Assembly (NCBI GenBank): GCA_031290175.1
Contig: JAITOC010000009.1
Coordinates: forward strand, 10,285-74,284
Direction of reading: 5' to 3'
Source: Coriobacteriales bacterium
GTDB taxonomy: Bacteria; Actinomycetota; Coriobacteriia; Coriobacteriales; UBA8131
DNA length: 64,000 bases
Part shown: piece after piece, positions 1-64,000 of the stretch
Layout of the letters: each line of letters begins with the position of its first letter
How positions within the stretch are numbered: the stretch's first letter is position 1
Translations under genes and position numbers: made by a program
Notes under the pieces: generated by a model
Database searches by the model: none
What the model saw: only the letters and a program-made list of their open reading frames with translations
Told to the model about the DNA's origin: nothing

Positions 1-654
1 CAGTGTGGGCACCGCAGAAAGTGCGAGATTTGAGATGAATGCGACAAAGAAAAGGTTGCAGAGGATGGCAAGCACGCCGAGCAGCAGGTGGCCGGCGAAC
101 ATGTTGGCAAAGAGTCGAACGGAGAGCGTGAGCAGGCGCAGGACATTGGATACCAGCTCAAGAAGCCAGATGAAGGCCGCGAGCGGCGCAGGCTTCAGCC
201 CTTTGGGGGCAAAACTCTTGAGGTAGTGCAGGCCACCCTGCTTCTTGATGCCGTGATAAGTGAAGTACACAAATGAGATGGCCGCAAGTGTCACAGTTGT
301 GCCCATGGTGCCCGTTGCCGCCTTCGCGCCTGGTATGAGCCCCACCATATTGGAGACAAGAATGAAAATGAAAAGTGTGAGGAGAAAAGGGATATGCTCC
401 CGCGCGGAGTTGCCAAGCACGCCGTAGCCTACATCCTTTTGCCCGAAGTCGACGAAGAACTCGACGACGCCAACAAAACGGTTGCGTGGCACGAGCGCAA
501 GCTGTGATTTTGCCATGAATACGATGAGGAGGATGAGCAGGGTGATGAAGATGACATATAAAGTGTAAGCAGTGACAGGGCCAAACATCTCGGTACTGAT
601 CAGCGAACTCTTCAGGTACCCGACCTCGGCTTTCAGGTGCTCAAAAGGATCCAA
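1..654 (-). CDS. atpB: F0F1 ATP synthase subunit a (partial; C-terminus runs off the left window edge)
   Basis: Not in the supplied ORF track because there is no stop inside the window. My manual minus-strand translation starts at TTG 652-654, preceded by AAGGAGG, and stays open to position 1. It reads LDPFEHLKAEVGY...VSNVLRLLTLSVRLFANMFAGHLLLGVLAI, which contains the conserved subunit-a Arg/NxxAGH motif. Confidence 0.85.
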   Translation of the reverse strand, partial: MDPFEHLKAEVGYLKSSLISTEMFGPVTAYTLYVIFITLLILLIVFMAKSQLALVPRNRFVGVVEFFVDFGQKDVGYGVLGNSAREHIPFLLTLFIFILVSNMVGLIPGAKAATGTMGTTVTLAAISFVYFTYHGIKKQGGLHYLKSFAPKGLKPAPLAAFIWLLELVSNVLRLLTLSVRLFANMFAGHLLLGVLAILCNLFFVAFISNLALSAVPTL

Positions 655-693
655 CGCTCCGCTCCTCCTTTGACTCTATCACGTTTATTGCCA

Positions 694-978
694 TCAACGA
701 CGCGCCAGCCGAAAAGTATACACCACCATGGCAAAAAGAAAGCTCAGAATGCAGCTAATCCCAAAAACCAGTAGGTGAGAAGGCGCGATAAAGCGGCAAA
801 CAGCAATCTCAGCAACCAAAACAGCAAAGGAAACGAAGGTCATCAACATCCCCATAGCGATCATGCTGAAACCCGCTGCGCTCGGTTCTTTGGGTCGGGT
901 TTTTGCAGAGAAGAGATGAGGAATGAAGCCTATGAGCCCTGCTGCAACGCCGAGCAACACAGTCAGAACAAGCGTCAT
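694..978 (-). CDS. small integral membrane protein, AtpI-like by position
   Basis: 94 aa and very hydrophobic (about 3 helices). It lies directly upstream of atpB, where atpI sits in many atp operons. There is no diagnostic motif, so the call rests on position only. Confidence 0.4.
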
Positions 979-1445
979 GCCTGCCCCCCAGGCGTGTAGA
1001 GACGCAGAAGGATGCCCGCCTCAGCAAGCATGTCCTGCGTCAGGTCATCAGGATAGGATTCCTCATACACGATCTCCTTGATTCCGGCGTTTATCAGAAT
1101 CTTGGCACAGAGGATGCAGGGCTGTGTTGTGCAGTAGACGGTAGAGCCGTCGATGTTGATGCCGTACTTGGCTGCCTGGATGATAGCATTTTGCTCGGCA
1201 TGGAGGCCGCGACATATCTCATGGCGCTGCCCTGAGGGAATGCCGAGCTGCGCACGCAGACAACCACGCGTCAGGCAATGCTCGATACCCGCTGGCACAC
1301 CATTGTATCCCGTTGCAAGGATGCGCTTGTCCCGCACGAGCACGGCACCGACAGCCCTACGCAGACAGGTCGTACGTCGCGCAACCTGATGCGCTATCTC
1401 CATGAAGTATTGATCCCAGCCGGGTCGAGCATCCGCTCCACCCAT
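975..1445 (-). CDS. deoxycytidylate (dCMP) deaminase, ComEB family
   Basis: 156 aa with zinc-deaminase motifs HAEQNAI and [14 protein letters not shown]. It overlaps the downstream ORF by 4 nt. Confidence 0.88.
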
Positions 1446-2113
1446 TATTTCGTCCCAAAGATGCGGTCGCCAGCATCACCAAGACCGGGGATGATATAGG
1501 CATGCTCATCGAGATGGTCATCGATGGCGCAGGTATAGATGTTGACTCCGGGATCGGTCTCTACGACGGCCTGAATGCCTTCGGGGGCAGCGATGATTAC
1601 GAGTAGGCGTATCTGATGCGCGGGCACACCCTCCGCCTTCAGGAACTCGATGGCCGCGCAGGCCGACCCTCCCGTTGCGAGCATAGGATCGACGATGAGC
1701 ACCTCGCGGGTCTCTATATCGTCGGGCAACTTGCAGTAATACTCGACCGGCATATGCGTCTTTGGGTCACGGTAGAGACCGACATGCCCGACACGAGCCG
1801 CCGGAATGAGCTCCAGTATCCCCTCGACCATGCCGAGGCCGGCACGCAGGATAGGCACTACAGCTACCTTGCGGCCCTTGAGTGTATAGGAGATCGTCTC
1901 GCAGATGGGGGTCTTTACCATCGTAGGCTCGAGTTGGAAATGCCTCGTAGCCTCGTAGCCCTCGAACATCGCAAGCTCCTTGATGAGCTCGCGAAACTTC
2001 TTGGAGCCGGTATCCTTGTTGCGCAGGATAGTGAGCTTGTGTTGCACCATCGGATGATCGATAACCGTCACGCGCTTTGAATAGCCCGGTATGTCAATGT
2101 GAGCCTCAGCCAT
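1445..2113 (-). CDS. upp: uracil phosphoribosyltransferase
   Basis: 222 aa. Contains [19 protein letters not shown] and the PRPP-binding stretch [12 protein letters not shown], both typical of Upp. Confidence 0.93.
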
Positions 2114-2122
2114 TATCTGTCC

Positions 2123-3373
2123 TTACAGGTCGGGGTATAGGGGATGTGCGGCGAGCAGGTCGGTGACCGCATTGCGCACCTTGGTCAGAGCGATCTGGTC
2201 GTCATGCTCGAAAATGACGCGCGCGATAAGCGAACCTATCAGGCGTGCTTCGTCCTCTTTGAATCCGCGCGTCGTCATGGCGGCGGATCCCACACGGATA
2301 CCGCTCGTCACAAAGGGAGAACGAGTCTCATTGGGGATGGAGTTTTTGTTGACGGTGAGCCCAGCGGCATCGAGGATGTTCTCGGCCTCCTTGCCCGTGA
2401 CATCGGCAGCCGTCAGATCGACCAGAGCGAGATGATTGTCCGTCCCACCTGATACGAGGCGGAGACCGCCTTCTTCCATAGCCTCGCCCATGGCCTGCAT
2501 ATTCTTCACGATCTGTGCGGTATATGCCTTGAACTCAGGTCTGAGCGCCTCGCCGAAGGCCACCGCCTTTCCGGCGATGACGTGTTGGAGCGGGCCTCCC
2601 TGCGAGCCGGGGAAGATGGCTTTGTCTATTCTGACAGCAATCTCTTCGTTGTTGGTCATCAGAAAACCGCCGCGCGGACCACGCAGGGTCTTGTGCGTCG
2701 TTGAGGTAACGAGGTCTGCGTATGGTACGGGGCTCGGGTGTGAACCCCCGGCAATCAGACCGGCGATATGCGCAATATCAACCATCAGGTAGGCATCAAC
2801 GCTTCGGGCTATGGCCGCAAAACGCTCGAAGTCGATGATGCGCGGGTACGCACTCGCTCCAGCGATTATCATCTTGGGTCGAGTTTTCTGCGCGATACGC
2901 TCGACCTCATCCATATCGATGGTCTCCTTCTCGAGACAGACCCCGTAGGAGACTATGTTGTACAGAAGCCCTGAGAAGTTCACAGGCGAGCCGTGTGTGA
3001 GGTGCCCGCCATGCGCAAGACTCATGGCAAGAACCGTGTCGCCCGGCTGCACGAGCGTGAGGTAAGCGGCGATATTTGCTGAGACGCCGCTATGGGGTTG
3101 CACGTTGACGAAGCCCACACCAAAGAGCTCCCTGGCACGGTCGATGGCGAGCTGTTCAACCTCATCGACAACATGGCAGCCACCATAATAACGCTTGCCC
3201 GGATATCCCTCGGCATATTTGTTCGTGAGAACGCTACCCACCGCTTCCATCACAGCGGGTGATACGAAGTTCTCTGACGCAATGAGCTCTATCTGAGTTT
3301 GTTGACGTCCTCGTTCGTCTTGCAGTATCTGAGCCACAAGGGGGTCTTGCGCAGATAGTGATTCCCGTAACAT
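2123..3373 (-). CDS. glyA: serine hydroxymethyltransferase
   Basis: 416 aa. Contains [16 protein letters not shown] and the PLP-lysine region [15 protein letters not shown]. Confidence 0.96.
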
Positions 3374-3447
3374 CGTCTCCCTTTCAAATGGGCTTTCGTG
3401 GTGTTGTCAGCGTGCCATAGTCACGCCTCAGACATAGTACACCTTTT

Positions 3448-3918
3448 CTATTTCCTGTCAGCAAAGAAAGCACTCTTGCTTTCCGATGCGGTGATCTTGG
3501 CTACGCGGTCGGCATGGCGCCCACCGCCAAAGGAGGTCTCGAGAAAGGCTTTGATGATTAACTTGTTTGTGGGGAGATCGACAAAGCGCCCTGAGAGCGC
3601 GATGACGTTGGCATCATTATGCTCACGGGCGATGGCGGCGAACTCCGGTGTGGTGATGTTGGCCGCACGGATGCCGGGCACCTTGTTGGCAGCTATCGCC
3701 ATGCCTATGCCCGTGCCGCAGACGAGTACGCCGAAGTCAGCCTTACCCGCAGCGAGCCCCCGGGCTACAAGAGCGGCATAGTCCGGATAATCGACACGCT
3801 CCTCACTGTGTGGTCCGAAGTCATCCACCTCGTAACCCTGCTCGCTGAGCCAGTGGCTCAGCTGCTGCTTCTGCTCAAAGCCGGCGTGGTCGCTTGCCAG
3901 CGCAATCCTCAATGCCAT
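3448..3918 (-). CDS. rpiB: ribose-5-phosphate isomerase B
   Basis: 156 aa. Contains RIALASDHAGFEQK and VLVCGTGIGMAIAANKVPGIRAA, typical of RpiB/LacAB. Confidence 0.9.
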   Translation of the reverse strand: MALRIALASDHAGFEQKQQLSHWLSEQGYEVDDFGPHSEERVDYPDYAALVARGLAAGKADFGVLVCGTGIGMAIAANKVPGIRAANITTPEFAAIAREHNDANVIALSGRFVDLPTNKLIIKAFLETSFGGGRHADRVAKITASESKSAFFADRK

Positions 3919-4499
3919 GGAATCGCTCCTTCTCTCAAGAGGACTGGTTCATGCCCTGTACAGGATACTATAGTCGAAGGGATGCCGCCCGGGCTTATGC
4001 CGCCATCGATGACAAGAACGACCCCGTTGACGAGCGCAGGATCAAGTGCCCTTACCGATAGCGCGGGGGGCATGCCGGAGCGGTTCGCACTTGTCGCGGC
4101 CAAAGGGGTTCCGAGCGCTTCAAGCAGGGCGAGCGTGGCTGGATGTGCCGGGTATCTGACGGCTATGGTTCCCGCATCCGACTGGAACTGCCGCGGCACG
4201 GCCGATGATGCCTTGACCACGAGCGTGAGCGCCCCCGGCCAATGCTGGTCAGCCAGCGCAAAGGCATACTCCGGAACCTCTCGACCAAGCTCTTGCAGTT
4301 GTTCGCCCGCTCCGATGAGCAGCGGCAGAGTTTTGCCGCGATCACGGTTCTTGAGGACAAAGACGGCATCGGGGGAGGTCTTCTCGCTTACCGCGACTCC
4401 GAGCCCATAGACCGTATCGGTCGGAAAGACCGCCACAGCGCCACCGCGCAACAGGCGCACTGCTACAGCAAAATCATGCGGATTGGTGGATAGTATCAT
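3909..4499 (-). CDS. tsaC: L-threonylcarbamoyladenylate synthase (TsaC/YwlC/Sua5 domain)
   Basis: Has the YrdC-fold motif FPTDTVYGLG. The ORF is open to 4547, but ATG at 4499 is preceded by AAGAGGAG and 4547 has no SD, so the start is uncertain. Confidence 0.8.
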   Translation of the reverse strand: MILSTNPHDFAVAVRLLRGGAVAVFPTDTVYGLGVAVSEKTSPDAVFVLKNRDRGKTLPLLIGAGEQLQELGREVPEYAFALADQHWPGALTLVVKASSAVPRQFQSDAGTIAVRYPAHPATLALLEALGTPLAATSANRSGMPPALSVRALDPALVNGVVLVIDGGISPGGIPSTIVSCTGHEPVLLREGAIPWH

Positions 4500-4545
4500 T
4501 TTAAATCGGCTCCTCTTAACGCTTGCATCCAGTATACTGCGAGAC

Positions 4546-5706
4546 ATGAAATCACACAGGCACAGTTACCTGATAACCTTTGGCCATATCTGCACTGATA
4601 TTACTCAGGGCGGCCTGCCAGCGATGCTCCCTTTTCTTATCGGTGCCTATGGGCTCAGCTACATGCAGGCTGCTGCGCTGATGTTTGCTTGCAGCATCGT
4701 CTCTTCTGTGGTTCAGCCGCTTTTTGGGTATATGGGAGACAAGCTGGATCGCCCCTGGTTCATGAGCCTCGGCATCCTGCTTGCTGGCGTAGGCATTGCG
4801 GCCATAGGCTTTGTTGAGAACTATTGGCTGATGTTCCTCTCCGCCTCGGTCTGCGGAGTAGGCGTGGCGCTCTTCCATCCCGAAGGGGGCAAGCTCGCAA
4901 ACGTCATAGCAGGCAGCAATAAGGGAGCCGGGCTTTCCAACTTCTCCGTTGGGGGCAATGTCGGCTTTGCCTTGGGGCCGCTTATCGCCACCTTTGCCCT
5001 CGGGGTCTTTGGCATACACGGCACGGCGATCTTCCTCATCCCCACCATTGTGATGGCGGCAATCCTCCTGCGTCAGACGCCTGCGTATCAACACTTCAGT
5101 GCGCTTGAAGTAAAGCGCAAGCAGGCAAGTGGGCAAAGCGAGCTCAAGGATGACTGGGTGGGGTTCATGAAGGTGACGAGCATCAACTTCATGCGTTCTA
5201 TCATCGGCAACGGTCTCATCGTCTTTATCCCCTTGTATTGGATTGCCGTGCTCCACCAGCCCGTGCGGCTGGCAACGATAATGCTTACCCTCTTTTCGGG
5301 CTTCGGTGCCGTGGCAACCTTTTTTGGGGGACGCATCGCCGACAGGATAGGCTTCAAGCGCATGATCGTCATCAGCTATGTGCTGGCTGCTCCCCTGCTG
5401 CTCATCTTCGTCCTGACCTCAAACCTGATTCTGGCCACCGTGCTCGTAGTGCTTGTGTCCATATGTCAAAGCGCGGCCTACAGCCCCATCATCGCACTTG
5501 GGCAATCCTATCTGCCCTCGCGCCTGGGACTCGCATCGGGCATCTCGTTAGGGGTCGTAGTCAGCGTCGGCGGCATGACCTCACCGCTTATCGGCCTCGT
5601 TGGAGACAACTTTGGATTGACCGCCTCGATGGCAATACTTTGCGTCGTTGCCTTCCTGAGCGCCGGACTCTCACTCTTCGTCGCACGGCACAAGAGGAGC
5701 GGGTAG
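4546..5706 (+). CDS. MFS transporter (Fsr/fosmidomycin-resistance-like)
   Basis: About 12 hydrophobic segments. The N-terminus FGHICTDITQGGLPAMLPFL...VVQPLFGYMGDK resembles the Fsr subfamily. I chose ATG 4546 over the track start 4483, which lies inside the divergent tsaC region. Confidence 0.8.
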   Translation: MKSHRHSYLITFGHICTDITQGGLPAMLPFLIGAYGLSYMQAAALMFACSIVSSVVQPLFGYMGDKLDRPWFMSLGILLAGVGIAAIGFVENYWLMFLSASVCGVGVALFHPEGGKLANVIAGSNKGAGLSNFSVGGNVGFALGPLIATFALGVFGIHGTAIFLIPTIVMAAILLRQTPAYQHFSALEVKRKQASGQSELKDDWVGFMKVTSINFMRSIIGNGLIVFIPLYWIAVLHQPVRLATIMLTLFSGFGAVATFFGGRIADRIGFKRMIVISYVLAAPLLLIFVLTSNLILATVLVVLVSICQSAAYSPIIALGQSYLPSRLGLASGISLGVVVSVGGMTSPLIGLVGDNFGLTASMAILCVVAFLSAGLSLFVARHKRSG

Positions 5707-5725
5707 GTGCCTGTTTGAACGAGCA

Positions 5726-5770
5726 AAAGGATACGACCCCTTGCGCCATGCATGAGGGGTCGTATCCTTT
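5726..5770. terminator. bidirectional intrinsic terminator hairpin between convergent genes
   Basis: Perfect 16-bp inverted repeat AAAGGATACGACCCCT / AGGGGTCGTATCCTTT with a 13-nt loop. It has A/T runs on both flanks and sits between the MFS stop (5706) and the flavoprotein stop (5821). Confidence 0.7.
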
Positions 5771-5820
5771 ACGAAAACCGGGGCTTGCAGTGCGCCTGCA
5801 ACGCTTGCAAGGTGCGGTTT

Positions 5821-7566
5821 CTATGCCGTCTTGGTGATAACTGTGTCCTGTGCCAGCGCCTCGCCGACGAGGTGTCCGAAGGTCAGGGCGCGACCATGGC
5901 TGATGCCGGGGCAGTGCACCGGATAGCTGTTGCCAAAGAAGTCGCCTTGGGCGTTCCCAATTGCAAACAGTCCGGGAATCGGGTTGTCGTCCTCATCGCA
6001 GACCTGCGAATCGTCGTTGACGTGCAGGCCGAAGATACACACCAGCATGGTGGCTGCAATCGGCTGGGCAAAGAAGGGCGGGGTGTCGATTCTAGTAAGG
6101 AAGCGCTGCGGAATGCCGAAATCTCCATCGACCCCACTCTCGAACCAATTGTTATAGCGGTCGACCGTGGCCTTGAACGCGTCAACAGGAATGCCCAACT
6201 GCGTAGCCAGATCGTCCAGTGTGTCAGCCTTGACGATATGCTCGGCAGCGATGGCGGCCTCCAGCTGCGCACCTACCGTGGTTGGCTCCCCCGTCAGGAA
6301 GTCGAGGGGGTTCAAAGTCTCCTGATAGGTGGTGGGGAACTGTGACTGCACGTACTGAGCGTAGTTGCTATCGAATATCGACCAGGAGATATTGCCGGGC
6401 TGGTTCATGCGTGAGTTGGTGATATTGGGCTCGATGGCCATCTCGGCACCATAGCGCTTGCCGTTCTTGTTGACAGCCAACCAACACATAGAGATGGCAG
6501 AGAGCACGCCCTCCATATCAATCTGGTGCACCATGGGTGCCGCAGGGCTCTTGGAATACGCTGCTCCAGCCCACAGACCCATGGCGAGGCCATCTCCCAG
6601 GTTGCCGTTTTGCGGGGTATACATATTCGAGTCGGCACGCTTGCAGATGGGAGCCCATGCGTCGAGCATCGCCTCGTTGCCGGAGATGTCACCGGATGCC
6701 ATGATGACACCCTTGCTGGCGTTGTACTGCACGTGGGCACCGCTCTCGTCGGTGACGAAGACACCGGTTACCTTGCCCGAAGCATCCTGAACCAACTGCT
6801 CGGCATGTGTCTTGTATTTGAACTCCGCCCCATTAGCCAACGCCTCCTCATTAAGAGCGTTGATGATGCGGTAGTTGACGGTCTGCCCATCGGTCGTGAA
6901 CATGCCGTCGCCTTCTTTGATGAAGGAAACCGCATCGGGAAACTCACGCCAGACCTCCTCCAATTCTTCCCAGCCCCATTTGGCCGTGGGAGAAAGCGCG
7001 GGTACCATCTGAAGGCCACTTTTTGCGCCCAGTTCCTGGAGGTAATCAAAGACCCCACCCGAGCGGTAGGCCCACGTGCGTATCAGGCTGTAGTTCGCGG
7101 TCTGCTGCGACCAACGATAGACCAGCTTGGCCGCCTCGTCGGGATTGATGATGATACCGTTTTCCAGTTGCCACTTGCTGCCGATATGACCACAGTCAAC
7201 GCCGTGTGCGGTGAACTCCTCGGCCTGCTCTACGACAAGCACCTTCGCGCCTTTGGCGCTGGCAGCCTCCGCCGCCGCATTGCCGGAGATACCGGCACCG
7301 ATGATGATGATGTCAAAATCACCACCCTCGGTTGCGTCGGTTATCGCCGCTGGCTTCGTCTCCCAGGGACGTGTGTTTGTGGTCGAAGCGCCATCCGCAC
7401 CACCTGAAGGCGCATCGCCCGTGCCGCCCCCTTCACCCGTTGGCGCGCACGCGGCCAAGCCCGCCAAAGCGGCGGCTCCGCCCGCGACAACCGCCCCCTT
7501 CAAGAACGAGCGCCTGTCCATACCCTGCCCCATGGCCTTTTTTTCTTCCTTCTGCGAATCTGACAT
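5821..7566 (-). CDS. Tat-exported lipoprotein, FAD-dependent reductase of the fumarate reductase/FAD_binding_2 family
   Basis: Twin-arginine motif DRRSFLKG followed by lipobox LAAC. Has the dinucleotide fold DIIIIGAGISGNAAAE and a C-terminal GLFAIGN region. I chose ATG 7566 (GAAAGGGA upstream); the track start is 7596. Confidence 0.8.
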   Translation of the reverse strand: MSDSQKEEKKAMGQGMDRRSFLKGAVVAGGAAALAGLAACAPTGEGGGTGDAPSGGADGASTTNTRPWETKPAAITDATEGGDFDIIIIGAGISGNAAAEAASAKGAKVLVVEQAEEFTAHGVDCGHIGSKWQLENGIIINPDEAAKLVYRWSQQTANYSLIRTWAYRSGGVFDYLQELGAKSGLQMVPALSPTAKWGWEELEEVWREFPDAVSFIKEGDGMFTTDGQTVNYRIINALNEEALANGAEFKYKTHAEQLVQDASGKVTGVFVTDESGAHVQYNASKGVIMASGDISGNEAMLDAWAPICKRADSNMYTPQNGNLGDGLAMGLWAGAAYSKSPAAPMVHQIDMEGVLSAISMCWLAVNKNGKRYGAEMAIEPNITNSRMNQPGNISWSIFDSNYAQYVQSQFPTTYQETLNPLDFLTGEPTTVGAQLEAAIAAEHIVKADTLDDLATQLGIPVDAFKATVDRYNNWFESGVDGDFGIPQRFLTRIDTPPFFAQPIAATMLVCIFGLHVNDDSQVCDEDDNPIPGLFAIGNAQGDFFGNSYPVHCPGISHGRALTFGHLVGEALAQDTVITKTA

Positions 7567-7589
7567 GATTTCCCTTTCTCGCTGGGTCT

Positions 7590-7611
7590 CCCGCAACAGT
7601 GTTGTTGCGGG
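7590..7611 (-). other. GC-rich stem-loop in the 5' leader of the flavoreductase gene
   Basis: CCCGCAACA / TGTTGCGGG form a 9-bp stem with a 4-nt loop. On the mRNA it is immediately preceded by an orphan SD-like AAGGAGG, with no start codon at SD distance. Confidence 0.4.
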
Positions 7612-7733
7612 TGTTCCTCCTTCTTACAGGAACAGAGTACTCTGCCTGCAACTGAACATCAAGAGCCCGCGTTGAGCTACGAGAGACAACCAGAGCGAGG
7701 GGTTTCTGTTCAGGGTGGCAGTCCACGGTGCTA

Positions 7734-7762
7734 TTGACCAACTGGTCAATAGGGGCTATACT
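7734..7762 (+). promoter_or_regulatory. sigma-70-type promoter of the tetR-ABC operon
   Basis: TTGACC (7734-7739), a 17-nt spacer, then TATACT (7757-7762), about 50 nt upstream of the TetR start. Confidence 0.6.
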
Positions 7763-7782
7763 AGAGGTTGACCATCTGGTCA
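7734..7782. promoter_or_regulatory. two TetR-type operator palindromes (TTGACCA-NN-TGGTCA)
   Basis: TTGACCAACTGGTCAA at 7734-7749 overlaps the -35 element. TTGACCATCTGGTCA at 7768-7782 lies just downstream of the -10 element. Confidence 0.5.
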
Positions 7783-7811
7783 GCAGGAGTAGGCCGTTGA
7801 GGGGAATGTAG

Positions 7812-8489
7812 ATGCAGGCGGTGACACGTGATGGCAAGTATGGACAGTTCCACAGAGCAAGCGCTGAAAAGCGCGAGCGCATCCTGCATGCGGCTTTGGA
7901 GGAGTTTGCGGATAAGGAATATGCACAGGCGTCCACCAATGCCATCGTTGCACGTGCGGATATAAGCAAAGGATTGCTCTTCCATTACTTTGGCGATAAG
8001 GCCGGACTGTTCCGCTACCTGTTGGCTCATGTCACCGAGGCCTTGACCGAAGACATCTTTACGCAGACCAACATGCAGGGCAGTGATGTGTTCGATGTCC
8101 TCCATAAAATCATACAGGCAAAACTACAAACAACCGCAAACCACCCACTCGAGGTGCGTTTCTACGCGCGCGCCCTCACGAGCGACCTGCCCCCGAAAGT
8201 GCGCGATGTCCTCGAAAACGCCATCAGTCAATCATATGACAGCTTGAACCTCATCTCAGACCACCTTGACGCACGTCTTCTTAAGGAGGGGCTGGACAAG
8301 AAGCAGGTGGTAAAGATCATCAAATGGGTGAGCGAGGGAATGACCAACGAGATACTGGCTTCCCTCGACCCCACAAGCAACATCGATGAGTATTCTCAGG
8401 TATACGGGCTTGCGGAAGATTACTTCGGCCTTCTCCGCTGGCTGCTCTATAAGAAGATTAACAACAAAGGCGAAGAGGTGTTTGTATGA
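7812..8489 (+). CDS. TetR/AcrR family transcriptional regulator
   Basis: 225 aa with N-terminal HTH RILHAALEEFADKEYAQASTNAIVARADISKGLLFHYFGDK. ATGA overlap with the downstream ABC ATPase. Confidence 0.9.
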   Translation: MQAVTRDGKYGQFHRASAEKRERILHAALEEFADKEYAQASTNAIVARADISKGLLFHYFGDKAGLFRYLLAHVTEALTEDIFTQTNMQGSDVFDVLHKIIQAKLQTTANHPLEVRFYARALTSDLPPKVRDVLENAISQSYDSLNLISDHLDARLLKEGLDKKQVVKIIKWVSEGMTNEILASLDPTSNIDEYSQVYGLAEDYFGLLRWLLYKKINNKGEEVFV

Positions 8490-9415
8490 GTGTTCTGGAG
8501 ACCTGCGGGCTAAAGAAGCGCTTTGGTAAGACCTGGGCTTTGAGCGGCGTTGACCTAGTGGTCAACGAAGGGGAGGTGTATGGCTTCATAGGCCCGAATG
8601 GAGCGGGAAAGTCCACCACCATCCGCGTGCTCCTCGGCATCATCAGAGCAACCGAAGGCGGCGCCACGGTCTTTGGCAAGGACGCATGGCGCGATGCCGT
8701 CGCTATCCACAAGCAGCTTGCCTTTGTCCCCGGTGACGTCAATCTCTGGCCCAATCTGAGTGGTGGTGAGGTCATCGACCTTTTCATGCGCATGCGCAAG
8801 GGTGCCGACAAGAAGCGTCGTGACGAGCTTATCCAGAAGTTCGACCTCAACCCGAGCAAGAAAACGGGCAGCTACTCAAAGGGCAATCGACAGAAGGTTG
8901 CACTCGTGGCGGCGCTTGCCAGTGAGGTTGACCTGTATGTTCTTGATGAACCGACCTCCGGTCTCGACCCCCTCATGGAGATTGTGTTCAGGGAGTGTGT
9001 GCAGGAGCTTGCACAGGCGGGCAAGACGGTCTTTCTCTCAAGCCATATCCTCAGTGAGGTCGAGCAGCTTTGCGACAAGCTGAGTATTATCCGGCAGGGC
9101 GTCATCGTCGATACCGGCACCCTGGATGACATGCGGCACCTCACGCATAACAAGGTCACTGTGCGTACGACTCAACCGCTTCTTGACCTCACGAGCCAGA
9201 GGGGCGTCCATGACGTGGTTGTCAAAGCGGGGTCAGCAGGTTCAGCGGGGGCAACAGGGGCTACGGATTCATTAGGGTCGGTTGAGTTTTCGATGGACAA
9301 CCGCTTTACCTCCTCGATTATGTCCTATCTCGCCCAGCATGAGGTACAGCAGATTGTCAGCGCACCTCCCACTTTGGAGGAGCTGTTCATAAGTCACTAC
9401 GGCATCGAAGCGTAG
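8486..9415 (+). CDS. ABC transporter ATP-binding protein
   Basis: Walker A GPNGAGKST, signature YSKGNRQK, Walker B LYVLDEPTSGLD. Has a low-complexity AGSAGSAGATGAT insert near the C-terminus. Confidence 0.9.
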   Translation: MSVLETCGLKKRFGKTWALSGVDLVVNEGEVYGFIGPNGAGKSTTIRVLLGIIRATEGGATVFGKDAWRDAVAIHKQLAFVPGDVNLWPNLSGGEVIDLFMRMRKGADKKRRDELIQKFDLNPSKKTGSYSKGNRQKVALVAALASEVDLYVLDEPTSGLDPLMEIVFRECVQELAQAGKTVFLSSHILSEVEQLCDKLSIIRQGVIVDTGTLDDMRHLTHNKVTVRTTQPLLDLTSQRGVHDVVVKAGSAGSAGATGATDSLGSVEFSMDNRFTSSIMSYLAQHEVQQIVSAPPTLEELFISHYGIEA

Positions 9416-9422
9416 AGGGTGG

Positions 9423-11045
9423 GTGGTACCTGTGTTACACGATGCAATCCACAACTTTCCGGCACTCTTGCGTTTTGCACTCAAGCGAGACCGCGTCTGG
9501 CTTGGCGCCTGGATACTGGGACTCTTGCTCTTGGGGGTATTCTTCGCGCCGATGCTCCCCGGTGTCGCTGGCAATGCTGCTGAACTCGCAGCCATGCGGC
9601 AGACCATGGAATCCCCGATGCTGGTCTCGATGACGGGCATGCTGTATGGCGATACCTACACCTACGGTGTCATGCTGGGACAGACGATGCTGACCTGGAT
9701 GGGACTCATCGCCGGCATTATGAACGTCTTTCTGGTCATCCGCCACACGCGCAAAGATGAAGAGAGCGAGCGCCTCGACCTCATCCTGGCATTGCCGGTG
9801 GGCAAGACGAGCACTCTCTTTGCAGTCATGCTTGAAGTCATCATCGCCAACCTGGTAATTGCCCTGCTCACAGGCGTTGGGCTCGCGGCTCTGCAGGTCG
9901 AGAGCATCTATCTTGGCGGCTCGATGCTCTACGGCACACTCATCGGATTGTGTGGCATCCTGTCCGCCGCCCTTGCCGCCATCTTCGCACAGCTTGCAAG
10001 CACCTCACGTGCGGCAACGGGTCTCTCCATCCTCGTGTTAGGGGTATTCTTCCTCATGCGTGCCGTGGGGGATGTGGGCAACGAGGCGCTTGCTTGCATC
10101 TCACCGCTTGGCCTCATCGAGCGCTCGGAACTTTTCGTGGGCAACTACCTCTGGCCAAGTGTCATCCTCATCATCGAGTGTGTCGCGCTGTTCCCGATAG
10201 CGTTCTGGCTCAACGGTCGGCGTGACCTGGGTCAGGGGCTTATCCCCACACGCAAGGGGCGGAGCCGTGCCTCTTTTCTGCTCAACGGCACCTGGAATCT
10301 GGCATTCAGGCTGGTGCGCACCATCGCCTTCGTCTGGATAATCGTCGCCTTTGCCCTGAGTGCAGCCTACGGCTCCGTCTTTGGTAGCATAGAGGAGTTC
10401 CTCAACTCGAGTGAACTCTTCCAAGCGGTTATCGGCGTCTCCGGTGCGGGAACCATGGCAGACTATCTCAACCCCATGGTCGCAACCTTGCAGCTCATCA
10501 TGGGGATTATCGCCACCGTCTCAGTTGTAACCCTAGTGCTGCACCTCAAGACAGAGGAGGGTCGCGGACGCCTTGAGCAGGTCTACGCAAACTCCGTCTC
10601 GCGTACCTCCACCCTGCTGGCGTATATCGTCATGGCAAGCGTGCTCGCCTTTATCGTGCAACTTACCAACGCCTTGGGCATGTGGATAGCATCATGCTTT
10701 GTTTTGACCGACCCTCTCCCCTTTATAGAGTTCCTCAAGACGAGCATGAACCTCCTGCCGGCGCTCTTGCTCTTCGTTGGGCTTGCAGCTTTCTTCATTG
10801 GTGTCATACCACGCCTTGCCGGCATCAGCTGGGCTTTCCTAGGTTACAGCTTTCTTGTAGTTTATCTGGGCGGCATGCTCAATATGCCCAAATGGGCAGA
10901 GGCTATCGCTCCTTTCAGCGCGGTTGCACGCTACCCCGTTGAGCAGATAGAGGCGGTTCCCCTCGCCGTCCTCCTCGGGCTGTATCTGCTGCTGTGCGGC
11001 ATTGGGCTTATCACCTACCGACGCCGCGATTTGAAAACGGGGTGA
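9423..11045 (+). CDS. ABC-2 type exporter permease, about 12 TM (COG3559/TnrB3-like putative antibiotic exporter)
   Basis: 540 aa and highly hydrophobic throughout. It directly follows the ATPase and has a GTG start. The family name comes from size, topology and TetR/ATPase context only. Confidence 0.7.
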   Translation: MVPVLHDAIHNFPALLRFALKRDRVWLGAWILGLLLLGVFFAPMLPGVAGNAAELAAMRQTMESPMLVSMTGMLYGDTYTYGVMLGQTMLTWMGLIAGIMNVFLVIRHTRKDEESERLDLILALPVGKTSTLFAVMLEVIIANLVIALLTGVGLAALQVESIYLGGSMLYGTLIGLCGILSAALAAIFAQLASTSRAATGLSILVLGVFFLMRAVGDVGNEALACISPLGLIERSELFVGNYLWPSVILIIECVALFPIAFWLNGRRDLGQGLIPTRKGRSRASFLLNGTWNLAFRLVRTIAFVWIIVAFALSAAYGSVFGSIEEFLNSSELFQAVIGVSGAGTMADYLNPMVATLQLIMGIIATVSVVTLVLHLKTEEGRGRLEQVYANSVSRTSTLLAYIVMASVLAFIVQLTNALGMWIASCFVLTDPLPFIEFLKTSMNLLPALLLFVGLAAFFIGVIPRLAGISWAFLGYSFLVVYLGGMLNMPKWAEAIAPFSAVARYPVEQIEAVPLAVLLGLYLLLCGIGLITYRRRDLKTG

Positions 11046-11054
11046 GGAGGGCTA

Positions 11055-11738
11055 TCAAGCGAGGCCGTATTTTTGTTTTACTCGTGTGATCTTGCGGCTC
11101 CAAGGGGCATAAAGCAACAGGAGGAAGAGCAGAGTCGAGATGTCATGGGCGACGGTCATCGGGATGCCGAGAAGATAGACCGAGACCACCATCTCTACCG
11201 AGGTTGGATGGACGAAGGCAAGCAGGTGGTAGGTATCGAAGAATATCCCATAGACCACTGAAGCGAGCACCCCATAGGTCACCACCTGCCAGCGCAGCTT
11301 GAGCAGCCCCGCCGAGACAAGTGCCCCCGAGCCGTAGCCCATCATGCCCCAAAGATACATCTGCCAGGGCGTCCAATGCCCTTGACCGAGGAACATATTG
11401 GACACGAGCGCTGCGATGGCGCCTACCATGAAGCCCTGCTGGCGTCCAAAGCTGACCCCAGCGATGATGACTATCGCACTCACTGGCATGAAGTTGGGCA
11501 GGGCGACGAACACCAGACGCGAGACCACCGCTAGAGCGGCGAGCACGACGATGGGCATAATGTCACGGGCGCGCACTGCCGCTGCCTCAAAACGAGCGAA
11601 CGCGAGAAAGATCGCAAGCAGGGCGACGAGCGCACTCAGAAGCGCGGTCTGTTTCACCCCGAACACGATGCAGACCACAAGCACGATGGGCACAAGTGCC
11701 AGCGCAATCGGTTCGAGAATGCGGAGGAAGGTCTTCAT
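11055..11738 (-). CDS. ECF transporter substrate-capture (S) component, putative corrinoid-specific
   Basis: 227 aa with about 6 TM. It is the last gene of the riboswitch-controlled ECF operon and has an ATGA overlap with the ATPase gene. Specificity is inferred from the riboswitch only. Confidence 0.6.
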   Translation of the reverse strand: MKTFLRILEPIALALVPIVLVVCIVFGVKQTALLSALVALLAIFLAFARFEAAAVRARDIMPIVVLAALAVVSRLVFVALPNFMPVSAIVIIAGVSFGRQQGFMVGAIAALVSNMFLGQGHWTPWQMYLWGMMGYGSGALVSAGLLKLRWQVVTYGVLASVVYGIFFDTYHLLAFVHPTSVEMVVSVYLLGIPMTVAHDISTLLFLLLLYAPWSRKITRVKQKYGLA

Positions 11739-13525
11739 CCAAGTGCCCGCCCCAGCACATCATCGAGGGTGACGCAACCGGGGAGGATGCCGCGTGTGAT
11801 GCGGTTTATATCCGTTGCATAAAAGAGGTTGCCATCGAAGAACTCCTTGGGCTTTCCGGCACCCGCAAGCTGTCCGTTGAACAGGAGGACGCACTCATCT
11901 GCGTATTCTGCGGTGAAGGCAAGGTCATGACTCGCAATGATTATCGACCTGCCCAGCGCAACGAGGTTTCGGAGGAGTATCCCAAGCTCTTGTTTTGCTG
12001 CGGCGTCTATGCCCTTGGTCGGCTCATCAAGGAGGAGGATGTCGGGATTGGTGAGTAGGAGCTTGGCGAGTGCGACCTTCTGCTGCTCACCGGCGGAGAT
12101 GTCATAGGGATGTCGATTCACAAGGTGCGTGAGCCTGAACTCCTCCAAAATCCCCTGAACTGCCTCCCTGTCAGAGCCAAAACCTGTGGCTCCCTCCTCA
12201 AGATCCTCGCGCACCGTATCGCGTATGAGTATCGCCTTGACATCCTGCGGGAGAGCCGCTCGACGTAGTTTTCCTTCGACGCGCACGCGGCCACGCTGCG
12301 GCTTCCGTACACCTGCAAGTGCGAAGAGAAGCGTGCTCTTGCCGCTCCCGTTTGACCCGAGAATGGCGTGGATGCGTCCCCGACGCGCAGCGACGTCCAC
12401 TCCTTTGAGCACGAAGCCGTGCTCCTTGCCATAGGAGAACCAGAGGTCGTGCGTTGTGAGCACGGGGGCAGAAGCCCTCTCTGTCTCTGCGCCTGAAAGC
12501 AACTCCTGAAACCCTGGGGCTGCGCCTGAGTTCAGCTTTTGGATTGCCGCATCCTTACGCGCACACACCACCGCCTGCAGCAGATTGCGGGCATCGCGAA
12601 CAGTCGTTGGCGTGTCCTGCGCTCCGGTGGGTAGTTCCAACCCCTCTTCAGGCATGGGTTGGCATTTGTCTTCTCGTGCAGCGAGTGTCAGTGCGAGTTG
12701 CGTGGCAGCCGGAAGCGCTGGCAGATACAGGGGCTTTTCAGTTGTACAGAAGACAATGAAATCCTGCACTCCACCGTCAAAAACCCTGCGCCCCTCATCG
12801 AGGAAGACAACAGTTTCACACAAGGGAAGCAGGTCGCTCAGATGATGCTCGGCGATGAGGATTGTTATGCCCAGCTCTTGATTCACTCGGTACAGTGCGC
12901 TCAGGAACTCCTTGGAGGCCAATGGATCGAGCTGGGAAGTCGGCTCGTCAAGGAGGAGCAGGACGGGGTGCATGGTCATAATGGCGGCAAGGTTCAGCAG
13001 TTGCTTCTGGCCGCCGGAGAGCTCTGAGGTCTTCTTGTCAAACCAACCACTTATACCGAAGAAGGCGGCTATCTCCGCCACGCGACGTTGGATGACCGCG
13101 CTGGGAAGCGCAAGGTTCTCAAGCCCAAAGGCGAGTTCTTCTCCTACGGTGTCGGTGACGATCTGTGCTTCAGCGTCCTGCATGACAAAGCCGATGCGCC
13201 CGGGATCCTCACTATGAGAGTCCTGCTGTGTGATGGTTAGTTCAGACCCGAGCACCTCCACGATCCCCTGCCGCAGACCCTGAGGTGCAAGCTCGGCCTT
13301 CAGGCACTGGAGAAGCGTGCTCTTGCCACATCCCGTCATGCCTGCAAGCAGCGTGAACGAGCCTACCGGCACACGCAGGTCGTCGATGTCGAGAGTCGGT
13401 TTACTCGCAGCACCCACACAAGGCTCACCGCCCGAGCAGGCAACGTAATCTGCACGAGCCAAAGCAGCAGAGGCAGCCTCCGGCGGATACGCAAACGAGA
13501 AACCCGTCAGCTTGACAGCATCCAT
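11735..13525 (-). CDS. ECF transporter fused double ATPase (EcfA-EcfA')
   Basis: 596 aa with two ABC cassettes. Walker A motifs GMTGCGKSTLL and GSNGSGKSTLL; signatures LSGGQKQ and ISAGEQQ. Confidence 0.9.
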   Translation of the reverse strand: MDAVKLTGFSFAYPPEAASAALARADYVACSGGEPCVGAASKPTLDIDDLRVPVGSFTLLAGMTGCGKSTLLQCLKAELAPQGLRQGIVEVLGSELTITQQDSHSEDPGRIGFVMQDAEAQIVTDTVGEELAFGLENLALPSAVIQRRVAEIAAFFGISGWFDKKTSELSGGQKQLLNLAAIMTMHPVLLLLDEPTSQLDPLASKEFLSALYRVNQELGITILIAEHHLSDLLPLCETVVFLDEGRRVFDGGVQDFIVFCTTEKPLYLPALPAATQLALTLAAREDKCQPMPEEGLELPTGAQDTPTTVRDARNLLQAVVCARKDAAIQKLNSGAAPGFQELLSGAETERASAPVLTTHDLWFSYGKEHGFVLKGVDVAARRGRIHAILGSNGSGKSTLLFALAGVRKPQRGRVRVEGKLRRAALPQDVKAILIRDTVREDLEEGATGFGSDREAVQGILEEFRLTHLVNRHPYDISAGEQQKVALAKLLLTNPDILLLDEPTKGIDAAAKQELGILLRNLVALGRSIIIASHDLAFTAEYADECVLLFNGQLAGAGKPKEFFDGNLFYATDINRITRGILPGCVTLDDVLGRALG

Positions 13526-14352
13526 CTCAACTTGTCACCTCCCTGAATCAACAGCGGTAACACCATGATTAGGGCATAGGGCAGCTGTTGCCACACAGAG
13601 CCCGACGCACTGATATAGGGATAGAACAGGTAGCCCCGCAACCCAAGCACGAGCGAGACCGCTGCAGCCATCACAAGCAGCAGCAACGCGGCGAACAACA
13701 GGCTTTCGTAGCGTCGCCAGCGCAGAGGGCGATAGCTGCTGCGTTTGCGCATCCCATAACCACGCGCCTTCATCGACGCAGCCGTTACAAGCCCCGACTC
13801 CATGCTCCAACCCATCAGCGCCGAGGTCATCGTTGATAGCCAACGGAGACGCACTATCCCCTTCTCCCCTGTTGCAAGCGCAGTATGGGCATCCTGCAAA
13901 GCCGTCGCACGATTGCTAAGGCGTGGGATAAAAGCAAAGACCATGGAGACAATCAGGCTTGTGCCGGGCAGGATCCGGCCAAAGACGATACGTATGCCCG
14001 CCGCACCAACCACCTCCTGATAACAACTGAACCAGAGGATGACGGAGGCAAGCAGCACGCCCGAAGTCAGACCAAAGACAAGAGCCTCAAGAGTAATGGG
14101 GTTGCCACCCGGCTTAGCAAGAACGGTGAGACCAGCGTGGTTGAATCCGGCATTGAATGCCGTCATGACGAGGACAAAGAGCAGGAGCCAGGCGCAGAGC
14201 CGCAGACTCGCCCGCAGCCCCTTGAAGCAGATGTAGGCCGTCAGAGCGCCCGCGAAGGAGAGTGCTGCGTAGACCGGATGCAGCGCGCACATCGAGAGCG
14301 CTATGACAGCCGCAAAGTACAAGAAGAGTACCAAAGGGTGAAAATCCCTCAT
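13507..14352 (-). CDS. ECF transporter transmembrane (T) component, CbiQ/EcfT family
   Basis: 281 aa polytopic protein with the EcfT-type coupling motif region SMKARGYG. It overlaps the ATPase gene by 19 nt. Confidence 0.85.
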   Translation of the reverse strand: MRDFHPLVLFLYFAAVIALSMCALHPVYAALSFAGALTAYICFKGLRASLRLCAWLLLFVLVMTAFNAGFNHAGLTVLAKPGGNPITLEALVFGLTSGVLLASVILWFSCYQEVVGAAGIRIVFGRILPGTSLIVSMVFAFIPRLSNRATALQDAHTALATGEKGIVRLRWLSTMTSALMGWSMESGLVTAASMKARGYGMRKRSSYRPLRWRRYESLLFAALLLLVMAAAVSLVLGLRGYLFYPYISASGSVWQQLPYALIMVLPLLIQGGDKLRWMLSS

Positions 14353-14362
14353 GGCAACGGAA

Positions 14363-14926
14363 CTACTCCCAGGAAGTGACGTAAACCCACTTGATTATAT
14401 CGCCATCATTGGCGAGGGTAACATCGGCACCCTCCGCGGCGAACTCATCATTGATGAAGAAGGTCCAACCCGCCTCTGGGGTCACAGCACCCTCACTCAG
14501 ACCCTCGATTGCACTCACATAGGTACCGAATGAAGCCGTTGTCGTTCCGACCGTGATGCCTGCATAGCGCGTTGCATCGAGGATATTTGTACCATCCTCG
14601 ACCTCGATCGTCGAGGTGAAAGTGTTCCCGCCCTTAAGCTCAGCGATAGCGAGAGCCGTGGGGTCTTCCGCCTCAACGGCTGCCGAGATGTCCACCGTCA
14701 CGGTAATGGTCACCGCATTGGGGACGGGAATGTTCGCATCAGTCTGTGACCCCGACGGCGTCTCGGTCGGAGTGTCGTTGTTTGCGCCCCCGGGCGTCTC
14801 TGCCGGCGTTGTGCAGCCTGCAAGCGCAAGCCCGCTTAGCGCAAGCAACAGCGCCAAGGCAAAAGCCGCCAGCCTTCTTTGGATGAACCTTTGTTTCGCT
14901 TCCCCCTGCTTTGCTTCTCCCTGCAT
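14363..14926 (-). CDS. DUF4430-domain lipoprotein (transcobalamin-like fold family), putative extracytoplasmic corrinoid binder
   Basis: Lipobox LALAGC. The C-terminal pattern GWTFFINDEFAAEGADVTLANDGDIIKWVY matches my memory of the DUF4430 signature. It is the first gene after the cobalamin riboswitch. Confidence 0.7.
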   Translation of the reverse strand: MQGEAKQGEAKQRFIQRRLAAFALALLLALSGLALAGCTTPAETPGGANNDTPTETPSGSQTDANIPVPNAVTITVTVDISAAVEAEDPTALAIAELKGGNTFTSTIEVEDGTNILDATRYAGITVGTTTASFGTYVSAIEGLSEGAVTPEAGWTFFINDEFAAEGADVTLANDGDIIKWVYVTSWE

Positions 14927-14964
14927 GTTTCCTTCCCTTCCGTCGGGAGGGCAGGCATAAGAAT

Positions 14965-14992
14965 GCCCGCGACCTCGTTAGATGTCGCGGGC
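14965..14992 (-). terminator. riboswitch expression-platform hairpin (terminator or sequestrator)
   Basis: GCCCGCGAC / GTCGCGGGC form a 9-bp stem, followed on the mRNA by AUUCUU. It lies between the aptamer and the RBS GGGAAGGAAAC of the lipoprotein gene. Confidence 0.45.
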
Positions 14993-15034
14993 CGTATTTC
15001 CGCGTTGCGCGGGCAATAGCTCGTTGCCACACGT

Positions 15035-15145
15035 ATTTGAACTCCTGCAGGCATTCTGACTCACGTCTTTAGTAGACGCTCACAGCGGCGGCACCGTTCA
15101 GGATTCACACCTGATTTCCTTCGCACAGAGTTTAGGGCTTCTCCA
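15035..15145 (-). promoter_or_regulatory. cobalamin (B12) riboswitch aptamer
   Basis: The minus-strand RNA reads GCGAAGGAAAUCAGGUGUGAAUCCUGAACGGUGCCGCCGCUGUGAGCG...GUGAGUCAGAAUGCCUGCAGG. This matches the conserved core (AGGGAA..GGUG.AA.UCC..ACGG.CCCGCCACUGU) and a B12-box-like AGUCAGAAUGCCUGC. A TATACT -10 element sits at 15145-15150 just upstream. Confidence 0.8.
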
Positions 15146-15170
15146 GTATAACCTACCTTACGGCACTGGG

Positions 15171-15380
15171 CTATAGCTGTGCCGTAAAACCTGCTTCTTC
15201 CACGGCCTTTTTCATGGCGTCGGCGGTCACGCTGGCATCGTGCTTGACGACCGCTTCTGCCTTGTCAAGGCTGACCTTAGCCTTCTTCACGCCCGGAAGT
15301 TGCTCAAGCGCCTCAGTTACCGCCTTCACGCAGTGCTGGCAACTCATGCCTGTTACACCGATGCTTGTCTTCTCGCTCAT
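15171..15380 (-). CDS. copZ: heavy-metal-associated (HMA) domain copper chaperone
   Basis: 69 aa with the metal-binding motif GMSCQHCVKAV. Confidence 0.85.
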   Translation of the reverse strand: MSEKTSIGVTGMSCQHCVKAVTEALEQLPGVKKAKVSLDKAEAVVKHDASVTADAMKKAVEEAGFTAQL

Positions 15381-15422
15381 GGTGGATCCTTTCTCTGTTT
15401 GATACCGGTGGGCTGCCCGACG

Positions 15423-16277
15423 TCAGGCGTCAAGACCCTGAACGACGATGCCAAGAAGGCCTGGCCCTGTGTGTACGATGAGGGCAGGAGAGATAACGCC
15501 CCTGAAAACTTGCTTCGCGCGGGGGAAATACTCTTTGACGCGTGCGAGCACCTTCTCTGCATCGTCTCTCGCACCCGTGTGCATGATGCCGACATTGTAG
15601 GAGCTGAAGTGCTCCGCCATATCCCGTGCGTGTTTGACGAGTTTCTTGATCGAGGGAATACGTCCACGCGCCGTGCTCACGACGGAATAGGTGCCCTTGT
15701 CATTGCAGGAGATGATGGGTTTAATGTTGAGCACGCTGCCAAGAAGGTATACGACCTCACCGATGCGCCCGCCCGCCTTGAGGTACTCAAGGGTCTCAAG
15801 GCAGAAGAATACCTTGGAGTCCCGTACCCGTGCCAGTATGCGCTCCTCAAGGTGTTCAAAGGAGGTGCCACCTGCGATAAGGCGACCAGCAGCTATGGCG
15901 CTCACACCTGCCCCGAGACCGATGCTCTTCGTGTCGATGAAGATGCACTCCAGCTCGGGCACCTGCTGCGCTGCCAGGCGCATGGCCTCATGCGTCCCTG
16001 ACAGCCCAGATGAGATCGTAACCACAACAGCCTGGGTAAAGCCGTCAGCAAGCACTGTCTTGAATGTCTCGGTGAGTTCTCCCAATGTGGGAAGCGAAGT
16101 CTTCGGTATCTCGATGGCGAGGCGTCTCTCCACCTCAGCGGAGTCGATATCGATCCCATCCCGGTAGGTGTGATCCGCATAGTTAACAAGCAACGGTATC
16201 TTGTAGAGCTTAACATCGGGCACGTAAGCAGAAACGACATCGGTTCCTGAATCGACTACGAGTGCGATCGGGTTCAT
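15423..16277 (-). CDS. DegV family fatty-acid-binding protein
   Basis: 284 aa with the DegV-type N-terminus IALVVDSGTDV and family-typical length. Confidence 0.8.
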   Translation of the reverse strand: MNPIALVVDSGTDVVSAYVPDVKLYKIPLLVNYADHTYRDGIDIDSAEVERRLAIEIPKTSLPTLGELTETFKTVLADGFTQAVVVTISSGLSGTHEAMRLAAQQVPELECIFIDTKSIGLGAGVSAIAAGRLIAGGTSFEHLEERILARVRDSKVFFCLETLEYLKAGGRIGEVVYLLGSVLNIKPIISCNDKGTYSVVSTARGRIPSIKKLVKHARDMAEHFSSYNVGIMHTGARDDAEKVLARVKEYFPRAKQVFRGVISPALIVHTGPGLLGIVVQGLDA

Positions 16278-16416
16278 CCAAGGCTCCTTTGTTGCAGCAA
16301 TAGGATCGGGAGTATCGTGCGCCCTAATTATGCCATGACATCTGCCTGTTAGCCCCCTTATTGTTCAGTTTTTTGACACATGCCAGCGCACTGCCCTTGT
16401 GGACGGTAGCCGTAGG

Positions 16417-17052
16417 TTAAAAGCCGAGAAGGTTCTTGGCAACACACACGGCCTTTGTTGCATCCTCTGAATACGCATCGGCTCCAACCTCATCGCAATA
16501 GGCCTGCGAGACGGCTGCCCCACCGATCATGACCTTGACGCGCTTACGAAGCCCTGCTTTTGTGAGCGCGTTGAGTATGCCCTCTATGCGCGTCATCGTT
16601 GTGGCGAGGAGCGCGGACAGAGCAACGATATCGGGCTTATTCTCCATGACTCCGGCGACAATCCGCTCGGCGGATACGTCAACGCCTAAATCCACTACTT
16701 CGAACCCAGCTCCTTGCAGCATATGCTTGACAAGAGTCTTGCCTATATCGTGCATATCGCCTTCAACCGTCGCTATAATGACCCTCCCCAACGGCTTGGC
16801 GTCAGGCAGCACAAATTCACCTATGAGCAGGCTCGTTCCAACGTTATAGGCTTTCGTTGCATTGAGTACCTCAGGGATAAAAGCCTCGCTGTCCCTGAAC
16901 CGGACTCCCAGTACATACATTCCCTTGAGTAATCCCTCATCAAGGATCTTCTGTGCAGGTATCCCCGACTCCAGCGCCTGAGTGACGAGAAGGGAAACCT
17001 CTCGTATCTGTCCTTTTTGGACATGCTGAGATATAGATTCCAAAATATCCAA
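16417..17052 (-). CDS. cobalamin-binding corrinoid protein (MtaC/MtbC-like), stand-alone
   Basis: 211 aa with an N-terminal helical cap plus a Rossmann B12 domain carrying the DxHxxG motif (GDMHDIGK). It is a clear paralog of the MtaC-like gene at 44224-44856. Confidence 0.9.
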   Translation of the reverse strand: MDILESISQHVQKGQIREVSLLVTQALESGIPAQKILDEGLLKGMYVLGVRFRDSEAFIPEVLNATKAYNVGTSLLIGEFVLPDAKPLGRVIIATVEGDMHDIGKTLVKHMLQGAGFEVVDLGVDVSAERIVAGVMENKPDIVALSALLATTMTRIEGILNALTKAGLRKRVKVMIGGAAVSQAYCDEVGADAYSEDATKAVCVAKNLLGF

Positions 17053-17181
17053 CGGTCATCCTTTCCCCGTAGCACTGTCAACATATCTGCACGTTGCAAA
17101 GTGCACCCGATGCTCGTAATGATAGGACGAGATGGATACCACCATTTTCATGATAAAGCCATGTACCTATTCTGCCTCGCT

Positions 17182-17210
17182 ATTATATAATCGGTTTTGG
17201 TGAGTTCCAA
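17182..17210 (-). promoter_or_regulatory. near-consensus sigma-70 promoter for the stand-alone corrinoid protein gene
   Basis: On the minus strand: TTGGAA (17210-17205), a 17-nt spacer, then TATAAT (17187-17182), about 130 nt upstream of the start at 17052. Confidence 0.55.
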
Positions 17211-17265
17211 CCAATTTTGTGCCTTAGAGCGTGAGTGGATTGTCTCCTCCTGCGACTAGCGCCGT

Positions 17266-17718
17266 CTACTCCTTGTTCGCCAACTCATCTTTGGCTGCTT
17301 TCGCAGCCTTGGCGGCGGCTATGCGAGCCTCCTTCTCTCTGGCGGCGATCTCTTGAGCAGCTTTGTCCTCGGGTGAAAGTTCGGGCTTCGTAATAGAGCG
17401 TGAGCACTTCTCGGTGCTTGCGCCGGTATACTGGGGCAACATCGTGAGACAGTCCTTTGGGCAGGTACGAATGCAGGAGTAGCACTGGATGCAGGCAAAG
17501 GGATCGATGATCCAGGTCTCAGCGGGCTTATCCACTGTTATGGCAAGCGAGGGACACTTCTTCTCGCAGATACCACAAAGAATGCAGACCTCGATGTCGT
17601 TTACTACATGCCCTTTGGTCATGGGTGTAAAAGTAGGTGCTATCACGGGATACATCTTGGTGGCCGGCTTCTTGAACAGATTGCGTAACGACATCTTAGT
17701 GAGATGGAAACTTCCCAT
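17266..17718 (-). CDS. echF: Ech hydrogenase 2x[4Fe-4S] ferredoxin-like subunit (NuoI/HycF-like)
   Basis: 150 aa with two CxxCxxCxxxCP motifs (CILCGICEKKCP, CIQCYSCIRTCP) and a Lys/Ala-rich C-terminal tail. Confidence 0.85.
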   Translation of the reverse strand: MGSFHLTKMSLRNLFKKPATKMYPVIAPTFTPMTKGHVVNDIEVCILCGICEKKCPSLAITVDKPAETWIIDPFACIQCYSCIRTCPKDCLTMLPQYTGASTEKCSRSITKPELSPEDKAAQEIAAREKEARIAAAKAAKAAKDELANKE

Positions 17719-17732
17719 GATCCTTTCACTCC

Positions 17733-18821
17733 CTATCGTTCGGTACAGCTGATACAGGGGTCGATAGTTAATACGTTGAGCGGGACGTCTGCGAGGTCAC
17801 AGCCTTGCAGGGTCTTCGTCATTCCAGCGATGTTCTGTGAAGTGGGGGTGCGGATGCGGAAGCGTTCAAGATACTTTGTGCCATTTCCTTTAGCATAATA
17901 GAAGCATTCTCCACGCGGTTGCTCAAGGCGTGAAACGGCAATGGAGTCAGCTCCTGGCGCCCCTTTGACAGACGTCATAAGGGGTGTGTCTGGTATCTTG
18001 TCCACAAGCTCGGCGATAATATCCATCGATTGCAGCACCTCACGGGCACGCACTTCGCAACGGGCATAGCCATCACCGCGCTTGGAGGTGATGGGCTCAA
18101 AAGAGGCGAGCGCGCTGTAGCCGCCATACCCGTAGCTGCGGATGTCCTCCTCGACACCGGACGCGCGCGCAAAAGGCCCCACGATGCAGAGATCCTGGGC
18201 TTCCTCTTTACTGAGGTAACCCACGCCACCCAGGCGGTTTTGAACCGAGCGATCTCTGAAGAATGTCTTTGACAACTCACCGAACTCGCCACGCATGCCA
18301 TCGAGCACGCGCACGATACCGCGCAGATCCTCGTCAAAAATGTCCTGGTTGACCCCACCTACATTGCAGGCAGAGAGTATGACGCGGCCACCGGTAGTCG
18401 CCTCAAAGATGTCGAGTACGCGCTCGCGCAAACGCCAGCACTGCATGAATAAGTTCTCATAGCCAAAACCGTCCGCAAGCAGACCGAGCCAGAGCAGATG
18501 GCTGTGAACACGCGAGAGTTCGTGCCATATTACGCGCAGGAACTCGGCGCGGCGAGGGACCTCGATACTCATGAGAACCTCGATGGTCTGTGAGTAGCCG
18601 AGGCTGTGCCCGAAGCTACAGATACCGCAGATGCGCTCCGTTACCGCGACAAAGGCCGTGTAATCCTTTTTCTGCACGAGCTTCTCAAGGCCACGGTGGA
18701 CAAATCCGAGTTGCGGGATCGCCTCGATGACCTTCTCGTCCTCGATGATGAGGTCGAGATGCACCGGCTCGGGCAACACGGGGTGCTGAGGGCCAAAGGG
18801 TATGACGGTTCGCTGTCCCAT
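17733..18821 (-). CDS. echE: Ech-type group-4 [NiFe] hydrogenase large subunit (NuoD-like)
   Basis: 362 aa. Has the N-terminal Ni-binding motif RICGICSFGH and C-terminal DPCISCTER. It ends at that motif, so there is no cleavable extension, as in Ech/Coo enzymes. Confidence 0.9.
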   Translation of the reverse strand: MGQRTVIPFGPQHPVLPEPVHLDLIIEDEKVIEAIPQLGFVHRGLEKLVQKKDYTAFVAVTERICGICSFGHSLGYSQTIEVLMSIEVPRRAEFLRVIWHELSRVHSHLLWLGLLADGFGYENLFMQCWRLRERVLDIFEATTGGRVILSACNVGGVNQDIFDEDLRGIVRVLDGMRGEFGELSKTFFRDRSVQNRLGGVGYLSKEEAQDLCIVGPFARASGVEEDIRSYGYGGYSALASFEPITSKRGDGYARCEVRAREVLQSMDIIAELVDKIPDTPLMTSVKGAPGADSIAVSRLEQPRGECFYYAKGNGTKYLERFRIRTPTSQNIAGMTKTLQGCDLADVPLNVLTIDPCISCTER

Positions 18822-18822
18822 A

Positions 18823-19251
18823 TCACGCTTCCCTTTCCTTGGTGGTAGCAGGTTCGTTCGCGGCTGTTACGGGCTGTGGGTGACCACTTGCTGCTTCTAC
18901 AGCTGCTGCGGAATGTGGGTTCATCGGCGTGGGGATGCTGGTGGCATAGAAGTTGCCGCCAAAGTCGATGGCGATGCCTTTGATCTCCACGCCAAAGAGA
19001 TCATGTGCCTCGTTCTCAAACACAAAAGAGTTGAAGTACAGATCGCTTATCGAGGGAACCTCATCGTCGACTCCTACGCACAGGCGCAGGTTCTCAAAAG
19101 CCTCACCCTGTGAGAACGAGTAAAGGAGCTCGACGCCTGTGTCGATGGTCGATCCGCACACATTCACGAAGCGCCAGCCCTTATCCTTGTAGTCCTGCGT
19201 TTGGGTATGCAGTTGAGGCAGTGCTATGTCAATGAAAACCTGTGGATCCAT
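18823..19251 (-). CDS. echD: Ech hydrogenase small soluble subunit, NuoC-like
   Basis: 142 aa with NuoC/HycE-N-like sequence (FENEAHDLFGV). It occupies the position between the small and large subunit genes. Confidence 0.7.
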   Translation of the reverse strand: MDPQVFIDIALPQLHTQTQDYKDKGWRFVNVCGSTIDTGVELLYSFSQGEAFENLRLCVGVDDEVPSISDLYFNSFVFENEAHDLFGVEIKGIAIDFGGNFYATSIPTPMNPHSAAAVEAASGHPQPVTAANEPATTKEREA

Positions 19252-19260
19252 GGATCTCTC

Positions 19261-19791
19261 CTAACCAATGGTCTCTGCTAGGGCAGAGGCGCGTACGGTT
19301 TGATCGGCTACCATCTTGTCTGCAGCAGTAAGGCGGCTGGGAAGGGATGCTTCCTCAAGGGTGCCGGAGGCCAGGCTGACCCGTTTTTGTTCAAGGACGC
19401 CCAGCCCGACGACGACGGCATCGATGATGGCCTCGGGACGAACAGCACAGCCGGGGGCGTAGACGTCGACGGGAATCGCCTTATCAATGCCACCTAAGGT
19501 GTTATAGCACTCACGAAAGATACCGCCCGTACAGGCGCAGACGCCACAGGCGATGACGACCTTGGGCTCGGGCATCTGCGAATAGATCTGCTGCAAAACG
19601 CTGCCATTGCGCTCATTGACACTACCGGTTACAAGGAAGATATCGGCATGCTTGGGGTTACCGGTGTTGATGATACCAAAGCGCTCGACATCATACAGGG
19701 GTGTGAGGCAAGCGAGCACCTCAATGTCGCAGCCGTTACAACTCGACGCATCGTAATGGATGATCCAGGGTGATTTTGCCGTTGCGGACAT
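19261..19791 (-). CDS. echC: Ech hydrogenase small subunit (NuoB-like, [4Fe-4S])
   Basis: 176 aa with Cys motifs SCNGCDIE, CGVCACTGG and PGCAVRPE, typical of NuoB/HycG. Confidence 0.9.
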   Translation of the reverse strand: MSATAKSPWIIHYDASSCNGCDIEVLACLTPLYDVERFGIINTGNPKHADIFLVTGSVNERNGSVLQQIYSQMPEPKVVIACGVCACTGGIFRECYNTLGGIDKAIPVDVYAPGCAVRPEAIIDAVVVGLGVLEQKRVSLASGTLEEASLPSRLTAADKMVADQTVRASALAETIG

Positions 19792-19800
19792 GCGCGTCTC

Positions 19801-20673
19801 CTAACCAAGCCAGTACAGCAAGACGATGTTAAGTGAGCAGCACACGAGCGTAACCACCCATGACCACTTGAGCATCGACTGCCACTTAACACGAGCAAAG
19901 TTGTTATCGATGAATACCTCGAGGAAATAGACCGCGCTGATACCGATGATTGCGGGAATGAGAGCAAACCAACTCCCCCACACGAGGAACAACCCCACCC
20001 AACCGAGGAACAGGATGCTCTCGTACCAGTGCATGACCTCCACCATCGCCAGCGTACGACCACTCATCTCAGTCGTGATGCCCTTGACGAGCTCCTGGTG
20101 TGCATGGTGCGAGTAGCTGAGGTCGAAGGGCGACTTCCGCAATTTGATGGTGAGGATAAAGAGCAGTCCGACGAACACGAGCGGCAGAGAGAGGATGAGC
20201 GGCCGGTCAAGGCTGAACACCACACCTGTATCGAAGGTGCGCAGCGCGAAGTAGAACGCGATGGAGATGAGGATGACCATCGGCTCATAGCTCATGACCT
20301 GGGCGATCTCGCGCTCTGCCCCCAACTCGGCATAGGGCGAACGGGTGGAGTATGCGGCGATGATGAAGAACAGGGTCGACAAGGTGAGCACGAACACCAC
20401 GAGCAGGAAGTTGCCACCCGCGAAGAAGAACGCGCCGGCAAGCACCGCCAATACCAACGACATGCACACATAGAAAGCCTGATAGCTGTTGACCTGTGCG
20501 CTCTGCTTGACGATAAGCTTGCGCACATCGTACCAGGGCTGCAACAACGGCGGCCCAACTCTGCCCTGTAGTCGCGCGGTGAGTTTGCGGTCGATACCCG
20601 CCAGGAGACATCCGATGACGGGAGCAAGGACGCCAAAGCCGACGAGGGAGAAAACAAACGACAGACCCGTCAC
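19801..20673 (-). CDS. echB: Ech hydrogenase integral membrane subunit (NuoH/HycD-like)
   Basis: Polytopic protein containing RKLTARLQGRVGPP. I place the start at GTG 20673, which has GGGAGG 6 nt upstream and a GTGA overlap with the echA stop. The track start is 20703. Confidence 0.85.
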   Translation of the reverse strand: MTGLSFVFSLVGFGVLAPVIGCLLAGIDRKLTARLQGRVGPPLLQPWYDVRKLIVKQSAQVNSYQAFYVCMSLVLAVLAGAFFFAGGNFLLVVFVLTLSTLFFIIAAYSTRSPYAELGAEREIAQVMSYEPMVILISIAFYFALRTFDTGVVFSLDRPLILSLPLVFVGLLFILTIKLRKSPFDLSYSHHAHQELVKGITTEMSGRTLAMVEVMHWYESILFLGWVGLFLVWGSWFALIPAIIGISAVYFLEVFIDNNFARVKWQSMLKWSWVVTLVCCSLNIVLLYWLG

Positions 20674-22613
20674 AGTACACCTCCCGTCACCAAAAGTGAG
20701 CATGCAAGCCCGACGGCGATAAGCAGGATGCTTATGATGTTCGCGATGGGTTCGAGGGTTTTCTCACCAAGCCATCCGTCCAGGTACCAGTTGCGCTGCG
20801 TCGTCTGTGTCTCGCCGTTGAGCGAGTTGCGATAAGTGCGCTTCTCGGCATCGAGCGCAACGCCAGCGAGATAGACAGACGCGGTTGGCTTCTTGGGTCG
20901 CGTGAACTGAACGGCGAAGGCAGCGATGAGAGCCAAAACGATGACCGCCATGATGATAAGGTTGTCGAAGTCGATGGTCGCAGAGATACTGCCCCACCAG
21001 ACTGTCGTGCCCGGTAAGATGTCGGCAGCAAAGTGTGCGAGATAGGGCACCACAACAAACTCGGACAGGAAGGGAAACCCGACGCTCAAAAGCAGCACGA
21101 GCGCAGCCATAAGAGCCAGGGAGAACCACTCGGAGGGATGCACGGTCTTCTCGACATCGGGATCCTGCTGTGCAATGGCGAGAACCTTGCCAAGCCATTT
21201 TGCCCAGAACATGAAGGTTGCTGCCGAGCCGAAAGCCAAGATGAAGAGCAGAAGGATATTGTCGGTGTTCACAAGCGAGACGATGGTGGCCCACTTGGAT
21301 ATGAGCATGCCAAAGGGTGCGATGAACATGCAGAGCATCCCGAGTGCCATGAGGCGCGCCAGTATCGGCATACGGACGAAAAGGTTGTCCATGTCCTCAA
21401 TATCGCGGCTGCCAATGTGGTGCTCAGCGGTTCCCACGCACAGGAACAACAACGATTTGGCCGCCGCGTGGAAGATGAGCAGAAAGATGGCTGCCCACAC
21501 CGCCTCGGGTGTCCCCACGCCCGCACACGCGACGATGAGTCCGAGGTTTGCGACGGTGGAGTAGGCAAGCACGCGCTTGGCGTTGCTTTGTGAAACGGCA
21601 AGAAATGAACAGAACAGGAAGGTGAAGCCACCTACAAGGACGACCATTATGCCGTTGTAACTCCAACCAAAGCAGGGAGCCAGCTTGATAAGGAGGAACA
21701 CGCCTGCCTTGACCATCGTGGATGAATGGAGCAGAGCGCTCGTGGGGGTTGGAGCGACCATCGCGCCGAGCAGCCAGGACTGAAAGGGAACCTGCGCTGC
21801 CTTGGTGAAGGCAGCTACCGCCAAAAGCGCCAGGGGGATGACGAGACCCCCCAGTGCGCCTTGTGCAATGAGCTTGTCGAGCTCAAGGATGCCGGAATAG
21901 CCCAGATACACGAGTGCGAGAGCAAAGGCGAGACCGCCTATGAGGTTCATGACGATCTGCCTGAAGGAGTTATCTATCGCCTCCGGGGTGCGCGTGTAGC
22001 CGATGAGCGCGAAGGAGCAGACTGTGGTGACCTCCCAGGCACAGAGCAGCCAAGTAAGGTTGTTGGAGAACACGATGGCGAACATCGCAGAGAGGAACAC
22101 GAACATGAGCGCAAAGAACACAGGCCGACGGTCGGGTTTGTCGTTGTCGTCTTCATGTACCTGGAAGTCGTGCATGTATCCAAGTGCGTAGATGCAGATA
22201 CCGCCGCCGATGACGCCGATGATAAGCGTCATGATAACCGAGAGTCCATCGACATACAGATTGTTCTCTATGGTCATACCATGGGCGATGAGAAGCTCGA
22301 ACGCCACGATGATGACGGTCTGAACCGCGGCAAGAGCGACTGCGAGCGGTTTTTTGTGCCTGATGCCCTTGACGATGATATACGCGCAGCACAAAACGTC
22401 AATCACAAGCGTGAGGATGGTCACCCACTCTCCTTCAAAGGGCGGATACCAGGTTTCACTGAAAAGGTGCCCTACCGCGAGCCACGCTGAAGCAATCATG
22501 ATAGCGGCCGCAGAAACGATCACCACAACCGAACGCGCCCTGTTGTTGCGGACAAGCAGAAGCACACCTGCCGCAACAACAGGAAACACGATGAGAAATG
22601 CTAGGTTAACCAT
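20670..22613 (-). CDS. echA: Ech hydrogenase antiporter-like membrane subunit (NuoL/HyfB-like)
   Basis: About 647 aa and about 16 TM, with NuoL/MnhA-type sequence. ATG 22613 is preceded by GGAAGGGAAG; the track start GTG is at 22619. Confidence 0.85.
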   Translation of the reverse strand: MVNLAFLIVFPVVAAGVLLLVRNNRARSVVVIVSAAAIMIASAWLAVGHLFSETWYPPFEGEWVTILTLVIDVLCCAYIIVKGIRHKKPLAVALAAVQTVIIVAFELLIAHGMTIENNLYVDGLSVIMTLIIGVIGGGICIYALGYMHDFQVHEDDNDKPDRRPVFFALMFVFLSAMFAIVFSNNLTWLLCAWEVTTVCSFALIGYTRTPEAIDNSFRQIVMNLIGGLAFALALVYLGYSGILELDKLIAQGALGGLVIPLALLAVAAFTKAAQVPFQSWLLGAMVAPTPTSALLHSSTMVKAGVFLLIKLAPCFGWSYNGIMVVLVGGFTFLFCSFLAVSQSNAKRVLAYSTVANLGLIVACAGVGTPEAVWAAIFLLIFHAAAKSLLFLCVGTAEHHIGSRDIEDMDNLFVRMPILARLMALGMLCMFIAPFGMLISKWATIVSLVNTDNILLLFILAFGSAATFMFWAKWLGKVLAIAQQDPDVEKTVHPSEWFSLALMAALVLLLSVGFPFLSEFVVVPYLAHFAADILPGTTVWWGSISATIDFDNLIIMAVIVLALIAAFAVQFTRPKKPTASVYLAGVALDAEKRTYRNSLNGETQTTQRNWYLDGWLGEKTLEPIANIISILLIAVGLACSLLVTGGVL

Positions 22614-22646
22614 CCCCACTTCCCTTCCTTGAGCACCGAAAACCCT

Positions 22647-22667
22647 AGCCCCCCATCATGAGGGGCT
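22647..22667 (-). terminator. weak hairpin plus U-tract between the acs and ech modules (possible attenuator or processing site)
   Basis: On the mRNA: AGCCCC-UCAUGAUGG-GGGGCU followed by AGGGUUUUCGG. It lies in the 86-nt gap between the Cys-rich ORF stop and the echA start. Confidence 0.3.
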
Positions 22668-22705
22668 GCAAACAGGGTCTCGCGACAATTTTTCTTCCCT
22701 TGGGA

Positions 22706-22966
22706 TCAGGGATTATTCGATCGCCTCTCCCGCTCCTTGAACAGCTTTTGCATATGCTCATACATCTCATCGCCCACACATTCCCGTGCATACCCGCACC
22801 ACTCCACACAGGTCTGCCGGTCGTTGTAGGCGATAAAGCCACAGGAGCATTTCCGTGACATATCGACCGAAAACAACTCTATCTCCGCACCACACACAGG
22901 ACAAATCTTCTCATCCCAGGTAGGAGTGCCCTTTATGCCAGCAGCGCCGAGACAGCCCTTGAGCAT
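22706..22966 (-). CDS. small Cys-rich zinc-ribbon-like protein, function unknown
   Basis: 86 aa with 9 Cys, including CPVCG...CSCG. Its ATG lies 2 nt after the acsE stop, suggesting translational coupling. Confidence 0.55.
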   Translation of the reverse strand: MLKGCLGAAGIKGTPTWDEKICPVCGAEIELFSVDMSRKCSCGFIAYNDRQTCVEWCGYARECVGDEMYEHMQKLFKERERRSNNP

Positions 22967-22968
22967 AT

Positions 22969-23754
22969 TTACAGCTCGAGGTAGGAATCCGCATACAAGG
23001 TGCGTCCCAAGACGACATTCACCGTTCTAACGACGTCCATAATCTCGGGGGCACCAGGGTCGAGGATGACCGAGCTGAGACCGGCTTCCATCGCCATGGC
23101 AAGAAGAATGCGGTTCACAAGCGGCCTGAGTGCATCGGGCATTCCGTTGGAGGCATTTGAGATGCCGGCTGTGGAGTTCAGGCCCATATCAGTGAGTTGA
23201 CGGATGAACTCAAGGAACTCAAGCTGCTTTTCCTGCATGCCCTTGATAACTAGGGTCAGCGGATCGAACCAGAGATCCTCGGGCTCCATACCTAAGGAAA
23301 GTCCGCGCTCGAGCATGGTCTGACAATACTCCATGCGCTCGTCGTTGTCTTTGGGGACACCAGCCGCGCAGCACAAGGCAATGATGATTGCGTCATTGTC
23401 AGCAGCCAGGTCGATCATGCCGATCCTGTCCCCTGCGTCAGCGGAGTTGATGATAGGCTTGCCCTTTGAGCGGTTATACACAGCAAGACCGGCTTCGATG
23501 GCCTTGGCGTTGACAGTATCAAGGGCGACCGGCACGTTATCGAAGTTCTCCTGCAGGAGCTTGACACCCCACACCATCAATTCCTCGCCATTCTTCGAAG
23601 CGGGACCGATGTTGAGGTCGAGATAGTGGGCACCAGCCGCGAGCTGATCTTTTGCACGTGACAAGATGGGCTCGGGATCCCTGTCGATGAATGCCTGCTT
23701 GACCTCGGGCGACATTATCTGAATACGCTCGCCGAGAATGATGAACTTTTCCAT
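22969..23754 (-). CDS. acsE: methyltetrahydrofolate:corrinoid/iron-sulfur protein methyltransferase (pterin-binding MeTr)
   Basis: 261 aa with a pterin-binding TIM-barrel sequence (LDLNIGP, INSA, AGISNASNGMP). It sits directly downstream of acsC/acsD. Confidence 0.88.
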   Translation of the reverse strand: MEKFIILGERIQIMSPEVKQAFIDRDPEPILSRAKDQLAAGAHYLDLNIGPASKNGEELMVWGVKLLQENFDNVPVALDTVNAKAIEAGLAVYNRSKGKPIINSADAGDRIGMIDLAADNDAIIIALCCAAGVPKDNDERMEYCQTMLERGLSLGMEPEDLWFDPLTLVIKGMQEKQLEFLEFIRQLTDMGLNSTAGISNASNGMPDALRPLVNRILLAMAMEAGLSSVILDPGAPEIMDVVRTVNVVLGRTLYADSYLEL

Positions 23755-23842
23755 TGCTTTCCTCCATTCTGTCCGGAGTCTTAGATCCGGACATCAGTGT
23801 CTCCTGACCTCCCTTTTGAGATCTGGAGAAAATACCAGTGTC

Positions 23843-25174
23843 CTAGGCGACAAACTCCTTGAGGAACTTGGGCAACCCGATGGCCTCGTTGGGCGCGATG
23901 ACAATCTTCCATCCGGGAAGGTTCTCCTCTAGCTCGCCCTTGAGAACGGATATCTTGCCAGGAACCATAAGGGTGTGGTTCTTGACCTTTGCCTCAAGAC
24001 CCTCATCCTTGATGAACTTTGCGATGGAGTCAGCGGTCAACTTGCCCGCGGACCACGCAGTCAGTACGGAATACCCACCCGCATCGGGGATGATGAGGTT
24101 GACCGGAACACCAGAACGCTCGATCTCACCACTGATGATGAAGTAGGTGAGCGCGAAGTCTACGGTGAACGCGCAGGGGTCGTTCTCGCCTGCACCGTTG
24201 ATTGGATAGAGGCCTGTTTCGACCGTCATCGGCTTCTGGGGATCGGTAAAGACGTTCTGTCGCAGGCCATAGAGCCCGAGCGCCTTGCCATAATCCATCT
24301 TCTCAAGAATGATGATGGAACCATACTTTGAGGTGAAGAGTGACGCGAGAGCCGTCTGCAGGCGCTCGTCACCCGGGGCGAGCTTGGCAACATTGACGAT
24401 AGAAGGATACCCGAAGCTGCGGTCATTATCCTTCAGAGCCGCACGTCTGATCTTCACGGCATTGCCGAACGCGTCCTTGATCGATGCGCCGCCCACGTCG
24501 AGGACGAGTTCCTTGTTGCCTAGACCCTCCAGCGCGGTGACCGTGGTATAGAGGGCATCGAGATCCTCTGCCCTGACCCCGAGAACCACGCCATACTCCT
24601 TGGCAAGCGCGTTACAGGCCTCGTAATTGGACGGGTTGGCACCGTTGAGGATCGGTTTGGTATCTTTGACGAGGTCGAGAGCTGCCTTTGCAGCGTCCCC
24701 GTCCTGCACATCGAGCACCAGCGTCCTGCCCGTTGCAGCAGCCTTTTTGACCGCGCTCAAAAACGCGCTCTTATCGCCCTCAAAGGCGACGTTAACCAGC
24801 TCGACATACATATGCTCTCCGATGCGCACGTAGTCGACCTTTGCTGCTTCTGCTAAAACCTCATCCGCGTTTGCATCGGTAACCGACACGCCGTAGAGGC
24901 TCTTGGACACGAAGGTCTTGTCATGACGGAACAGTACCGTCTCGCCACCTATCGTGTGCTCTTCTTCGCCGACACCAATCTTGATGCTCTTCATCGGCGG
25001 CGCTGTCGCTTCTCCGAGTGTTGCGAGGGCTTCTTCTGACATATGAGGGCACTGTTCGATTTGCACCGAGCCCTGAGCGACCTTCATCGAAAACGCCATG
25101 CAGGTTGGTTGGCCGCATTCCTTGCAATTGGTCTTAGGTGTAAGTTTGAAAATATCAAGTCCCTTAAGAGCCAT
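23843..25174 (-). CDS. acsC: corrinoid iron-sulfur protein large subunit
   Basis: 443 aa with the N-terminal [4Fe-4S] motif TNCKECGQPTCMAFSMKVAQG and family-typical length. Confidence 0.92.
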   Translation of the reverse strand: MALKGLDIFKLTPKTNCKECGQPTCMAFSMKVAQGSVQIEQCPHMSEEALATLGEATAPPMKSIKIGVGEEEHTIGGETVLFRHDKTFVSKSLYGVSVTDANADEVLAEAAKVDYVRIGEHMYVELVNVAFEGDKSAFLSAVKKAAATGRTLVLDVQDGDAAKAALDLVKDTKPILNGANPSNYEACNALAKEYGVVLGVRAEDLDALYTTVTALEGLGNKELVLDVGGASIKDAFGNAVKIRRAALKDNDRSFGYPSIVNVAKLAPGDERLQTALASLFTSKYGSIIILEKMDYGKALGLYGLRQNVFTDPQKPMTVETGLYPINGAGENDPCAFTVDFALTYFIISGEIERSGVPVNLIIPDAGGYSVLTAWSAGKLTADSIAKFIKDEGLEAKVKNHTLMVPGKISVLKGELEENLPGWKIVIAPNEAIGLPKFLKEFVA

Positions 25175-25206
25175 GGTAATATGCTCCTTTCTTTGTCTCT
25201 GGCGTC

Positions 25207-26151
25207 TTATACCAGTTCGGCGATCAGCTTTGAAACCGTAGCGACGGAAGCCGGGTGCATGAGTATGACTGCATTGGATCCTGCGGCGATGCTGGCTACG
25301 GCAGTGGAGACCTCCAGGCCGATGCCACGCTCCTCACGAGAACCCCACTCGGGTATCTCTTCTTCCGTGGCAAGGGATTCCTTTACGGTCCAGGCCTCGG
25401 TGCTGATTGGCGAGATGACCGGTATCTGGAGCGCGGCGTCATTCTGCGTCAATGCGGCCAGCTTGACGCGCTCTACCGTAGAGATGATGTACTCGAAGCC
25501 GTACCCAACAACACCCTGTCCAAGGTTCTCAACAAGGTTCTCATTCTTGATACCCAGTTGAGAAAAGAGCACATTAAGCTGTTTTGCAAGGTTGATATCG
25601 ACCGCCGACTCTCCGGAGACCTTCTGGCCATACGCAGTCACAGCCGCAACGGCGATGCCTTTGTAGTTCTCCTCTTTCGCGTTGAGCAACAGGGCGTTCT
25701 TGCCCTGCAGCGCCTCGGCTACCTTGGGGAGAAGCTCGGCGTCTTTGTCGATGTTGTTGCTTCCCGTGACCACGAGTGGCAATGAGATGGCATCGGCCAC
25801 CTCTTTTACCTTCGCGACCGAATCGGCGACCGACTCGTTGTCTCCGTTGGGATCTGACCCGGCGAGCCTGAACGCAACAAACTGCACACCGGGAACCTGT
25901 TCCGCCTTCTTCGCGAGCTCGGCCAGTGTCTCAGCACCTTCGTACGCTGCGGCGACACCCGGCAGACTCCTGTCGGGACCCTGGTCGGAGAACTCGATCC
26001 CAACAGCAGGGGGGTTCTTGACCGCCCCGTCAAAGCTGTATAGAGACCAGACATTCTCGCCACCCAGGGTAAGCGCCTTCTCACCGGTTCCTAGCACGGT
26101 TTCACCAATCGATGAAGAAAACACCTGGGGGTTATGCTTAAATGGCATCAT
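25207..26151 (-). CDS. acsD: corrinoid iron-sulfur protein small subunit
   Basis: 314 aa TIM-barrel-type sequence, located between acsB and acsC. Confidence 0.88.
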   Translation of the reverse strand: MMPFKHNPQVFSSSIGETVLGTGEKALTLGGENVWSLYSFDGAVKNPPAVGIEFSDQGPDRSLPGVAAAYEGAETLAELAKKAEQVPGVQFVAFRLAGSDPNGDNESVADSVAKVKEVADAISLPLVVTGSNNIDKDAELLPKVAEALQGKNALLLNAKEENYKGIAVAAVTAYGQKVSGESAVDINLAKQLNVLFSQLGIKNENLVENLGQGVVGYGFEYIISTVERVKLAALTQNDAALQIPVISPISTEAWTVKESLATEEEIPEWGSREERGIGLEVSTAVASIAAGSNAVILMHPASVATVSKLIAELV

Positions 26152-26275
26152 TCTCTCCTTTCAAACCTTCATTACATTCCATGTGCATTGCAAAGTAGAC
26201 ATCCCCATACCTCTTCCGGCAAAGCGAACGACCATTCACCTCCTCCTTGATCCTTCTTCGAGACAAACGCAGCTA

Positions 26276-28405
26276 TCAGAACAAAGGCTCCATACTGAGT
26301 ACGGGATGCCCTTTTTCACTGAGATGGTTCATCAGAACCTCAGGATCATCGGTGATCGTCTCGTCGCCGATCATATCGACGTAGTTATCGATGCCGTAAA
26401 GCTCTTTGGCAGTGGCGTTGAGCTTGGGAGCCACAAGCTCCTTGAGGGCCTTGGGCATCCAGACGATCCTGGCGGGGCCTCCCTCGGCACGCATGAACTT
26501 CTTGGAGGCGATGAAGTGCTTGCCGTGCCCCATGAAGCCCGGTGTCTGCACACCACCACCGGTCATCGATGCCATCTCAGAGAAGGACATGCCCAGAGGG
26601 GTGATGCCTGTGTGTTCGCGGTTTACGATAACGACGCCGTTGCTGTAGGTCTCGATGCCGCAAATGCACTCGAAACAGCCGCAGCTGGTCATCGGGTCGA
26701 CCATGATGGAGTACAGCGTGACCTGCTGGAGGTTGCCGTGCGATTGCGCGGCGACATTCTCGTTGACGTCCTCCCAGATCCCGACATGCTCATCCACTAC
26801 GCGCTCCTTGGTGACCACCTGGCAGGCACCGTTGGGGTCGAGCTGATTCATCGCCTTGGCATCCAGCCAAGACACAGCCCCGCAAAGTCCCAGGCGCTCG
26901 GGAGTGACGATACAGACATGCGCAGGCGAGAAGGATTGGCAGAGGATGCAGTTGTAGAAGACATCGACGGTCTCGTCGGTCATCGATGCAAGGCGCGCAT
27001 CGCGGGTATCGAAGACCTTGTTTATCTCCGTACGAAGCTCCTTGAGGTCTTCTGACTTCGTGTATATCTTGACCTGGCACTTGTCAATGAGAGCCTCGTA
27101 CTCACTTTTGATTTTGGCGTAGACAATCTCACCGATGTGCCTGAGACGGAAGCCCGCATTGAAGGCGTCCTTGCTGATGCGGATGCGGATGAGGTCGCGC
27201 TGCCCGGTATGCATGATGCCCTCAGCACAGTTGATGAAGTTGTGGAAGTTGCGCTCTATGACCGGCTCAAAGTCAGTGAGCATGTTCTTACCAGCAACCT
27301 CAGCAACGATACCGAGACCCACGCGCTCGCCCTCCTCAAAATCCTCCACATCGGGTCCGATTATCTCGATGGCATGATCCTCTATCTCGTGTATCTCGCG
27401 CATCCGTACCCACTCAAGGGAGTCGAAGCGGCTTCCATCGAAGTCGATGCGCGTGGCATCCCTCCTGACGATCTCGCCCTCGAAAGCAGATGAATAGGAG
27501 ACGGGTATATCGACCTTGGTGATCTTGAGCTTGATATCACGAGCCTCAAGTGAAGTCTCGATGAAGTCCTTCGTATCCGGTTGGATGATGATGCTCTTGG
27601 GTACCGGCCACATATCCTTGGGGTCGTCGGTGATGACCGGGAATCCCATCGCTATGGCACCTGCGCCACAGGAGACGACGAGGTCACTCACGGGGTCGAA
27701 GGCATTGACGAAGGCGTGGATGCGCCAGAACGTATAGTCATCAAAGTCCCAACGTTCACCAGGTTGGACAGCACCAAAGATCATAGCGGCTCTGTTGACG
27801 AAGGAGATGATATGCGCAACCTGCCAGACATCGGGCCCTACGGCTACGACGCGCACCGGGAAGCCCATGTTCATATTGAGACGTCGCGCCTGCGCGATAA
27901 CCTCACCGAGAAGGAATACGAATATGCCGCGAGCCTGATAGCCCTTAATGAGCTCAAGCGCCTCCTCATCCGTCGGTGCCTTGCCGTGGATAACGACGAA
28001 ACCGGGTATGTCATTGGTGACGAGCGGCACACCCAGCTCACGCACCTCGGCATCCGAGAGATGCCCGTGGTACTCACCGTTGTAAGGGTCGTCACTTTTG
28101 GCGTACTTGCAAGCTTCTATGACTTCTGCGGCAGCGAAGGTCGCGTAGCCGGTCTTGAAGACAGATCCCAGGTCGGGCTCATGGATATTCCAGGTCTTGT
28201 CTTCCTCGAATGCCGCCCTGAGATCCTTGAGACTCATAATCTGACGCTTGAAATACGTAAGGTGGTTCGCGAGATGATAGGCTGTATTGGGCATACTGAC
28301 GGGAGCGTTCTCGCCGAGTTCCGCAATGGTTTCATCGAGCGCCTTCTGCGCCAGGGCAAACATCTCGTCCGCTCCGTCAAACACCCTGTCGAATAATTTC
28401 TTCAT
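26276..28405 (-). CDS. acsB: acetyl-CoA synthase (CODH/ACS A-cluster subunit)
   Basis: 709 aa. Aligns along its whole length with my recollection of Moorella AcsB. A-cluster ligand motifs CILCQSFSPAHVCIVTPERLGLCGA and MTSCGCFECI are present. Confidence 0.96.
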   Translation of the reverse strand: MKKLFDRVFDGADEMFALAQKALDETIAELGENAPVSMPNTAYHLANHLTYFKRQIMSLKDLRAAFEEDKTWNIHEPDLGSVFKTGYATFAAAEVIEACKYAKSDDPYNGEYHGHLSDAEVRELGVPLVTNDIPGFVVIHGKAPTDEEALELIKGYQARGIFVFLLGEVIAQARRLNMNMGFPVRVVAVGPDVWQVAHIISFVNRAAMIFGAVQPGERWDFDDYTFWRIHAFVNAFDPVSDLVVSCGAGAIAMGFPVITDDPKDMWPVPKSIIIQPDTKDFIETSLEARDIKLKITKVDIPVSYSSAFEGEIVRRDATRIDFDGSRFDSLEWVRMREIHEIEDHAIEIIGPDVEDFEEGERVGLGIVAEVAGKNMLTDFEPVIERNFHNFINCAEGIMHTGQRDLIRIRISKDAFNAGFRLRHIGEIVYAKIKSEYEALIDKCQVKIYTKSEDLKELRTEINKVFDTRDARLASMTDETVDVFYNCILCQSFSPAHVCIVTPERLGLCGAVSWLDAKAMNQLDPNGACQVVTKERVVDEHVGIWEDVNENVAAQSHGNLQQVTLYSIMVDPMTSCGCFECICGIETYSNGVVIVNREHTGITPLGMSFSEMASMTGGGVQTPGFMGHGKHFIASKKFMRAEGGPARIVWMPKALKELVAPKLNATAKELYGIDNYVDMIGDETITDDPEVLMNHLSEKGHPVLSMEPLF

Positions 28406-28435
28406 CCGTTGGTCCCTTCCCGATGTCCCGCCACC

Positions 28436-29218
28436 CTAATGGGTTGCATAGCTATCGATTTTCTCCTTGATGAAATTGATTTCTTTCTGTATGGCCTCGC
28501 TGGTATCCAAAGCAGATACCTCCCGCTTGTCTGACTCGATCGCATCATCCGTATAGCGTATGAATCCGAGGATATCTTCTCCCCACAACCGCTCCCTCAG
28601 GTAGTCCTCGTCGGCGGTGCTCCGCACCTTGTTCCCGACGATGCTCACCCGGGTGATACCGAGGTCGGCGGCCAACTGCTTGATCTTGTGATAGGTCTGT
28701 ATGCTCCGTGTGCCCGGCTCGACGACAACGATGAAGCGGTCGACCATATCGGCCGTCCCTCGCCCCAGATGCTCGAGGCCAGCTTCCATGTCCATGATGA
28801 CCACATCGTCACGGTTGAGCACCAGGTGCGAGATGATGCGCTTGAGCATCACATGCTCAGGGCACACGCAGCCCCCTCCCCCGCTCTCGACCGTTCCCAT
28901 GAGAAGAAGCTTGACGCCATTCTTAGCGACCGCAAACCGATCGGGTATGTCATCGACCCGAGGGTTTATCTTGAAGAACCTGCCGTAACCCGCACTGTCG
29001 CTGCCCGTCCGCTCATTGATGAGGTCGTTCATCTTCGAGATCGGAGTGATGGCCAGAACCTCTTCCTCGGTGAATCCCAGTGCAAGACCCAGATTGGCAT
29101 CGGGGTCAGCGTCCACAGCCAGGACGGTCCTGCCCTCACGCGCATAGAGCCCTGCCAGTACGGAGGCCAGCGTGGTCTTGCCGACCCCTCCTTTACCTGT
29201 GACTGCTATCTTCAACAT
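28436..29218 (-). CDS. cooC: CooC/AcsF-type nickel-insertion ATPase
   Basis: 260 aa with deviant Walker A GKGGVGKTT and the CxC metal motif (CVC). Confidence 0.9.
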   Translation of the reverse strand: MLKIAVTGKGGVGKTTLASVLAGLYAREGRTVLAVDADPDANLGLALGFTEEEVLAITPISKMNDLINERTGSDSAGYGRFFKINPRVDDIPDRFAVAKNGVKLLLMGTVESGGGGCVCPEHVMLKRIISHLVLNRDDVVIMDMEAGLEHLGRGTADMVDRFIVVVEPGTRSIQTYHKIKQLAADLGITRVSIVGNKVRSTADEDYLRERLWGEDILGFIRYTDDAIESDKREVSALDTSEAIQKEINFIKEKIDSYATH

Positions 29219-29283
29219 ACACCTCCCCGGAAACCTCTCATGTCGACCTCTCTCCTGGCAATGACTTCCTTAAGGCTCATGCG

Positions 29284-31179
29284 CTAGATGCCGAGGAGAT
29301 CACGCTTCTTCTCGATTCCAGCGATTATTGCCTGGACGAGTTCATCCGGGTCGGTATTGATGTTGTAGCCGGCACCGGATATCTTCCGGGTTCCCTCAGT
29401 AATCAGCTGCATCATCTGCTCGCTCCCCTTGACCTGAGGCTCGATTCCCAGATAGGTGTCGATCCCTGTGGCGACGACATAATTCGCGATAGCGACGGCC
29501 TTCTCGCTCATCCACTCGGGCGCACATCCGACGACGGGGATGGAGGTGATGGGGACTTCCCATTGTTCGGCTATATCCGAGGCCAGCAGCATCATGCGGC
29601 TGATATCCACACAGGCTCCCATATGCAGGATTGGAGGGATACCGACAAGCGTGCAGACCCTCTTGAGTCCGTCGCCGCAGACCTCTTTTGCCGCTTTACT
29701 CATAAGGCCCGCCTTTGTGGCCGCCTGCGCCGCGCAACCCGTCGTGATAACGAGGATGTCGTGCTCCAGAAGTCGCCTCATGATCTCGATGTGGGAGTAA
29801 TCAGGACGAACCTTGGGGTTGTTACAACCCACCATGGCGACCGCGCCGCGCAGGACACCCGATTTGATCGCGTCGATAACCGGACGATAGGATCCTCGCT
29901 CTTCGACATGGCTGTTGGTGACTCCATCGAGCTCCTTGATGATCTGCTCATTGGGATAACCGACCGTCGCGTTCTCCTTGCTGGTGGGTATCCAGGCTCT
30001 GCTCTCATCACGATTTGCAAAGTTGTCGATGGCGTCTTTGACAATCTGCTTTGCCTGCTCCAGAGCCGTCTCGGGCACAAACTTGATATACTCGGAGCCG
30101 GGTATCCGGCAGATGGGAGAGGTCGTCACAAACCGGGTATGGAAGCACTCGGTCAAAGGGCCGAGCGAAGGGAAGATGCACTGCACATCGACACACATCA
30201 TATCGACCACACCAGTGAGCACCACATTCTCCTGCTGAAGGAAGTTCCCTACCATGCGTACACCGTGGCGCATGGCAACCTCGTTCGCGGTACAGCAGAG
30301 ACCTACAAGATTGATCCCCTTGATACCCTTGCTCTTGCAGTAACTCTGGAGCTCTGGCAGGTCGGCAACCGTAACCACCATCTCTGAGAAGGCGGGGTCG
30401 TGACCGTGTACGACGATATTGACCATATCCTTTTCCAGCACACCGAGATTACCTTCGGTGTCGCGCGCGGTGGGCGTCCCAAACATGATGTCGGTGAAAT
30501 CGGTGCCGATCATCGATCCGCCCCACCCATCGGCCATGCCAACGCGAAGGCTCTGACGAACCAGCACCTCGGCATCCGCCGTATTGCCCATATGGCTCAT
30601 GTGGAGTGAAGACGATATCTCTCGGTCAATCGCACGTGGCGCTATCTCCTCGCGCTCCCAGAGTTCTTGGCGCTCCTTTGTGGCTCGCTTGAGAAGAACC
30701 TGGGTGCCAAAGGGCTTCCCAAACTCATTGAGGGCGAACAGGGCGACATCATGGGCGACATCATAGACATCGCGATCTTCAAAGGCGATGTCCCATTCCG
30801 TTGCGACCCTCTTGAGCTTTGCCTCATCACGGATGATATAGGGACCTTCGGGCTTTGTTGCAAGGAGGGTGTGTGCTATCTCGCGCGCGTGGTCTGAATG
30901 AGCCGCTGAACCCGCTGCCGCCATGCGGAGGTAGTGCCGCCCCGCGATGGTATGGGCGTCCGCGCCACATATCCCGCGTGGAGCTTTGGCCGTGATGCGG
31001 CAAGGCCCCATGGAGCATATCCTGCAGCAGATGCCTTCCTCGCCGAACTTGCAGTGCGGAGTCTGCTTCTCGTTGCGGTCAGCCCAGGTCTCCGTACACG
31101 CCTCGCAGGCAAGTTCATGCAGTTTTGCGGTATCGGCTTCCATCTGTTCAATGGTGGTGAAGTTCAATTCCGGTTTCAA
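29284..31179 (-). CDS. acsA: anaerobic carbon monoxide dehydrogenase catalytic subunit
   Basis: 631 aa. Has the N-terminal cluster motif CKFGEEGICCRICSMGPCRI and length typical of CooS/AcsA. Confidence 0.95.
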   Translation of the reverse strand: MKPELNFTTIEQMEADTAKLHELACEACTETWADRNEKQTPHCKFGEEGICCRICSMGPCRITAKAPRGICGADAHTIAGRHYLRMAAAGSAAHSDHAREIAHTLLATKPEGPYIIRDEAKLKRVATEWDIAFEDRDVYDVAHDVALFALNEFGKPFGTQVLLKRATKERQELWEREEIAPRAIDREISSSLHMSHMGNTADAEVLVRQSLRVGMADGWGGSMIGTDFTDIMFGTPTARDTEGNLGVLEKDMVNIVVHGHDPAFSEMVVTVADLPELQSYCKSKGIKGINLVGLCCTANEVAMRHGVRMVGNFLQQENVVLTGVVDMMCVDVQCIFPSLGPLTECFHTRFVTTSPICRIPGSEYIKFVPETALEQAKQIVKDAIDNFANRDESRAWIPTSKENATVGYPNEQIIKELDGVTNSHVEERGSYRPVIDAIKSGVLRGAVAMVGCNNPKVRPDYSHIEIMRRLLEHDILVITTGCAAQAATKAGLMSKAAKEVCGDGLKRVCTLVGIPPILHMGACVDISRMMLLASDIAEQWEVPITSIPVVGCAPEWMSEKAVAIANYVVATGIDTYLGIEPQVKGSEQMMQLITEGTRKISGAGYNINTDPDELVQAIIAGIEKKRDLLGI

Positions 31180-31215
31180 GATCTCTCCTTTCCAAATCAG
31201 TCCTCTGTGTGTCGC

Positions 31216-31986
31216 CTAGACGATTATCCGAGACAGAATCTCCTCGAAGGCAATCCGGGCAGATGAATCAACAGGGAGCTGTATGGTTGGCTTCCCCTCA
31301 CAGTCAAAGGCGTAGACCAGGGGGTCTGCCGGGACGATCCCCGCAAAATCGAAGCCCTGGAACTCGATCTCCTCGGCCGTCCCTGGATCCAATACCCCAT
31401 CTGGTGCCCTGTTAACAATGAGCTTCATGGCACTGGGTTTCAATGCAAGCTCGTTGACCAACTCTTGGATGCGCGCAGCCGCCTGTATGCCTCGGCGCGA
31501 ACAGTCGGACACGAGGATGACCATATCGATCGCAGGCAAAGTGCCTCTGCTGATATGCTCCATTCCTGCCTCGTTATCGACAATGAGATAGCGATAGCTG
31601 TCGACGTATTTTCTGATACGCCCCTGTAGCAGATCATTGACGAAGCAGTAGCAGCCCTTACCCTGCGTCCGACCCATGACGATCAGGTCATAGTCGTCTT
31701 CTTCGATAAGGGTTCTGCCAAAGTAGGCATCGAGGTAGTCCTGCTTCGACATTGAAGCAGGAATGGGATCCTCCGTGTCGAAGTCCGCATTCGCGATCTT
31801 CTCGCGGAGGTCACCTAAGGTGTAATCGACCTTGACACCGAGCACCTCGTTGAGGTTGGAGTTCGCATCGGCGTCCACTACGAGCACGGGCTTCTTCCCT
31901 ACCCGTGTGAGATAGTCAACCAGCAGCCCCGTCAATGTTGTTTTGCCGGTTCCACCCTTACCTGCGACGGCGATGATATAGGCCAT
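31216..31986 (-). CDS. cooC: CooC-type nickel-insertion ATPase (second copy)
   Basis: 256 aa with GKGGTGKTT and the CxC motif (CYC). Confidence 0.9.
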   Translation of the reverse strand: MAYIIAVAGKGGTGKTTLTGLLVDYLTRVGKKPVLVVDADANSNLNEVLGVKVDYTLGDLREKIANADFDTEDPIPASMSKQDYLDAYFGRTLIEEDDYDLIVMGRTQGKGCYCFVNDLLQGRIRKYVDSYRYLIVDNEAGMEHISRGTLPAIDMVILVSDCSRRGIQAAARIQELVNELALKPSAMKLIVNRAPDGVLDPGTAEEIEFQGFDFAGIVPADPLVYAFDCEGKPTIQLPVDSSARIAFEEILSRIIV

Positions 31987-31988
31987 AG

Positions 31989-32789
31989 TCAGTTCTGTCC
32001 AAAAAGGCCCTCACGGAATGCCTCAAGATAGTTCATGCAGTATTCATCGTTGCCGAGAAGCGCATCGACGGCGTGCATGGTCGCCTGCATGTCGGCAGAC
32101 ATCGGATCCATGATGGCACTGTCCATCCCGGCGGCCATCGCAAGCGCGAGGAACTGGGTGTTGAGCGCCTTGCGATAGGGCATACCGAAGGATATGTTGC
32201 TCAGACCGGAGGTGATGTGCACGTCCGGGAATGCTGCCTTTATCAAACGAACTGCCTGGTTGAATCCCACCAGTGAGTCACCCTTGGTAGCAAGGGTCGT
32301 AACCAGAGGATCGATGAGCAGGTTATCGTGGGGAATCCCATTCTGATCCGCGAGTGCGACGATCTTTTTTGCGATCTCGAACTTGACCTGTGGATCCTCC
32401 GGTATTCCGTTGTCATCGCAGGTAAGAGCGACAACCTTCCAGTTGGTGCCAGCAATAGCGGGAAGGACGATCTCGCATTTGCCTGATTCGAGCGAGATGG
32501 AATTGATGAGACCCTCTTTGTTGGCCCGTGGAATCATGTCGACTATGACCTGGGGGTCTGAGCTGTCGATACACAGAGGGGTGTCGACGGTACCCTGAAC
32601 AAGATCGATGAGCCACTCCATGGTTTCGTGCTCGATGGCGGGCTCCACGCCGGCGCAGACGTCGATGTACGAAGCTCTGCCTGCAGCCTGTTTGGTCGCG
32701 AGCTCCTTGATGTACTTCTCGTCGTGCGCCTTGATGGCCTCAAGCGTCTTGGGGATGAACCCGTTTATCTTCTCGCCGATGATTATCAT
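31989..32789 (-). CDS. pterin-binding methyltetrahydrofolate:corrinoid methyltransferase paralog (candidate MT2)
   Basis: Begins MIIIGEKINGF and contains SGLSNISFGMPYR and LAMAAGMDSAI. ATG 32789 is preceded by GAAGGAGGA; the track start is 32834. It is the first gene of the acs cluster. Confidence 0.85.
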   Translation of the reverse strand: MIIIGEKINGFIPKTLEAIKAHDEKYIKELATKQAAGRASYIDVCAGVEPAIEHETMEWLIDLVQGTVDTPLCIDSSDPQVIVDMIPRANKEGLINSISLESGKCEIVLPAIAGTNWKVVALTCDDNGIPEDPQVKFEIAKKIVALADQNGIPHDNLLIDPLVTTLATKGDSLVGFNQAVRLIKAAFPDVHITSGLSNISFGMPYRKALNTQFLALAMAAGMDSAIMDPMSADMQATMHAVDALLGNDEYCMNYLEAFREGLFGQN

Positions 32790-33042
32790 GTGATCCTCCT
32801 TCATAGTCCCGCTCGGTCTTCTGGTCAGCGTCAAAGGGGGATACCCTATGGCTGCACTATCAGACTAGGGGTTGAAAATATTCACAGCAATCCGTTTGAT
32901 TGATGGAGAGATGATGCGTGTTTTCCTACACAATGCCGGAAAGGTTCAGGCGGGTCGGGAGCATAGAGGGAATCTATAATGGAGCTTGTTCGGATGGACG
33001 CAGGAATCATGCAACCGGGGGAGCCTTGAAAGGAGAACCATC

Positions 33043-33363
33043 ATGCACACTGAATCAGGACACACTTCACATCCACACGAGCATTCGCACGCACATATCC
33101 ATGAGCATTCACATGAGCACCCCTGTGATAACCTGCACACCCATCAGCATCCCGTGGGACAGAATGAGACCAGCGCGCTGCTGGGATATCTCATCGAGCA
33201 CAACACGCAGCACACCGACGAGCTGCTCACCCTTGCCGGCGATGCACAACAGAACGGATTGGTCGAGGTAGCAAAACGCATCGAAGCCGGTGCGACGCTC
33301 TACCGATCAGGCACCGAGGAGCTGGTCAAAGCACACGCACTCCTAAGAAAGGCGACAGTATAA
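33043..33363 (+). CDS. histidine-rich putative Ni/Co-binding protein (CooJ-like role inferred)
   Basis: 106 aa from ATG 33043, preceded by AAAGGAGAA. The N-terminal 40 residues are about 40 percent His (HPHEHSHAHIHEHSHEH), followed by a helical C-terminal domain. TAATG overlap with cooT. Confidence 0.6.
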   Translation: MHTESGHTSHPHEHSHAHIHEHSHEHPCDNLHTHQHPVGQNETSALLGYLIEHNTQHTDELLTLAGDAQQNGLVEVAKRIEAGATLYRSGTEELVKAHALLRKATV

Positions 33364-33557
33364 TGTGCCTCTCAACAGTACGCTACGCAACTGACAGCGA
33401 GTCGGACGCCCCTATCGCCAGCAACGTCACCTCTGTCGTTGTCAACGGCAGCAGGATAATGCTTACCGACCTTATGGGAAGCGAAATTGAGGTTGTTGGG
33501 GCAATCGTGCGGGTTGATCTCATAAAGAACCATATCATCATCGCGACCGCTGCTTGA
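33363..33557 (+). CDS. cooT: CooT family nickel-binding CODH maturation protein
   Basis: 64 aa. Starts MC (conserved Cys2) and shows the CooT-like pattern ...IMLTDLMGSEIEVVGAIVRVDLIKNHIII. Confidence 0.78.
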   Translation: MCLSTVRYATDSESDAPIASNVTSVVVNGSRIMLTDLMGSEIEVVGAIVRVDLIKNHIIIATAA

Positions 33558-33569
33558 ACACACTTCGGA

Positions 33570-35072
33570 TCACTCGTTCTTGAGCAGCTCGAATGACAGA
33601 AGCACGTACCACTGAGAATCGAAGTTCGTCATGTCGATGCCACATATCTTCTGGATACGCTCAAGCCGATAAGAAAGCGTGGTGCGATGGATGAAGAGCT
33701 CACGTGCCGTATGTGCCAGATTGAGATGGTTTTTCAGGTAGACATACAGCGTATTGTACAGCTCGGCATGATGCTCCCTGTCGTATGCTCTCAGGGCAAG
33801 CAGTTCCGGGGAACAGACCAAGGTCGCAGGTAGTGCCGTAGTGCAACTTTTAAGCAGGAGTGGCTTCACGATCCTATCGAAATGGAACAGTTCTCTATAG
33901 GGAAACGCCTGGGGGCCGAGCTCGAGCGCCAGGTCTGCTTGAGCACCATACTGACGCAGGTCGTCTAACCCGGAGAAGATGTTGCTCATCCCTGCTTTCA
34001 TGAAATTATCCCGCAGATACAGCGTCAATATCCGCTCAAACTCATCCCTGCTCCCCCGATACAGATCCAGATTGATGATAGCAACGATGCTTTCTCCGAG
34101 CTCGAACACGCCAGTCTCCGCAAGCATGCTCGCGATACGTTCGCGGATGAACCTGAGGGTTCGATCTCGATGCACCCTGATGTCGATGTGGAACCTCAGG
34201 GACACATAATGGTGCTGCGGCAACCACCCATAACCTTCGAGCTTCCTGACGATAGATTCCGTCTTCGTGAGGGAGCCCTCCATGATGAGTTTCAGGGTGT
34301 CCGCCAGACCGGGTTCCGCCGGGGTATACTCCGGCACGAAACCGATGGCCAGATGGGTGATCTCCGCAAGGTACTCCAACAAGACGGCGTCAGAGGATTT
34401 CAGAGCCTGCTTGAACTCAATCAGGATGAGGCGATACTTGAGCATGTCCTGTTGCACGATATTGACGCAGAACCCACGCTTCTCCTGTATGAGCAAGGGC
34501 AGGACATGGATACTCCCTGCCAGAGCTGAACTTGTGTCCATGGCAGAGCGCATCAGATAGGGCAACCGCATGCTGTTGAGAAGGGGCACCAGGTCAGGAT
34601 CTACCCCGATGTCATTCGAGAAGGCGACGGCCTTGAAGTTGACATCGTGAAGAAGCAGGGGGTTGCCGAACAGTTCGGTGCTCACATCGATCATCGCCTG
34701 CACATCCGATCCACTGCTGAGCATGGAATGTATACGTGCCTCCCAGAGATCATAGCGCGCAAAGATGTCCTGGAGGCCGTTGTGAACCTTGAACAGCGTA
34801 GCGCCGCTGTTGATGACAACGGCAGCATCGAAGTGCTCCAGGAGCTCCTCCGGAGCCGTACCGACGATGAGGATGAGCGATGAGACGGTGTTGGGAGGCA
34901 GAGGAATGTCGGAGGCGTCCTCGACAAGGTAGACCTGATCATCCATCCACGTTGTCCCCGGCTCGACGAAGAGGATGCGATGGATGACTGGCTTGCTGTC
35001 AGGCGTGCCGATAACGGTGCAATCAAAGGCCTCTTTCAGCCCCTCGGATATCATTTCAGCACTGATCTTCAT
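33570..35072 (-). CDS. PucR family transcriptional regulator
   Basis: 500 aa with the C-terminal PucR HTH ARELFIHRTTLSYRLERIQKICGIDM. ATGA overlap with the upstream DUF3786 gene. Confidence 0.85.
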   Translation of the reverse strand: MKISAEMISEGLKEAFDCTVIGTPDSKPVIHRILFVEPGTTWMDDQVYLVEDASDIPLPPNTVSSLILIVGTAPEELLEHFDAAVVINSGATLFKVHNGLQDIFARYDLWEARIHSMLSSGSDVQAMIDVSTELFGNPLLLHDVNFKAVAFSNDIGVDPDLVPLLNSMRLPYLMRSAMDTSSALAGSIHVLPLLIQEKRGFCVNIVQQDMLKYRLILIEFKQALKSSDAVLLEYLAEITHLAIGFVPEYTPAEPGLADTLKLIMEGSLTKTESIVRKLEGYGWLPQHHYVSLRFHIDIRVHRDRTLRFIRERIASMLAETGVFELGESIVAIINLDLYRGSRDEFERILTLYLRDNFMKAGMSNIFSGLDDLRQYGAQADLALELGPQAFPYRELFHFDRIVKPLLLKSCTTALPATLVCSPELLALRAYDREHHAELYNTLYVYLKNHLNLAHTARELFIHRTTLSYRLERIQKICGIDMTNFDSQWYVLLSFELLKNE

Positions 35073-35725
35073 CGTCTGCTGCCATTCCGTATGGCTATGA
35101 GATGGTTGATACTGATATCACCTATGACCGCAAGATCCTCCGCTGAGAACGCGGAGCGGAAGTTCTCGTCAAAGAGCACCTGGACTGACGGGGGGAACTC
35201 ATCATCTGCTGCCCATATCAGGATGCTCATGGGAAAACCGGAAAGGAACTCGAAGCAATACCCCACATCAGCATGAGCGACGCGTCTGGCATTGAGCTGT
35301 GATGCCCGCTCCATGACCTGCCCCAGGGATTCCGGATCACGACCGAACTCCCGCAGCAGTCTCCCAATGACGCGTCCCTGGAAATTGCTGGCATAGGTCT
35401 GTGCCCGGGGGAACTCCCGGTACGCCAACTCCCTGCCGGTCGGTTCCGTAAAGCACCCTTCGATGAGGAATCGCAGGATAAGGATACGTTCATAGGCTCG
35501 AGCTTCGGTGAGCTCTTCTTCTCTGACCATCGAGAAGTGTGGCCAGGATACCCGGTACCCCTGCCCCATGAGCGTCAGGCGGAACACCGCCGCGCCCTGC
35601 TCATATTCCAGCCCTGTGCGCAGGGCGATAACAGAGGGATCCATGCCCTCATAGAGAGCAGTGTAATGCTCAAGGGCTCGTGCGGTCAGCTGGTCATCCT
35701 GTGGGGACGGAGCCGTTTTTGCCAT
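35069..35725 (-). CDS. DUF3786 domain-containing protein
   Basis: 218 aa from ATG 35725, 11 nt after the RACo stop codon. The track ORF extends to 35974, but that part overlaps the RACo 3' end. It is a paralog of 45068-45745. The family name is from memory. Confidence 0.6.
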   Translation of the reverse strand: MAKTAPSPQDDQLTARALEHYTALYEGMDPSVIALRTGLEYEQGAAVFRLTLMGQGYRVSWPHFSMVREEELTEARAYERILILRFLIEGCFTEPTGRELAYREFPRAQTYASNFQGRVIGRLLREFGRDPESLGQVMERASQLNARRVAHADVGYCFEFLSGFPMSILIWAADDEFPPSVQVLFDENFRSAFSAEDLAVIGDISINHLIAIRNGSRR

Positions 35726-35738
35726 TCTCGCTACACTT

Positions 35739-37673
35739 TCATCTGGAAAAGAGCGATGCATCGGTATGGGGCAGGAAGCAGGCCGCGACGAATTCATCCA
35801 TATAGGACGGCATGGAGCTGAGCTCGACGTAGGTGATGTTATTCGCCAGAGCACACAGCTCGTCGTATGCCTCAGATGCCGAAAGAATCGCGTAGGAACC
35901 CGCCAGGGACGTATTCCCGATATAGGAATAACCCTCCCTTGGAATATTGGGCAGCATTCCAACTCCCACTGCATGCTCGATATCGATGGCGCTCCCTATG
36001 CCGCCCGCGATGTAGATGTGCTCGATGACGCTCATATCCATGTCCGCAATGGCAAGAATCGTGCGGATGGCCGAGAAGACCGAGCCTTTTGCGCGTATGA
36101 AGTTTTCGATATCCGCGTCATTCAGCGCCACCTCCTTGGCACCATCTGCCTCCTCAGCGGTTGCGATGATATAGGAGGTGCTTCCCCATTCGTCTTTTCG
36201 TATCCGATCCCCCTCCCGCTGAAACCGCCCTCGGGCATCTATGATCCCCGTCCGATAGAGTTCACCGATGGCGTCGATCAGACCCGAGCCGCAGACGCCC
36301 CTGGGCTTCTGATCGGGCTCCCCTATCACCTTGTAGCAGGGGTTCATCGTTGCGTCGTCAATCTCAAGCGCTTCGATAGCTCCATCGGTCGCCCGCATGC
36401 CGCAACTGATATCGCCTCCCTCAAAAGCAGGACCGGCGCTGCACGCACAGGCCATCAGGAAGTCAGAATTGCCGAAGACTATCTCACCGTTGGTTCCGAG
36501 GTCAATCAACATGGAAAAGGAGTCGCTGCGGCCGATCATGGAGGCAAGGACGCCCGCCGTTATGTCGCCCCCCACATAACTACCGACGGCGGGAGCAAGA
36601 AGCACGCGGGCATCAGGGTTTACCTCAGCCATCAACTCGGAGCCCCGGAGCCCCTCCAGGGAGAAGAATGCGGGAACGTAGGGCTCCAGCCGCAAATGGT
36701 TGCCGTAGACCCCCGTGAAGAGATGGATCATCGTGGTATTGCCCGCTACGGCGACACGCACGATGGAGGAAGCGCGGCGATTGATGCTTTCGACCAGGGA
36801 TCTCACCAATGGCTGCAGGCACTCTGTGACGATCGCCTCGCGCAAGCGCTCCAGACCGCCTGCGCGAGTGGACTCGATAAGGCGATTGATGACATCGGCA
36901 CCGAAGCGTATCTGCCCGTTGCCCGCCGACCCCGAGGCCAGTATCTGTCCGGTACTGAGGTCGGTCAGCAAGGCCGATACCGTCGTCGTACCGATATCGA
37001 TCGCCAGCCCCAGAGGAGCCTCGTTCTTGGATGAGACATCAAGGATGGTCAGGTTCCCGTTCGATTCCGTCTGGATAGTTGCCACAACGGTAAAGTCTGT
37101 CTCGCGGAGCGCGTGTGGCAAGACGCGAAGCGCACCGATTCCGACGCTTATCCTCTCCTCGGATACCCCAGTGCTTCCCGCCAGGGCGTGTAGCAGGCGC
37201 TCCTGATCCGCCTGGGCATCATCAAGCGTGGGAACCGAAAGGCTGACCTCACGCAACTCATACCCCTCAACAAGGGTGTGTCCAAGGCGAGCCAGTATCC
37301 CAGTAATGGCCGTGCGTGCGGCCTCCTCACGTGGGTTATCACTGCTGGAGACTCGTATTCCGCTCTGATATGCGGAGGCCTCAACGGGAACCTCAACCTC
37401 GATATCCCCGCGCAGGGTGCTGACGCATGCCAAGACCCATCCTTGGGCTGATTCCGCATCGTTTATGTGGCGGTTCTTGGGACTTTCCACCTCGCCGCGA
37501 ACCACGCGCACGCGACACTTCCCACAGGTCATATTCCCTGCACAGGGAGCGTCGATGGGCACGTTCGCATGCTTTGCGCTATCCAGCAGACTTGTGCCAA
37601 CGGCTGTTGATGCAACAATCTTCCGACCATCAGCAAGAGCGAAATTGACCCTGACAGCATCCATGTGAACCAA
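35739..37673 (-). CDS. reductive activator of corrinoid proteins (RACo; [2Fe-2S] plus ASKHA/DUF4445 ATPase, COG3894)
   Basis: 644 aa. Has the N-terminal plant-type ferredoxin motif CAGNMTCGKCRV and an ASKHA region GLAIDIGTTTV...DLGTNGEI. Alternative ATG at 37664. Confidence 0.85.
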   Translation of the reverse strand: MVHMDAVRVNFALADGRKIVASTAVGTSLLDSAKHANVPIDAPCAGNMTCGKCRVRVVRGEVESPKNRHINDAESAQGWVLACVSTLRGDIEVEVPVEASAYQSGIRVSSSDNPREEAARTAITGILARLGHTLVEGYELREVSLSVPTLDDAQADQERLLHALAGSTGVSEERISVGIGALRVLPHALRETDFTVVATIQTESNGNLTILDVSSKNEAPLGLAIDIGTTTVSALLTDLSTGQILASGSAGNGQIRFGADVINRLIESTRAGGLERLREAIVTECLQPLVRSLVESINRRASSIVRVAVAGNTTMIHLFTGVYGNHLRLEPYVPAFFSLEGLRGSELMAEVNPDARVLLAPAVGSYVGGDITAGVLASMIGRSDSFSMLIDLGTNGEIVFGNSDFLMACACSAGPAFEGGDISCGMRATDGAIEALEIDDATMNPCYKVIGEPDQKPRGVCGSGLIDAIGELYRTGIIDARGRFQREGDRIRKDEWGSTSYIIATAEEADGAKEVALNDADIENFIRAKGSVFSAIRTILAIADMDMSVIEHIYIAGGIGSAIDIEHAVGVGMLPNIPREGYSYIGNTSLAGSYAILSASEAYDELCALANNITYVELSSMPSYMDEFVAACFLPHTDASLFSR

Positions 37674-37760
37674 CGTTCTACTCTATTTTCCCTGTGGGTA
37701 TAGTTTATGTTCTGTAGAGCGTTTATTTCTTGTGATAAATCACCCAGCTTTTGTAATTTC

Positions 37761-38993
37761 CTATCGAATCGAATTACGATAGCGATTCGGGGAGGTTTTG
37801 GCATAGCGCATAAACACTTTGGTGAAGTAGCTTTGATCCGAGTATCCGGTGAGGGTGCTCACGTCTGCCAGGCTAATCGATGAGTCGTGGAGGAAGTCCT
37901 TGCTCCTCTCGATACGGAAGCGATTGAGGTAGTCACGAAACGAATACCCAGTCTCCTCTTTGAAGAGCCGACTGAGATACTGCGGTGCGATATAGATGTG
38001 CGCCGCCGCGTCTTCGATGGTCATTCTCTTCGAATAATTCACCTGAATGTAATTAATGGCCTCACGAACAAGGTCGGAGCGTTTCGAATAGGGATTCTTG
38101 ATGACATATCCCGAATAGAGACTGAGGAACCCATTGAGCCACAGGATTATGTCTTGAAGGTTATCGAGGGCATCTACCTGTGGCAAAAGCTCTTTCTTCT
38201 GATCTTTGATGTATTCTTCCTGAGCACCATCGCGGATCATAGCGGCAGTCAGGTAGGTCATAATCTCTACGATCTGTTTGCGGATTGCGTCAAGATTCTT
38301 TCCGGGATGGAACAACATCATATCGACAATATCTCTCAACAGTATCTGAGCCGCGTTCGTATTGATGGAGGCAAGCAGCTGAGTCAGCTTCTGCACCTCA
38401 TCCAACATCCTTCGCCCATTGTCCTGTTCGGTCTCATTGAAGAACGAGTTAACATAATCGGAAAGCTGTTTGTTGGGCGAGAAGCTCTCATCGATACTCT
38501 CGAAATATTCGGGGCGCGTACCGTCACTGACATACTCGGCATTGATATGCAGTTGCTCAGAAAGCGCAAGGAGACTGGTGGCGTCGCGCACAGGAATGGT
38601 AGACAATTCCTCGAGCAGGCCGTGATAATCGCCTGTCGGTATCTTTGGCAGGAGTTCATACTCAAAATAATCCTCGATCGAACTCATCAGGATAGGCCCG
38701 CCAAAAACAGACAGGTACTTCTTGGCTTCTCGATATACCGGGGAGACGAAAAAGAAAAAACCCCTCGGGTCGGCGAAGATATAGCGTCCTCTGAACCTCA
38801 GGGTCTCATAACTTGCCTTGATAATGGATGCCTGACAGCGCTCTCTCACGTCAAGGAGTTCGGAAACCGAATCAAGAACTCCGGCAATCTGTGTATAGTG
38901 CTCTGTTTGGTACACAAGCTTGCCATTATCATCAAGTATGAACACGCCAATCTTGGACACGAAAGAAAAATCATTCATCGTCTCAAATTGCAT
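37761..38993 (-). CDS. AraC family transcriptional regulator with an uncharacterised N-terminal sensor domain
   Basis: C-terminal AraC HTH (LADVSTLTGYSDQSYFTKVFMRYAKTSPNRYR). The gene is visibly AT-richer than its neighbours. I chose ATG 38993; the track start GTG is at 39005. Confidence 0.85.
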   Translation of the reverse strand: MQFETMNDFSFVSKIGVFILDDNGKLVYQTEHYTQIAGVLDSVSELLDVRERCQASIIKASYETLRFRGRYIFADPRGFFFFVSPVYREAKKYLSVFGGPILMSSIEDYFEYELLPKIPTGDYHGLLEELSTIPVRDATSLLALSEQLHINAEYVSDGTRPEYFESIDESFSPNKQLSDYVNSFFNETEQDNGRRMLDEVQKLTQLLASINTNAAQILLRDIVDMMLFHPGKNLDAIRKQIVEIMTYLTAAMIRDGAQEEYIKDQKKELLPQVDALDNLQDIILWLNGFLSLYSGYVIKNPYSKRSDLVREAINYIQVNYSKRMTIEDAAAHIYIAPQYLSRLFKEETGYSFRDYLNRFRIERSKDFLHDSSISLADVSTLTGYSDQSYFTKVFMRYAKTSPNRYRNSIR

Positions 38994-39097
38994 GGACAAC
39001 CCCACTATAACGATATAAAGAAAACATAGTTACACCCTCAACTCTGTGAATAAGGTTATTGTACCATGGCTTCGAAAGTGCGCTACAGCTCGTTGTG

Positions 39098-39658
39098 TTA
39101 TCCGTGGATCAATGAAAGAACCTCATGCCGCGAACGAATGGAGGTCTCGAAGGCGCCCCGCACTGCCGAGGTCGTCGTCGTGGTTCCCGGTTTCTTGACT
39201 CCCCGCATCGACATACAGAGATGCTCCGCCTCGATGACGACGATGACAGCATCCGCCTCAAGCTGCTCCATCAGGGTGTCCGCTATCTGGGATACCATGC
39301 GCTCCTGCACCTGGAGCCTTCGGGCATAGGCCTCCAAAAGCCGAGCCAGCTTGGATAGCCCACAGACATGACCCCGTCTGCCGGGGATGTAGCCGATATG
39401 CGCGACGCCAAAGAAGGGCACCAAGTGGTGTTCACACAGCGAATAAAAAGGCATATCTTTGACGAGGACGATCTCGTGATGATGCTCATCGAATACCTTC
39501 TGCAGTATCGATGCGGGATCCTGTTCGTTACCCGCGAGCACCTCCTTGTACATCCGCGCCACCCGTGCCGGTGTCTCACGCAGCCCTTCGCGCAAGACAT
39601 CCTCCCCTACTCCTTCAAGGATGAGACGGACGCCTTGCTCTATCTTGGTCAGATCCAT
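39098..39658 (-). CDS. folE: GTP cyclohydrolase I (type IA, Zn-dependent)
   Basis: Closely resembles Bacillus FolE as I recall it. Contains [18 protein letters not shown] and [15 protein letters not shown] chose ATG 39658; TTG 39670 is also possible. Confidence 0.93.
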
Positions 39659-39670
39659 AGGAAACCTCAA

Positions 39671-40297
39671 CTATCTCGTTATCGATGGGACAGGAGAAGC
39701 CAGCAGCATCTTCCATACCGCTGGTTCGATGGTGCACGTGGCAGCCATCTCGATGATCGCAACCCCGGGCTGTAACTCCCCGAGCGTTCGGACGATCTGT
39801 TGTTTCGTGCCTTCGTCGACGAGGTCGATCTTATTCAACAGGATTGTGGTTGCCCCTTCAAGCTGTCGTCGTATCATCCTATCATTAAAAGCAATCAGCT
39901 TGATGAAACGACTGGCATCAACGACCACAAGAGAACTGACGGAAGCATCAAGACCTCTGCATGAGCGTATTTCGGCTTCGATCTCGGACGGTATGGCAAG
40001 ACCGGTCGCTTCGATGATGAGCCATTCGGGGTCGTACAACTCCCGAATCTCTTGTATCGTCAAACTGAGATCGTCTGCCAGGTTGCAGCAGATGCAACCT
40101 GCAATCAGCTCCCGCACCTCCAAACCCCCTGCCCGCAAGGTGGCTCCATCAATGCTCACAGAACCGATCTCGTTCTCGATGATGACGACCGCGGTGCCCG
40201 TATCACGACGCGATACATCCTTGAGATACATGGCAAACGGAAGCAGCAGGCTTGTCTTCCCCGAGCCGAGGAATCCGCTCAAGAGCACTATCCTCAT
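39671..40297 (-). CDS. short COG0523 (CobW/HypB/UreG-superfamily) GTPase metallochaperone lacking the CobW C-terminal domain
   Basis: About 208 aa from ATG 40297, preceded by GGAAGGAGGGA. Has Walker A GFLGSGKTS and the CxCC motif GCICCNL. It ends directly before folE. Confidence 0.8.
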   Translation of the reverse strand: MRIVLLSGFLGSGKTSLLLPFAMYLKDVSRRDTGTAVVIIENEIGSVSIDGATLRAGGLEVRELIAGCICCNLADDLSLTIQEIRELYDPEWLIIEATGLAIPSEIEAEIRSCRGLDASVSSLVVVDASRFIKLIAFNDRMIRRQLEGATTILLNKIDLVDEGTKQQIVRTLGELQPGVAIIEMAATCTIEPAVWKMLLASPVPSITR

Positions 40298-40559
40298 CAC
40301 AGTCCCTCCTTCCCTAGTGCGCGGCGTCCCGCAGAAACAAGACCTATCCGTCATCTGTTAGCATGATACTTCCCTCGAAGCCCTGAACTTTGGTGAAGAC
40401 CTACACAGTTCTTGTACTTTTCCTACCTATGCCGTCAAATCGATTCCTGAACCCATGATCCATTGTCTATACTTAGCAGCAAATCCCTTTGATGCTAGAC
40501 AGGGTGCATATACTCCGTACCGCATATGACATCTTCGAAGACAACAACAGGAGGTAGCG

Positions 40560-42074
40560 ATGACCGCCCGGCGACCAATAGTAACATTCACTGATGAACA
40601 GAAGCGTGTTGAGGCAGATGTGGGTGACAACCTGCTCGACCTCATCCTCGAGCAAGGCATCGCCATCAAAGCTGATTGCGGCGGCGTGGGCACCTGTGGC
40701 AAGTGCCGCGTGCTCGTCGATGGCGAGGTACAACATGCCTGCCTCACCCGGGTTGTCCGCGACACCGAGGTGCTCGTGGTCGATGTGGATGCTGCCGATG
40801 GCTATGCGATCCTGACGGAGTTCAGAGAGGATGGTACGGGGAAGGTCGATCTGTCCGGTGCCACAAGCCCGGCAGGATCGGATCTCGCAGTCGCCATCGA
40901 TATCGGCACGACGACGATAGTCGGCAAGCTCCTTGACCGTTCAAGCGGGATCGAATTGGCATCCTTTGCCCAGCTGAACTCCGAGCTACCCTACGGTGCC
41001 GATGTCATCTCGCGTATCAAGGTCTGTCTCGAGGATGCATCCACGCTCTCCTCCCTTATCACCGAGCAGATCGACACCGCAATCTCAGAAATGCTTGCAA
41101 GCAGTCAGGTCGACCGCAGCTCGATCTCACGCGTGGTTCTGGCAGGCAACACGACGATGGTCTATATCCTGCTGAACCTGCCCTGTCAATCGCTTGGCTT
41201 CTCTCCCTTCATCCCCGAGATTCCCGTTGACCTGACTTATCCCTATACTCGGATATTCCATACCGACACGCTCACCTGCGATTGCACCATCATCCCTTTC
41301 ATCTCCGGCTACGTAGGAGGAGATATCACAGCTGGTCTGCTTTCCTTGGCCTCAGAGGACGATTTTATCCTTATGGACATGGGCACCAACGGAGAGCTCG
41401 TGTTTAAGCGGGGAGATCACCTCATCTGCACCGCGACTGCAGCAGGGCCTGCATTCGAGGGCGGCAATATCGAATGCGGATCAGGAAGTGTCCGGGGTGC
41501 CATCTCAAAGGCTTGGTTCGAGGATGGGAAGATTACCTTCAAGACGATTGGTGGGGAGCGACCAGTGGGCATCTGCGGCTCCGGCATCCTCGACCTGGGC
41601 GCTCTGCTCGTCAGGGAGCGGTTCATAGATGAGACCGGCTATCTCGACGATGACCTCGGCAGCGACCGCATCGTCCTGACAGACAAGCCCGACAGCAACC
41701 CTGAGGTCTATTTTTCACAGAAGGATGTACGCCAGTTCCAGCTCGCAAAGAGCGCGACCCGCACAGGTCTTGAGATTATCATCGATGAGATGGGCGGTGC
41801 CCTGCCCTCGAAGGTCTTCCTCGCCGGAGGCTTCGGACAGAACCTCGATCCGGCCAGCGCCATTGCGACAGGCATGCTCCCCGAGAGCTTTGCGGGGCGC
41901 GTATCCCCTATCGGCAACAGCTCCCTCAACGGTGCTATAAAGGCGTGCTTAAATGACGCACTGGTCAGCACCGCCGCAGGTTCCATCGAGCACGCAGTCG
42001 AGATAAACCTCGGATCACATCCGAAGTTCAACGACCTGTTTATGGATCAGATGGCATTCCCAACGGAGTCATGA
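40560..42074 (+). CDS. second, shorter RACo-type corrinoid reductive activator ([2Fe-2S] plus ASKHA)
   Basis: 504 aa. Contains CGGVGTCGKCRV, and ASKHA motifs AVAIDIGTTTIV and DMGTNGELV. RBS AGGAGG upstream. Confidence 0.85.
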   Translation: MTARRPIVTFTDEQKRVEADVGDNLLDLILEQGIAIKADCGGVGTCGKCRVLVDGEVQHACLTRVVRDTEVLVVDVDAADGYAILTEFREDGTGKVDLSGATSPAGSDLAVAIDIGTTTIVGKLLDRSSGIELASFAQLNSELPYGADVISRIKVCLEDASTLSSLITEQIDTAISEMLASSQVDRSSISRVVLAGNTTMVYILLNLPCQSLGFSPFIPEIPVDLTYPYTRIFHTDTLTCDCTIIPFISGYVGGDITAGLLSLASEDDFILMDMGTNGELVFKRGDHLICTATAAGPAFEGGNIECGSGSVRGAISKAWFEDGKITFKTIGGERPVGICGSGILDLGALLVRERFIDETGYLDDDLGSDRIVLTDKPDSNPEVYFSQKDVRQFQLAKSATRTGLEIIIDEMGGALPSKVFLAGGFGQNLDPASAIATGMLPESFAGRVSPIGNSSLNGAIKACLNDALVSTAAGSIEHAVEINLGSHPKFNDLFMDQMAFPTES

Positions 42075-42133
42075 GGTGAGCTCAGACTCGTCACTCCAGT
42101 ACGATACACTTAAGCCCCGAAGAAAGGAAAGCC

Positions 42134-42697
42134 GTGCTAGCAGAGGAAACCAAGGTTGAGACCGCACTGGAAACGCTGAAAGTGTTTCTGTGGCATGAGA
42201 TGACCTCGTTCGACCCGCGCATCCTCAGCTTCACCCAGGAGATACGCTCCATATGTGAGAGCAATGGCTGCGGGCGCTACAACAAGGTCTGGAACTGCCC
42301 ACCCGCTGTAGGCTCACTTAAGGAGCTGGAAAAGAGCCTTCGTGTCTACCGGGAAGCCATTCTCTTCACTGAGTTGTCATGGCTCGAGAGTCCCTTTGAC
42401 TGGGATGCCATGGTCTTGGGTGGCAAGAGTTTTGACAAGCGGCTTGCACTTGCCAATAACCATCTGAAGCAGGCATTCGACGGAACCGACACCGCGTTTA
42501 AGCTCTTTGGCTCAGGGATGTGCCAATCATGTGACTCATGCACCTATCCCGATGCGCCCTGCAGGTATCCCGACCTGCTGTTCACACCAATTGAAGCCTG
42601 TGGGATCAATGTGGTTGAACTCTCCCAAAAAGTGGGCATCGCATACAACAATGGCGAGAACACCGTAACTTGGTTTGGCATGATTCTCATCGCATAG
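42134..42697 (+). CDS. DUF2284 predicted metal-binding protein
   Basis: 187 aa with the Cys patterns CESNGCGRYNKVWNCPP and CQSCDSCTYPDAPCRYP, which I recall as typical of DUF2284. GTG start. Confidence 0.72.
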   Translation: MLAEETKVETALETLKVFLWHEMTSFDPRILSFTQEIRSICESNGCGRYNKVWNCPPAVGSLKELEKSLRVYREAILFTELSWLESPFDWDAMVLGGKSFDKRLALANNHLKQAFDGTDTAFKLFGSGMCQSCDSCTYPDAPCRYPDLLFTPIEACGINVVELSQKVGIAYNNGENTVTWFGMILIA

Positions 42698-42736
42698 CGC
42701 GATAGGATTCTCTGAAGTTTTAGAGACCTTACAGAT

Positions 42737-42771
42737 AAAGGCTCCGCGAAGTGATACTTCACGGAGCCTTT
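42737..42771. terminator. bidirectional intrinsic terminator between convergent DUF2284 and mtaB
   Basis: AAAGGCTCCGCGAAGT-GAT-ACTTCACGGAGCCTTT forms a 16-bp stem with one mismatch, with an A-run before and a T-run after. Confidence 0.7.
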
Positions 42772-42799
42772 ACGCCACATCCCCCGATGTGAGATAGGA

Positions 42800-44176
42800 T
42801 TAGAGGTCGAACTTCTTGGGCTGGAACAAATCGCCGCAGGAGTCCGCCATCTTCGCGAGGAAGGCATCGTCGGTGTCGGGCATACCGGAGAGGGTATCCA
42901 GAAGCAGGTCGATGTAACCGACCTCACGGTCGATAAGGAGCAGCTCGTTGTTATCGTATCCCTTCTGTATCGCCTGAAGAGCCAATTCGGCACCCTTCTT
43001 CATCCTCAGGTAATGCGTATCCTGCTTGACAAGCTCCTGCGAGATTGCCAGGGCGACATCGGGACGCAGGATGTATGCCATCGGGTCAAGCCTGCTGTCA
43101 CTGTCAGCATTGAGATCCCTGATGGCACGCGCGAGCTTGATGTCCTTCCTCAGCGCACCGTTCATGATGCGACAGTCATAGGCCAACTGCTCGAAGGAGA
43201 CAACCTCAGAGAAGCCACCCATCAACTTGATGTGCTGGATGGACTCGTTGCTCCACAGGTCGCACACACAGGAAGCGATGTTGCCAAGAGGCGACAGGTG
43301 CGCAACGGCAGCTACGCGTCCTTCATTCGTGATAGGTGTCCCCGATATGGCCTTAAGATAGATATTCTCATAGCCACAGTCCTTGCTGGGACCCTTTGCG
43401 CCTTCTTCTACGGCGACGAGGGTACGAACGGATGCGACCACGCGATCAGCAGCTGCGAACACGCGTGGAATCATGTTCTTATCGGCAAGCACCAAGGATG
43501 TATTTGCGAATCCGCAGGCAGTGTCGCCCGCGGGGATCGAACCGCTATCGTTGGCAATCTTGACGATCTCGGACCAGAGCCTGCTCATGTCCTTGGAACC
43601 GAGCCAAAGACCAAATATGGTCTTCTCGATGTCACAGTACATACACCCTTCGTCATGGATGTCCTTGCCACCGACCGATTCGATCGACAGAAGGTCGGCG
43701 CCAGCTTCGGCGCTCCTCTTGAAGGTATCAAGCACCAAATCCCACTCTTTGCCCGACCACATGTGCTTGACATTGGGGCCTTCGCGGAGGTCGATGACCG
43801 TGGTGCGCACGGCGGTCTTAGTGCCGTGATTCGTATCGTTGTCACGCAGTACGTCCTTGACGACCTTTGTTATCTCGGCACCCCATTTTGGTACCCAGGT
43901 CATCTCAGGAAGGATCTCGATCTCGGCAACAAAGCCGGGGTGGTACAGTTCATTGCAGCGCTCGGAAATCCCCGTGGCGATCTCATGATAGATACGGACA
44001 ACCTCAGGCCAGGATTCCTCAGAAATGGTCATGGTGGGGAGAGAGAAGTTGACCTCGGGGTACACGATGCCGCCACCAATCTCAAGCCCACTCTTGGTGG
44101 TAACCGGGTACTTCGCACTTCCGAAGATGAAGTCATCCAGATTCTTATAGGCAGTATCTTTGAACAGCTTTCCCAT
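42800..44176 (-). CDS. mtaB: methanol:corrinoid methyltransferase (MT1), MtaB family
   Basis: 458 aa. Aligns end to end with Methanosarcina MtaB as I recall it: ADLLSIESVGGK, GDTACGFANT, SKDCGYENIYLKAI and CDLWSNES are conserved. Confidence 0.88.
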   Translation of the reverse strand: MGKLFKDTAYKNLDDFIFGSAKYPVTTKSGLEIGGGIVYPEVNFSLPTMTISEESWPEVVRIYHEIATGISERCNELYHPGFVAEIEILPEMTWVPKWGAEITKVVKDVLRDNDTNHGTKTAVRTTVIDLREGPNVKHMWSGKEWDLVLDTFKRSAEAGADLLSIESVGGKDIHDEGCMYCDIEKTIFGLWLGSKDMSRLWSEIVKIANDSGSIPAGDTACGFANTSLVLADKNMIPRVFAAADRVVASVRTLVAVEEGAKGPSKDCGYENIYLKAISGTPITNEGRVAAVAHLSPLGNIASCVCDLWSNESIQHIKLMGGFSEVVSFEQLAYDCRIMNGALRKDIKLARAIRDLNADSDSRLDPMAYILRPDVALAISQELVKQDTHYLRMKKGAELALQAIQKGYDNNELLLIDREVGYIDLLLDTLSGMPDTDDAFLAKMADSCGDLFQPKKFDL

Positions 44177-44223
44177 TACAAAAACCTCCTTCGTGATAGC
44201 TTAGAATAGTGTCTCGCAGTAGA

Positions 44224-44856
44224 CTACGAAACAAGTTCCTTGGCAACGTCTACGGCGGAAGACGAATCGGTCGAATACGCATCCGCGCCTATCTTCCTTG
44301 AGAAATCGAGCGATATCGGTGTTCCACCGATCATGACCTTGACCTTGTCGCGCAGACCTGCTGCCTTGAGTGCCTCGATGACGACGCCCTGCTGCTCCAT
44401 GGTGGTCGTGAGCATAGCAGACATGGCGATGATGTCAGCATTGCGCTCCTTGGCGGTCTCGACGAACTTCTCAGGTGCAACATCGATGCCCAGATCGATG
44501 ACCACGAAGCCTGCACCTTCCAGCATCATCTTGACGAGGTTCTTGCCGATGTCGTGCAAGTCACCCTTAACTGTACCGATAACGACGGTACCGATCTCCT
44601 TGACACCATCTGCCACGAGAAGCGGCTTGATGAGCGCCGTGCCCGCTGCAAGAGCCTTGGCAGCCATGAGCACCTCGGGTACGAAGATCTCATTGTTCTT
44701 GAACTTCCCGCCAATGATATCCATTCCTGCCAACAGACCGTCATTCAGGATCTTCTCGGCCTTCACGCCGTCGTCAATGGCCTGTTGCGCGAGCTGCTCA
44801 ACATCCTTGACCTTGCCCCTCTGTACCGCAGTTGAAAGATCGTCGAAAATAGACAT
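44224..44856 (-). CDS. mtaC: methanol-type corrinoid protein
   Basis: 210 aa with the B12-binding DxHxxG motif (GDLHDIGK). It lies directly upstream of mtaB, with RBS GAAGGAGGAA. Confidence 0.88.
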   Translation of the reverse strand: MSIFDDLSTAVQRGKVKDVEQLAQQAIDDGVKAEKILNDGLLAGMDIIGGKFKNNEIFVPEVLMAAKALAAGTALIKPLLVADGVKEIGTVVIGTVKGDLHDIGKNLVKMMLEGAGFVVIDLGIDVAPEKFVETAKERNADIIAMSAMLTTTMEQQGVVIEALKAAGLRDKVKVMIGGTPISLDFSRKIGADAYSTDSSSAVDVAKELVS

Positions 44857-44916
44857 ACCGTTCCTCCTTCTCGTAAACCAAACCTACTGCAACCATTGCC
44901 TTAAGCATCGATGTAC

Positions 44917-44937
44917 GACAGAGCCGACGGTTCTGTC
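44917..44937. promoter_or_regulatory. 21-bp near-perfect palindrome upstream of mtaC (candidate operator)
   Basis: GACAGAGCCG-A-CGGTTCTGTC, with 9 of 10 arm positions symmetric. It lies 61-81 nt upstream of the mtaC start, in the divergent region shared with the DUF3786 gene. Confidence 0.35.
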
Positions 44938-45067
44938 ACGTGAATCTTGCCTACGACATCTCTGCTCCTTACGTGCAGTCTAAACAGACTGAGTTTTAAA
45001 GTATTGTGACAAACGAACCTGATTTTGCACTTTTCCGCCCTTTGCGCAAGGTTCAGTAACGGGGTCT

Positions 45068-45745
45068 TTGCAAATCAACTACAATCTTCCTGTGAAAACT
45101 CTTATGAAAAATGGTTACGAACAAACCTATGAACTTCTGGTGCCCCGTCTGGCAACCCATGATTTTGCCTTGGCGGCGCTCCATCTTGGTCTTGCCCCAC
45201 CTGTAGAAGACAGCCTTGAGGTAACCTTCCTCCGTCGTCGCTATCGGGTCGATCACCAGGGCGTCTTTGAGGCCGACGGGGAGCCCCCCTCGCATATCAA
45301 TTGCAGGAGTGTCCTTATCTACTATGTTACCTGGGGCGGCAAGGGAGAGCCGTATCAGCGTTATCAGCAGCTCCACCAGTTCTCAGGGGGCATCTTCACT
45401 GGGGGCGGCTCCAAGGAACGGGGTGCCGACTGGATGTTGTCTCCGCTGACGGAGCAGTTCAATGGAAAGCCTGAGCTCTTTGAGGCTACGATGGAGGTCA
45501 TGGGTGCCAAAAGGTGTCCTGCGAGTGCGAGTGGGGTCACGACTTGGCATTACCTGGTTCTCCCCAAGATGCCCATTGAGATACGCTATTACGAAAAAGA
45601 TGATGAGTTTGACTGCGAGGTGCACATCCTGTTCGATCAGACCGCGACGCAGTTCACTCCCTTTGAGACGCTCTGCGTACTTCACGGGTGCCTGGTTAGC
45701 GAGATCGTCCAAGTGGGGCGAGAGACACAGAAAAGCGAGTGCTGA
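45068..45745 (+). CDS. DUF3786 domain-containing protein (second copy)
   Basis: 225 aa from TTG 45068 (alternative ATG 45104). It is a paralog of 35069-35725 and is divergent from mtaCB. Confidence 0.6.
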   Translation: MQINYNLPVKTLMKNGYEQTYELLVPRLATHDFALAALHLGLAPPVEDSLEVTFLRRRYRVDHQGVFEADGEPPSHINCRSVLIYYVTWGGKGEPYQRYQQLHQFSGGIFTGGGSKERGADWMLSPLTEQFNGKPELFEATMEVMGAKRCPASASGVTTWHYLVLPKMPIEIRYYEKDDEFDCEVHILFDQTATQFTPFETLCVLHGCLVSEIVQVGRETQKSEC

Positions 45746-45788
45746 GAACGTGACACTCTGAGTCGTCGCACTGCGGCAGAGATAGGCA

Positions 45789-45829
45789 AGGGCACTGTCA
45801 AGGCTCGCCTGAACCCTTTACAGTGCCCT
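45789..45829. terminator. hairpin between convergent genes (possible bidirectional terminator)
   Basis: AGGGCACTGT / ACAGTGCCCT form a 10-bp stem with a 21-nt loop. There is no strong U-tract. Confidence 0.4.
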
Positions 45830-45872
45830 GCTGTCATGAGAAAGCAACACTCTCATGAGGTACCATAGAGCC

Positions 45873-48176
45873 TTATTCGATATATTGTTTGCCGTCACTG
45901 CGCTCCGGAGCGTCGTTGACCTTAAGGGTCTTCACCTTTGCAAAGGTGTTCAAGTCGTAGACGTTGAGCCTGGTCATGGAGTAGACATACAGATAGTTAT
46001 CGACGTAGAAGCCACGCGTATTCCTGCCACCCCAGGCGTCGTCATCATCGAGGGGAAGTTCAGCTTTGAGATAGAAGCCTTTTTTGTCGGTATAGCCGTA
46101 CACGAGATAACTGTCCTCTCCGGGGAAGGCGATCAGGTCATGTTCTGCATCGATAAGGACAGTCTTGTGGTCGTCGAGCGCTGACGTGTAGTAGATATCC
46201 AGTTCCTTGGTGCTGAGCTCGGTCACATCGTAGGGATTGCTCGTATCAAACATACTGAGTTTAACATTGCCGGTGCTACTTCCAACGGCGGCATGCCCTA
46301 TACCAAAGAGGCGCCCTTCAGAGAAGGGGTGCAGATAGGTGCTAAATCCTGGTATCTTGAGCTCGCTCATGATTTTTGGAACTCTCGGGTTTGAGAGATC
46401 CACGGCAAAAAGCGGATCCATCTGGCGATAGGTGACAACATAGCCGACCTTACCCGTAAAGCGTACACTGTAGATGCGCTCATCCTCGGCGAGCCCTGTG
46501 ATACTGCCGACTACTTCAAGATCGGGATCGAGCACGAAAAGTGCGCTTGACGGCTGGTTGTCATCGTATTTATAGCTCTCTATATCGAGCTCCTCATCCA
46601 AGTACACCTTGTAGCCGTAGCTCTGATCCGTTGTTGCGACGCGGAGGTTTCCCTGATACTCGTCAAGCGAGAACTGATTGAGCAGCGTGCCGGGTATGCT
46701 GGTTTCGGCGGTGATGTCCAGGTTGCCCTTATCCGCAGAAACTCGGATGATGTGTGTGTTTGAACCGCTGCGATATTCGGTAACAGTGTAGACGCTCTCC
46801 CGGTAAGGCTCAAGCGCCACATCCTCATAGACAGATGAGCCGAGATAGAGGTTATCGTCGCTCATGTAGACCGTCTCTGTGCCACCCAGCGCCGAGCTGC
46901 TATCGATGAACTGGCGGGAACCAAGGTCGATCGAGTTGATGACTGTGTAAGTAGGTGAATTAACCTGCGGCAAAATGCAGATATCTTCGACCGGAAGGCA
47001 TTCGTAAACACCGTTCACGCCCCTGAGTGGTACGTAGGTTGCGGGATCATCCTCAACAACATCGGACTGGAGAGAGTAGTTCGTGACGAAATAGAGCACA
47101 CCGTCATTTAAGCGTGAAGTGTTGTAGTAACCGCTGCCAGCATACTCACCAACGAGAATCGCGTTTGCAGGATCCTTGACATTGAAGAGCAGAACCTTCG
47201 TCAAGCTATCACCCTGATAATAGTAAGAGTTGCCGCCAGCACGCTTGCCGTCCTCATACCAGGCATAGCTCTGGACAATGACGGCGAGTGTCGAATCGCT
47301 GATATAGAGCTCGTAGACCGTCTGAAGGTTGTCGAGGTCAGCGACAGAGGCACGAAACACCTCAGTCGTATCGGCACCGGTGGCCGTGAAGATGACGAGG
47401 TCGCCCCGCGACACAGCATAGATGTAGTCCCCGTCGGTTTTGACGATATCTCCCTCATCAATGCCTTCGACCTGCGTATTGGTCGTAGAGTAATCAGAGG
47501 AAGCCACGGAGGAGCCAGAATCGGCTGAGATTTCGGGCGCTACCGACGAGCTTCCTAACTCTTTCGCACTTTCTGAGCCACTTGCAGGAGCAGATTGCAT
47601 AACTTCTGCTCCTGCCACAGAGTCCTCTGTACCCAGGGGCTCAACCGTGTCATAGGCAATGTCACCGCCATAGCTCGACGTATAGGAGAATCCGTCTATC
47701 GTCTGGTAAATCTCGGCATAGGATTCGGCTGACACAGGCTTGATGGTCATCTTGTTGCCAGAAGGTCCCTCGTAGGTTGGGCTTAGATCGATAGTTGTAT
47801 TGCCCGAACGACCACCTAGGGCAGTATCAATCAGGTCATCGAGGAACTGCGAGCCAAGAGCGGCGGTTACGCCAACTACAACAAGCACCATGACGGCGGC
47901 GGCGGCGGCAATCCCCCATACGTACCTACGCTTCTTCTGGCGGAGCGGTCGTACGGAGCCAGGAACGTCTATGCGCGCAGAGGGCACGGGGCTGGGCAGC
48001 CCAGAGGTGCCCGATACGGCAGCCGAACCAGAGGCGACAACTGAGCCCGCTGTCTCGGCGGAGTCAGACCCCGAGGGCTGGGCATCCTCTGCCTCCAAAG
48101 CAGTCGTAAGCCTGTCAAGCAGCTCGTCTGACGGCGTCATCTGCTCCTTCATGTTGTTAAGGATGTTTTTAGTCAT
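45873..48176 (-). CDS. anti-sigma factor fused to an extracytoplasmic beta-propeller domain (COG4880/Beta_propel family)
   Basis: 767 aa. It has a short cytoplasmic N-terminus, one TM (WGIAAAAAVMVLVVVGV), and motifs LDEYQGNLRVATT and VRFTGKVGYVVTYRQMDPLFAVDLSNP...ELKIPGFSTYLHP. Its start overlaps the sigma gene by 8 nt. Confidence 0.75.
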   Translation of the reverse strand: MTKNILNNMKEQMTPSDELLDRLTTALEAEDAQPSGSDSAETAGSVVASGSAAVSGTSGLPSPVPSARIDVPGSVRPLRQKKRRYVWGIAAAAAVMVLVVVGVTAALGSQFLDDLIDTALGGRSGNTTIDLSPTYEGPSGNKMTIKPVSAESYAEIYQTIDGFSYTSSYGGDIAYDTVEPLGTEDSVAGAEVMQSAPASGSESAKELGSSSVAPEISADSGSSVASSDYSTTNTQVEGIDEGDIVKTDGDYIYAVSRGDLVIFTATGADTTEVFRASVADLDNLQTVYELYISDSTLAVIVQSYAWYEDGKRAGGNSYYYQGDSLTKVLLFNVKDPANAILVGEYAGSGYYNTSRLNDGVLYFVTNYSLQSDVVEDDPATYVPLRGVNGVYECLPVEDICILPQVNSPTYTVINSIDLGSRQFIDSSSALGGTETVYMSDDNLYLGSSVYEDVALEPYRESVYTVTEYRSGSNTHIIRVSADKGNLDITAETSIPGTLLNQFSLDEYQGNLRVATTDQSYGYKVYLDEELDIESYKYDDNQPSSALFVLDPDLEVVGSITGLAEDERIYSVRFTGKVGYVVTYRQMDPLFAVDLSNPRVPKIMSELKIPGFSTYLHPFSEGRLFGIGHAAVGSSTGNVKLSMFDTSNPYDVTELSTKELDIYYTSALDDHKTVLIDAEHDLIAFPGEDSYLVYGYTDKKGFYLKAELPLDDDDAWGGRNTRGFYVDNYLYVYSMTRLNVYDLNTFAKVKTLKVNDAPERSDGKQYIE

Positions 48177-48693
48177 TGAAGTACTCTCCTTTCAGACGAT
48201 TGCGCAACTGCGCACGTCCTCTTGAAAGCTGCACCTTCACCGTTCCTGCCTCGATTCCCTGCAGCACGCTTATCTGAGCAATGGAGAGATCATCAAAGTA
48301 GAACAAGTGCAATACGGTTCGATACGGTAGTGGGAGCTCCTGGAGCGCCTGGAAGACCCTGTCCTCTTCCTCGGAGCGAAAGTGGAAGCTGTCTTCAGAA
48401 GCGGGCTCGATGTCGGTGTCGTGGATGGGTACGACCTTTTTGTGCCAACTGTTGGAAGTGGCCTGCTTGGAACAATTGATCGTTGTCACGATGAGCCAGG
48501 CCTTGCAGCGCTCATCCGTTTCAAACACCGGTCGTTTTCGATGGTAAGCCAAGAAGACCTCTTGGAAGACGTCTTCGGCGTCCGTCTTGTTGCTGGTGTG
48601 GCTGAGCGCGATACGGTACACCATGTCCTTGTAGTGCATGACTACGGCTTCCGTATCGAGATACGCCGACTGCGCGACTGCATTCATACCCAA
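48169..48693 (-). CDS. ECF-type RNA polymerase sigma-70 family factor
   Basis: 174 aa. Region 2 reads VFQEVFLAYHR and region 4 reads LSIAQISVLQGIEAGTVKVQLSRGR. TTG start lies 6 nt after GGGAGG. Confidence 0.88.
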   Translation of the reverse strand: MGMNAVAQSAYLDTEAVVMHYKDMVYRIALSHTSNKTDAEDVFQEVFLAYHRKRPVFETDERCKAWLIVTTINCSKQATSNSWHKKVVPIHDTDIEPASEDSFHFRSEEEDRVFQALQELPLPYRTVLHLFYFDDLSIAQISVLQGIEAGTVKVQLSRGRAQLRNRLKGEYFND

Positions 48694-48796
48694 TCCAATC
48701 CTCCCTTTAGAACCTCTTTATCCAGAGCACACGCTAACCCCTACTCCTATAAATCAGAGCAGGCATCCAAAAGGTTACATATTATTCAACAAAGAT

Positions 48797-49747
48797 TCAG
48801 GCGAGGGATATTTTTATCGTTCGGGTGGCGGTGCTGAAATCATCCGTCGTAGCCACACCCGAGATGCCATAATCATAAGTGACGGTCACCGTCCATACGG
48901 TGAGCCCACTATCTGCAGTTGAGCGACCAGAAAAGATAGCCTCCTGTTTGATGATCTTGCGGTTCTCGGATACCGCATTGTCGTAACGTATGCTCGACTC
49001 ATGATCGGGCGGTGCGTAAGCATAGTCCCGGGGCGTTACACCGGCCGCTTGCAGCGTGTTCACAACACTGTCGCCCGTTGCGAGCAAGGCATCGAAGCTC
49101 GTTTCAGGAAAGCCTATGAGACGGACATCACAGCTGAAATAGACGTCAACAACCGTCCCGCTCCCATTGACACTGCAACGAACCGAAGCTATCGGATAGC
49201 TGTTGTTGGTAGAGGTAGCCGCTCCGGAAGTCTCAGCTTGTTGCGCGGCTCCCCCAGGAGCGATGGATGAGAAGGTTACAATTTGCGCGATGTCAGGGTT
49301 CGCCGAGTCTGACCAAGGCTCCGTCTTCGTGAGCTCAAACCCAGAGCCGAGCTTTGCCAGGACTCCATCTGCACTCAGACCGTAAAGCTCTTTAAGATCT
49401 GGAATAGGGATGGTTTCCACCTGGATCTTTTCTGGCGCTCCTTCAATATAGTTGTTGCCGTCGGGGATATTTGCTCCAGGCTTGGGTGGGGTCGATACGG
49501 TAGAGCCCCCGGGGGTCTCCTCTCCTGTTATGAGCTGCCTGATCTCGTCACCAAAGACCAGATAACCAAGATAGCCTAAGCCGCCAAGCGCGACGACCGC
49601 TACGAGGATGACCGTGATAAGCGCTGCGCGTGTACGCTTTGCCTTCTTGATCTGTCTTTCGGTTATAGGCTTCAGAGGTGAAGACGCGTCGGTATTGAGC
49701 GTCGGGGAATCCTCGGTTCCGTTGAAACTATCCAACTCTTCAGGCAT
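48797..49747 (-). CDS. single-pass membrane protein, function unknown
   Basis: 316 aa with one TM (ALITVILVAVVALGGLGYLGYLVF) and an extracytoplasmic domain with no motif I recognise. Confidence 0.6.
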   Translation of the reverse strand: MPEELDSFNGTEDSPTLNTDASSPLKPITERQIKKAKRTRAALITVILVAVVALGGLGYLGYLVFGDEIRQLITGEETPGGSTVSTPPKPGANIPDGNNYIEGAPEKIQVETIPIPDLKELYGLSADGVLAKLGSGFELTKTEPWSDSANPDIAQIVTFSSIAPGGAAQQAETSGAATSTNNSYPIASVRCSVNGSGTVVDVYFSCDVRLIGFPETSFDALLATGDSVVNTLQAAGVTPRDYAYAPPDHESSIRYDNAVSENRKIIKQEAIFSGRSTADSGLTVWTVTVTYDYGISGVATTDDFSTATRTIKISLA

Positions 49748-49777
49748 TGCAATCTCCTAAAAGGTGAGTCATTGCTT

Positions 49778-50110
49778 CTACAAATAATACAGTACCAGGA
49801 ATATCACAAGAACCACCAAGCCAACACAACACGCAGCGAGGACTATCTTCTGAACGATGGGCATCGGCGGAAGTTCTTCACTGGCACCAGCGCCCGTCTT
49901 CGGTCGTGCTGAGTCGCCCTCTGAGAGCCCCTCTTCTGCATCGACCTCAAGAGCCGTCGGAGAGTCCAGGGTCGTAGCTTCCTCGACCACGCCAACGGTT
50001 ATGACCTCCTCCTCATCGGAGGAACCCGCAGGTGCGTCGGTAGAACCAATGCGTATATGCGAGAAACGTGGGTTCTGCTCGTCGTCCATGTGGCTCCATT
50101 TGAAGAACAT
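49778..50110 (-). CDS. small acidic tail-anchored membrane protein, function unknown
   Basis: At most 110 aa (alternative ATG at 50089). Has an acidic N-terminal region and a C-terminal TM (IVLAACCVGLVVLVIFLVLYYL). A TATAAT sits upstream at 50127-50132 on the minus strand. Confidence 0.5.
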   Translation of the reverse strand: MFFKWSHMDDEQNPRFSHIRIGSTDAPAGSSDEEEVITVGVVEEATTLDSPTALEVDAEEGLSEGDSARPKTGAGASEELPPMPIVQKIVLAACCVGLVVLVIFLVLYYL

Positions 50111-50258
50111 ATCCGTGGACTGATGTGTTTCATTATACGATAAAAGTACCCCACTACGCCAGCCGTCGTTACCTTGCTGGAATAAGGAGCGAGGCCGGAG
50201 CGAGAGAAGGCATCGTATGACCGCATGTAATCAGTTTATATATGCGGCCGTCAGTGCT

Positions 50259-50576
50259 TCAGTGCATGCGGGCGTTGAGTTCTCCGGCGAGCTCATCAAG
50301 ACTGATGTCTGCGCGCTCAAAGAGTACGAGCAGGTGGTACAGAAGGTCGCCTGCCTCATAGCGGATGTGGTCATGGTCGTCTTCCTTGACCGCAAGCACG
50401 AGCTCTGCAGCTTCTTCGATGACCTTCATGAGGAGTTTATCCTCTGCTTCGCTCAGCAACCGCGCCGTATAGCTCGCATCGAGAGAAGCTATTCGGCGGT
50501 CATGTATCGTCTTGGCAAGCATGGCGATGGTCTCGCCAAAATCCCCTGCCTGCACGTTTGCTGTTCGTTCACCCAT
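50259..50576 (-). CDS. hisE: phosphoribosyl-ATP pyrophosphohydrolase
   Basis: 105 aa from ATG 50576. Has the MazG-like region [23 protein letters not shown]...[12 protein letters not shown]. It overlaps hisI by 8 nt. The upstream part of the track ORF is just the hisI 3' end read in another frame. Confidence 0.88.
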
Positions 50577-50901
50577 CGTCTCTGACCTCCCGATAAAAGC
50601 AGGTTCTGTTGCCCGTGTGACAGGCAGGACCCGGACTATCAACCTCAACCAGTAGGCAATCAGCGTCACAGTCATAGGAGACCTGTTTGACCTGTTGGGT
50701 GTTCCCGCTGGTAGCACCCTTGTTCCAAAGCTCCTCGCGTGAGCGGCTCCAGAACCACGTTGTCTTCGTGCTCAGCGTCAACTCAAGCGCCTCAGCGTTC
50801 ATGTAGGCCATCATGAGCACCTCTTTTGTGTCGTACTGCTGGATGATGGCGGGGATGAGCCCCGCAGCATCGAACCTGAGTGGGAGCTTACAGTCAGCCA
50901 T
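50569..50901 (-). CDS. hisI: phosphoribosyl-AMP cyclohydrolase
   Basis: 110 aa containing [29 protein letters not shown] and DCDADCLL...GPACHTG. Confidence 0.92.
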
Positions 50902-50930
50902 GCGTCTCCGACCTCTCGCTTACTATCATA

Positions 50931-51698
50931 TCAGTCCAACCTTACGGGTATGCCTTGCGAGGCCATGTACTCTTTGACCTCACGAACCGTCAGCTCACCA
51001 AAATGAAAAACGCTGGCGGCGAGAACGGCATCTGCCTCACCGTCCAGTATACCCTCTGCAAAGTGTTCAAGCACGCCCACACCGCCACTTGCGATAACGG
51101 GGATGTCGACCGCGCGTGCCACCGCCCGGGTGAGCGCAAGGTCAAAACCGTCTTTGGAGCCGTCGCGATCCATGGAGGTGAGCAGTATCTCCCCTGCTCC
51201 CCGTTTGTTTGCTTCGCGCGCCCACTCGATGGCATCGATGCCCGTGTCGATGCGACCACCGTTGAGAAAGACCGTCCATCTGTCGCCTGCGCCCGCAATG
51301 CGTTTGGCATCGATGGCGCAGAGTATCGCCTGTGAGCCAAAGGCAGCTGCCCCAGCTGTGATGAGGCTTGGGTCACGCACAGCTGCCGAATTGACGCTGA
51401 CCTTGTCCGCACCGGCGGCTATCATCGTGCGAATGTCGGCGATGCCTTTGAAGCCGCCGCCGACGGTATAGGGGATGTGGAGCTCCTCGCTTGCGTGCGC
51501 CGCCATCTCGATGACCGTGCGCCTGTCTTCATGGGTCGCCGTGATGTCGAGAAAGATGACCTCGTCAGCGCCTTGAAGGTCGTAGGCAGCTGCCAACTCG
51601 ACCGGGTCGCCCGCGTCGCGCAGGTTTATGAAGTTGACCCCTTTGACGACGCGTCCATCCTTGACGTCCAGGCAGGGCATGACCCGTTTGGTTAGCAT
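50931..51698 (-). CDS. hisF: imidazole glycerol phosphate synthase cyclase subunit
   Basis: ATG 51698 gives the canonical N-terminus [20 protein letters not shown]. The track start TTG is at 51722. Confidence 0.93.
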
Positions 51699-51718
51699 GC
51701 GGTTCCTTTCCTTTGGGG

Positions 51719-52444
51719 TCAATCGCTCAGGGCGGCGAGGGCTGTTTCGAGCGTGAAGGCTCCCTCATAGAGAGCGCGCCCGGTGATGACACCTTCTATA
51801 TGGGTATCACCCAGAGCTTTGAGAGCCCTGAGATCATCGAGGGTGGAGATGCCGCCCGAGGCGGTGACGGGAAAGCCCGCGCCCTTGGCAATACGCTCGT
51901 ATGCCGCAGCGTCAATGCCGGTCTGCATCCCATCGCGGGCAATATCCGTATAGACAAGGTGGCACACGCCCCAGGCCTTGAGTTCCTCGATGAGCTCGGT
52001 TGCCAAAACGCCGCTCCCCGCACGCCAGCCCTCGATGGCGACCTCACCGCCGCGCGCGTCCACGCCGGCACAGATAAGGTCGCCATAGCGCCTTGTTGCC
52101 GCACGCGCGAAGTCCGGGGCGGTGACCAGCTTGGTACCGATGACCACACGACTTGCTCCCGCCTGCTTCAGGCGCTCTATCGTCTCCAGCGAGCGAACAC
52201 CGCCGCCAACCTCAACAGCAAGACCGGTAGCTGCGATGATGCGCTCTATAATCGGGCTGTTCGTGGAAATGCCCGACCGTGCTCCATCGAGATCGACAAC
52301 ATGGAGCCAGGTCGCGCCTGCCGCTTTGAAGGTGCATGCCTGCTCGACGGGATCCTCGTTGTAGACGGTGACCGCCGCGTAGTCGCCACGAGCGAGCCGC
52401 ACCGCCTTGCCGTCTAACAGGTCTATCGCTGGCAACAGATACAT
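51719..52444 (-). CDS. hisA: 1-(5-phosphoribosyl)-5-[(5-phosphoribosylamino)methylideneamino]imidazole-4-carboxamide isomerase
   Basis: 241 aa starting [22 protein letters not shown] overlap with hisH. Confidence 0.92.
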
Positions 52445-53106
52445 CAGAGACTCCTTGCAAATGCGGCGAAGTTCTGTAACACACGCAAGCCTTTGTGTGA
52501 GCTCTTCTCGGGATGGAACTGCACCCCAAAGGCGTTCATCTTGCGTATGACACAGGGGAAGCTGCGGGCATGGGTCACCGTGGCAAGGATGTCTTGTTGG
52601 TCAGTGACCTCTGCCCGATACGAGTGCGTGAAATAGAAGTTGGAACCATCATCGATACCCGCGAACAGGGGTGCGAGCCGTGCATCCGTTTCATCCTTGC
52701 AGTGAACCTGATTCCAGCCAACGTGGGGAACCTTATAGAACCTGCCCCGCTCGTCGGCAGCGTCAACACGCCGCACACAACCAGAGACGACGCCCAGACC
52801 CTCCATCCAATCCGGGCTTGGCACGCCCTCATTCCCGCGCTCCATGAGCAGCTGGAGTCCAAGACAGACGCCAAGAAAGGGCACGCCCTCAGCTATGCGC
52901 TCACGGATGACCTCCATCTGACCGCTCGTTTGCATGAAGCCAGCGGCATCCGCAAAGGCACCGACGCCTGGCAGCACGATCGCCCCAGCACGCGCGATAA
53001 CGGCGGGGTCGGCGCTGACGCGTGCTTCGGCACCCGCAAGCTGCAAGCCTTTCTGCATGGAGCGCAGGTTCCCTTTGCAATAATCGACCACAACGAAGTA
53101 CGCCAC
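52444..53106 (-). CDS. hisH: imidazole glycerol phosphate synthase glutamine amidotransferase subunit
   Basis: 220 aa with the catalytic region PFLGVCLGLQLL and C-terminal GVQFHPEKS. Confidence 0.92.
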   Translation of the reverse strand: MAYFVVVDYCKGNLRSMQKGLQLAGAEARVSADPAVIARAGAIVLPGVGAFADAAGFMQTSGQMEVIRERIAEGVPFLGVCLGLQLLMERGNEGVPSPDWMEGLGVVSGCVRRVDAADERGRFYKVPHVGWNQVHCKDETDARLAPLFAGIDDGSNFYFTHSYRAEVTDQQDILATVTHARSFPCVIRKMNAFGVQFHPEKSSHKGLRVLQNFAAFARSL

Positions 53107-53694
53107 CTAGAGCATTCCTTTCGTCGAGGGAACGCGGGTGCCTACGCGGGGGTCGAGCGCGACTGCTGTGCTAAGTGCGCGTGCCACCGCTTTGGCAGCG
53201 GCCTCAATGATGTGGTGCGCATTCTCGCCTGCGAACGAACGGACATGCAGGGTGAGCTGCGCATTCGACGCCAACGCGATAAGAAACTCCTTGAAGAGGG
53301 TCGTGTCGAAGCTGCCGATGAACTCTATGGGGAGCTCGACCTCCCAGTGCACCTGCCCGCGCCCGCTGATGTCGATGGCGGCAAGCACGAGCGCCTCATC
53401 CATGGGCACGAGGGCGTCTCCAAAACGGGCGATCCCCGCCCTGCTACCGAGCGCCTGATTGAGCGCCTGACCAAAGACGATGCCCACGTCCTCAACGGTG
53501 TGGTGTGCGTCCACCGCAAGATCGCCTAGCGCCGTCACCTCAAGGTCGAAGAGCCCGTGACGCCCCATGGCGTCGAGCATGTGGTCAAAGAAGGGAACGC
53601 CGGTTGTAGCGGAGGTCTGTCCTGTGCCATCAAGTTCAAGGCTCAGGGTGACCTTCGTCTCCTTTGTCTCGCGTTCCAGGATTGCATTCCTCAT
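53107..53694 (-). CDS. hisB: imidazoleglycerol-phosphate dehydratase
   Basis: 195 aa containing RETKETKVTLSLELDG and DAHHTVEDVGI. Confidence 0.93.
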   Translation of the reverse strand: MRNAILERETKETKVTLSLELDGTGQTSATTGVPFFDHMLDAMGRHGLFDLEVTALGDLAVDAHHTVEDVGIVFGQALNQALGSRAGIARFGDALVPMDEALVLAAIDISGRGQVHWEVELPIEFIGSFDTTLFKEFLIALASNAQLTLHVRSFAGENAHHIIEAAAKAVARALSTAVALDPRVGTRVPSTKGML

Positions 53695-54782
53695 AGTCTA
53701 TCCTCCAATAGGGTGCCCAATATAAGGGAGCAGGCCTGCAGGAGCTGTTGGTTCTGCTCGGGGGTACCAACGCTCACGCGCAGGCAATCGGTGAGCCCGG
53801 GTGCGGCTGAGAAGTCGCGCAGCAGGATGCCAAAGTCGTCATAGAGTCGCTGCCAGAGTTCCTGTGCGCCTGCAACCCGCAGCAGCAGGTAGTTTGCCTC
53901 ACTCGGAAAGACCTCTACGCCGGGGAGCGCCGCGAGCGCACCTGCAAGCCGGTCACGGTCTGCCGCGATACCCTGCGCAAGCTGGAGCACCTCGTTGCTG
54001 TGGCCAAGGACGGCTTTGCCCGCCGCCGCCGAATAGCTGTCAACCGAATACGGCTGCCGCACCTTTATGAGCTCGGCGATAACGGCGGGGCTGGCTAGGA
54101 GGTAGCCGAGTCTGAGCCCAGCGAGCCCATAGGCCTTTGAGAAGGTGCGGAGCAAGGCGAGGTTCTGATGGCGGCTGAGCAGTCCGGTCAGGTCGAACTG
54201 TGGCTGCGCGAACTCGACATAGGCCTGGTCGATGACGACGAGGGCATCGCTTGCGGCAAGGAGCCGCTCGACGAAGTCTGCCGTGAGACAGTCGCCGGTC
54301 GGGTTGTTGGGTGAGGCGAGCATGACCAGGTCAATGGTGCCAGTCGCCACGCGTTGCAGGATGGCGTCCTCGTCGAGCCAAAACTGCTCAGTCCGCTCAA
54401 GTGAAACAACCGTGGTTGTTGTCAGCAGCGCATCGAAGGCGTAGGACGAGAAGCAGGGCGGTGCAATCAGGAGCCTGCGCTCTCTGCCACCGTAAGCGAG
54501 CAGCAGGTTGAGAAGCAACTCGTCGCCGCCGTTGCCAACGAGCACCTGCTCAACAGAAACGCCGCAAACGCCTGCAATCGCAGCGCACAGGTCATGTGCG
54601 AGCGGATCGGGATAGCGGTTAAACGGCAGCGTCTTGGCAAGCTGTGCCAACTCTGCGCGCAGTTCAGCCGACGGGTCGCAGGGGTTCTCGTTTGCGTTGA
54701 GATAGACCCGGGCGGGCAGGTATTTGGGGTCGTAGGGCTCCAGGCCTGCGAGGTGCGACACCGGGGGACGAACTTGAAGCAT
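53691..54782 (-). CDS. hisC: histidinol-phosphate aminotransferase
   Basis: 363 aa class-II aminotransferase. Contains YLNANENP and the PLP-Lys region LRTFSKAYGLAGLRLGY. Confidence 0.92.
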   Translation of the reverse strand: MLQVRPPVSHLAGLEPYDPKYLPARVYLNANENPCDPSAELRAELAQLAKTLPFNRYPDPLAHDLCAAIAGVCGVSVEQVLVGNGGDELLLNLLLAYGGRERRLLIAPPCFSSYAFDALLTTTTVVSLERTEQFWLDEDAILQRVATGTIDLVMLASPNNPTGDCLTADFVERLLAASDALVVIDQAYVEFAQPQFDLTGLLSRHQNLALLRTFSKAYGLAGLRLGYLLASPAVIAELIKVRQPYSVDSYSAAAGKAVLGHSNEVLQLAQGIAADRDRLAGALAALPGVEVFPSEANYLLLRVAGAQELWQRLYDDFGILLRDFSAAPGLTDCLRVSVGTPEQNQQLLQACSLILGTLLEDRL

Positions 54783-54840
54783 ATCAGAGACTCCTTATCG
54801 TAGTGCTTGGGAAGGTGCTGATTACTTGCTCCCCACCCTG

Positions 54841-54899
54841 TCATTGCGGGCTTGACCCGCAATCTACAAGGAGGAGATTGCGGGTCAAGCCCGCAATGA
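54841..54899. repeat. nested palindromic (REP-like) element in the hisD-hisC intergenic region
   Basis: Perfect 24-bp inverted repeat TCATTGCGGGCTTGACCCGCAATC (54841-54864) / GATTGCGGGTCAAGCCCGCAATGA (54876-54899) with an 11-nt spacer TACAAGGAGGA. Each arm is itself an 8-bp hairpin, ATTGCGGG-N5-CCCGCAAT. Confidence 0.85.
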
Positions 54900-54919
54900 T
54901 GGGATTAATCGGTGCTTCC

Positions 54920-56314
54920 CTAGGGTAGCATCCCGATGACAGCGTCAGCTGTCCCGCCTGCTACCCCTTTGCCTACGTCGGCGGCGAGGGTTTGTTCTGC
55001 CTTTTCTGCGTCATCATCCTCATCCCTTGGTTCCGGGGTCTCAAAGCGGAGCTCTACCGCCCTGCCGTGCGCCCAGAGACCTTCAGCCTCGGCAAACGCC
55101 TTGATGGTGGCGGCGTCTTTGTCGAGGGCACCGTAGGAGTAACTGATAACGCTCGAACGCTTGATGAAGTCATCAACCGACAGCGGGCCTCGGTAACGTG
55201 CCGCACCGGAAGTCGGCAAGGTATGGTTGGGCCCGGCCACATAATCCCCCACGCTCTCTGGCGTCCAGGGACCGATGAAGATCGCGCCCGCGTTCTCGAT
55301 GAGTCCCAAGAGCTCAAAGGGCTGATCCATCTGTATCTCAAGGTGTTCCGGTGCAACGGTGTTGCTCGCAAGCAGCGCCGTTGCGAGATCGGGACACACG
55401 AAGACGGTGCAGTTGTTGTCGATGGCCTGCTTGGTCGTCTCCAGGCGCGGCGAGAGAGCGAGGAGCTTCTCGATTTCTTCGATAACCTCATCTACAAGGT
55501 CTTCATCGGTCGTGACGAGGTAGGTCCTCGCATCGGGGTCATGCTCTGCCTGGGCGAGCAGGTCTATGGCTATGAAGCCCGAGTCCGCTGTCTCGTCTGC
55601 GAGGATAAGCACCTCGGAAGGCCCGGCGATCATGTCGATGCCAACGTCTCCACTGACCAGGCGCTTTGCCGCACTCACATAAGCATTGCCCGGACCGGTA
55701 ATCTTGTCGACCGGGAGTATCTGATCGGTGCCGTAGGCAAGCGCGGCAATCGCCTGTGCGCCGCCGACCATGTATATCTCGGTAACCCCTGCAAGCTGTG
55801 CTGCGGCAAGCGTGACGTCGCTGATCCTGCCGTTTGCCTGCGGCGGCGAGACCATGACGATGCGCTGCACGCCGGCAACCTGCGCCGGGATGGCATTCAT
55901 GAGCACCGTAGAGGGGTATTGGGCGCGCCCGCCAGGCACGTAGATACCCGCACTCCCGACAGGGGTGACCTTGCTGCCGATAAAGGAGCCGTCTTCGCGG
56001 GTTGTAAACCAGCTCTGCTGCCGCTGGTGCTCATGGAACTCGGTGATGCGTTTGGCTGCCGTCTGCAATGCTGCGAGAAGCGTGGGGCTTACCTTGCGGA
56101 GTGCGCGCTGCGGCTCCAGCTCATCGACGCGGAACAGGGTGATATCCACGCCATCGAATTGCTTGGTGTACTCCTTGAGCGCGTCATCGCCCCGCGCCTG
56201 CACAGCTGCGATGATTGTTGCCACATTGCCCAGTATCTCGCTCTCAAGTGCAACAGCGCGCCCCAGCATCTCGGCACTTGGTCGTTCTCCCTCTTCGAGG
56301 TACTCGATTCTCAT
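54920..56314 (-). CDS. hisD: histidinol dehydrogenase
   Basis: 464 aa with a HisD-typical core (GPSEVLILAD, QAEHDP) plus an acidic C-terminal tail of about 35-40 aa not seen in the HisD proteins I recall. Confidence 0.93.
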   Translation of the reverse strand: MRIEYLEEGERPSAEMLGRAVALESEILGNVATIIAAVQARGDDALKEYTKQFDGVDITLFRVDELEPQRALRKVSPTLLAALQTAAKRITEFHEHQRQQSWFTTREDGSFIGSKVTPVGSAGIYVPGGRAQYPSTVLMNAIPAQVAGVQRIVMVSPPQANGRISDVTLAAAQLAGVTEIYMVGGAQAIAALAYGTDQILPVDKITGPGNAYVSAAKRLVSGDVGIDMIAGPSEVLILADETADSGFIAIDLLAQAEHDPDARTYLVTTDEDLVDEVIEEIEKLLALSPRLETTKQAIDNNCTVFVCPDLATALLASNTVAPEHLEIQMDQPFELLGLIENAGAIFIGPWTPESVGDYVAGPNHTLPTSGAARYRGPLSVDDFIKRSSVISYSYGALDKDAATIKAFAEAEGLWAHGRAVELRFETPEPRDEDDDAEKAEQTLAADVGKGVAGGTADAVIGMLP

Positions 56315-56317
56315 CCC

Positions 56318-57013
56318 TTATCCTCTCGTTTTGTCTGCTTCGGCTTCGTCTTTCTGGAGAACGCGCTTCAACTGTGCCGCCAGTTCACGTACACGCGAAT
56401 CGATGCGGGCGCTCGCGGGGTTGCCGACGAAACGGGCGGTCGATTCAAGCACCTCATCTACGATGACGAGGTTGTTCTCCCTCAAGGTCGTGCCAGTGGC
56501 GGTTATGTCCACGATACGTTCTGCCATACCGCACAGCGGTGCCAGTTCTATATTGCCGTGCATCTTCACGATCTCGACCTGCACACCCAAGATATCATAA
56601 TACTCCTTTGTGATGTGCGGATACTTGGTTGCAACACGAATCACACCGAGTCGCTGATAGGAGTCCTCGACAGCGCCCTCTGCCAAGGCGGGCTCGGCAA
56701 CGACGAATCGGCAGCGCCCGAACTTGAGGTCGACCAACTCAACTACCTCTAGGGCAGCTTCTGCCAGAGAGTCTCTGCCACAGATGGCGCAGTCCACGCC
56801 ACCATAACTGGCAAATACCGGAGCATCCGTCGGGCGCACGATGTAGAATTCAACGCCCTCGTTGTAGAGGACAAGCTGCCTCCCCGGATTATCGAGCCCG
56901 CTGATGTCGAGACCCGCCTTGCCGAGAAGGGCAACGCTTTCTTCGTACAACGCTCCTTTGGGGATGGCGATCTTGAGTCTGCTCTCCGGTGTCTTCTCAG
57001 GCATTACCATCAT
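56318..57013 (-). CDS. hisG: ATP phosphoribosyltransferase, short form
   Basis: About 228-231 aa containing LKIAIPKGALYEES. Several candidate Met starts lie between 57004 and 57013. It is paired with hisZ. Confidence 0.9.
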   Translation of the reverse strand: MMVMPEKTPESRLKIAIPKGALYEESVALLGKAGLDISGLDNPGRQLVLYNEGVEFYIVRPTDAPVFASYGGVDCAICGRDSLAEAALEVVELVDLKFGRCRFVVAEPALAEGAVEDSYQRLGVIRVATKYPHITKEYYDILGVQVEIVKMHGNIELAPLCGMAERIVDITATGTTLRENNLVIVDEVLESTARFVGNPASARIDSRVRELAAQLKRVLQKDEAEADKTRG

Positions 57014-58130
57014 CCTCCCCTGAGCTCAAGACAGTGCGTATCCCCTGCTCACGGAATCGTGCGGCTTCCAGAAAGGCGGCGGCTGGGTCATCCTCATCAA
57101 AGACAATATGCGCGACAGCAGGCTCTGAGCCAGAAGCTTCAGGCACGGTACCTTGTCCCAGAAGCGCGTGCATGACCCGTTCGAGCACGAAGGCAAAACC
57201 GGCCGCGGGGGCTTGCTTGCCAAAGGCTCCAAGCGTGCTGTCATAGCGGCCGCCGCTGCCCAAAGGGACACCCAAGCCGGGTGCATAGGCCTCGAAAACC
57301 AGACCGGTGTAGTAATCGAATGTGCTCATAACGCTGAAATCAACGGTGACGAACGCACCTGCACCCGCTCGCTCGATGACCTCATAGCAGCGCGCAAGCT
57401 CGTCAAGTCCGCCGGTACAACCCAGCGGATCAACAAGAGCTCGGCATGCCTTGATGGCCTCAAGCCCTCCGCGAAAACCGGGGAGCGTACGTATCGCCCG
57501 GCCATAACGGGGATCAACCCGGCTGCTCGATGCGAGCGTCTCTATGTCGACCAGATTGTTCTCATGAAAGGCCGCAAGAACCGCTGCCCGCCACGCTGCG
57601 TCAACATCGCCCTCATCGACGCAGATGTCGAGCAGATCGCGCAAGACCCCGACCGTGCAGATCGCCAAAGAGAAGCGCTCGAGCCCACAGGCCTTCAGCG
57701 CTTCGACGAGCAGGAGGATAACCTCGGCGTCCGCCACCGCTCCACTCATGCCTATGGACTCGATGCCAATCTGCGTGAACTCGCGCGCCTGCCCCCGAAG
57801 CGATTCGACCTCACGGAACACACGCTGCACGTAGCGGAGGCGCAACGGTTGACTCACATTGGGGAGGCGCGAAGCAACCATTCGGGCAATGGGCAAGGTC
57901 ACATCGGGTCGGAGCACAAGCAGGGCTCCATCTGAATCAAAGAGGCGGAAGGACGTCTGGTTGAGCGTGCCCGCCTGCTCAAGAACGTCAAGCACCTCAA
58001 GCGTGGGCGTCTCTATCGGCGCATAGCCCCAAAGCGAGAGTACTCTCTGGACATCGGTCGTGATACGCTCGCGCCAGCGCGCCTCTTCTGGTAAGACATC
58101 CTTGAACCCACGAGGGGTTACCGGTAACAT
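56997..58130 (-). CDS. hisZ: ATP phosphoribosyltransferase regulatory subunit (HisRS paralog)
   Basis: 377 aa with a HisRS-like catalytic core (PRGFKDVLPEE) but no anticodon-binding domain. It lies directly upstream of hisG. Confidence 0.88.
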   Translation of the reverse strand: MLPVTPRGFKDVLPEEARWRERITTDVQRVLSLWGYAPIETPTLEVLDVLEQAGTLNQTSFRLFDSDGALLVLRPDVTLPIARMVASRLPNVSQPLRLRYVQRVFREVESLRGQAREFTQIGIESIGMSGAVADAEVILLLVEALKACGLERFSLAICTVGVLRDLLDICVDEGDVDAAWRAAVLAAFHENNLVDIETLASSSRVDPRYGRAIRTLPGFRGGLEAIKACRALVDPLGCTGGLDELARCYEVIERAGAGAFVTVDFSVMSTFDYYTGLVFEAYAPGLGVPLGSGGRYDSTLGAFGKQAPAAGFAFVLERVMHALLGQGTVPEASGSEPAVAHIVFDEDDPAAAFLEAARFREQGIRTVLSSGEDDGNA

Positions 58131-58211
58131 ACATGCTCCCTACGGTTGCGTATTGTGGTATAGTTTTACTTTACCACAGTAGAGTGCTAAAGTGCAAGTG
58201 CACACCAGCTC

Positions 58212-59993
58212 TTATTGCAGGCGGATGCCGAGGTCGCGCAGTTGGCGGGAGTCTACAGGGGCGGGAGCACCGGTCATCGGGTCTCCACCGGATGAGGTCT
58301 TGGGGAAGGCGATGACGTCGCGGATGGAGTCGAAGCCGCCGAGCAACATGATGAGGCGGTCGAGGCCGAGCGCTATGCCGCCGTGCGGGGGCGCCCCAAA
58401 GCTCAAGGCATCCAGGAGAAAGCCGAACTGCGCCTGCGCCTCCTCATCGCTGAAGCCGAGTGCACGCAGAACGCGCAATTGCAGCTCGGGCTCGTGAATA
58501 CGCAGGGTGCCGCCACCGACCTCGTAGCCGTTCATGACCAGGTCATAGGAGTAGCTGCCACAGGCGAGCGGGTCTGATTCGATCTTGTCCAAATCCTCAT
58601 CAAGGATACGGGTGAAGGGGTGATGGTTGGCTGCATAGCGCTTCTCATCCGCGTCGTACTTGAACATCGGAAAGTTAACGACCCACAGTAGCTTATGCCC
58701 CGTGCGCTTAATACCGAGCAGGTCGGCGAGGTACAGGCGCACGGACGAGAGCGCTGCGCTGACGATCTCGAAATCGTCGGCGCCAAAGACCACCAGGTCG
58801 CCGTCCTGAACCCCGAGCCGTTCCTTGAGCTGCGCGAATTCATCATCGCTGAAGAACTTGATGATGGGCGACTTTGCCTCTCCCCCGCTCGTGAACGCTA
58901 TCCACGCCATGCCCTTTGCCCCGTGATCCGTGGCAACGGCGGCAACCTTGTCGATCTCGCCGCGGCTGAGGTCTCCTGCACCCTTGGCATTGATTGCCTT
59001 GACCACGCCGCCTGACTCGACGGCGGAGGCAAAGACCTTGAATCCGCTGCCCGCTACGATGTCTGAGACATCGACGAGCTCAAGCCCGAAGCGAGTGTCG
59101 GGGCGGTCGTTGCCAAAGCGCCCCATAGCCTCCTGGTAGCACATACGCTCAAGCGGGAAGGGATGTGTCTCGCCTGCTGCCGCGAGAACCTCTGCCATAA
59201 CATCTTCCATGAGTGCGATAACGTCATCCTCGCCGATGAAGGACATCTCGATGTCGAGCTGCGTAAACTCCGGTTGACGGTCGGCGCGCAGATCCTCGTC
59301 GCGAAAGCAGCGCGCAATCTGGTAGTAACGCTCCACGCCACCCATCATGAGTAGCTGCTTGAAGAGTTGCGGGCTTTGCGGAAGCGCATAGAAGGAACCC
59401 GCATTCGCGCGGCTGGGCACGAGGAAGTCGCGCGCACCTTCTGGAGTGGAACGCCCAAGGATGGGGGTCTCCACCTCAAGGAAGCCGCGATCATAAAGGG
59501 CACGATGCATCGCAGCGGTGACAGTCGAGCGCAGGCGCAAGGCTTGCAAGACCTCGGGGCGGCGGATGTCGAGATAGCGCCACTTCAGGCGCGTGAGCTC
59601 ATCGGTTTCGATACCGTCTTCAATGGCGAAAGGCGGCGTCTTGGCGGTATTGAGTATCTGCACCCCTGTGACGAGTACCTCTATCTCACCGGTGCTCATA
59701 TTGGGGTTGGCAGCCTCGTCGGGGCGGGGGCGCACAGTGCCGTCGATGAGGATGACCCACTCGGGGCGCATGCGCTCACCGCTGGCAAAGTCGGCACCGA
59801 TGGTCTCCGGGTCAAAGACGCATTGCGTGACGCCCATGCGGTCGCGCAGATCCACGAAGATGAGCCCACCGTGGTCGCGCCGGTGGTTGACCCAGCCAGT
59901 GAGGCGGACGTTCGTGCCCACGTCTGCAGCAGTCAACTCGCCGCAGGTGTGTGAGTGCATACTGTGGGTGTTCAAAACGCTGGTGTTGCTCAT
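58212..59993 (-). CDS. aspS: aspartyl-tRNA synthetase
   Basis: 593 aa bacterial-type class IIb enzyme containing RDHGGLIFVDLRD, FRDEDLRADRQPEFTQLD and GGIALGLDR. Confidence 0.95.
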   Translation of the reverse strand: MSNTSVLNTHSMHSHTCGELTAADVGTNVRLTGWVNHRRDHGGLIFVDLRDRMGVTQCVFDPETIGADFASGERMRPEWVILIDGTVRPRPDEAANPNMSTGEIEVLVTGVQILNTAKTPPFAIEDGIETDELTRLKWRYLDIRRPEVLQALRLRSTVTAAMHRALYDRGFLEVETPILGRSTPEGARDFLVPSRANAGSFYALPQSPQLFKQLLMMGGVERYYQIARCFRDEDLRADRQPEFTQLDIEMSFIGEDDVIALMEDVMAEVLAAAGETHPFPLERMCYQEAMGRFGNDRPDTRFGLELVDVSDIVAGSGFKVFASAVESGGVVKAINAKGAGDLSRGEIDKVAAVATDHGAKGMAWIAFTSGGEAKSPIIKFFSDDEFAQLKERLGVQDGDLVVFGADDFEIVSAALSSVRLYLADLLGIKRTGHKLLWVVNFPMFKYDADEKRYAANHHPFTRILDEDLDKIESDPLACGSYSYDLVMNGYEVGGGTLRIHEPELQLRVLRALGFSDEEAQAQFGFLLDALSFGAPPHGGIALGLDRLIMLLGGFDSIRDVIAFPKTSSGGDPMTGAPAPVDSRQLRDLGIRLQ

Positions 59994-61300
59994 ATCGTCG
60001 TGCTCACTTTCTCTACCAAATCATCCAGGGGTACGGTCTGCTCTTCAGAGCTTTGCATGTTGCGCAGGGTGACGACACCACGTGCCATCTCGTCTGGCCC
60101 GACGATGACGACAAAGAGTGCCCCGCTCCTGCCCGCCTGCTTGAACTGGGACTTCAGGGAGCGGCTCTGGTGGTCAAGCTCTGTGGCGATACCCACGTCA
60201 CGCAGGCGGTTCGCGAGCGAGAATGCCATCGCGCGCGTACTTGCGTCAACTGCGGCGATATACACCTGTGGGTGCGGCAGCGCGTAGCCTTCGGCACCAG
60301 CAGCCTGTAGCGCTAGAACGATGCGCTCGAAACCGACGGCAAAACCGAGGCCGGGAGTGGGCTTGCCGCCAAACTCGGCTATGAGCTTATCGTAGCGCCC
60401 GCCTCCACCGATGGCGTTCTGGGCACCGAGCCCGTCAACAACCTGAACCTCAAAGACGGTACGCGTGTAGTAGTCGAGACCGCGCACCAGGCACGGCTGC
60501 TCCACGTAGGTGATGGCTGCATCGTCAAGCAGGCTCTTCACCGTTGTGTAGTGCGCGGCACAGGAGGGGCAGAGCGCGTCGGTAATCGCTGGAGCATCGG
60601 TCATGATCTCCTGACACTTTGGATTCTTGCAGTCAAATGAGCGCAGCGGGTTCGTGTCGGCACGCCGCACGCACTCATCGCAGAGTTCGGTTGTGTGCGC
60701 GAGGATATAGGCGCGCACCTGCTCACGGTAGGCAGGGCGACAGTCGTCGTCACCCATGGAGTTGATGAGCAGGCGCATCGCATCTTGCGGAATGCCCAGG
60801 CTTTCGAAGAAGCGCATGAGCATGATGATGACCTCGGCGTCTGCGCTCGGCTCGGCAGACCCGATACATTCGGCACCGATCTGATGGAACTCGCGCAGGC
60901 GCCCCTTCTGCGGGCGCTCGTGCCGAAACATCGAGCCGGCGTACACGAGTTTGAGCGTTGCTGCCTCCGGGGGCACGAGATTGTGCTGGGCGATGGCGCG
61001 GGCGACCCCCGCCGTCTGCTCGGGGCGCAACGCAAGCGTGTCTGCCAGCGAGGGCTTCTCACCTGAAGCGATCTTCTCCACGGCATGCTGCGAGAAGGTA
61101 AGGAACATCTCCTTGCCCACAACGTCGGTGGCATCTCCGATTCCGCGGACAAAGACCTCAAGTTGCTCGAAAACGGGCGTCTCAATGGGCTGGTAACCGT
61201 ACAACCCAAAGGTCGCAAGCGCGACGGTGCGTATGCTGTTCCATGCGTGTGCCTGCTCGGGGAGCAGGTCAGTCGTACCGGTTGGTGCGCGGAGTGCCAT
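59990..61300 (-). CDS. hisS: histidyl-tRNA synthetase
   Basis: ATG 61300 gives MALRAPTGTTDLLPEQ, a canonical HisRS N-terminus. Also contains MFRHERPQKGRLREFHQ and GGGRYD. The track ORF extends to 61360. Confidence 0.93.
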   Translation of the reverse strand: MALRAPTGTTDLLPEQAHAWNSIRTVALATFGLYGYQPIETPVFEQLEVFVRGIGDATDVVGKEMFLTFSQHAVEKIASGEKPSLADTLALRPEQTAGVARAIAQHNLVPPEAATLKLVYAGSMFRHERPQKGRLREFHQIGAECIGSAEPSADAEVIIMLMRFFESLGIPQDAMRLLINSMGDDDCRPAYREQVRAYILAHTTELCDECVRRADTNPLRSFDCKNPKCQEIMTDAPAITDALCPSCAAHYTTVKSLLDDAAITYVEQPCLVRGLDYYTRTVFEVQVVDGLGAQNAIGGGGRYDKLIAEFGGKPTPGLGFAVGFERIVLALQAAGAEGYALPHPQVYIAAVDASTRAMAFSLANRLRDVGIATELDHQSRSLKSQFKQAGRSGALFVVIVGPDEMARGVVTLRNMQSSEEQTVPLDDLVEKVSTTI

Positions 61301-61431
61301 GTGAAGTCTTTCTGCTTGTAGCTGGACGGTGCGGTTGGGAGCCTGAGTATTGTACCGCAAAAGGACACGAGGTCGGTTGGGGCGTGGGGTCTTGTGCAGG
61401 GCTGACGGGAGACGAACTGACTCTCACCCCG

Positions 61432-62316
61432 TCATTGTGGGGCGGGGAGCATACAATCGGTGCTTTCTTGGCCTGCGATCATCCAGAGCTCAGGGGTGCT
61501 CTCGCCGTGAGTCACAAAGCCCTCTAGGGCGAGTGCGGAGAGGATGGCGGCGAGGGCGTCTTCCTCTACGTGAGAGCGTCCGGCATCGTGTTCCTGCGCA
61601 TTCAGACTCTGGAGTAGCTCGGTTGAGGTCGCGCCGTCGGGGGTTGCGAGCAGCATGCGCAGCAGAAAGGCGCGCTTCTGCCTGACTGACCCGATGTAGG
61701 CAGACTGCTGCGCGTGGTGCTTTGAACGCCGTGAAGGGTTTGGAAGTGTCCGCTTCAGGTAGTTGCCGTAGTCGAGCAGCGCATAATACCAGCTACGCGG
61801 ATCCTTCTCGTCACAGGTCTGCTCCACGAGAGAACGTATCTCGCTGTCTGCCACCCCATCCTGCCCCGCGAAGAAGTGATGGATGAAGACCGTGCGCACA
61901 TTTGTCTCAAGATAGACCTGAGGCTCGCCGTAGGCAAAAACGCACACGCCTGCTGCGGTCGCAGGCCCAACTCCTGGCAGCGCAAGTAGAGCCTCATAGC
62001 CGTGTGGGACACTTCCCCCCAACACGGAAGCACAGTGCTCGACGGCACGCTTGAGCGCGACTGCCCGCCGGTTGTAACCGAGCCCCTGCCATTGCGCGAG
62101 CACATCGGGCAGCGAGGCAGCCGCAAGAGCATCCAGAGTGGGAAACTTGAGAAGCCAGGGCTCCCAATGCTTAAGCACGCGGACGACCTGGGTTTGTTGA
62201 AGCATGATCTCTGAGAGCAGAACCTCATAGGGGTCGCGGGTCTCGCGCCAGGGCAACGTGCGATAGAGCCGTTCTCCCTCAGCCTTGACCAGGGAAATGA
62301 AGGCGTCGCACTCCAT
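61432..62316 (-). CDS. HhH-GPD DNA glycosylase of the MutY/EndoIII family, lacking the [4Fe-4S] Cys loop
   Basis: 294 aa with a MutY-like N-terminal domain (LPWRETRDPYEVLLSEIMLQQTQV, GLGYNRRA, LPGVGPATAAGV). The Cx6Cx2Cx5C loop is absent. The C-terminal region looks like a winged-helix rather than Nudix-like domain. Confidence 0.75.
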   Translation of the reverse strand: MECDAFISLVKAEGERLYRTLPWRETRDPYEVLLSEIMLQQTQVVRVLKHWEPWLLKFPTLDALAAASLPDVLAQWQGLGYNRRAVALKRAVEHCASVLGGSVPHGYEALLALPGVGPATAAGVCVFAYGEPQVYLETNVRTVFIHHFFAGQDGVADSEIRSLVEQTCDEKDPRSWYYALLDYGNYLKRTLPNPSRRSKHHAQQSAYIGSVRQKRAFLLRMLLATPDGATSTELLQSLNAQEHDAGRSHVEEDALAAILSALALEGFVTHGESTPELWMIAGQESTDCMLPAPQ

Positions 62317-62324
62317 GGCGGCAA

Positions 62325-62783
62325 TCAGTTGACCGGAGTCTTTGTGCGCGAGCGCTTGGGCACGAAACCGGTCAGACGGGCGGGCTCCCCCTCGATAAGC
62401 TCCTTGAGGCTCACTGAGTGAAAGTAGTCAGCAAGAAGGTTATTGGCACCAGCCCACACCTTATGGAAGGGACAGCCCTTTCGCCGCACGCACCAATCCT
62501 TGTCGTTCGTGCAAATGGCAATGCTGATGGGACCCTGCACCGATTCAATGAGATCGAAAAGCGTATAAACCGCTGGATCGATGGCAAGGAGCATCCCGCC
62601 GTGGGCGCCCCTAATGGTGTTCAGAATCCCCGAACGCGCCAAATCATGCTGAACGCTACGTGCAAAAGCATAGGGTACCCCTTGACTGAGCGCTGCTTCG
62701 CGCACAGACAGAGGCTTGCCCTCACTGAGAACAAGCTCGGCGATAAGCCTGATGGCGTAGTCAGTCCTGCGTGTGATTTCCAT
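62325..62783 (-). CDS. Rrf2 family transcriptional regulator with three-Cys cluster-ligand motif
   Basis: 152 aa starting MEITRRTDYAIRLIAEL. Has a Cx6Cx5C pattern (CTNDKDWCVRRKGC), as in IscR/NsrR-type members. Confidence 0.88.
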   Translation of the reverse strand: MEITRRTDYAIRLIAELVLSEGKPLSVREAALSQGVPYAFARSVQHDLARSGILNTIRGAHGGMLLAIDPAVYTLFDLIESVQGPISIAICTNDKDWCVRRKGCPFHKVWAGANNLLADYFHSVSLKELIEGEPARLTGFVPKRSRTKTPVN

Positions 62784-62812
62784 GAAACTCCAGTTTCCTA
62801 GTCTTCCTCAAA

Positions 62813-62830
62813 TGCTACTATTGTATAGCA
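62813..62830. promoter_or_regulatory. inverted repeat overlapping a TACAAT -10 element upstream of the Rrf2 gene (candidate autoregulatory operator)
   Basis: TGCTA-N8-TAGCA. On the minus strand the spacer contains TACAAT, about 40 nt upstream of the Rrf2 start. Confidence 0.3.
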
Positions 62831-62870
62831 CATTAGCTTCATGGGAAGTTTAGCATAAACGGCAGCACTC

Positions 62871-64000
62871 TCATAGAGATTCTTGCTCTATCTCTTCAAG
62901 AAGTTGAGCGACGGCAGTATCCTCGAGTTGTCGGTAAACCGCACTGTCTTTCTCAAGATGCAGCGCAAGCTGCGAGAGCATCGTGCCCAGAGACACCTTC
63001 TGGTAGTGTCGTTTCTTGAGCGAGACCCGATACGCTGTCTCGACAGCAGTGATGCCAACCACGACGATCTCGCGGCGCGTCATGCCTTCCGAGAGTTTTG
63101 CCAGAACATCGACATCGAGCTCTGCGCAGGACGTGTGTTCAGCCGCAAACGTCATCCAGACATCACGCCGCTCGGCCTCATCGGGAAGTTCGATACCAAT
63201 CCTTTGCAGCGCTCCCAAAATAGAGGTAAGAGGCTCTTTGATCGTGTCTGCCTTCTGCGCCGTGGCGATGAGGAAGACGCCTTCTTTCTTCATGAGTGCA
63301 CGTAGATAGCCGCTTATCTCCGCTTGCATGGAGCGACCGTGCTGTTGGCGCCCGCGCACTTCCGGCTGGAAGGATGCTTTCATTTCCTGCGTGAACATCT
63401 CCTGCAACTGATCCAGATTCTCAATAATCACCGTACAGGGAGTCACGAGCTCCATGAGATCCGGGGGGCCGCCGAAGAACCCGCGCTTAAAAGGACCGGA
63501 AAGCTTGATGGAACCATTGCCATCAGCCTCGAGCTCGACCTGGATATGGAGCACTGGCCAGCCTATCTCACTGGCGGTGGCATGCGCAAACAAGGCATTG
63601 TCATCCCGTGAGGGGCCACAGAATAGGAAGTTTTCCATCAATGCAAGGCTGTAGACCCCATGCAGTGCAGCGGTCTGCTCGACGAAAGCTCGGAAACTCG
63701 AGCTTTCCTGGGAATCGAAGCCATAACCCTTCATAAGGGCAAGCGTGCGATCGAAGCCGGCGAGGTTCTGGTAATTGAGGTTCCGCTCCTGCGTGCGCTC
63801 CTGTTCTTCGCGTTTCTTGCGGCGCTCCAGCCACGTGCCAGCCCCCGCAAGAACCGCACCCGCTTGCCCATTGGGAAGCATATGTTCACCAGACCCCAAG
63901 CCCTCGAGGGGGCCGACAAGGTCAAAACGTGGGAGTTTTTGTATCGCTTGTGTGGCACCTTGCGCCGAAGCATCGTTGCTCTCGGGCGCAATCGCGCCAA
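62871..64000 (-). CDS. AAA+ domain protein with degenerate Walker A/B motifs (partial; N-terminus probably beyond the right window edge)
   Basis: AAA-like core: CGPSRDDNALF in place of GPPGTGKT, VIIENLDQL in place of hhhhDExD, then IATAQKADTIKEPL and ELPDEAERRDV. The reading frame stays open from 63899 to position 64000 by my manual translation, so the track start (TTG 63899) may be internal. Confidence 0.7.
   Translation of the reverse strand, partial: GAIAPESNDASAQGATQAIQKLPRFDLVGPLEGLGSGEHMLPNGQAGAVLAGAGTWLERRKKREEQERTQERNLNYQNLAGFDRTLALMKGYGFDSQESSSFRAFVEQTAALHGVYSLALMENFLFCGPSRDDNALFAHATASEIGWPVLHIQVELEADGNGSIKLSGPFKRGFFGGPPDLMELVTPCTVIIENLDQLQEMFTQEMKASFQPEVRGRQQHGRSMQAEISGYLRALMKKEGVFLIATAQKADTIKEPLTSILGALQRIGIELPDEAERRDVWMTFAAEHTSCAELDVDVLAKLSEGMTRREIVVVGITAVETAYRVSLKKRHYQKVSLGTMLSQLALHLEKDSAVYRQLEDTAVAQLLEEIEQESL

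Follow-up and report, generated by a model that had tools for sequence, protein, structure and literature searches.

According to the textbook view, ECF systems do without a binding protein on the extracytoplasmic side. A role in B12 scavenging was predicted in 2007 for secreted SLBB domains encoded in CbiO/CbiQ operons (Burroughs et al. 2007, PMC1796856), and the SEED/RAST annotation includes a 'predicted cobalamin ECF transporter' with an 'additional lipoprotein component' (seen in PMC9963975). One homologous operon, lsa1836-1840 of Lactobacillus sakei, has been studied genetically, and the results were read as heme import (bioRxiv 10.1101/864751). The substrates of ECF-CbrT from Lactobacillus delbrueckii (PDB 6FNP) are cobalamin and cobinamide, not hemin (Santos et al. 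2018, PMC5997447).

Here we analyse an operon in a 64-kb stretch of Coriobacteriales DNA (the whole of which is called the window below). In view of the 2007 prediction and the standing SEED annotation, the novelty that a first-pass annotation of this DNA had implied for an ECF system with a binding protein was overstated, and the locus is a further well-supported example of a system type that was predicted years earlier. With a probability of roughly three in four, we read the operon as cobalamin-repressed and as encoding a CbrT-family ECF importer for corrinoids with a dedicated (group I) module and an accompanying lipoprotein, the mechanism proposed below included.

The operon and its leader

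Four genes and a leader riboswitch candidate occupy positions 11055-15150, all on the minus strand (Table 1). Every element that the first-pass annotation had named, i.e. a riboswitch core, a hairpin, a DUF4430 lipoprotein, an EcfT, an EcfA-A' and an S component, was found there. Its description of the genes as overlapping holds for two of the three junctions (T/AA' by 19 nt and AA'/S by 4 nt), while the lipoprotein gene and the T gene are separated by a 10-nt gap. Since the S, T and A genes are contiguous on one strand, they form a dedicated module of group I.

Table 1. Positions of leader elements and genes of the operon within the window.
Feature	Position	Strand	Length	Basis
Tentatively assigned -10 box TATACT of the leader transcript	15145..15150	-		read from sequence
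Putative cobalamin riboswitch aptamer, short form without P6 peripheral extension	15028..15145	-		RF00174, RF01482, RNAalifold
P13-like hairpin GGCAA-CGAGCUA-UUGCC, 3' of the aptamer	15012..15028	-		inside RF01482 match
Terminator-like hairpin with U-rich tail, proposed expression platform	14957..14992	-		folds of the leader
Purine-rich ribosome-binding region GGAAGGGAAGGA and ATG of the lipoprotein gene	14924..14942	-		sequence
DUF4430/SLBB lipoprotein	14363..14926	-	187 aa	PF14478, AF2 model, Foldseek
EcfT (T component, CbrV-type)	13507..14352	-	281 aa	orthologue profile search
Fused EcfA-EcfA' ATPase (CbrU-type)	11735..13525	-	596 aa	Pfam, NCBIfam
CbrT-like S component	11055..11738	-	227 aa	PF07155, PF20221, 6FNP_A

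The B12 riboswitch claimed for the leader was recovered by cmscan as the sole gathering-level Rfam match in the window (RF00174, 15028-15145 on the minus strand, 35.7 bits, E 2.1e-5), exceeding the gathering cutoff of 31.5 bits by only 4 bits. A local scan with RF01482 gave 47.8 bits (E 9e-8) for positions 15005-15147, a match that takes in the 3' hairpin too; as the cutoff of this family is 50 bits, the RNA stays 2 bits under it and passes the general RF00174 model only. The core and B12-box strings quoted earlier are both present in the sequence, and the segment aligned to the B12-box positions of RF00174 is GAGUCAGAAUGCCUGC. In the same alignment, 10 nt of the window RNA stand in for 62 P6-extension positions of the model, which agrees with the reduced peripheral extension suspected from the first reading, and the P2 region is shortened as well. 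The P6 peripheral extension that characterises class I (AdoCbl-type) RNAs is therefore missing, and the architecture is short and class II-like. RNAalifold, applied to four short-type related sequences, revealed compensatory changes in 13 of 30 consensus pairs, and the helices with such changes among the short-type relatives were P1, P4, P6 and P13. In the leaders of three related loci (L015, L011 and L008) the P13 loop CGAGCUA was kept while its stem covaried from A-U to G-C. Watson-Crick complementarity between L5 and L13 was not seen in the window RNA. The first gene of the operon starts 102 nt downstream of the aptamer, on the same strand. Sequence and covariation thus support an RNA of the cobalamin clan (CL00101), for which a ligand response is predicted.

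A sigma-70 consensus scan of positions 10900-15500 found no full promoter. As no more than 24 nt separate the aptamer from the end of the HMA-domain gene upstream, transcription might also read through from there. The 9-bp GC hairpin previously noticed downstream of the core was located at 14965-14992 (GCCCGCGAC/GUCGCGGGC, with G-C in eight of nine pairs and a 10-nt loop) and was formed in every minimum-energy fold of the leader. A simple terminator scan missed it because the loop exceeds the 8-nt limit of that scan. The U-rich tail AUUCUUAU that follows (14957-14964) is a weak U-tract for the putative terminator, with 5 U in 8, and no unambiguous antiterminator could be defined in the leader. 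Among the related loci, the riboswitch in the L008 leader is followed by a canonical terminator, and the leader of L011 ends in the U-run GCUUUUUG, which is terminator-like by eye. The ribosome-binding region can pair with an upstream CCCUCC, and a small local hairpin appears in the leader folds.

An RF00174 score near the gathering cutoff, together with consensus scans that gave no clear promoter and no canonical terminator, could also mean that the riboswitch match is a chance hit or a decayed element and that the operon is constitutive or under another regulator. We regard this as highly improbable, given the E-values obtained both for the whole window and locally, the correct strand and position, the intact core and B12 box, and the close structural relatives with covariation that are held by orthologous leaders. 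In the mechanism that we favour, the aptamer would be bound when corrinoid is sufficient in the cell, the downstream terminator would form, and transcription would end upstream of the first gene. Under corrinoid shortage, read-through would allow the four closely packed genes to be expressed.

Operons with this gene set occur repeatedly in Actinomycetota and Bacillota, and a cobalamin riboswitch often accompanies them. The order T, AA', S was kept in all 80 related loci that had room for it. Among the 27 loci outside the Collinsella aerofaciens/Enorma group, a DUF4430 gene was found upstream of T in 26 and directly adjacent to it in 25. At least 11 of these 27 loci have a cobalamin riboswitch, belonging to three Rfam families (RF00174, RF01482 and RF01689) and located upstream on the same strand (L001, L003, L008, L010, L011, L015, L016, L023, L029, L038 and L082). 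Riboswitch control is not universal, since about 16 of the 27 DUF4430-type loci showed no Rfam cobalamin match within the DNA scanned.

The ECF module and its predicted substrate

As a single sequence, EcfT had no match in Pfam or NCBIfam. Its orthologue profile (A3) matched the EcfT chains 5D3M_D/6FNP with E 2.4e-13, and PF02361 (CbiQ) was found in its L003, L081 and L082 orthologues. The ATPase contains two PF00005 (ABC_tran) domains and matched the ECF_ATPase models TIGR04521 (E 2e-79) and TIGR04520 (E 8e-76) in two stretches each. The S component, whose hydrophobic N-terminal extension is about 55 aa long, matched CbrT (6FNP_A) with E 7e-6 as a single sequence and with E 7e-23 over its full length as a profile. 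CbrT is its only clear solved relative, the next S component reaching only E 0.064. These matches bear out the dedicated ECF importer of the first-pass annotation and support a CbrT-related S component, from which transport of cobalamin/cobinamide is predicted.

Heme or another metallo-tetrapyrrole, scavenged by the DUF4430 protein, could be the substrate in place of corrinoids. This is how deletion and complementation data for L. sakei lsa1836-1840 were read, an operon with the same S, AA', T and transcobalamin-beta-like parts plus an alpha-like protein (bioRxiv 10.1101/864751). The argument for heme binding in that study was, however, based on docking, and hemin did not compete against cobalamin uptake in ECF-CbrT (PMC5997447), the transporter of the one clear solved relative of the S component. 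Moreover, a cobalamin riboswitch precedes the window operon and at least 11 orthologous operons. Heme import therefore appears very unlikely to us. With the homologous L. sakei operon read as a heme importer, the corrinoid specificity of the accessory protein is something that we infer.

A corrinoid-hungry neighbourhood had been described for this operon, and the window indeed also encodes both CFeSP subunits, two B12-binding proteins, MtaB and two RACo activators. The nearby corrinoid proteins would be the likely beneficiaries of the importer, and it is by proximity only that the regulation of the operon is linked to the Wood-Ljungdahl/methyltransferase genes.

The DUF4430 lipoprotein and its possible role

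In the product of the first gene, a signal peptide with a lipobox (LAGC, Cys38) is followed by a linker of about 30 aa rich in Pro and Thr and by a C-terminal DUF4430/SLBB domain (PF14478, 36.5 bits against a cutoff of 23.8, E 6.9e-9), which is the only DUF4430 domain in the whole window. The signal peptide and the lipobox, both read from the translation, mark it as a secreted or surface protein, and its orthologues carry lipoboxes or signal anchors. The AF2 model of the domain (pLDDT 95.6) has a beta-hairpin insert after helix 48-54, formed by strands 59-64 and 67-73. A beta-grasp fold with such an insert defines the transcobalamin-like SLBB clade (PMC1796856). Foldseek ranked 5NO0, the transcobalamin beta domain, first (TM 0.78, E 7e-7), and its further top matches were to transcobalamin, haptocorrin, intrinsic factor and the bacterial 3U7Z; the next fold class reached only E 4e-3. 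The kinship to the eukaryotic cobalamin-carrier fold proposed from the first reading is thus supported, with the transcobalamin beta-domain fold, one half of the human carrier, being modelled confidently.

Analogy lends indirect support to corrinoid binding by the lipoprotein. A conserved DUF4430 motif aligns with the haptocorrin stretch containing Arg357, which in the cobinamide-bound form of haptocorrin substitutes for the missing DMB moiety, and on its own the beta domain of transcobalamin was found to co-purify with cobalamin and was crystallised with CNCbl and with cobinamide (PMC5599065). Our literature search retrieved no report of a bacterial DUF4430 protein binding corrinoid. In transcobalamin the alpha domain completes the cobalamin pocket. 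An alpha-domain partner is present in many relatives of the operon (e.g. L008 and L081), and no Prenyltrans or SQHop_cyclase match indicative of an alpha/alpha-toroid partner was obtained either in the operon or among the window ORFs that were scanned. Without this partner, the beta domain may bind corrinoid only weakly.

We propose that the lipoprotein would be exported, lipidated at Cys38 and tethered to the outer side of the membrane, with some 30 residues as a flexible linker. Its beta-grasp domain would bind corrinoid at the nucleotide-loop (lower) face, in the manner of the isolated beta domain of transcobalamin, concentrate it at the cell surface and hand it over to the membrane-embedded CbrT-like S component, whose toppling cycle would be driven by EcfT together with ATP hydrolysis by the fused ATPase. 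The lipoprotein would then act as an extracytoplasmic capture factor for an ECF system.

Alternatively, the lipoprotein might bind corrinoid and not deliver it to S, serving as a surface store, in competitive sequestration, as a selectivity filter, or for particular cobamide forms only. About 50 Collinsella-type loci have T-AA'-S and no DUF4430 gene, so the transporter evidently can work without the accessory protein. As L. delbrueckii ECF-CbrT is likewise active alone in proteoliposomes (PMC5997447), delivery is not mechanistically required. The DUF4430 family is also very large (16,043 clusters), and its domains often occur in surface proteins of 1000-3000 aa. On the other hand, adjacency to T in 25 of the 27 loci and co-regulation behind one riboswitch argue for a transporter-coupled function, and we consider binding without delivery unlikely.

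The capture reading can be taken further. The stand-alone, lipid-anchored beta domain could by itself be a genuine receptor for substrate capture, docking on the CbrT-like S component, its beta-only form could represent the minimal condition ancestral to the animal B12 carriers, and the short riboswitch could be tuned to methyl-/hydroxocobalamin. We put this combination at somewhat below even odds. If the receptor were real, a widespread ECF subclass would be binding-protein-assisted, against the textbook view of these systems; tuning of the riboswitch, if true, would match the methyl-corrinoid metabolism encoded nearby.

Comparison with described systems

The window RNA has the four-way-junction core and B12 box of the short class II-type cobalamin riboswitches (RF01482, RF01689), of which the env8 hydroxocobalamin riboswitch is an example. 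Like these it has a separate 3' hairpin (P13) in addition to lacking the P6 peripheral extension.

With ECF-CbrT of L. delbrueckii the transporter shares full-length homology of S, homology of EcfT, two ECF-type ATPase domains and the expected substrate class. It differs in that the L. delbrueckii CbrT uses an ECF module in common with other S components (group II), whereas the window module is dedicated; in its fused ATPases, which are separate EcfA and EcfA' in L. delbrueckii; in the N-terminal extension of S; and in the DUF4430 lipoprotein gene that heads the operon, ECF-CbrT having no accessory extracytoplasmic protein.

The lipoprotein shares its fold with the beta domains of transcobalamin, haptocorrin and intrinsic factor (5NO0, 4KKI and 2PMV; TM 0.64-0.78, E ~1e-6), including the beta-hairpin insert of the transcobalamin clade, and its aromatic-Gly-x-Tyr and Gly-Trp motifs align to the corrinoid-contact stretch of haptocorrin. 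Identity to these domains is only 15-19%, and receptor-mediated endocytosis plays no part here. BtuCD-BtuF is a functional analogue, as an extracytoplasmic B12-binding protein feeds an ATP-driven importer that is often under B12-riboswitch control. The two systems are not homologous. BtuF belongs to class III of the periplasmic binding proteins, and BtuCD, a type II ABC importer that works with a soluble or lipoprotein binding protein, is not an ECF system. Bacteroides BtuG/BtuH would be analogous in role if the lipoprotein bound corrinoid and did not deliver it.

The L. sakei operon likewise combines S, fused AA' and T with a transcobalamin-beta-like exported protein. It encodes an additional alpha-domain-like exported protein, Lsa1840, which has no counterpart in the window operon, and it was assigned to heme uptake with no riboswitch mentioned, whereas the window operon is preceded by a putative cobalamin riboswitch. 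The SEED and Burroughs systems agree with the present one in gene set, in the predicted B12-scavenging role and in the secreted transcobalamin-like beta-grasp domain. Those predictions were made for Bacillota and archaea; the window instance belongs to the Coriobacteriales (Actinomycetota) and represents a minimal form, with one beta domain and neither an alpha/alpha-toroid partner nor a second SLBB protein.

Cobalamin riboswitch and leader

The first-pass annotation had placed a cobalamin riboswitch ahead of the operon, and a covariance-model scan of the whole window bore this out, with RF00174 scoring above its cutoff (35.7 versus 31.5 bits, E 2.1e-5) as the sole Rfam match at gathering thresholds. 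In a permissive local scan the AdoCbl family RF01482 ranked first at 15005-15147 (47.8 bits, 2 bits below its cutoff, E 9e-8), and this match also covers the 3' hairpin. The riboswitch alignment showed an intact B12 box, a shortened P2 and only 10 nt in place of the 62 model positions of the P6 peripheral extension, in line with the reduced extension noted previously. Judged from its sequence, the RNA is of a short, class II-like architecture, and helices P1, P4, P6 and P13 covary between it and the short-type riboswitches of three related loci (L008, L011 and L015).

A consensus scan of the leader for promoters and terminators gave nothing useful. We found no defensible candidate for a clear antiterminator in the leader, and L5 (UGUGAAU) showed no defensible Watson-Crick pairing with the P13 loop (CGAGCUA). 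Two copies of GCCCGCG lie in the leader (15005-15012 and 14986-14992, minus strand), the first copy overlapping the 3' arm of P13. Each copy can base-pair with the terminator-like hairpin at its 3' arm, as alternative and unranked pairings, and the repeat may act as a switching element. Two relatives support control by transcription attenuation, namely L008, which has a canonical intrinsic terminator 3' of its riboswitch, and L011, where the leader ends in a U-run that is terminator-like by eye.

The only -10-like element is TATACT at 15145-15150. Upstream, a gene for a 69-aa HMA protein (a CopZ-like metal chaperone; 15171-15380, minus strand) ends 24 nt before the riboswitch, and since no terminator was found between the two, transcription of that gene may continue into the riboswitch leader.

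Coordinates of the features in the window and of the extra surface proteins in related loci (L numbers)
Feature	Position	Strand	Basis
Cobalamin riboswitch	15028-15145	-	RF00174
P13 hairpin GGCAA-CGAGCUA-UUGCC	15012-15028	-	sequence and folds
9-bp hairpin, 8 G-C pairs, then AUUCUUAU	14965-14992	-	sequence and folds
Purine-rich ribosome-binding region	upstream of ATG at 14926	-	sequence and folds
DUF4430 lipoprotein, 187 aa	14363-14926	-	PF14478, 36.5 bits vs 23.8
EcfT (T component), 281 aa	13507-14352	-	16-orthologue profile vs EcfT chains, E 2.4e-13
Fused double ECF-type ATPase (AA')	11735-13525	-	ECF ATPase families
S component	11055-11738	-	CbrT of 6FNP: E 7e-6 single sequence, 7e-23 profile
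Second pterin-binding methyltransferase	31989-32834		
RACo reductive activator	35739-37673	-	
RACo reductive activator	40560-42074	+	
MtaB	42800-44176	-	
Corrinoid protein	44224-44856	-	
Alpha/alpha-toroid + DUF4430 protein (complete transcobalamin-like binder)	L008 1286-3646		
Alpha/alpha-toroid + DUF4430 protein (complete transcobalamin-like binder)	L081 2939-4648		
Helical protein, sortase-type C-terminus	L082 3205-4512		
PQQ-like beta-propeller	L003 1990-3528		

Transporter genes and the DUF4430 lipoprotein

The operon comes from a Coriobacteriales metagenome-assembled genome, and its transporter components presumably correspond to those named CbrTUV. The four genes had been described as overlapping, which holds at two of the three junctions, while the lipoprotein gene and that of the T component lie 10 nt apart. 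As a single sequence the T component matched nothing in Pfam or NCBIfam; PF02361 (CbiQ) is present in several of its orthologues, and a profile of orthologues identified it as EcfT. The only clear solved relative of the S component is CbrT from the ECF-CbrT structure of Lactobacillus delbrueckii, the next S component following at E 0.064. BtuM was not among the structures that the S-component profile matched in the PDB, and a BtuM-type reading was dropped for that reason.

At the N-terminus, the S component and its relatives have a hydrophobic stretch of ~55 residues with no counterpart in L. delbrueckii CbrT, and in this N-terminal part Glu51 is invariant and Arg58 nearly so. The extension may add transmembrane helices to the protein and could serve as a contact site for the accessory protein.

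The lipoprotein consists of a signal peptide, an L-A-G-C lipobox (Cys38), a Pro/Thr-rich linker and the DUF4430 domain, a family of 16,043 clusters at 50% identity. Single-sequence searches of the PDB returned noise only, and a word-index-limited single-sequence search returned one near-identical protein; a family profile was therefore built from the related loci. An AlphaFold model of the DUF4430 domain from a 61-sequence alignment reached a mean pLDDT of 95.6. Foldseek matched this model in the PDB only to the beta domains of transcobalamin, haptocorrin and intrinsic factor and to the uncharacterised bacterial DUF4430 structure 3U7Z (E 7e-7 to 3e-5), followed after a gap by generic beta-grasp proteins, none of them better than E 4e-3. 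In the model the helix is followed by a beta-hairpin, the defining feature of the transcobalamin clade within the SLBB superfamily.

The most conserved residues of the family form an aromatic-Gly-x-Tyr and a Gly-Trp motif, which align with haptocorrin RSWGPY...YW at E about 0.1; this alignment is weak on its own and counts only jointly with the fold match. By our own numbering, the haptocorrin stretch includes Arg357, the residue that replaces the missing DMB moiety on cobinamide binding (PMC5599065). The isolated beta domain of human transcobalamin keeps cobalamin through purification and has been crystallized with CNCbl and with cobinamide (PMC5599065), which means that a beta domain alone is able to bind a corrinoid.

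Related loci and the corrinoid neighbourhood

Searching one genome for each species with the S-component profile yielded 80 loci, and the gene order T, AA', S was retained in all those with room. Of the 25 loci with room outside the Collinsella aerofaciens/Enorma group, an HMM of the DUF4430 domain located such a gene upstream of T in 24: it adjoins T in 23 and lies 1.7 kb upstream in L020, L015 being the exception that lacks it. The same arrangement occurs in Bacillus pseudomycoides and Massilioclostridium coli. Orthologues of the lipoprotein are either lipoproteins themselves or held by a signal anchor, and all have a long linker of low complexity. A same-strand upstream cobalamin riboswitch, from one of three Rfam families (RF00174, RF01482 or RF01689), was present in 11 of 27 DUF4430-type loci scanned. 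For L004, L005, L006 and L012 a permissive Rfam scan gave no sub-threshold cobalamin match either, so that within the locus DNA examined the absence is not a threshold effect. Riboswitch control is thus frequent, though not universal, within the locus DNA examined.

About 50 Collinsella/Enorma loci (L026, L028, L031-L033, L035, L037 and L039-L080) keep T, AA' and a CbrT-like S component, and no DUF4430 gene was found in them. Seven such loci scanned with Rfam had no cobalamin riboswitch within 7 kb, and both regulation and substrate may differ in this group. A 500-aa ORF upstream of T in the Collinsella locus L049 was rejected as an alternative accessory protein, being a GC-rich artefact.

In many relatives the riboswitch and the DUF4430 gene are separated by a gene for a further surface protein, of the types listed in the table or, in some, with two or three tandem DUF4430 repeats; such upstream regions were also seen in L002, L004, L012, L017 and L019. 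This accessory layer looks modular and fast-evolving. The window itself has a single beta-domain lipoprotein, with no second DUF4430 domain in the whole 64 kb, and the same minimal layout recurs in L001, L016 and L029.

The surroundings of the operon had been called corrinoid-hungry, and their gene content agrees: the window encodes CODH/ACS with both CFeSP subunits, AcsE and an Ech-type hydrogenase (clusters at 17.7-32 kb), two proteins with B12-binding domains, MtaB and two RACo activators. There appears to be a heavy investment in corrinoid enzymes, spanning the Wood-Ljungdahl CFeSP, a methanol methyltransferase system and two RACo activators. Pfam scans of 49 ORFs (most window ORFs of at least 180 aa) revealed no cobalamin biosynthesis gene. 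The tie between the transporter and these enzymes is one of proximity only.

The methanol/methyl-corrinoid module (31989-45745) additionally holds two DUF3786 proteins, PocR-AraC and PucR-type regulators and a CobW-like GTPase; its gene content, together with CODH/ACS and Ech, suggests methylotrophic acetogenesis in this Coriobacteriales genome. The MtaC-like gene is adjoined by one for a protein of 767 aa that carries a PF09826 beta-propeller domain (45873-48176, minus strand). Beta-propeller proteins also lie within the riboswitch-controlled operons of L003 and L019. A corrinoid-related surface role of the PF09826 protein is conceivable.

Proposed mechanism and relation to known systems

The original observation and its interpretation proved correct in substance. 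With the parts of the operon identified, the most likely joint mechanism is that a cobalamin-responsive transcriptional OFF switch would govern a lipid-anchored beta-domain protein, which would capture corrinoids at the cell surface and hand them over to a dedicated CbrT-type ECF importer; we infer that ligand is bound and passed on, as we do the precise structures of the switch.

In 2007, Burroughs et al. described secreted SLBB proteins of the transcobalamin-like kind in bacteria without B12 synthesis, where they are encoded together with CbiO-like and CbiQ-like genes, and proposed both that they scavenge B12 and that the animal carriers are of bacterial origin (PMC1796856). A SEED product name in use is 'additional lipoprotein component of predicted/putative cobalamin ECF transporter' (PMC9963975). 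ECF-CbrT transports cobalamin and cobinamide, without competition by hemin (PMC5997447). Deletion and complementation of a homologous operon of L. sakei (S, AA' and T, plus exported proteins of the beta-like and alpha-like types) led to its interpretation as a heme importer, heme binding being based on docking only (bioRxiv 10.1101/864751). In the literature searched we found no biochemical proof of corrinoid binding by any bacterial DUF4430 protein.

Corrinoid exchange shapes anaerobic communities, and this locus is a clean, minimal ECF-CbrT plus transcobalamin-like-lipoprotein system that fits a single beta domain and a single riboswitch into about 4 kb. Its compactness makes it a convenient test case for corrinoid binding by bacterial DUF4430 proteins, against the L. 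sakei heme claim, and for whether such proteins feed an ECF S component. The operon is a further example of a kind of system predicted since 2007, the kind itself not being new, and corrinoid binding by its DUF4430 protein, if true, would give an experimental footing to the proposal of that year that the animal B12 carriers are of bacterial descent.

Follow-up and report, generated by a model that had tools for sequence, protein, structure and literature searches.

When acetyl-CoA synthesis genes and those of an energy-converting hydrogenase follow one another on the same strand, the question arises of whether they form one functional unit and, if so, in which direction electrons pass between them. 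Such an arrangement occurs in a window of 64,000 nucleotides (the whole stretch of DNA analyzed here) from a Coriobacteriales MAG whose nearest relatives are MAGs from termite guts. Judging from gene content and layout, we propose, with about an even chance of being right, that the acs and ech genes constitute a single ferredoxin-coupled unit, most likely co-expressed, that would carry out H2-dependent methylotrophic acetogenesis.

Gene content of the acs-ech cluster

All 15 open reading frames that a sequence-only reading had placed at 17266-32789 were found there, co-directional on the minus strand. A complete bacterial CODH/ACS set is followed by a six-subunit Ech-type group-4 [NiFe] hydrogenase; the two modules are separated by a short ORF rich in Cys and then 92 nt of intergenic DNA (Table 1). 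At the tightest spacing neighbouring genes overlap by 4 nt, and the widest gap measures 124 nt, close to the earlier estimate of overlaps to about 120 nt. Identities within the modules were assigned by Pfam and NCBIfam profiles, and the scores uphold the names first given to the acs genes. The AcsE sequence is identical to MDR3314994.1. The MeTr paralog, whose start was taken from the JGI gene call on contig L099, reaches only 107 bits against the AcsE model NF040758 and has relatives that adjoin corrinoid-protein genes in L081-L097; it is probably a methylcorrinoid:THF methyltransferase (MT-II). The NCBIfam search returned no specific model for cooC1, and the cluster contains no ferredoxin or CooF gene.

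The hydrogenase genes follow the proposed Ech order of NuoL-, NuoH-, NuoB-, NuoC-, NuoD- and NuoI-like subunits (echA to echF). The 647-aa product of echA is identical to MDR3314992.1, named 'ech hydrogenase subunit A'. The most likely starts, corrected here, are ATG 22613 for echA and GTG 20673 for echB, the latter in a GTGA overlap with the echA stop. Cofactor motifs are intact throughout both complete modules. EchC has the Cys ligands C18/C21, C82/C85/C87 and C116, and EchF the two motifs CILCGICEKKCP and CIQCYSCIRTCP. EchE carries both motifs reported for it, RICGICSFGH and the terminal DPCISCTER*, and ends without a C-terminal extension. Its best full-length PDB matches, 6cfw_L (Mbh) and 7z0s_E (FHL), are both group-4 enzymes, in line with the earlier assignment, and we classify the hydrogenase as a probable group-4e-like Ech. 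An apparent second ech operon in the same MAG belongs to a different clade (99% support), which suggests that the acs-linked copy is specialised; the second copy could be a binning artefact.

Table 1. Annotated features of the acs-ech locus and its surroundings (window coordinates).
Feature	Position	Strand	Evidence or remark
Corrinoid protein, B12-binding	16417..17052	-	PF02310 + PF02607; co-directional, 213 nt downstream of echF
echF, NuoI-like 2x[4Fe-4S] subunit	17266..17718	-	Fer4 family matches
echE, [NiFe] large subunit	17733..18821	-	PF00346 + PF00374
echD, NuoC-like subunit	18823..19251	-	PF00329 E = 3e-7
echC, NuoB-like small subunit	19261..19791	-	PF01058 E = 4e-30
echB, NuoH-like membrane subunit	19801..20673	-	PF00146 E = 9e-38
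echA, NuoL/MrpA-like antiporter subunit	20670..22613	-	Proton_antipo_N + Proton_antipo_M
acs/ech junction with hairpin 22647-22667	22614..22705	-	Folding energy -32.9 kcal/mol, z = -1.3
Small Cys-rich ORF	22706..22966	-	86 aa, 8 Cys, zinc-ribbon-like pattern; conserved position
acsE, methyl-THF:CoFeSP methyltransferase	22969..23754	-	NF040758 430 bits (cut-off 370)
acsC, CoFeSP large subunit	23843..25174	-	PRK04165 502 bits (cut-off 306); FeS + CdhD domains
acsD	25207..26151	-	NF040759 434 bits (cut-off 430)
acsB, acetyl-CoA synthase	26276..28405	-	NF040764 976 bits (cut-off 800); CODH_A_N, CdhC, ACS_CODH_B_C
cooC2/acsF-type ATPase	28436..29218	-	CbiA + AAA_31 domains
acsA, Ni-CODH catalytic subunit	29284..31179	-	TIGR01702 613 bits (cut-off 478); PF03063 E = 1e-166
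cooC1, CooC-type Ni-insertion ATPase	31216..31986	-	CbiA + AAA_31 P-loop domains
MeTr paralog, pterin-binding methyltransferase	31989..32789	-	PF00809; PRK07535 336 bits; first gene of cluster
His-rich DUF8180 protein (divergent pair 33043..33557)	33043-33363	+	L099 gene calls, Pfam
CooT, Ni chaperone (same pair)	33363-33557	+	L099 gene calls, Pfam
PucR-type regulator	33570-35072	-	PF13556; upstream, co-directional
DUF3786 protein	35069-35974	-	PF12654; upstream, start uncertain
RACo, CoFeSP reductive activator	35739-37673	-	RACo_C_ter, Raco_middle, Fer2; upstream
RACo2	40560-42074	+	RACo domains
DUF2284 protein	42134-42697	+	DUF2284 domain
MtaB	42800-44176	-	PF12176 E = 8e-153
MtaC-like corrinoid protein	44224-44856	-	B12-binding domain
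Second DUF3786 protein	45068-45745	+	DUF3786 domain

The cluster is larger than first described: it extends to RACo and DUF3786, to a PucR-type regulator along with CooT and a His-rich protein, and to MtaB/MtaC, two corrinoid proteins and a B12 riboswitch that is accompanied by a transporter. The His-rich character of the DUF8180 protein lies in the N-terminus of its translation, and the DUF8180/CooT pair also adjoins ech in contigs L012 and L101. A methanol methyltransferase neighbourhood spans 40560..45745. A promoter-like site (TTGGAA-17-TATAAT, 17210-17182) precedes the corrinoid protein gene downstream of echF. The proximity of MtaB/MtaC, a second RACo, corrinoid proteins, CooT and the PucR-type regulator favours a route fed by methyl groups.

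Authenticity and structure of the junction

The acs-ech junction is real and no artefact of assembly. Contig L100, produced by a different assembler (Logan), matches window positions 24919-22092 at 100% identity and covers acsC-acsE-CysORF-echA; a JGI contig from another sample (L099) matches 33754-22552 at 98.8% identity and also crosses the junction. An assembly or binning chimera could be suspected from the facts that L099 stops 67 nt into echA and that the most similar EchE in the homology search, from the same JGI sample, is only 88% identical. The same junction is nevertheless present on two diverged contigs, L101 and L102, and with these four contigs the chimera explanation is refuted so far as the data allow, leaving it extremely improbable.

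The Cys-rich ORF had no match in Pfam and NCBIfam searches; its family counts 338 representatives at E <= 1e-3. It is kept at the same junction in L102/L103 (63% identity), survives as a C-terminal remnant at the L101 junction, and adjoins RACo in L012. The gap that follows it, at 92 nt, lies between two found inside the acs operon, of 88 and 124 nt. The weak hairpin with a U-tract described for this gap is present at 22647-22667. Its 9-bp stem is followed 4 nt on by only four U, and the U-tract is not conserved, TTTT becoming CTTT even in the 98.8%-identical strain L099. The terminator scan did not call this hairpin, which is no better than hairpins within the acs operon. The junction has no conserved terminator. 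No promoter-like site occurs within the gap itself; two promoter-like matches lie within the 5' part of echA. In L102/L103 the Cys-rich ORF and echA lie about 240-290 nt apart, far enough for an internal promoter to fit between them.

Distribution of the fusion

Two other diverged lineages, L101 and L102/L103, also have the acsE-(Cys ORF)-echA junction; they share 82-83% (AcsB), 72-73% (AcsE) and 65-69% (EchA) identity with the window. The Cys ORF remnant in L101 points to a single ancestral junction. Elsewhere the modules part. Of the 42 species-representative genomes whose Ech operons are related, none has the fusion; ech is also unlinked to acs in the closest Ech relative (L107, EchA 83%) and in L006/L076, and Ech therefore clearly functions without acs. 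In L104 and L105, whose AcsE is closely related, the acs cluster lacks ech. The sequence-only reading had allowed that the arrangement might prove widespread and already characterised; besides its absence from the 42 related loci, we found no published description in the literature searched. The layout is rare but conserved.

These distributions bear on whether the two modules are simply neighbours. The ech genes could be an independently transcribed housekeeping operon, with acs perhaps acquired beside it by gene transfer and the adjacency of no special functional meaning. That ech stands alone as a six-gene operon in the 42 related loci and L107 is consistent with this explanation, as are the stable hairpin in the gap and the AcsE sequence, which has Family XIII and Treponema MAGs among its nearest relatives (69-74% identity), suggesting that acs is mobile between termite-gut lineages. 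However, the junction is kept in three lineages despite entirely different flanking genes, and the hairpin has no conserved U-tract. In L101 the ech set sits between acs and RACo-DUF3786, with CODH/ACS accessory genes on both sides; in its sister L012 (99% bootstrap), ech comes after RACo-CysORF-DUF3786-PucR, with CooT/DUF8180 alongside. In L102 a phosphotransacetylase gene lies downstream of ech. GC and GC3 stay even from one module to the other and into nearby housekeeping genes. We consider uncoupled neighbours quite unlikely. The functional link first suggested is strengthened by synteny conserved at 65-83% protein identity in two further lineages.

Direction of electron flow

The case for a coupled unit draws on what the sequences show directly: the identities and motifs of the genes, the authenticity of the junction, its conserved synteny and a methylotrophy context. 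H2 is abundant in the termite hindgut. There, Ech would use the ion-motive force to drive electrons from H2 onto ferredoxin, the presumed carrier, and AcsA (CODH) would reduce CO2 to CO with this low-potential ferredoxin. Methanol or methoxy compounds would supply methyl groups, which MtaB/MtaC and the MeTr paralog would carry over to methyl-THF; AcsE would transfer them to CoFeSP, kept active by RACo, and AcsB would join methyl, CO and CoA into acetyl-CoA. Acetate formation would then yield ATP by substrate-level phosphorylation, covering the cost of the Ech step. The net reaction would then read CH3OH + CO2 + H2 -> acetate, at about -80 kJ/mol by our own estimate from textbook values. The layout suggests H2 directly powering acetate formation from methanol-type methyl groups and, if this is true, the unit would be an acetogenic counterpart of H2-dependent methyl-reducing methanogenesis.

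In principle, Ech can run either way. The same, presumably co-transcribed, unit could instead oxidise reduced ferredoxin, evolve H2 and build an ion gradient, serving as reductant vent and energy-conserving site, with ferredoxin reduced through CO oxidation by CODH/ACS, methyl oxidation (methanol or methoxy disproportionation) or 2-oxoacid oxidation. Group-4e enzymes of anaerobic bacteria are mostly regarded as H2 evolvers (PMC6776011), and growth of Thermoanaerobacter kivui on ferredoxin-reducing CO and pyruvate requires Ech2 (PMC10986591). Furthermore, the orthologous ech operon of L006 lies near a 2-oxoacid:ferredoxin oxidoreductase, and the syntrophic acetate oxidisers Syntrophaceticus and Thermacetogenium possess relatives with 52-54% identity. 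The genes linked to ech here are, however, ferredoxin consumers for CO2 reduction and genes of methyl-group delivery, and no gene for oxidation of the methyl branch is seen anywhere in the 64 kb. The high H2 partial pressure of the termite hindgut disfavours H2 evolution and would make acetate oxidation infeasible, the least likely of the options raised earlier. The host may possess the whole Wood-Ljungdahl pathway, or may disproportionate methanol. Overall, we regard H2 evolution by the unit as somewhat unlikely, and H2-driven acetogenesis as the preferred direction.

Comparison with known systems

The hydrogenase resembles the group 4e Ech of Methanosarcina barkeri in its six subunits in the order EchABCDEF, its one antiporter-like subunit, and a large subunit that has both CxxC Ni motifs but lacks a C-terminal extension. 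The logic proposed here is likewise shared: in M. barkeri, H2 and an ion gradient yield reduced ferredoxin that is supplied to CODH/ACS for CO2 reduction. To our knowledge, the ech and cdh genes of M. barkeri are unlinked, whereas in this actinobacterium ech forms a fusion with a bacterial acs operon.

The CooS-CooF-Coo hydrogenase (group 4c) clusters of the hydrogenogenic carboxydotrophs Rhodospirillum rubrum and Carboxydothermus hydrogenoformans likewise bring together a Ni-CODH, a six-subunit energy-converting hydrogenase and Ni chaperones (PMC6344411). In contrast, the present CODH is AcsA, part of a bifunctional CODH/ACS, and AcsBCDE are encoded with it; CooF and CooA are absent; the subunits follow the Ech order (L,H,B,C,D,I) rather than the Coo order (M,K,L,X,U,H); and the predicted role is acetyl-CoA synthesis instead of CO-driven H2 production.

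Among acetogens, T. kivui provides a precedent for Ech-dependent acetogenesis and ferredoxin turnover (PMC10986591, PMC4320612). In this species and in Aceticella autotrophica, Ech is the membrane coupling site for the Wood-Ljungdahl pathway (WLP), and ech shares a chromosomal neighbourhood with WLP and acsA genes (T. kivui: WLP cluster from TKV_c19930, ech2 at TKV_c19750-19680; Aceticella: acsA at ACETAC_10650, ech at ACETAC_10680-10720). These thermophilic Firmicutes differ in having full methyl branches and Ech complexes of 8-9 subunits with other gene orders, encoded several genes away from acs and unfused to acsE.

Finally, Loh et al. (2021) proposed methylotrophic H2-assisted acetogenesis for termite-gut Bathyarchaeia (PMC7886697). 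The habitat is the same, and in both proposals external methyl groups are combined with CODH/ACS while a group-4 hydrogenase reduces ferredoxin from H2. The Bathyarchaeia, however, pair an archaeal Cdh complex with an 11-subunit Fpo-like group-4g hydrogenase and show no operon fusion, whereas the present locus unites bacterial Acs and a six-subunit Ech in a single co-directional cluster.

The acsE-echA junction

The deposited annotation of the 77,472-bp Coriobacteriales MAG contig lists AcsE, a small Cys-rich ORF (Cys ORF) and EchA consecutively (MDR3314994, MDR3314993 and MDR3314992). Two other contigs cross this junction and rule out an assembly chimera: a 2,828-nt Logan contig (L100, run SRR14710898), which matches the window at 100% identity and runs from acsC through acsE and the Cys ORF to nucleotide 520 of echA, and a JGI contig (L099) of a different sample, which matches at 98.8% identity (see table). 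In order, the intergenic gaps of the cluster measure 2, 36, 65, 30, 124, 32, 88, 2, 92, -4, 9, 9, 1 and 14 nt. The sequence-only reading had described gaps from overlaps to about 120 nt, and the measured range (-4 to 124 nt) agrees. Since the Cys ORF-echA gap is 92 nt and other gaps in the cluster reach 124 nt, the border between the acs and ech modules represents no unusual break.

A weak hairpin with a U-tract had also been noted at this border. Its stem is real, but the U-tract consists of only four U, located 4 nt after the stem, and reads CTTT in the 98.8%-identical strain (L099). A terminator scan made no call at the hairpin, its folding z-score was -1.3 compared to -2.5 for the hairpin in the acsC-acsE gap, and the combination of stem and U-tract was absent from the junctions of L101, L102 and L103, diverged loci that share the acsE-echA arrangement. 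Consequently, a functional terminator at this site is unsupported. The ordinary gap at the module border, a hairpin that does not resemble a terminator and a promoter-like site past echF make co-transcription of acs and ech plausible. No operator motif of at least 8 nt was common to the acs promoter region and the junction.

Coordinates of features in the window and in compared loci
Feature	Position (strand)	Description
B12 transporter operon (probable)	11055-14926	DUF4430 gene and ECF-type transporter
Cobalamin riboswitch	15028-15145 (-)	RF00174, 35.7 bits; precedes the DUF4430/ECF operon
Promoter-like site	17210-17182	TTGGAA-17-TATAAT, between echF and next gene
echB start (probable)	20673	GTG, overlapping echA stop
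echA start	22613	ATG; product is deposited protein MDR3314992.1
Junction hairpin	22647-22667	stem with four-U tract
Cys ORF	22706-22966 (-)	86 aa
L100 match	24919-22092	100% identity
L099 match	33754-22552	98.8% identity
DUF8180 and CooT genes	33043-33557 (+)	His-rich DUF8180 protein, overlapping CooT start
Methyltransferase genes	40560-45745	MtaB, MtaC-like corrinoid protein, RACo2, DUF2284, second DUF3786
PF09826 gene and overlapping sigma factor gene	45873-48693 (-)	767-aa beta-propeller protein and ECF-type sigma factor
Histidine operon	50.9-56.3 kb
Cys ORF remnant, L101	7801-7857	C-terminal part, at junction
ech neighbourhood, L019	3150-5741	Coriobacteriales MAG
ech neighbourhood, L006	884-5823	UBA1419

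The acs module and the Cys ORF

All 15 minus-strand ORFs of the sequence-only reading were found, and each identity is backed by Pfam and NCBIfam with the exception of the Cys ORF, which matches no family in either collection. The acs module comprises a MeTr paralog, CooC, AcsA, a second CooC, AcsB, AcsD, AcsC, AcsE and the Cys ORF, in that order. The CODH/ACS set is indeed complete, with every component exceeding its curated family cut-off: AcsA (TIGR01702, 613 bits, cut-off 478), AcsB (NF040764, 976 bits, cut-off 800), AcsC (PRK04165, 502 bits, cut-off 306), AcsD (NF040759, 434 bits, cut-off 430) and AcsE (NF040758, 430 bits, cut-off 370). The MeTr paralog is pterin-binding and scores 336 bits with PRK07535 versus only 107 bits with the AcsE model.

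Maturation and activation factors include two CooC-type ATPases within the cluster (CbiA family, CooC/AcsF-type, matched by generic P-loop models only), RACo upstream and CooT on the divergent strand. A PucR-type regulator, a DUF3786 protein, this RACo and a PocR/AraC regulator lie upstream of the cluster in the same direction. The gene for a His-rich DUF8180 protein (MHTESGHTSHPHEHSHAHIHEHSHEH...) forms with CooT a pair divergent from the acs operon. Both products resemble nickel-handling proteins and look like a candidate nickel storage and delivery pair. The same pair is found beside ech in L101 and in L012, an ech relative.

The Cys ORF is a member of a zinc-ribbon-like family that carries no annotation and has 338 representatives at E <= 1e-3. 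Some of the longer members also contain a fused HD or LMW-phosphatase domain, and this, together with a lack of similarity to DUF3786, led us to reject the idea of a free-standing DUF3786 N-terminal domain. The ORF is kept at the junction of L102 and L103 (63% identity); in L101 it has been lost, leaving a recognisable C-terminal remnant. This pattern argues for a single ancestral acsE-CysORF-echA junction. No acs pseudogene remnants were found upstream of echA in the gaps of three ech relatives, L012, L107 and L006.

Class of the hydrogenase

The six ech genes are consecutive ORFs that by Pfam follow the NuoL-, NuoH-, NuoB-, NuoC-, NuoD- and NuoI-like order first read from the sequence, with one antiporter-like subunit and the ABCDEF order of Ech, which relatives L001-L075 preserve. 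As also reported in that reading, EchE carries RICGICSFGH and terminates in DPCISCTER, in agreement with both nickel-binding motifs (RxCGxCxxxH and DPCxxCxxR). Its best PDB matches are full length and involve Mbh (6cfw_L, 239 bits) and HycE of FHL (7z0s_E, 214 bits), while matches to complex I NuoD stop at about residue 281 (spanning 6-281 or so) and leave the C-terminal motif region uncovered. The large subunit thus has group-4 enzymes as its nearest structures, not NuoD or groups 1-3, as had been proposed. Indirect support for the Ech subtype (group 4e) comes from source databases, which label close relatives of EchE and EchA 'ech hydrogenase subunit E/A'. Cysteines expected as Fe-S ligands are present in EchC (positions 18, 21, 82, 85, 87 and 116) and in the two motifs of EchF, a 2x[4Fe-4S] protein (CILCGICEKKCP and CIQCYSCIRTCP).

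A Coo-type module (group 4c) would combine monofunctional CooS with CooF and a CooMKLXUH order. In contrast, the cluster contains no CooF-like gene, its hydrogenase genes have the Ech-type order, and its CODH gene is followed by cooC-acsB-acsD-acsC-acsE.

Distribution and phylogeny

An EchE-anchored survey with one genome per species recovered 75 loci, mostly from Coriobacteriales MAGs and many of them from termite guts; isolate prefixes Emb289, Lab288, Nt197 and Nc150 denote higher-termite samples (PMC7024585, PMC7886697). The six-gene ech operon was present in all of these loci. In 42 loci the sequence upstream of echA extended for at least 3 kb, and none of these carried acs genes there, which speaks against a widespread fusion. 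A related Ech operon occurs in Collinsella ureilytica (L039), and EchA homologues are found in cultured Eggerthella, Adlercreutzia and Enteroscipio.

The AcsE-anchored search revealed three fused lineages: that of the window, L101 (from a Coriobacteriales MAG, its cluster comprising three contigs) and L102/L103. Identities to the window are 82% and 83% for AcsB, 72% and 73% for AcsE, 69% and 65% for EchA, and 81% and 80% for EchE, in L101 and L102/L103 respectively. Close AcsE relatives also include acs clusters without ech (L104, 73%, binned as Family XIII; L105, 70%; L080, 58%). A metagenome scan anchored on AcsE yielded one relative only above 35% identity, which gave no information on the junction. 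Gene context varies among the loci. The ech genes of L101 are flanked by acs on one side and RACo-DUF3786 on the other, with CooT/DUF8180 adjoining, and those of L012 follow RACo-CysORF-DUF3786-PucR and a divergent CooT/DUF8180, the arrangement of the window without the acs operon. A phosphotransacetylase gene follows ech in L102.

The ech operon also has other neighbours. In L019, it is followed by a putative homocysteine S-methyltransferase gene (by sequence reading), a 355-aa ORF resembling core (folate-independent) methionine synthase and a cooC homologue, and may thus lie in another C1-related neighbourhood. In L006, the orthologous ech is preceded by subunits of a 2-oxoacid:ferredoxin oxidoreductase, a cupin-HTH regulator and an acyl-CoA synthetase-like gene, so that Ech there adjoins a ferredoxin-linked enzyme other than CODH/ACS. 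L099 (Ga0068302_10013629) ends 67 nt into echA, a break that may stem from variation between strains in the ech part of the locus.

A crude neighbour-joining tree of concatenated EchA, EchB, EchC and EchE (1,458 columns, 100 bootstraps) grouped L012 with L101 (99%), these two with L102 (91%), and the window with L006 (73%), and all five together with only 29% support. The closest Ech relatives of the window, L107 (EchA, 83%), L076 (EchE, 88%) and L006, lack acs linkage, which indicates that linkage was lost or rearranged at least once. Base composition shows no recent gene transfer, as GC and GC3 are uniform over acs, ech and nearby housekeeping genes. The MAG of the window (prefix LBS98; LBS98_00695 for the acs-linked ech) seems to hold a second ech operon, whose EchA (LBS98_05915, P0265; 67% identity) is encoded outside the window on a contig of 29,287 bp. 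The EchE assumed to be its partner because its contig has the same length (P0052) is placed in another clade at 99% support. If binning, whose uncertainty touches this second operon and the taxonomic labels of contigs, is right, the acs-linked copy would be a specialised paralog.

Methyl-transfer neighbourhood

About 10 kb upstream of acs, the window encodes MtaB (PF12176, E = 8e-153) and an adjoining B12-binding, MtaC-like protein. With the MeTr paralog (PRK07535) as probable MT-II and RACo2 as activating enzyme, the predicted parts of a methanol:corrinoid methyltransferase system are all present. Another B12-binding corrinoid protein is encoded downstream of echF. The operon preceded by a cobalamin riboswitch probably serves B12 uptake, in keeping with the number of corrinoid proteins encoded close by. 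Together, these genes and the riboswitch define a corrinoid-dependent methyl-transfer neighbourhood around the cluster. Beside the Mta genes, the PF09826 gene lies directly downstream of and overlaps a gene for an ECF-type sigma factor; the two may form a sigma/anti-sigma-like pair. An Rnf complex, guessed from ORF sizes, was discarded in favor of the histidine operon.

Proposed function

A ferredoxin-coupled CODH/ACS-Ech unit is the best-supported reading of the cluster. Ech would draw on the ion gradient to pass electrons of H2 to ferredoxin, and CODH would use reduced ferredoxin to make CO out of CO2. Methyl groups of methanol or methoxy compounds would travel through MtaBC and the MeTr paralog to AcsE, and ACS would assemble acetyl-CoA. 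We estimate from textbook free energies that conversion of methanol, H2 and bicarbonate to acetate yields about -80 kJ/mol, so that substrate-level phosphorylation could cover the Ech step. The reverse direction, with Ech acting as an energy-conserving H2 vent, is a serious rival. Gut habitat and methyl-donor genes favor the H2-consuming methylotrophic route, and the abundance of H2 in the gut makes syntrophic acetate oxidation unlikely.

We consider it improbable that the Ech linked to acs serves as a dedicated paralog and docks physically on CODH/ACS, in a membrane supercomplex converting H2, CO2 and methyl groups to acetyl-CoA without free ferredoxin. Were it so, acetogenesis would be obligately H2-dependent and methyl-carbonylating, without a methyl branch. 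Such a metabolism would be the bacterial counterpart of methyl-reducing methanogenesis, and no acetogenic lifestyle would have been known in Actinobacteria before it.

Termites obtain much of their carbon through reductive acetogenesis, a process credited chiefly to spirochaetes along with a few other groups. The conserved CODH/ACS-Ech operon and the methanol methyltransferase genes point to uncultured Coriobacteriales as further acetate formers, which would need methyl groups, with H2 as power. With its acsE-echA junction the operon also offers a compact genetic marker for such organisms, and it is a natural test case for the supply of the very low-potential electrons that reduce CO2 to CO.

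Comparison with known systems

In Methanosarcina, Ech provides ferredoxin to CODH/ACS. Ech-type acetogens are known (PMC4320612, PMC10986591, PMC10213532), and methylotrophic acetogenesis has been proposed for termite-gut Bathyarchaeia (PMC7886697). The sequence-only reading had allowed for a fusion already characterised elsewhere; the literature searched on Coriobacteriia, the Wood-Ljungdahl pathway, Ech and termites holds no description of one joining acsE to echA. Both modules are well known, and as far as this literature goes the new element is that acsE is joined directly to echA, in a conserved manner, in Actinobacteria. In T. kivui and Aceticella, ech lies loosely near Wood-Ljungdahl genes, whereas here it directly follows the acs module. 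Furthermore, known CODH-hydrogenase fusions involve monofunctional CooS, while the window links the hydrogenase to AcsA together with AcsBCDE.

Follow-up and report, generated by a model that had tools for sequence, protein, structure and literature searches.

A histidine-rich DUF8180 gene overlapping cooT beside a Coriobacteriales CODH/ACS operon, a probable nickel-handling pair

A gene for a small histidine-rich protein of family DUF8180 and the cooT gene that it overlaps were found next to the acs operon of a Coriobacteriales bacterium, and the two, which are translationally coupled, probably form a module that handles nickel for the CODH/ACS beside them. In what follows, the window is the whole stretch of DNA that was analyzed, 64,000 nucleotides of contig JAITOC010000009.1. 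The features on which the argument rests are listed here by their positions in the window.

33043 to 33363 including the stop, plus strand: DUF8180 gene, 106 aa (open reading frame, ribosome-binding site, PF26551 assignment of an identical protein)
33043 to 33159, plus strand: disordered His-rich region, residues 1-39, with the MH start, 14 His and 1 Cys (residue counts; mean pLDDT 46-60)
33160 to 33360, plus strand: predicted two-helix hairpin domain, helices 40-70 and 74-105 (AlphaFold2, column conservation)
33187 to 33222, plus strand: helix-1 motif Y49-L-I-E-H53-N54-T-Q-H57-T-D-E60, predicted metal site (conservation in 209 members, register of the CooJ motif)
33363 to 33557, plus strand: CooT, 64 aa (PF10133 at 55.4 bits, Cys2, profile matches in the PDB)
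32790 to 33042, no strand: 253-bp divergent intergenic region that separates the pair from the acs operon
31216 to 31986, minus strand: CooC-type P-loop ATPase, upstream of CODH (PF01656, PF13614; position matched in related loci)
29284 to 31179, minus strand: Ni-CODH catalytic subunit AcsA/CooS, a likely nickel client (PF03063 at 556 bits; TIGR01702 at 613 bits, cut-off 478)
28436 to 29218, minus strand: second CooC/AcsF-type ATPase, between CODH and AcsB (PF01656, PF13614)
26276 to 28405, minus strand: AcsB, a likely nickel client (PF19436, PF03598, PF18537)
33570 to 35072, minus strand: PucR/CdaR-type HTH regulator, convergent with cooT (PF13556)

Results

Gene structure and neighborhood

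The first-pass annotation of this DNA had described a 106-aa protein with a His cluster at its N-terminus and a helical domain behind it, whose gene overlaps a 64-aa MC-initiated gene by one nucleotide, and both descriptions were upheld. The gene begins at an ATG with AGGAG 7 nt 5' of the start, and its TAA stop (33361-33363) shares 1 nt with the ATG of cooT, giving the sequence TAATG. The N-terminus of the protein is MHTESGHTSHPHEHSHAHIHEHSHEHPCDNLHTHQH, there are 14 His in residues 1-36, and AlphaFold2 predicted two helices. Across 13 neighboring genes His amounts to 1.8%, and the binomial probability of the tract in the 106-aa protein is ~1e-15. Since the codons of the tract are a mixture of CAC and CAT, and a 12-nt periodicity at 33070-33119 is merely weak, the tract is not a simple DNA repeat. 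The ATG at 33043 was favored over an upstream TTG at 32986 because 171 of 209 family members (82%) begin with MH. A Cys-rich open reading frame on the minus strand (32946-33140) was rejected as a gene, being the antisense mirror of the His codons. An identical protein, P0001, is recorded as a hypothetical protein from a metagenome-assembled Coriobacteriales genome.

The facing operon on the minus strand starts with a methyl-THF:CFeSP methyltransferase and continues with a CooC-type ATPase, Ni-CODH, a second CooC-type ATPase and AcsB, after which come the two CFeSP subunits, another methyltransferase and an Ech-type hydrogenase. The two cooC genes reported earlier for this operon were thus found again, each with matches to PF01656 and PF13614. 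The large subunit of the Ech-type hydrogenase carries the nickel-site motifs RICGICSFGH and DPCISCTER. The first methyltransferase most likely starts at M16 (MIIIGEK, 32789), as judged by an NCBIfam match from residue 16 and a AAGGAGGA site. No sigma-70-like site, terminator, Rfam match, riboswitch or notable repeat was found in the 253-bp divergent intergenic region, which presumably holds both promoters. On the other side, 3' of cooT and convergent with it, are the PucR-type regulator, a DUF3786 protein and the corrinoid activase RACo. Corrinoid proteins and a CobW-like gene are also present in the window.

The 64-aa open reading frame is CooT

The 64-aa open reading frame begins MCLSTV. It scored 55.4 bits with the CooT profile PF10133 (cut-off 27; E 7.8e-15), and the match joined residues 1-60 to the whole 60-position model, confirming the gene as CooT at the level of sequence. 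When the window CooT was aligned with nine partner CooTs, M1, C2, L3, D36, G39, G46, D52 and L53 were invariant. A profile of these 10 CooTs was compared with the PDB, and its top three matches were the solved CooTs 6FAN, 5N76 and 6Y8V, all end-to-end, at weak E values of 0.03-0.04. Cys2 of the window CooT aligns with Cys2 of both 5N76 and 6FAN. In Rhodospirillum rubrum, Cys2 is the nickel ligand and CooT binds one Ni per dimer (PMC6006190).

The His-rich protein belongs to DUF8180

Profile scans of the His-rich protein with Pfam and NCBIfam returned no family, the Pfam release used being older than PF26551. The protein is a full-length member of PF26551 (DUF8180), and the identical P0001 carries a precomputed PF26551.1 assignment. 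A word-indexed search with the single His-rich sequence returned nothing besides itself, and the relatives came from a full HMMER search of 1.8 billion representatives, which gave 99 at E <1e-3, nearly all of them 80-150 aa long and aligned end to end. A profile search extended the family to at least 1,755 clusters (90% identity), and PF26551.1 is precomputed for all of the 120 best-scoring clusters, which are those listed.

The helical domain of the family is strongly conserved. Over 209 members, H53, N54 and H57 are invariant, E60 (92%) and Y49 (89%) are near-invariant, and further conservation is seen at M/L50 (85%), G72 (87%) and G90-N91 (80%). The consensus motif of the helix is Y-(M/L)-x-x-H-N-x-x-H-x-x-E, and the window protein holds all of its residues (Y49, H53, N54, H57 and E60). 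The window protein departs from the consensus with T91 in place of Asn and Y87 in place of Phe, and it has a single Cys, in contrast to the four-Cys segment of many members. Ahead of the helices, the 209 members have a median of 13 His in a region that varies in length from 5 to 247 residues. In one member, P0065 (locus L022), the DUF8180 part is joined to the C-terminal half of a CobW/G3E GTPase domain, and CooT is still the next gene.

An AlphaFold2 model made with a 69-sequence alignment (m4e68e3fd6732) has helices at residues 40-70 and 74-105 with pLDDT of 93-99, and predicts residues 1-39 to be disordered, at a mean pLDDT of 46-60. In a Foldseek comparison with the PDB, the model matched generic hairpins alone (rubrerythrin halves, ROP, ESCRT-III), with a best E of 1. 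The MH start of DUF8180, followed by an acidic or small residue, may recall the N-terminal MHE nickel site of HypA, although DUF8180 has no zinc-finger domain and no fold relation to HypA. Likewise, the disordered His tract recalls nickel-storage tails of the Hpn/HspA/SlyD type.

CooT and CODH/ACS genes accompany DUF8180

Another proposal of the first-pass annotation was that co-occurrence of the pair with CODH genes be checked, and the linkage turned out to be wide. Fourteen distinct loci whose DUF8180 member is of the Y-type were inspected (the window, L001/L021, L002, L005, L006, L007, L009, L011, L012, L013, L018, L019, L020 and L022), and CooT lies directly 3' on the same strand in 14/14 of them. 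The spacing, measured in ten loci, lies between an overlap of 1 nt and a gap of 51 nt, and the partner CooTs begin MCL(A/S) in every sequence read (13 of the 14 loci). CooC together with CODH, AcsB or CFeSP genes is found at most a few kb away wherever the contig allows. Since the Y-type members in these loci are 33-50% identical to the query, the linkage is conserved well beyond close relatives. As for the sampling of loci, a scan of genome contigs with a very narrow alignment gave one locus and a metagenome scan gave four, while tblastn of the family consensus against plasmids gave no match.

Two arrangements were seen. In Lachnospiraceae/Clostridiales-type contigs (8 loci), the genes are co-directional and the usual order is DUF8180, CooT, sometimes MTHFR, then CooC, CODH, CooC and AcsB; one of these loci continues into CFeSP genes and one has an insertion of a B12-binding and a GntR gene. 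In Coriobacteriia-type contigs (the window, L001/L021 and L018), the pair is followed by convergent PucR, DUF3786 and RACo genes, and the PucR neighbor of the window recurs in L001/L021 and L018 at 39-43% identity. The pair is divergent from CooC-CODH-AcsB in the window and in L021.

Relation to CooJ

The CooJ features compared here reportedly follow the definition of Alfano 2019 and Darrouzet 2021. CooJ combines a coiled-coil domain, which has the Ni-site motif HWXXHXXXH, with a disordered His-rich region, and it is hard to recognize by sequence (10.64898/2026.03.10.710785). The first-pass annotation had treated a His tract at the N-terminal end as an inverted architecture. That cannot be called new, since the His-rich region is also N-terminal in CooJ of Shewanella fodinae and Clostridium pasteurianum BC1 (bioRxiv 10.64898/2026.03.10.710785), and the window protein resembles those two in this respect. 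It is also like CooJ in its size of ~100 aa, in its predicted two-helix domain with a disordered His-rich region, in an HxxxH-containing motif that stands early in helix 1 in the register of HWXXHXXXH, and in having its gene beside cooT and cooC within a CODH cluster.

The details of the motif differ. Y49-L50-x-x-H53-N54-x-x-H57 is in register with H-W-x-x-H-x-x-x-H, CooJ being known here from its published motif. The literal form H-(W/F)-x-x-H-x-x-x-H is absent from the window protein, which reads Y-L-I-E-H-N-T-Q-H and thus has two of the three His and neither Trp nor Phe. Across DUF8180, 89% of members have Tyr where the CooJ motif has its first His, and Leu or Met replaces the Trp or Phe, while N54, E60 and the MH amino terminus are conserved in addition. 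Gene order is a further difference, as CooJ systems are arranged cooS-C-T-J, whereas here the CooJ-like gene comes first, followed by T and C, in a pair that heads the acs operon or is divergent from it.

Among about 210 family members, just two, P0074 and P0097, show the literal HW form (HWIDHNDSH and HWVNHNDSH). Both carry the PF26551 assignment, and their helical domains alone scored 26-35 bits against an HMM of the Y-type helical domain, compared with a highest score of 11.4 bits among 4,000 shuffled controls. Since these literal-HW members are homologous to the Y-type family, a common origin of DUF8180 and CooJ is plausible from the sequences. It was earlier suggested that the His-rich protein likely belongs to a family unrelated to CooJ; given its membership in DUF8180, its motif in the CooJ register and the literal HW members, this is doubtful. 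The two HW-type members sit between diadenylate cyclase and GH3 genes with no CooT or CODH nearby, which suggests that the fold is not tied to CODH alone. HMMER searches of PDB sequences, for which the queries were the family profile, an HW-type member and a sequence engineered towards the CooJ motif, left the solved CooJ of R. rubrum, 6HK5, unmatched at E up to 10, and the single His-rich protein matched neither CooJ nor any real relative there. We infer that the DUF8180 protein works like CooJ, and it is more likely a relative of CooJ than a member of an unrelated family.

Discussion

Similar pairs in acetogens

The pair is not new to biology. It is a conserved feature of acetogens and has already been noticed and knocked out. 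Nwaokorie et al. (2023) described the hp/nbp pair CAETHG_1604/1605 of Clostridium autoethanogenum, in which a His-rich hp stands beside a CooT-family gene, and found the pair conserved in C. ljungdahlii, C. drakei, C. carboxidivorans, E. limosum, A. woodii and T. kivui (PMC10230548). The hp deletion removed 341 bp, or ~113 aa (PMC10230548). Deletion of either gene caused a growth defect in rich medium and less acetate and ethanol, and AcsB and CooS1 protein fell 1.5-1.8-fold in both mutants (PMC10230548). Growth in minimal medium was unaffected by the deletions, the CooT mutant equaled its parent under nickel supplementation, and nickel limitation lay outside the study (PMC10230548). More recently, 68 "potential CooJ" genes adjoining CooT were annotated, and CooJ and CooT were found to co-occur with genes of one-carbon metabolism in clade E CODH operons (eLife 2026, PMC13056359).

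The window pair is like that of C. autoethanogenum in that a His-rich protein of similar size (~113 aa in the latter) is encoded beside CooT at the edge of a Wood-Ljungdahl cluster. The hp protein matches DUF8180 in size and context, and the likeness is drawn from those features rather than from sequence. The hosts differ, being Clostridium for hp/nbp and metagenome-assembled Coriobacteriales for the window. Unlike hp/nbp, the window pair is divergent from the operon and is followed by a PucR-type regulator. What is new here is the assignment to DUF8180, the site at the level of residues, the conserved Met-His terminus and the link between Y-type and HW-type members.

Nickel supply and its alternatives

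The first-pass annotation had suggested that the pair supplies nickel to AcsA and AcsB and possibly to the Ech large subunit. With CooT confirmed, with features of a regulator or transporter absent from the His-rich protein and with wide linkage to cooC and CODH/ACS genes, supply to AcsA and AcsB is the best reading, and the gene linkage supports nickel delivery well. The suggestion of Ech as a client found no support, as no hydrogenase gene was found in the flanks shown for 8 acs-linked pair loci, and CooCTJ is reported not to serve the CO-induced hydrogenase of R. rubrum (PMC6006190). In that organism CooJ binds ~4 Ni per monomer, and cooC, cooT and cooJ mutants require added nickel (PMC6006190).

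That the metal is nickel, that the hairpin dimerizes, in which order the metal is handed on and which enzymes receive it are inferred, and we propose the following route. The DUF8180 protein would act in a CooJ-like manner, with the predicted hairpin dimerizing to give a four-helix bundle, on which H53, H57 and E60 of helix 1 would form a specific metal site, while the flexible N-terminal tail (MH...HxHxH) would capture and buffer several Ni(II) at lower affinity. Nickel could then pass to the CooT dimer with Cys2 as its ligand, and from CooT to the two CooC/AcsF-type ATPases, which would load it into the AcsA C-cluster and the AcsB A-cluster.

Another possible explanation is that the protein is a general cytoplasmic buffer or store of metal in the manner of Hpn, its His tract taking up Ni, Zn or Co to protect the cell or hold a reserve, with no specific delivery to CooT, CooC or CODH/ACS. 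The very variable length of the region before the helices (5 to 247 residues), the HW-type members outside a CODH context and the mild, pleiotropic phenotypes of the C. autoethanogenum knock-outs would all fit a buffer. However, a pure buffer would not need the invariant residues of the helical domain, and the strict head-to-tail pairing with CooT in all 14 Y-type loci, together with the position of the pair at the head of acs operons, points to a dedicated role. We therefore consider a mere buffer unlikely.

A role in metal sensing is far less probable still. The protein could be a repressor of the CsoR/RcnR type, or it could assist the PucR-type regulator in a nickel-dependent way in the control of acs expression, and its features do resemble the ligand set of RcnR, an N-terminal His by the amino terminus with a helix HxxxH. 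Three Coriobacteriia-type loci have PucR in synteny with the pair, and the C. autoethanogenum knock-outs had altered abundance of C1-cluster proteins. The predicted structure, however, consists of two helices without a DNA-binding element, and the PucR neighbor is missing from the 8 Lachnospiraceae-type loci. None of 69 members matched PF02583 at E up to 1, and an hhalign comparison of the family profile with Escherichia coli RcnR gave a probability of 0.1%. The CsoR-type identity, which the first-pass annotation had named as a check on its proposal, was rejected on these two results.

Handling of cobalt or zinc, for example for the corrinoid iron-sulfur protein or a CobW-type GTPase, is just as improbable: some members are named "cobalt transporter" by NCBI, one is fused to the cobW GTPase fragment and the window has corrinoid proteins and a CobW-like gene, but the obligate partner CooT is a nickel protein and corrinoids are inserted as complete cofactors. 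The weak matches to RcnA, ZIP and ZnuA are restricted to the His tract and lie far below the cut-offs (for the RcnA model NF007454, 9.4 bits against 195, in the His tract alone), which plausibly explains the database name and suggests that it is wrong for DUF8180. A transporter was rejected because the His-rich protein has no hydrophobic segment that could cross a membrane, its maximum Kyte-Doolittle mean over 19 residues being 0.16.

Implications

The preferred reading thus remains nickel handling by DUF8180 and CooT for the adjacent CODH/ACS. A bolder form of it, which we offer tentatively and think more doubtful than not, is that DUF8180 is a distinct and very widespread branch of the CooJ-type nickel chaperones, adapted to acetogenic CODH/ACS. 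Its helix would carry a Tyr/His/His/Glu site in place of three His and its Met-His terminus a second, HypA-like nickel site, and with CooT it would feed both CooC/AcsF ATPases to serve the C-cluster and the Ni-Ni A-cluster. If this were true, DUF8180 would gain a role, and hp/nbp, the "potential CooJ" genes and DUF8180 would be unified under one mechanism.

The delivery of nickel to CODH and acetyl-CoA synthase remains poorly understood, and acetogens serve industry as hosts for gas fermentation. The family analysis provides H53, N54, H57, E60 and the Met-His amino terminus as targets for mutagenesis and metal-binding work. The window contributes a further case, from Coriobacteriales, of the conserved accessory pair of DUF8180 and CooT, rather than a new category of biology.

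Genes beside the DUF8180–CooT pair

In three Coriobacteriia-type loci, the genes for the His-rich DUF8180 protein and CooT were found to be syntenic with those for a PucR-type regulator and then a DUF3786 protein, as follows.

Window 33570-37673 (-): PucR-type regulator, then DUF3786 protein
L001 10513-12774: PucR-type regulator, then DUF3786 protein
L018 8563-13546: PucR-type regulator, then DUF3786 protein

The gene for RACo, the corrinoid activase, comes next in the window and L018. This PucR-DUF3786 arrangement was absent from the Lachnospiraceae-type loci, and the PucR-type regulator may provide lineage-specific control of the acs genes. The window DUF3786 ORF (35069-35974, minus strand; 301 aa as listed) reaches into the end of RACo. 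Since the Pfam match begins at residue 112, translation probably initiates at an internal Met immediately 3' of the RACo stop codon.

A Cys-rich ORF of 64 aa lies antisense to the His tract (32946-33140, minus strand). Rather than a gene, it is the mirror of the His codons, with GTG/ATG giving Cys-rich text.

Variation among DUF8180 members

Many Lachnospiraceae-type members (P0102-P0216; L002, L005-L009, L013) share a conserved N-terminal segment, MH(L/I)xxDENGNxxPHG, and also carry a four-Cys stretch, e.g. CGSCSGGDC, immediately N-terminal to the helical domain. The window protein, in contrast, has neither. This suggests an additional metal site for the Lachnospiraceae-type subgroup. Other members differ in architecture or motif.

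L022 281-943: 220-aa fusion protein made of a CobW/HypB/UreG-type GTPase domain (C-terminal half), a linker and a DUF8180 domain
L016 4467-4733 and L015 583-867: two DUF8180 members in which the CooJ-type motif is present in its literal form (HWVNHNDSH and HWIDHNDSH)

The L022 linker is His/Cys-rich, and a CooT gene comes after the fusion gene. Another possible explanation for L022 is a frameshifted upstream cobW gene, since the contig is only 1.3 kb. Both HW-type genes have on one side a gene for a diadenylate cyclase with DACND/DACNH/DAC domains, and on the other a GH3 (NagZ-like) gene. Neither CooT nor CODH was found near them at these two loci and, thus, the HW-type subgroup may serve a different client.

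Hydrogenase, corrinoid and methanol genes in the window

The wider window contains the following features.

17266-22619 (-): Ech-type group 4 [NiFe] hydrogenase, encoded immediately downstream of the acs genes and on their strand
15028-15145 (-): cobalamin riboswitch RF00174 (35.7 bits vs cut-off 31.5)
Within 39098-40354 (-): CobW/G3E-family GTPase, 227 aa, directly upstream of GTP cyclohydrolase I
40560-42074: second RACo-like activase
42134-42697: DUF2284
42800-44176: MtaB
44224-44856: MtaC-like B12-binding protein
45068-45745: second DUF3786

The window ORFs that were scanned included no recognisable hyp maturation genes. The riboswitch lies upstream of genes (14926 down to 11055) for a DUF4430 protein, a double ABC ATPase and an ECF S-component-like protein, with an unassigned ORF after the first of these; together they are probably an operon for corrinoid uptake. 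The CobW/G3E GTPase, whose top NCBIfam match was 'CobW-related selenoprotein' (83 bits, below the cut-off of 180), could be a further metallochaperone in the neighborhood. The last five features form a methanol methyltransferase module (40560-45745), pointing to methylotrophic acetogenesis for this Coriobacteriales genome.
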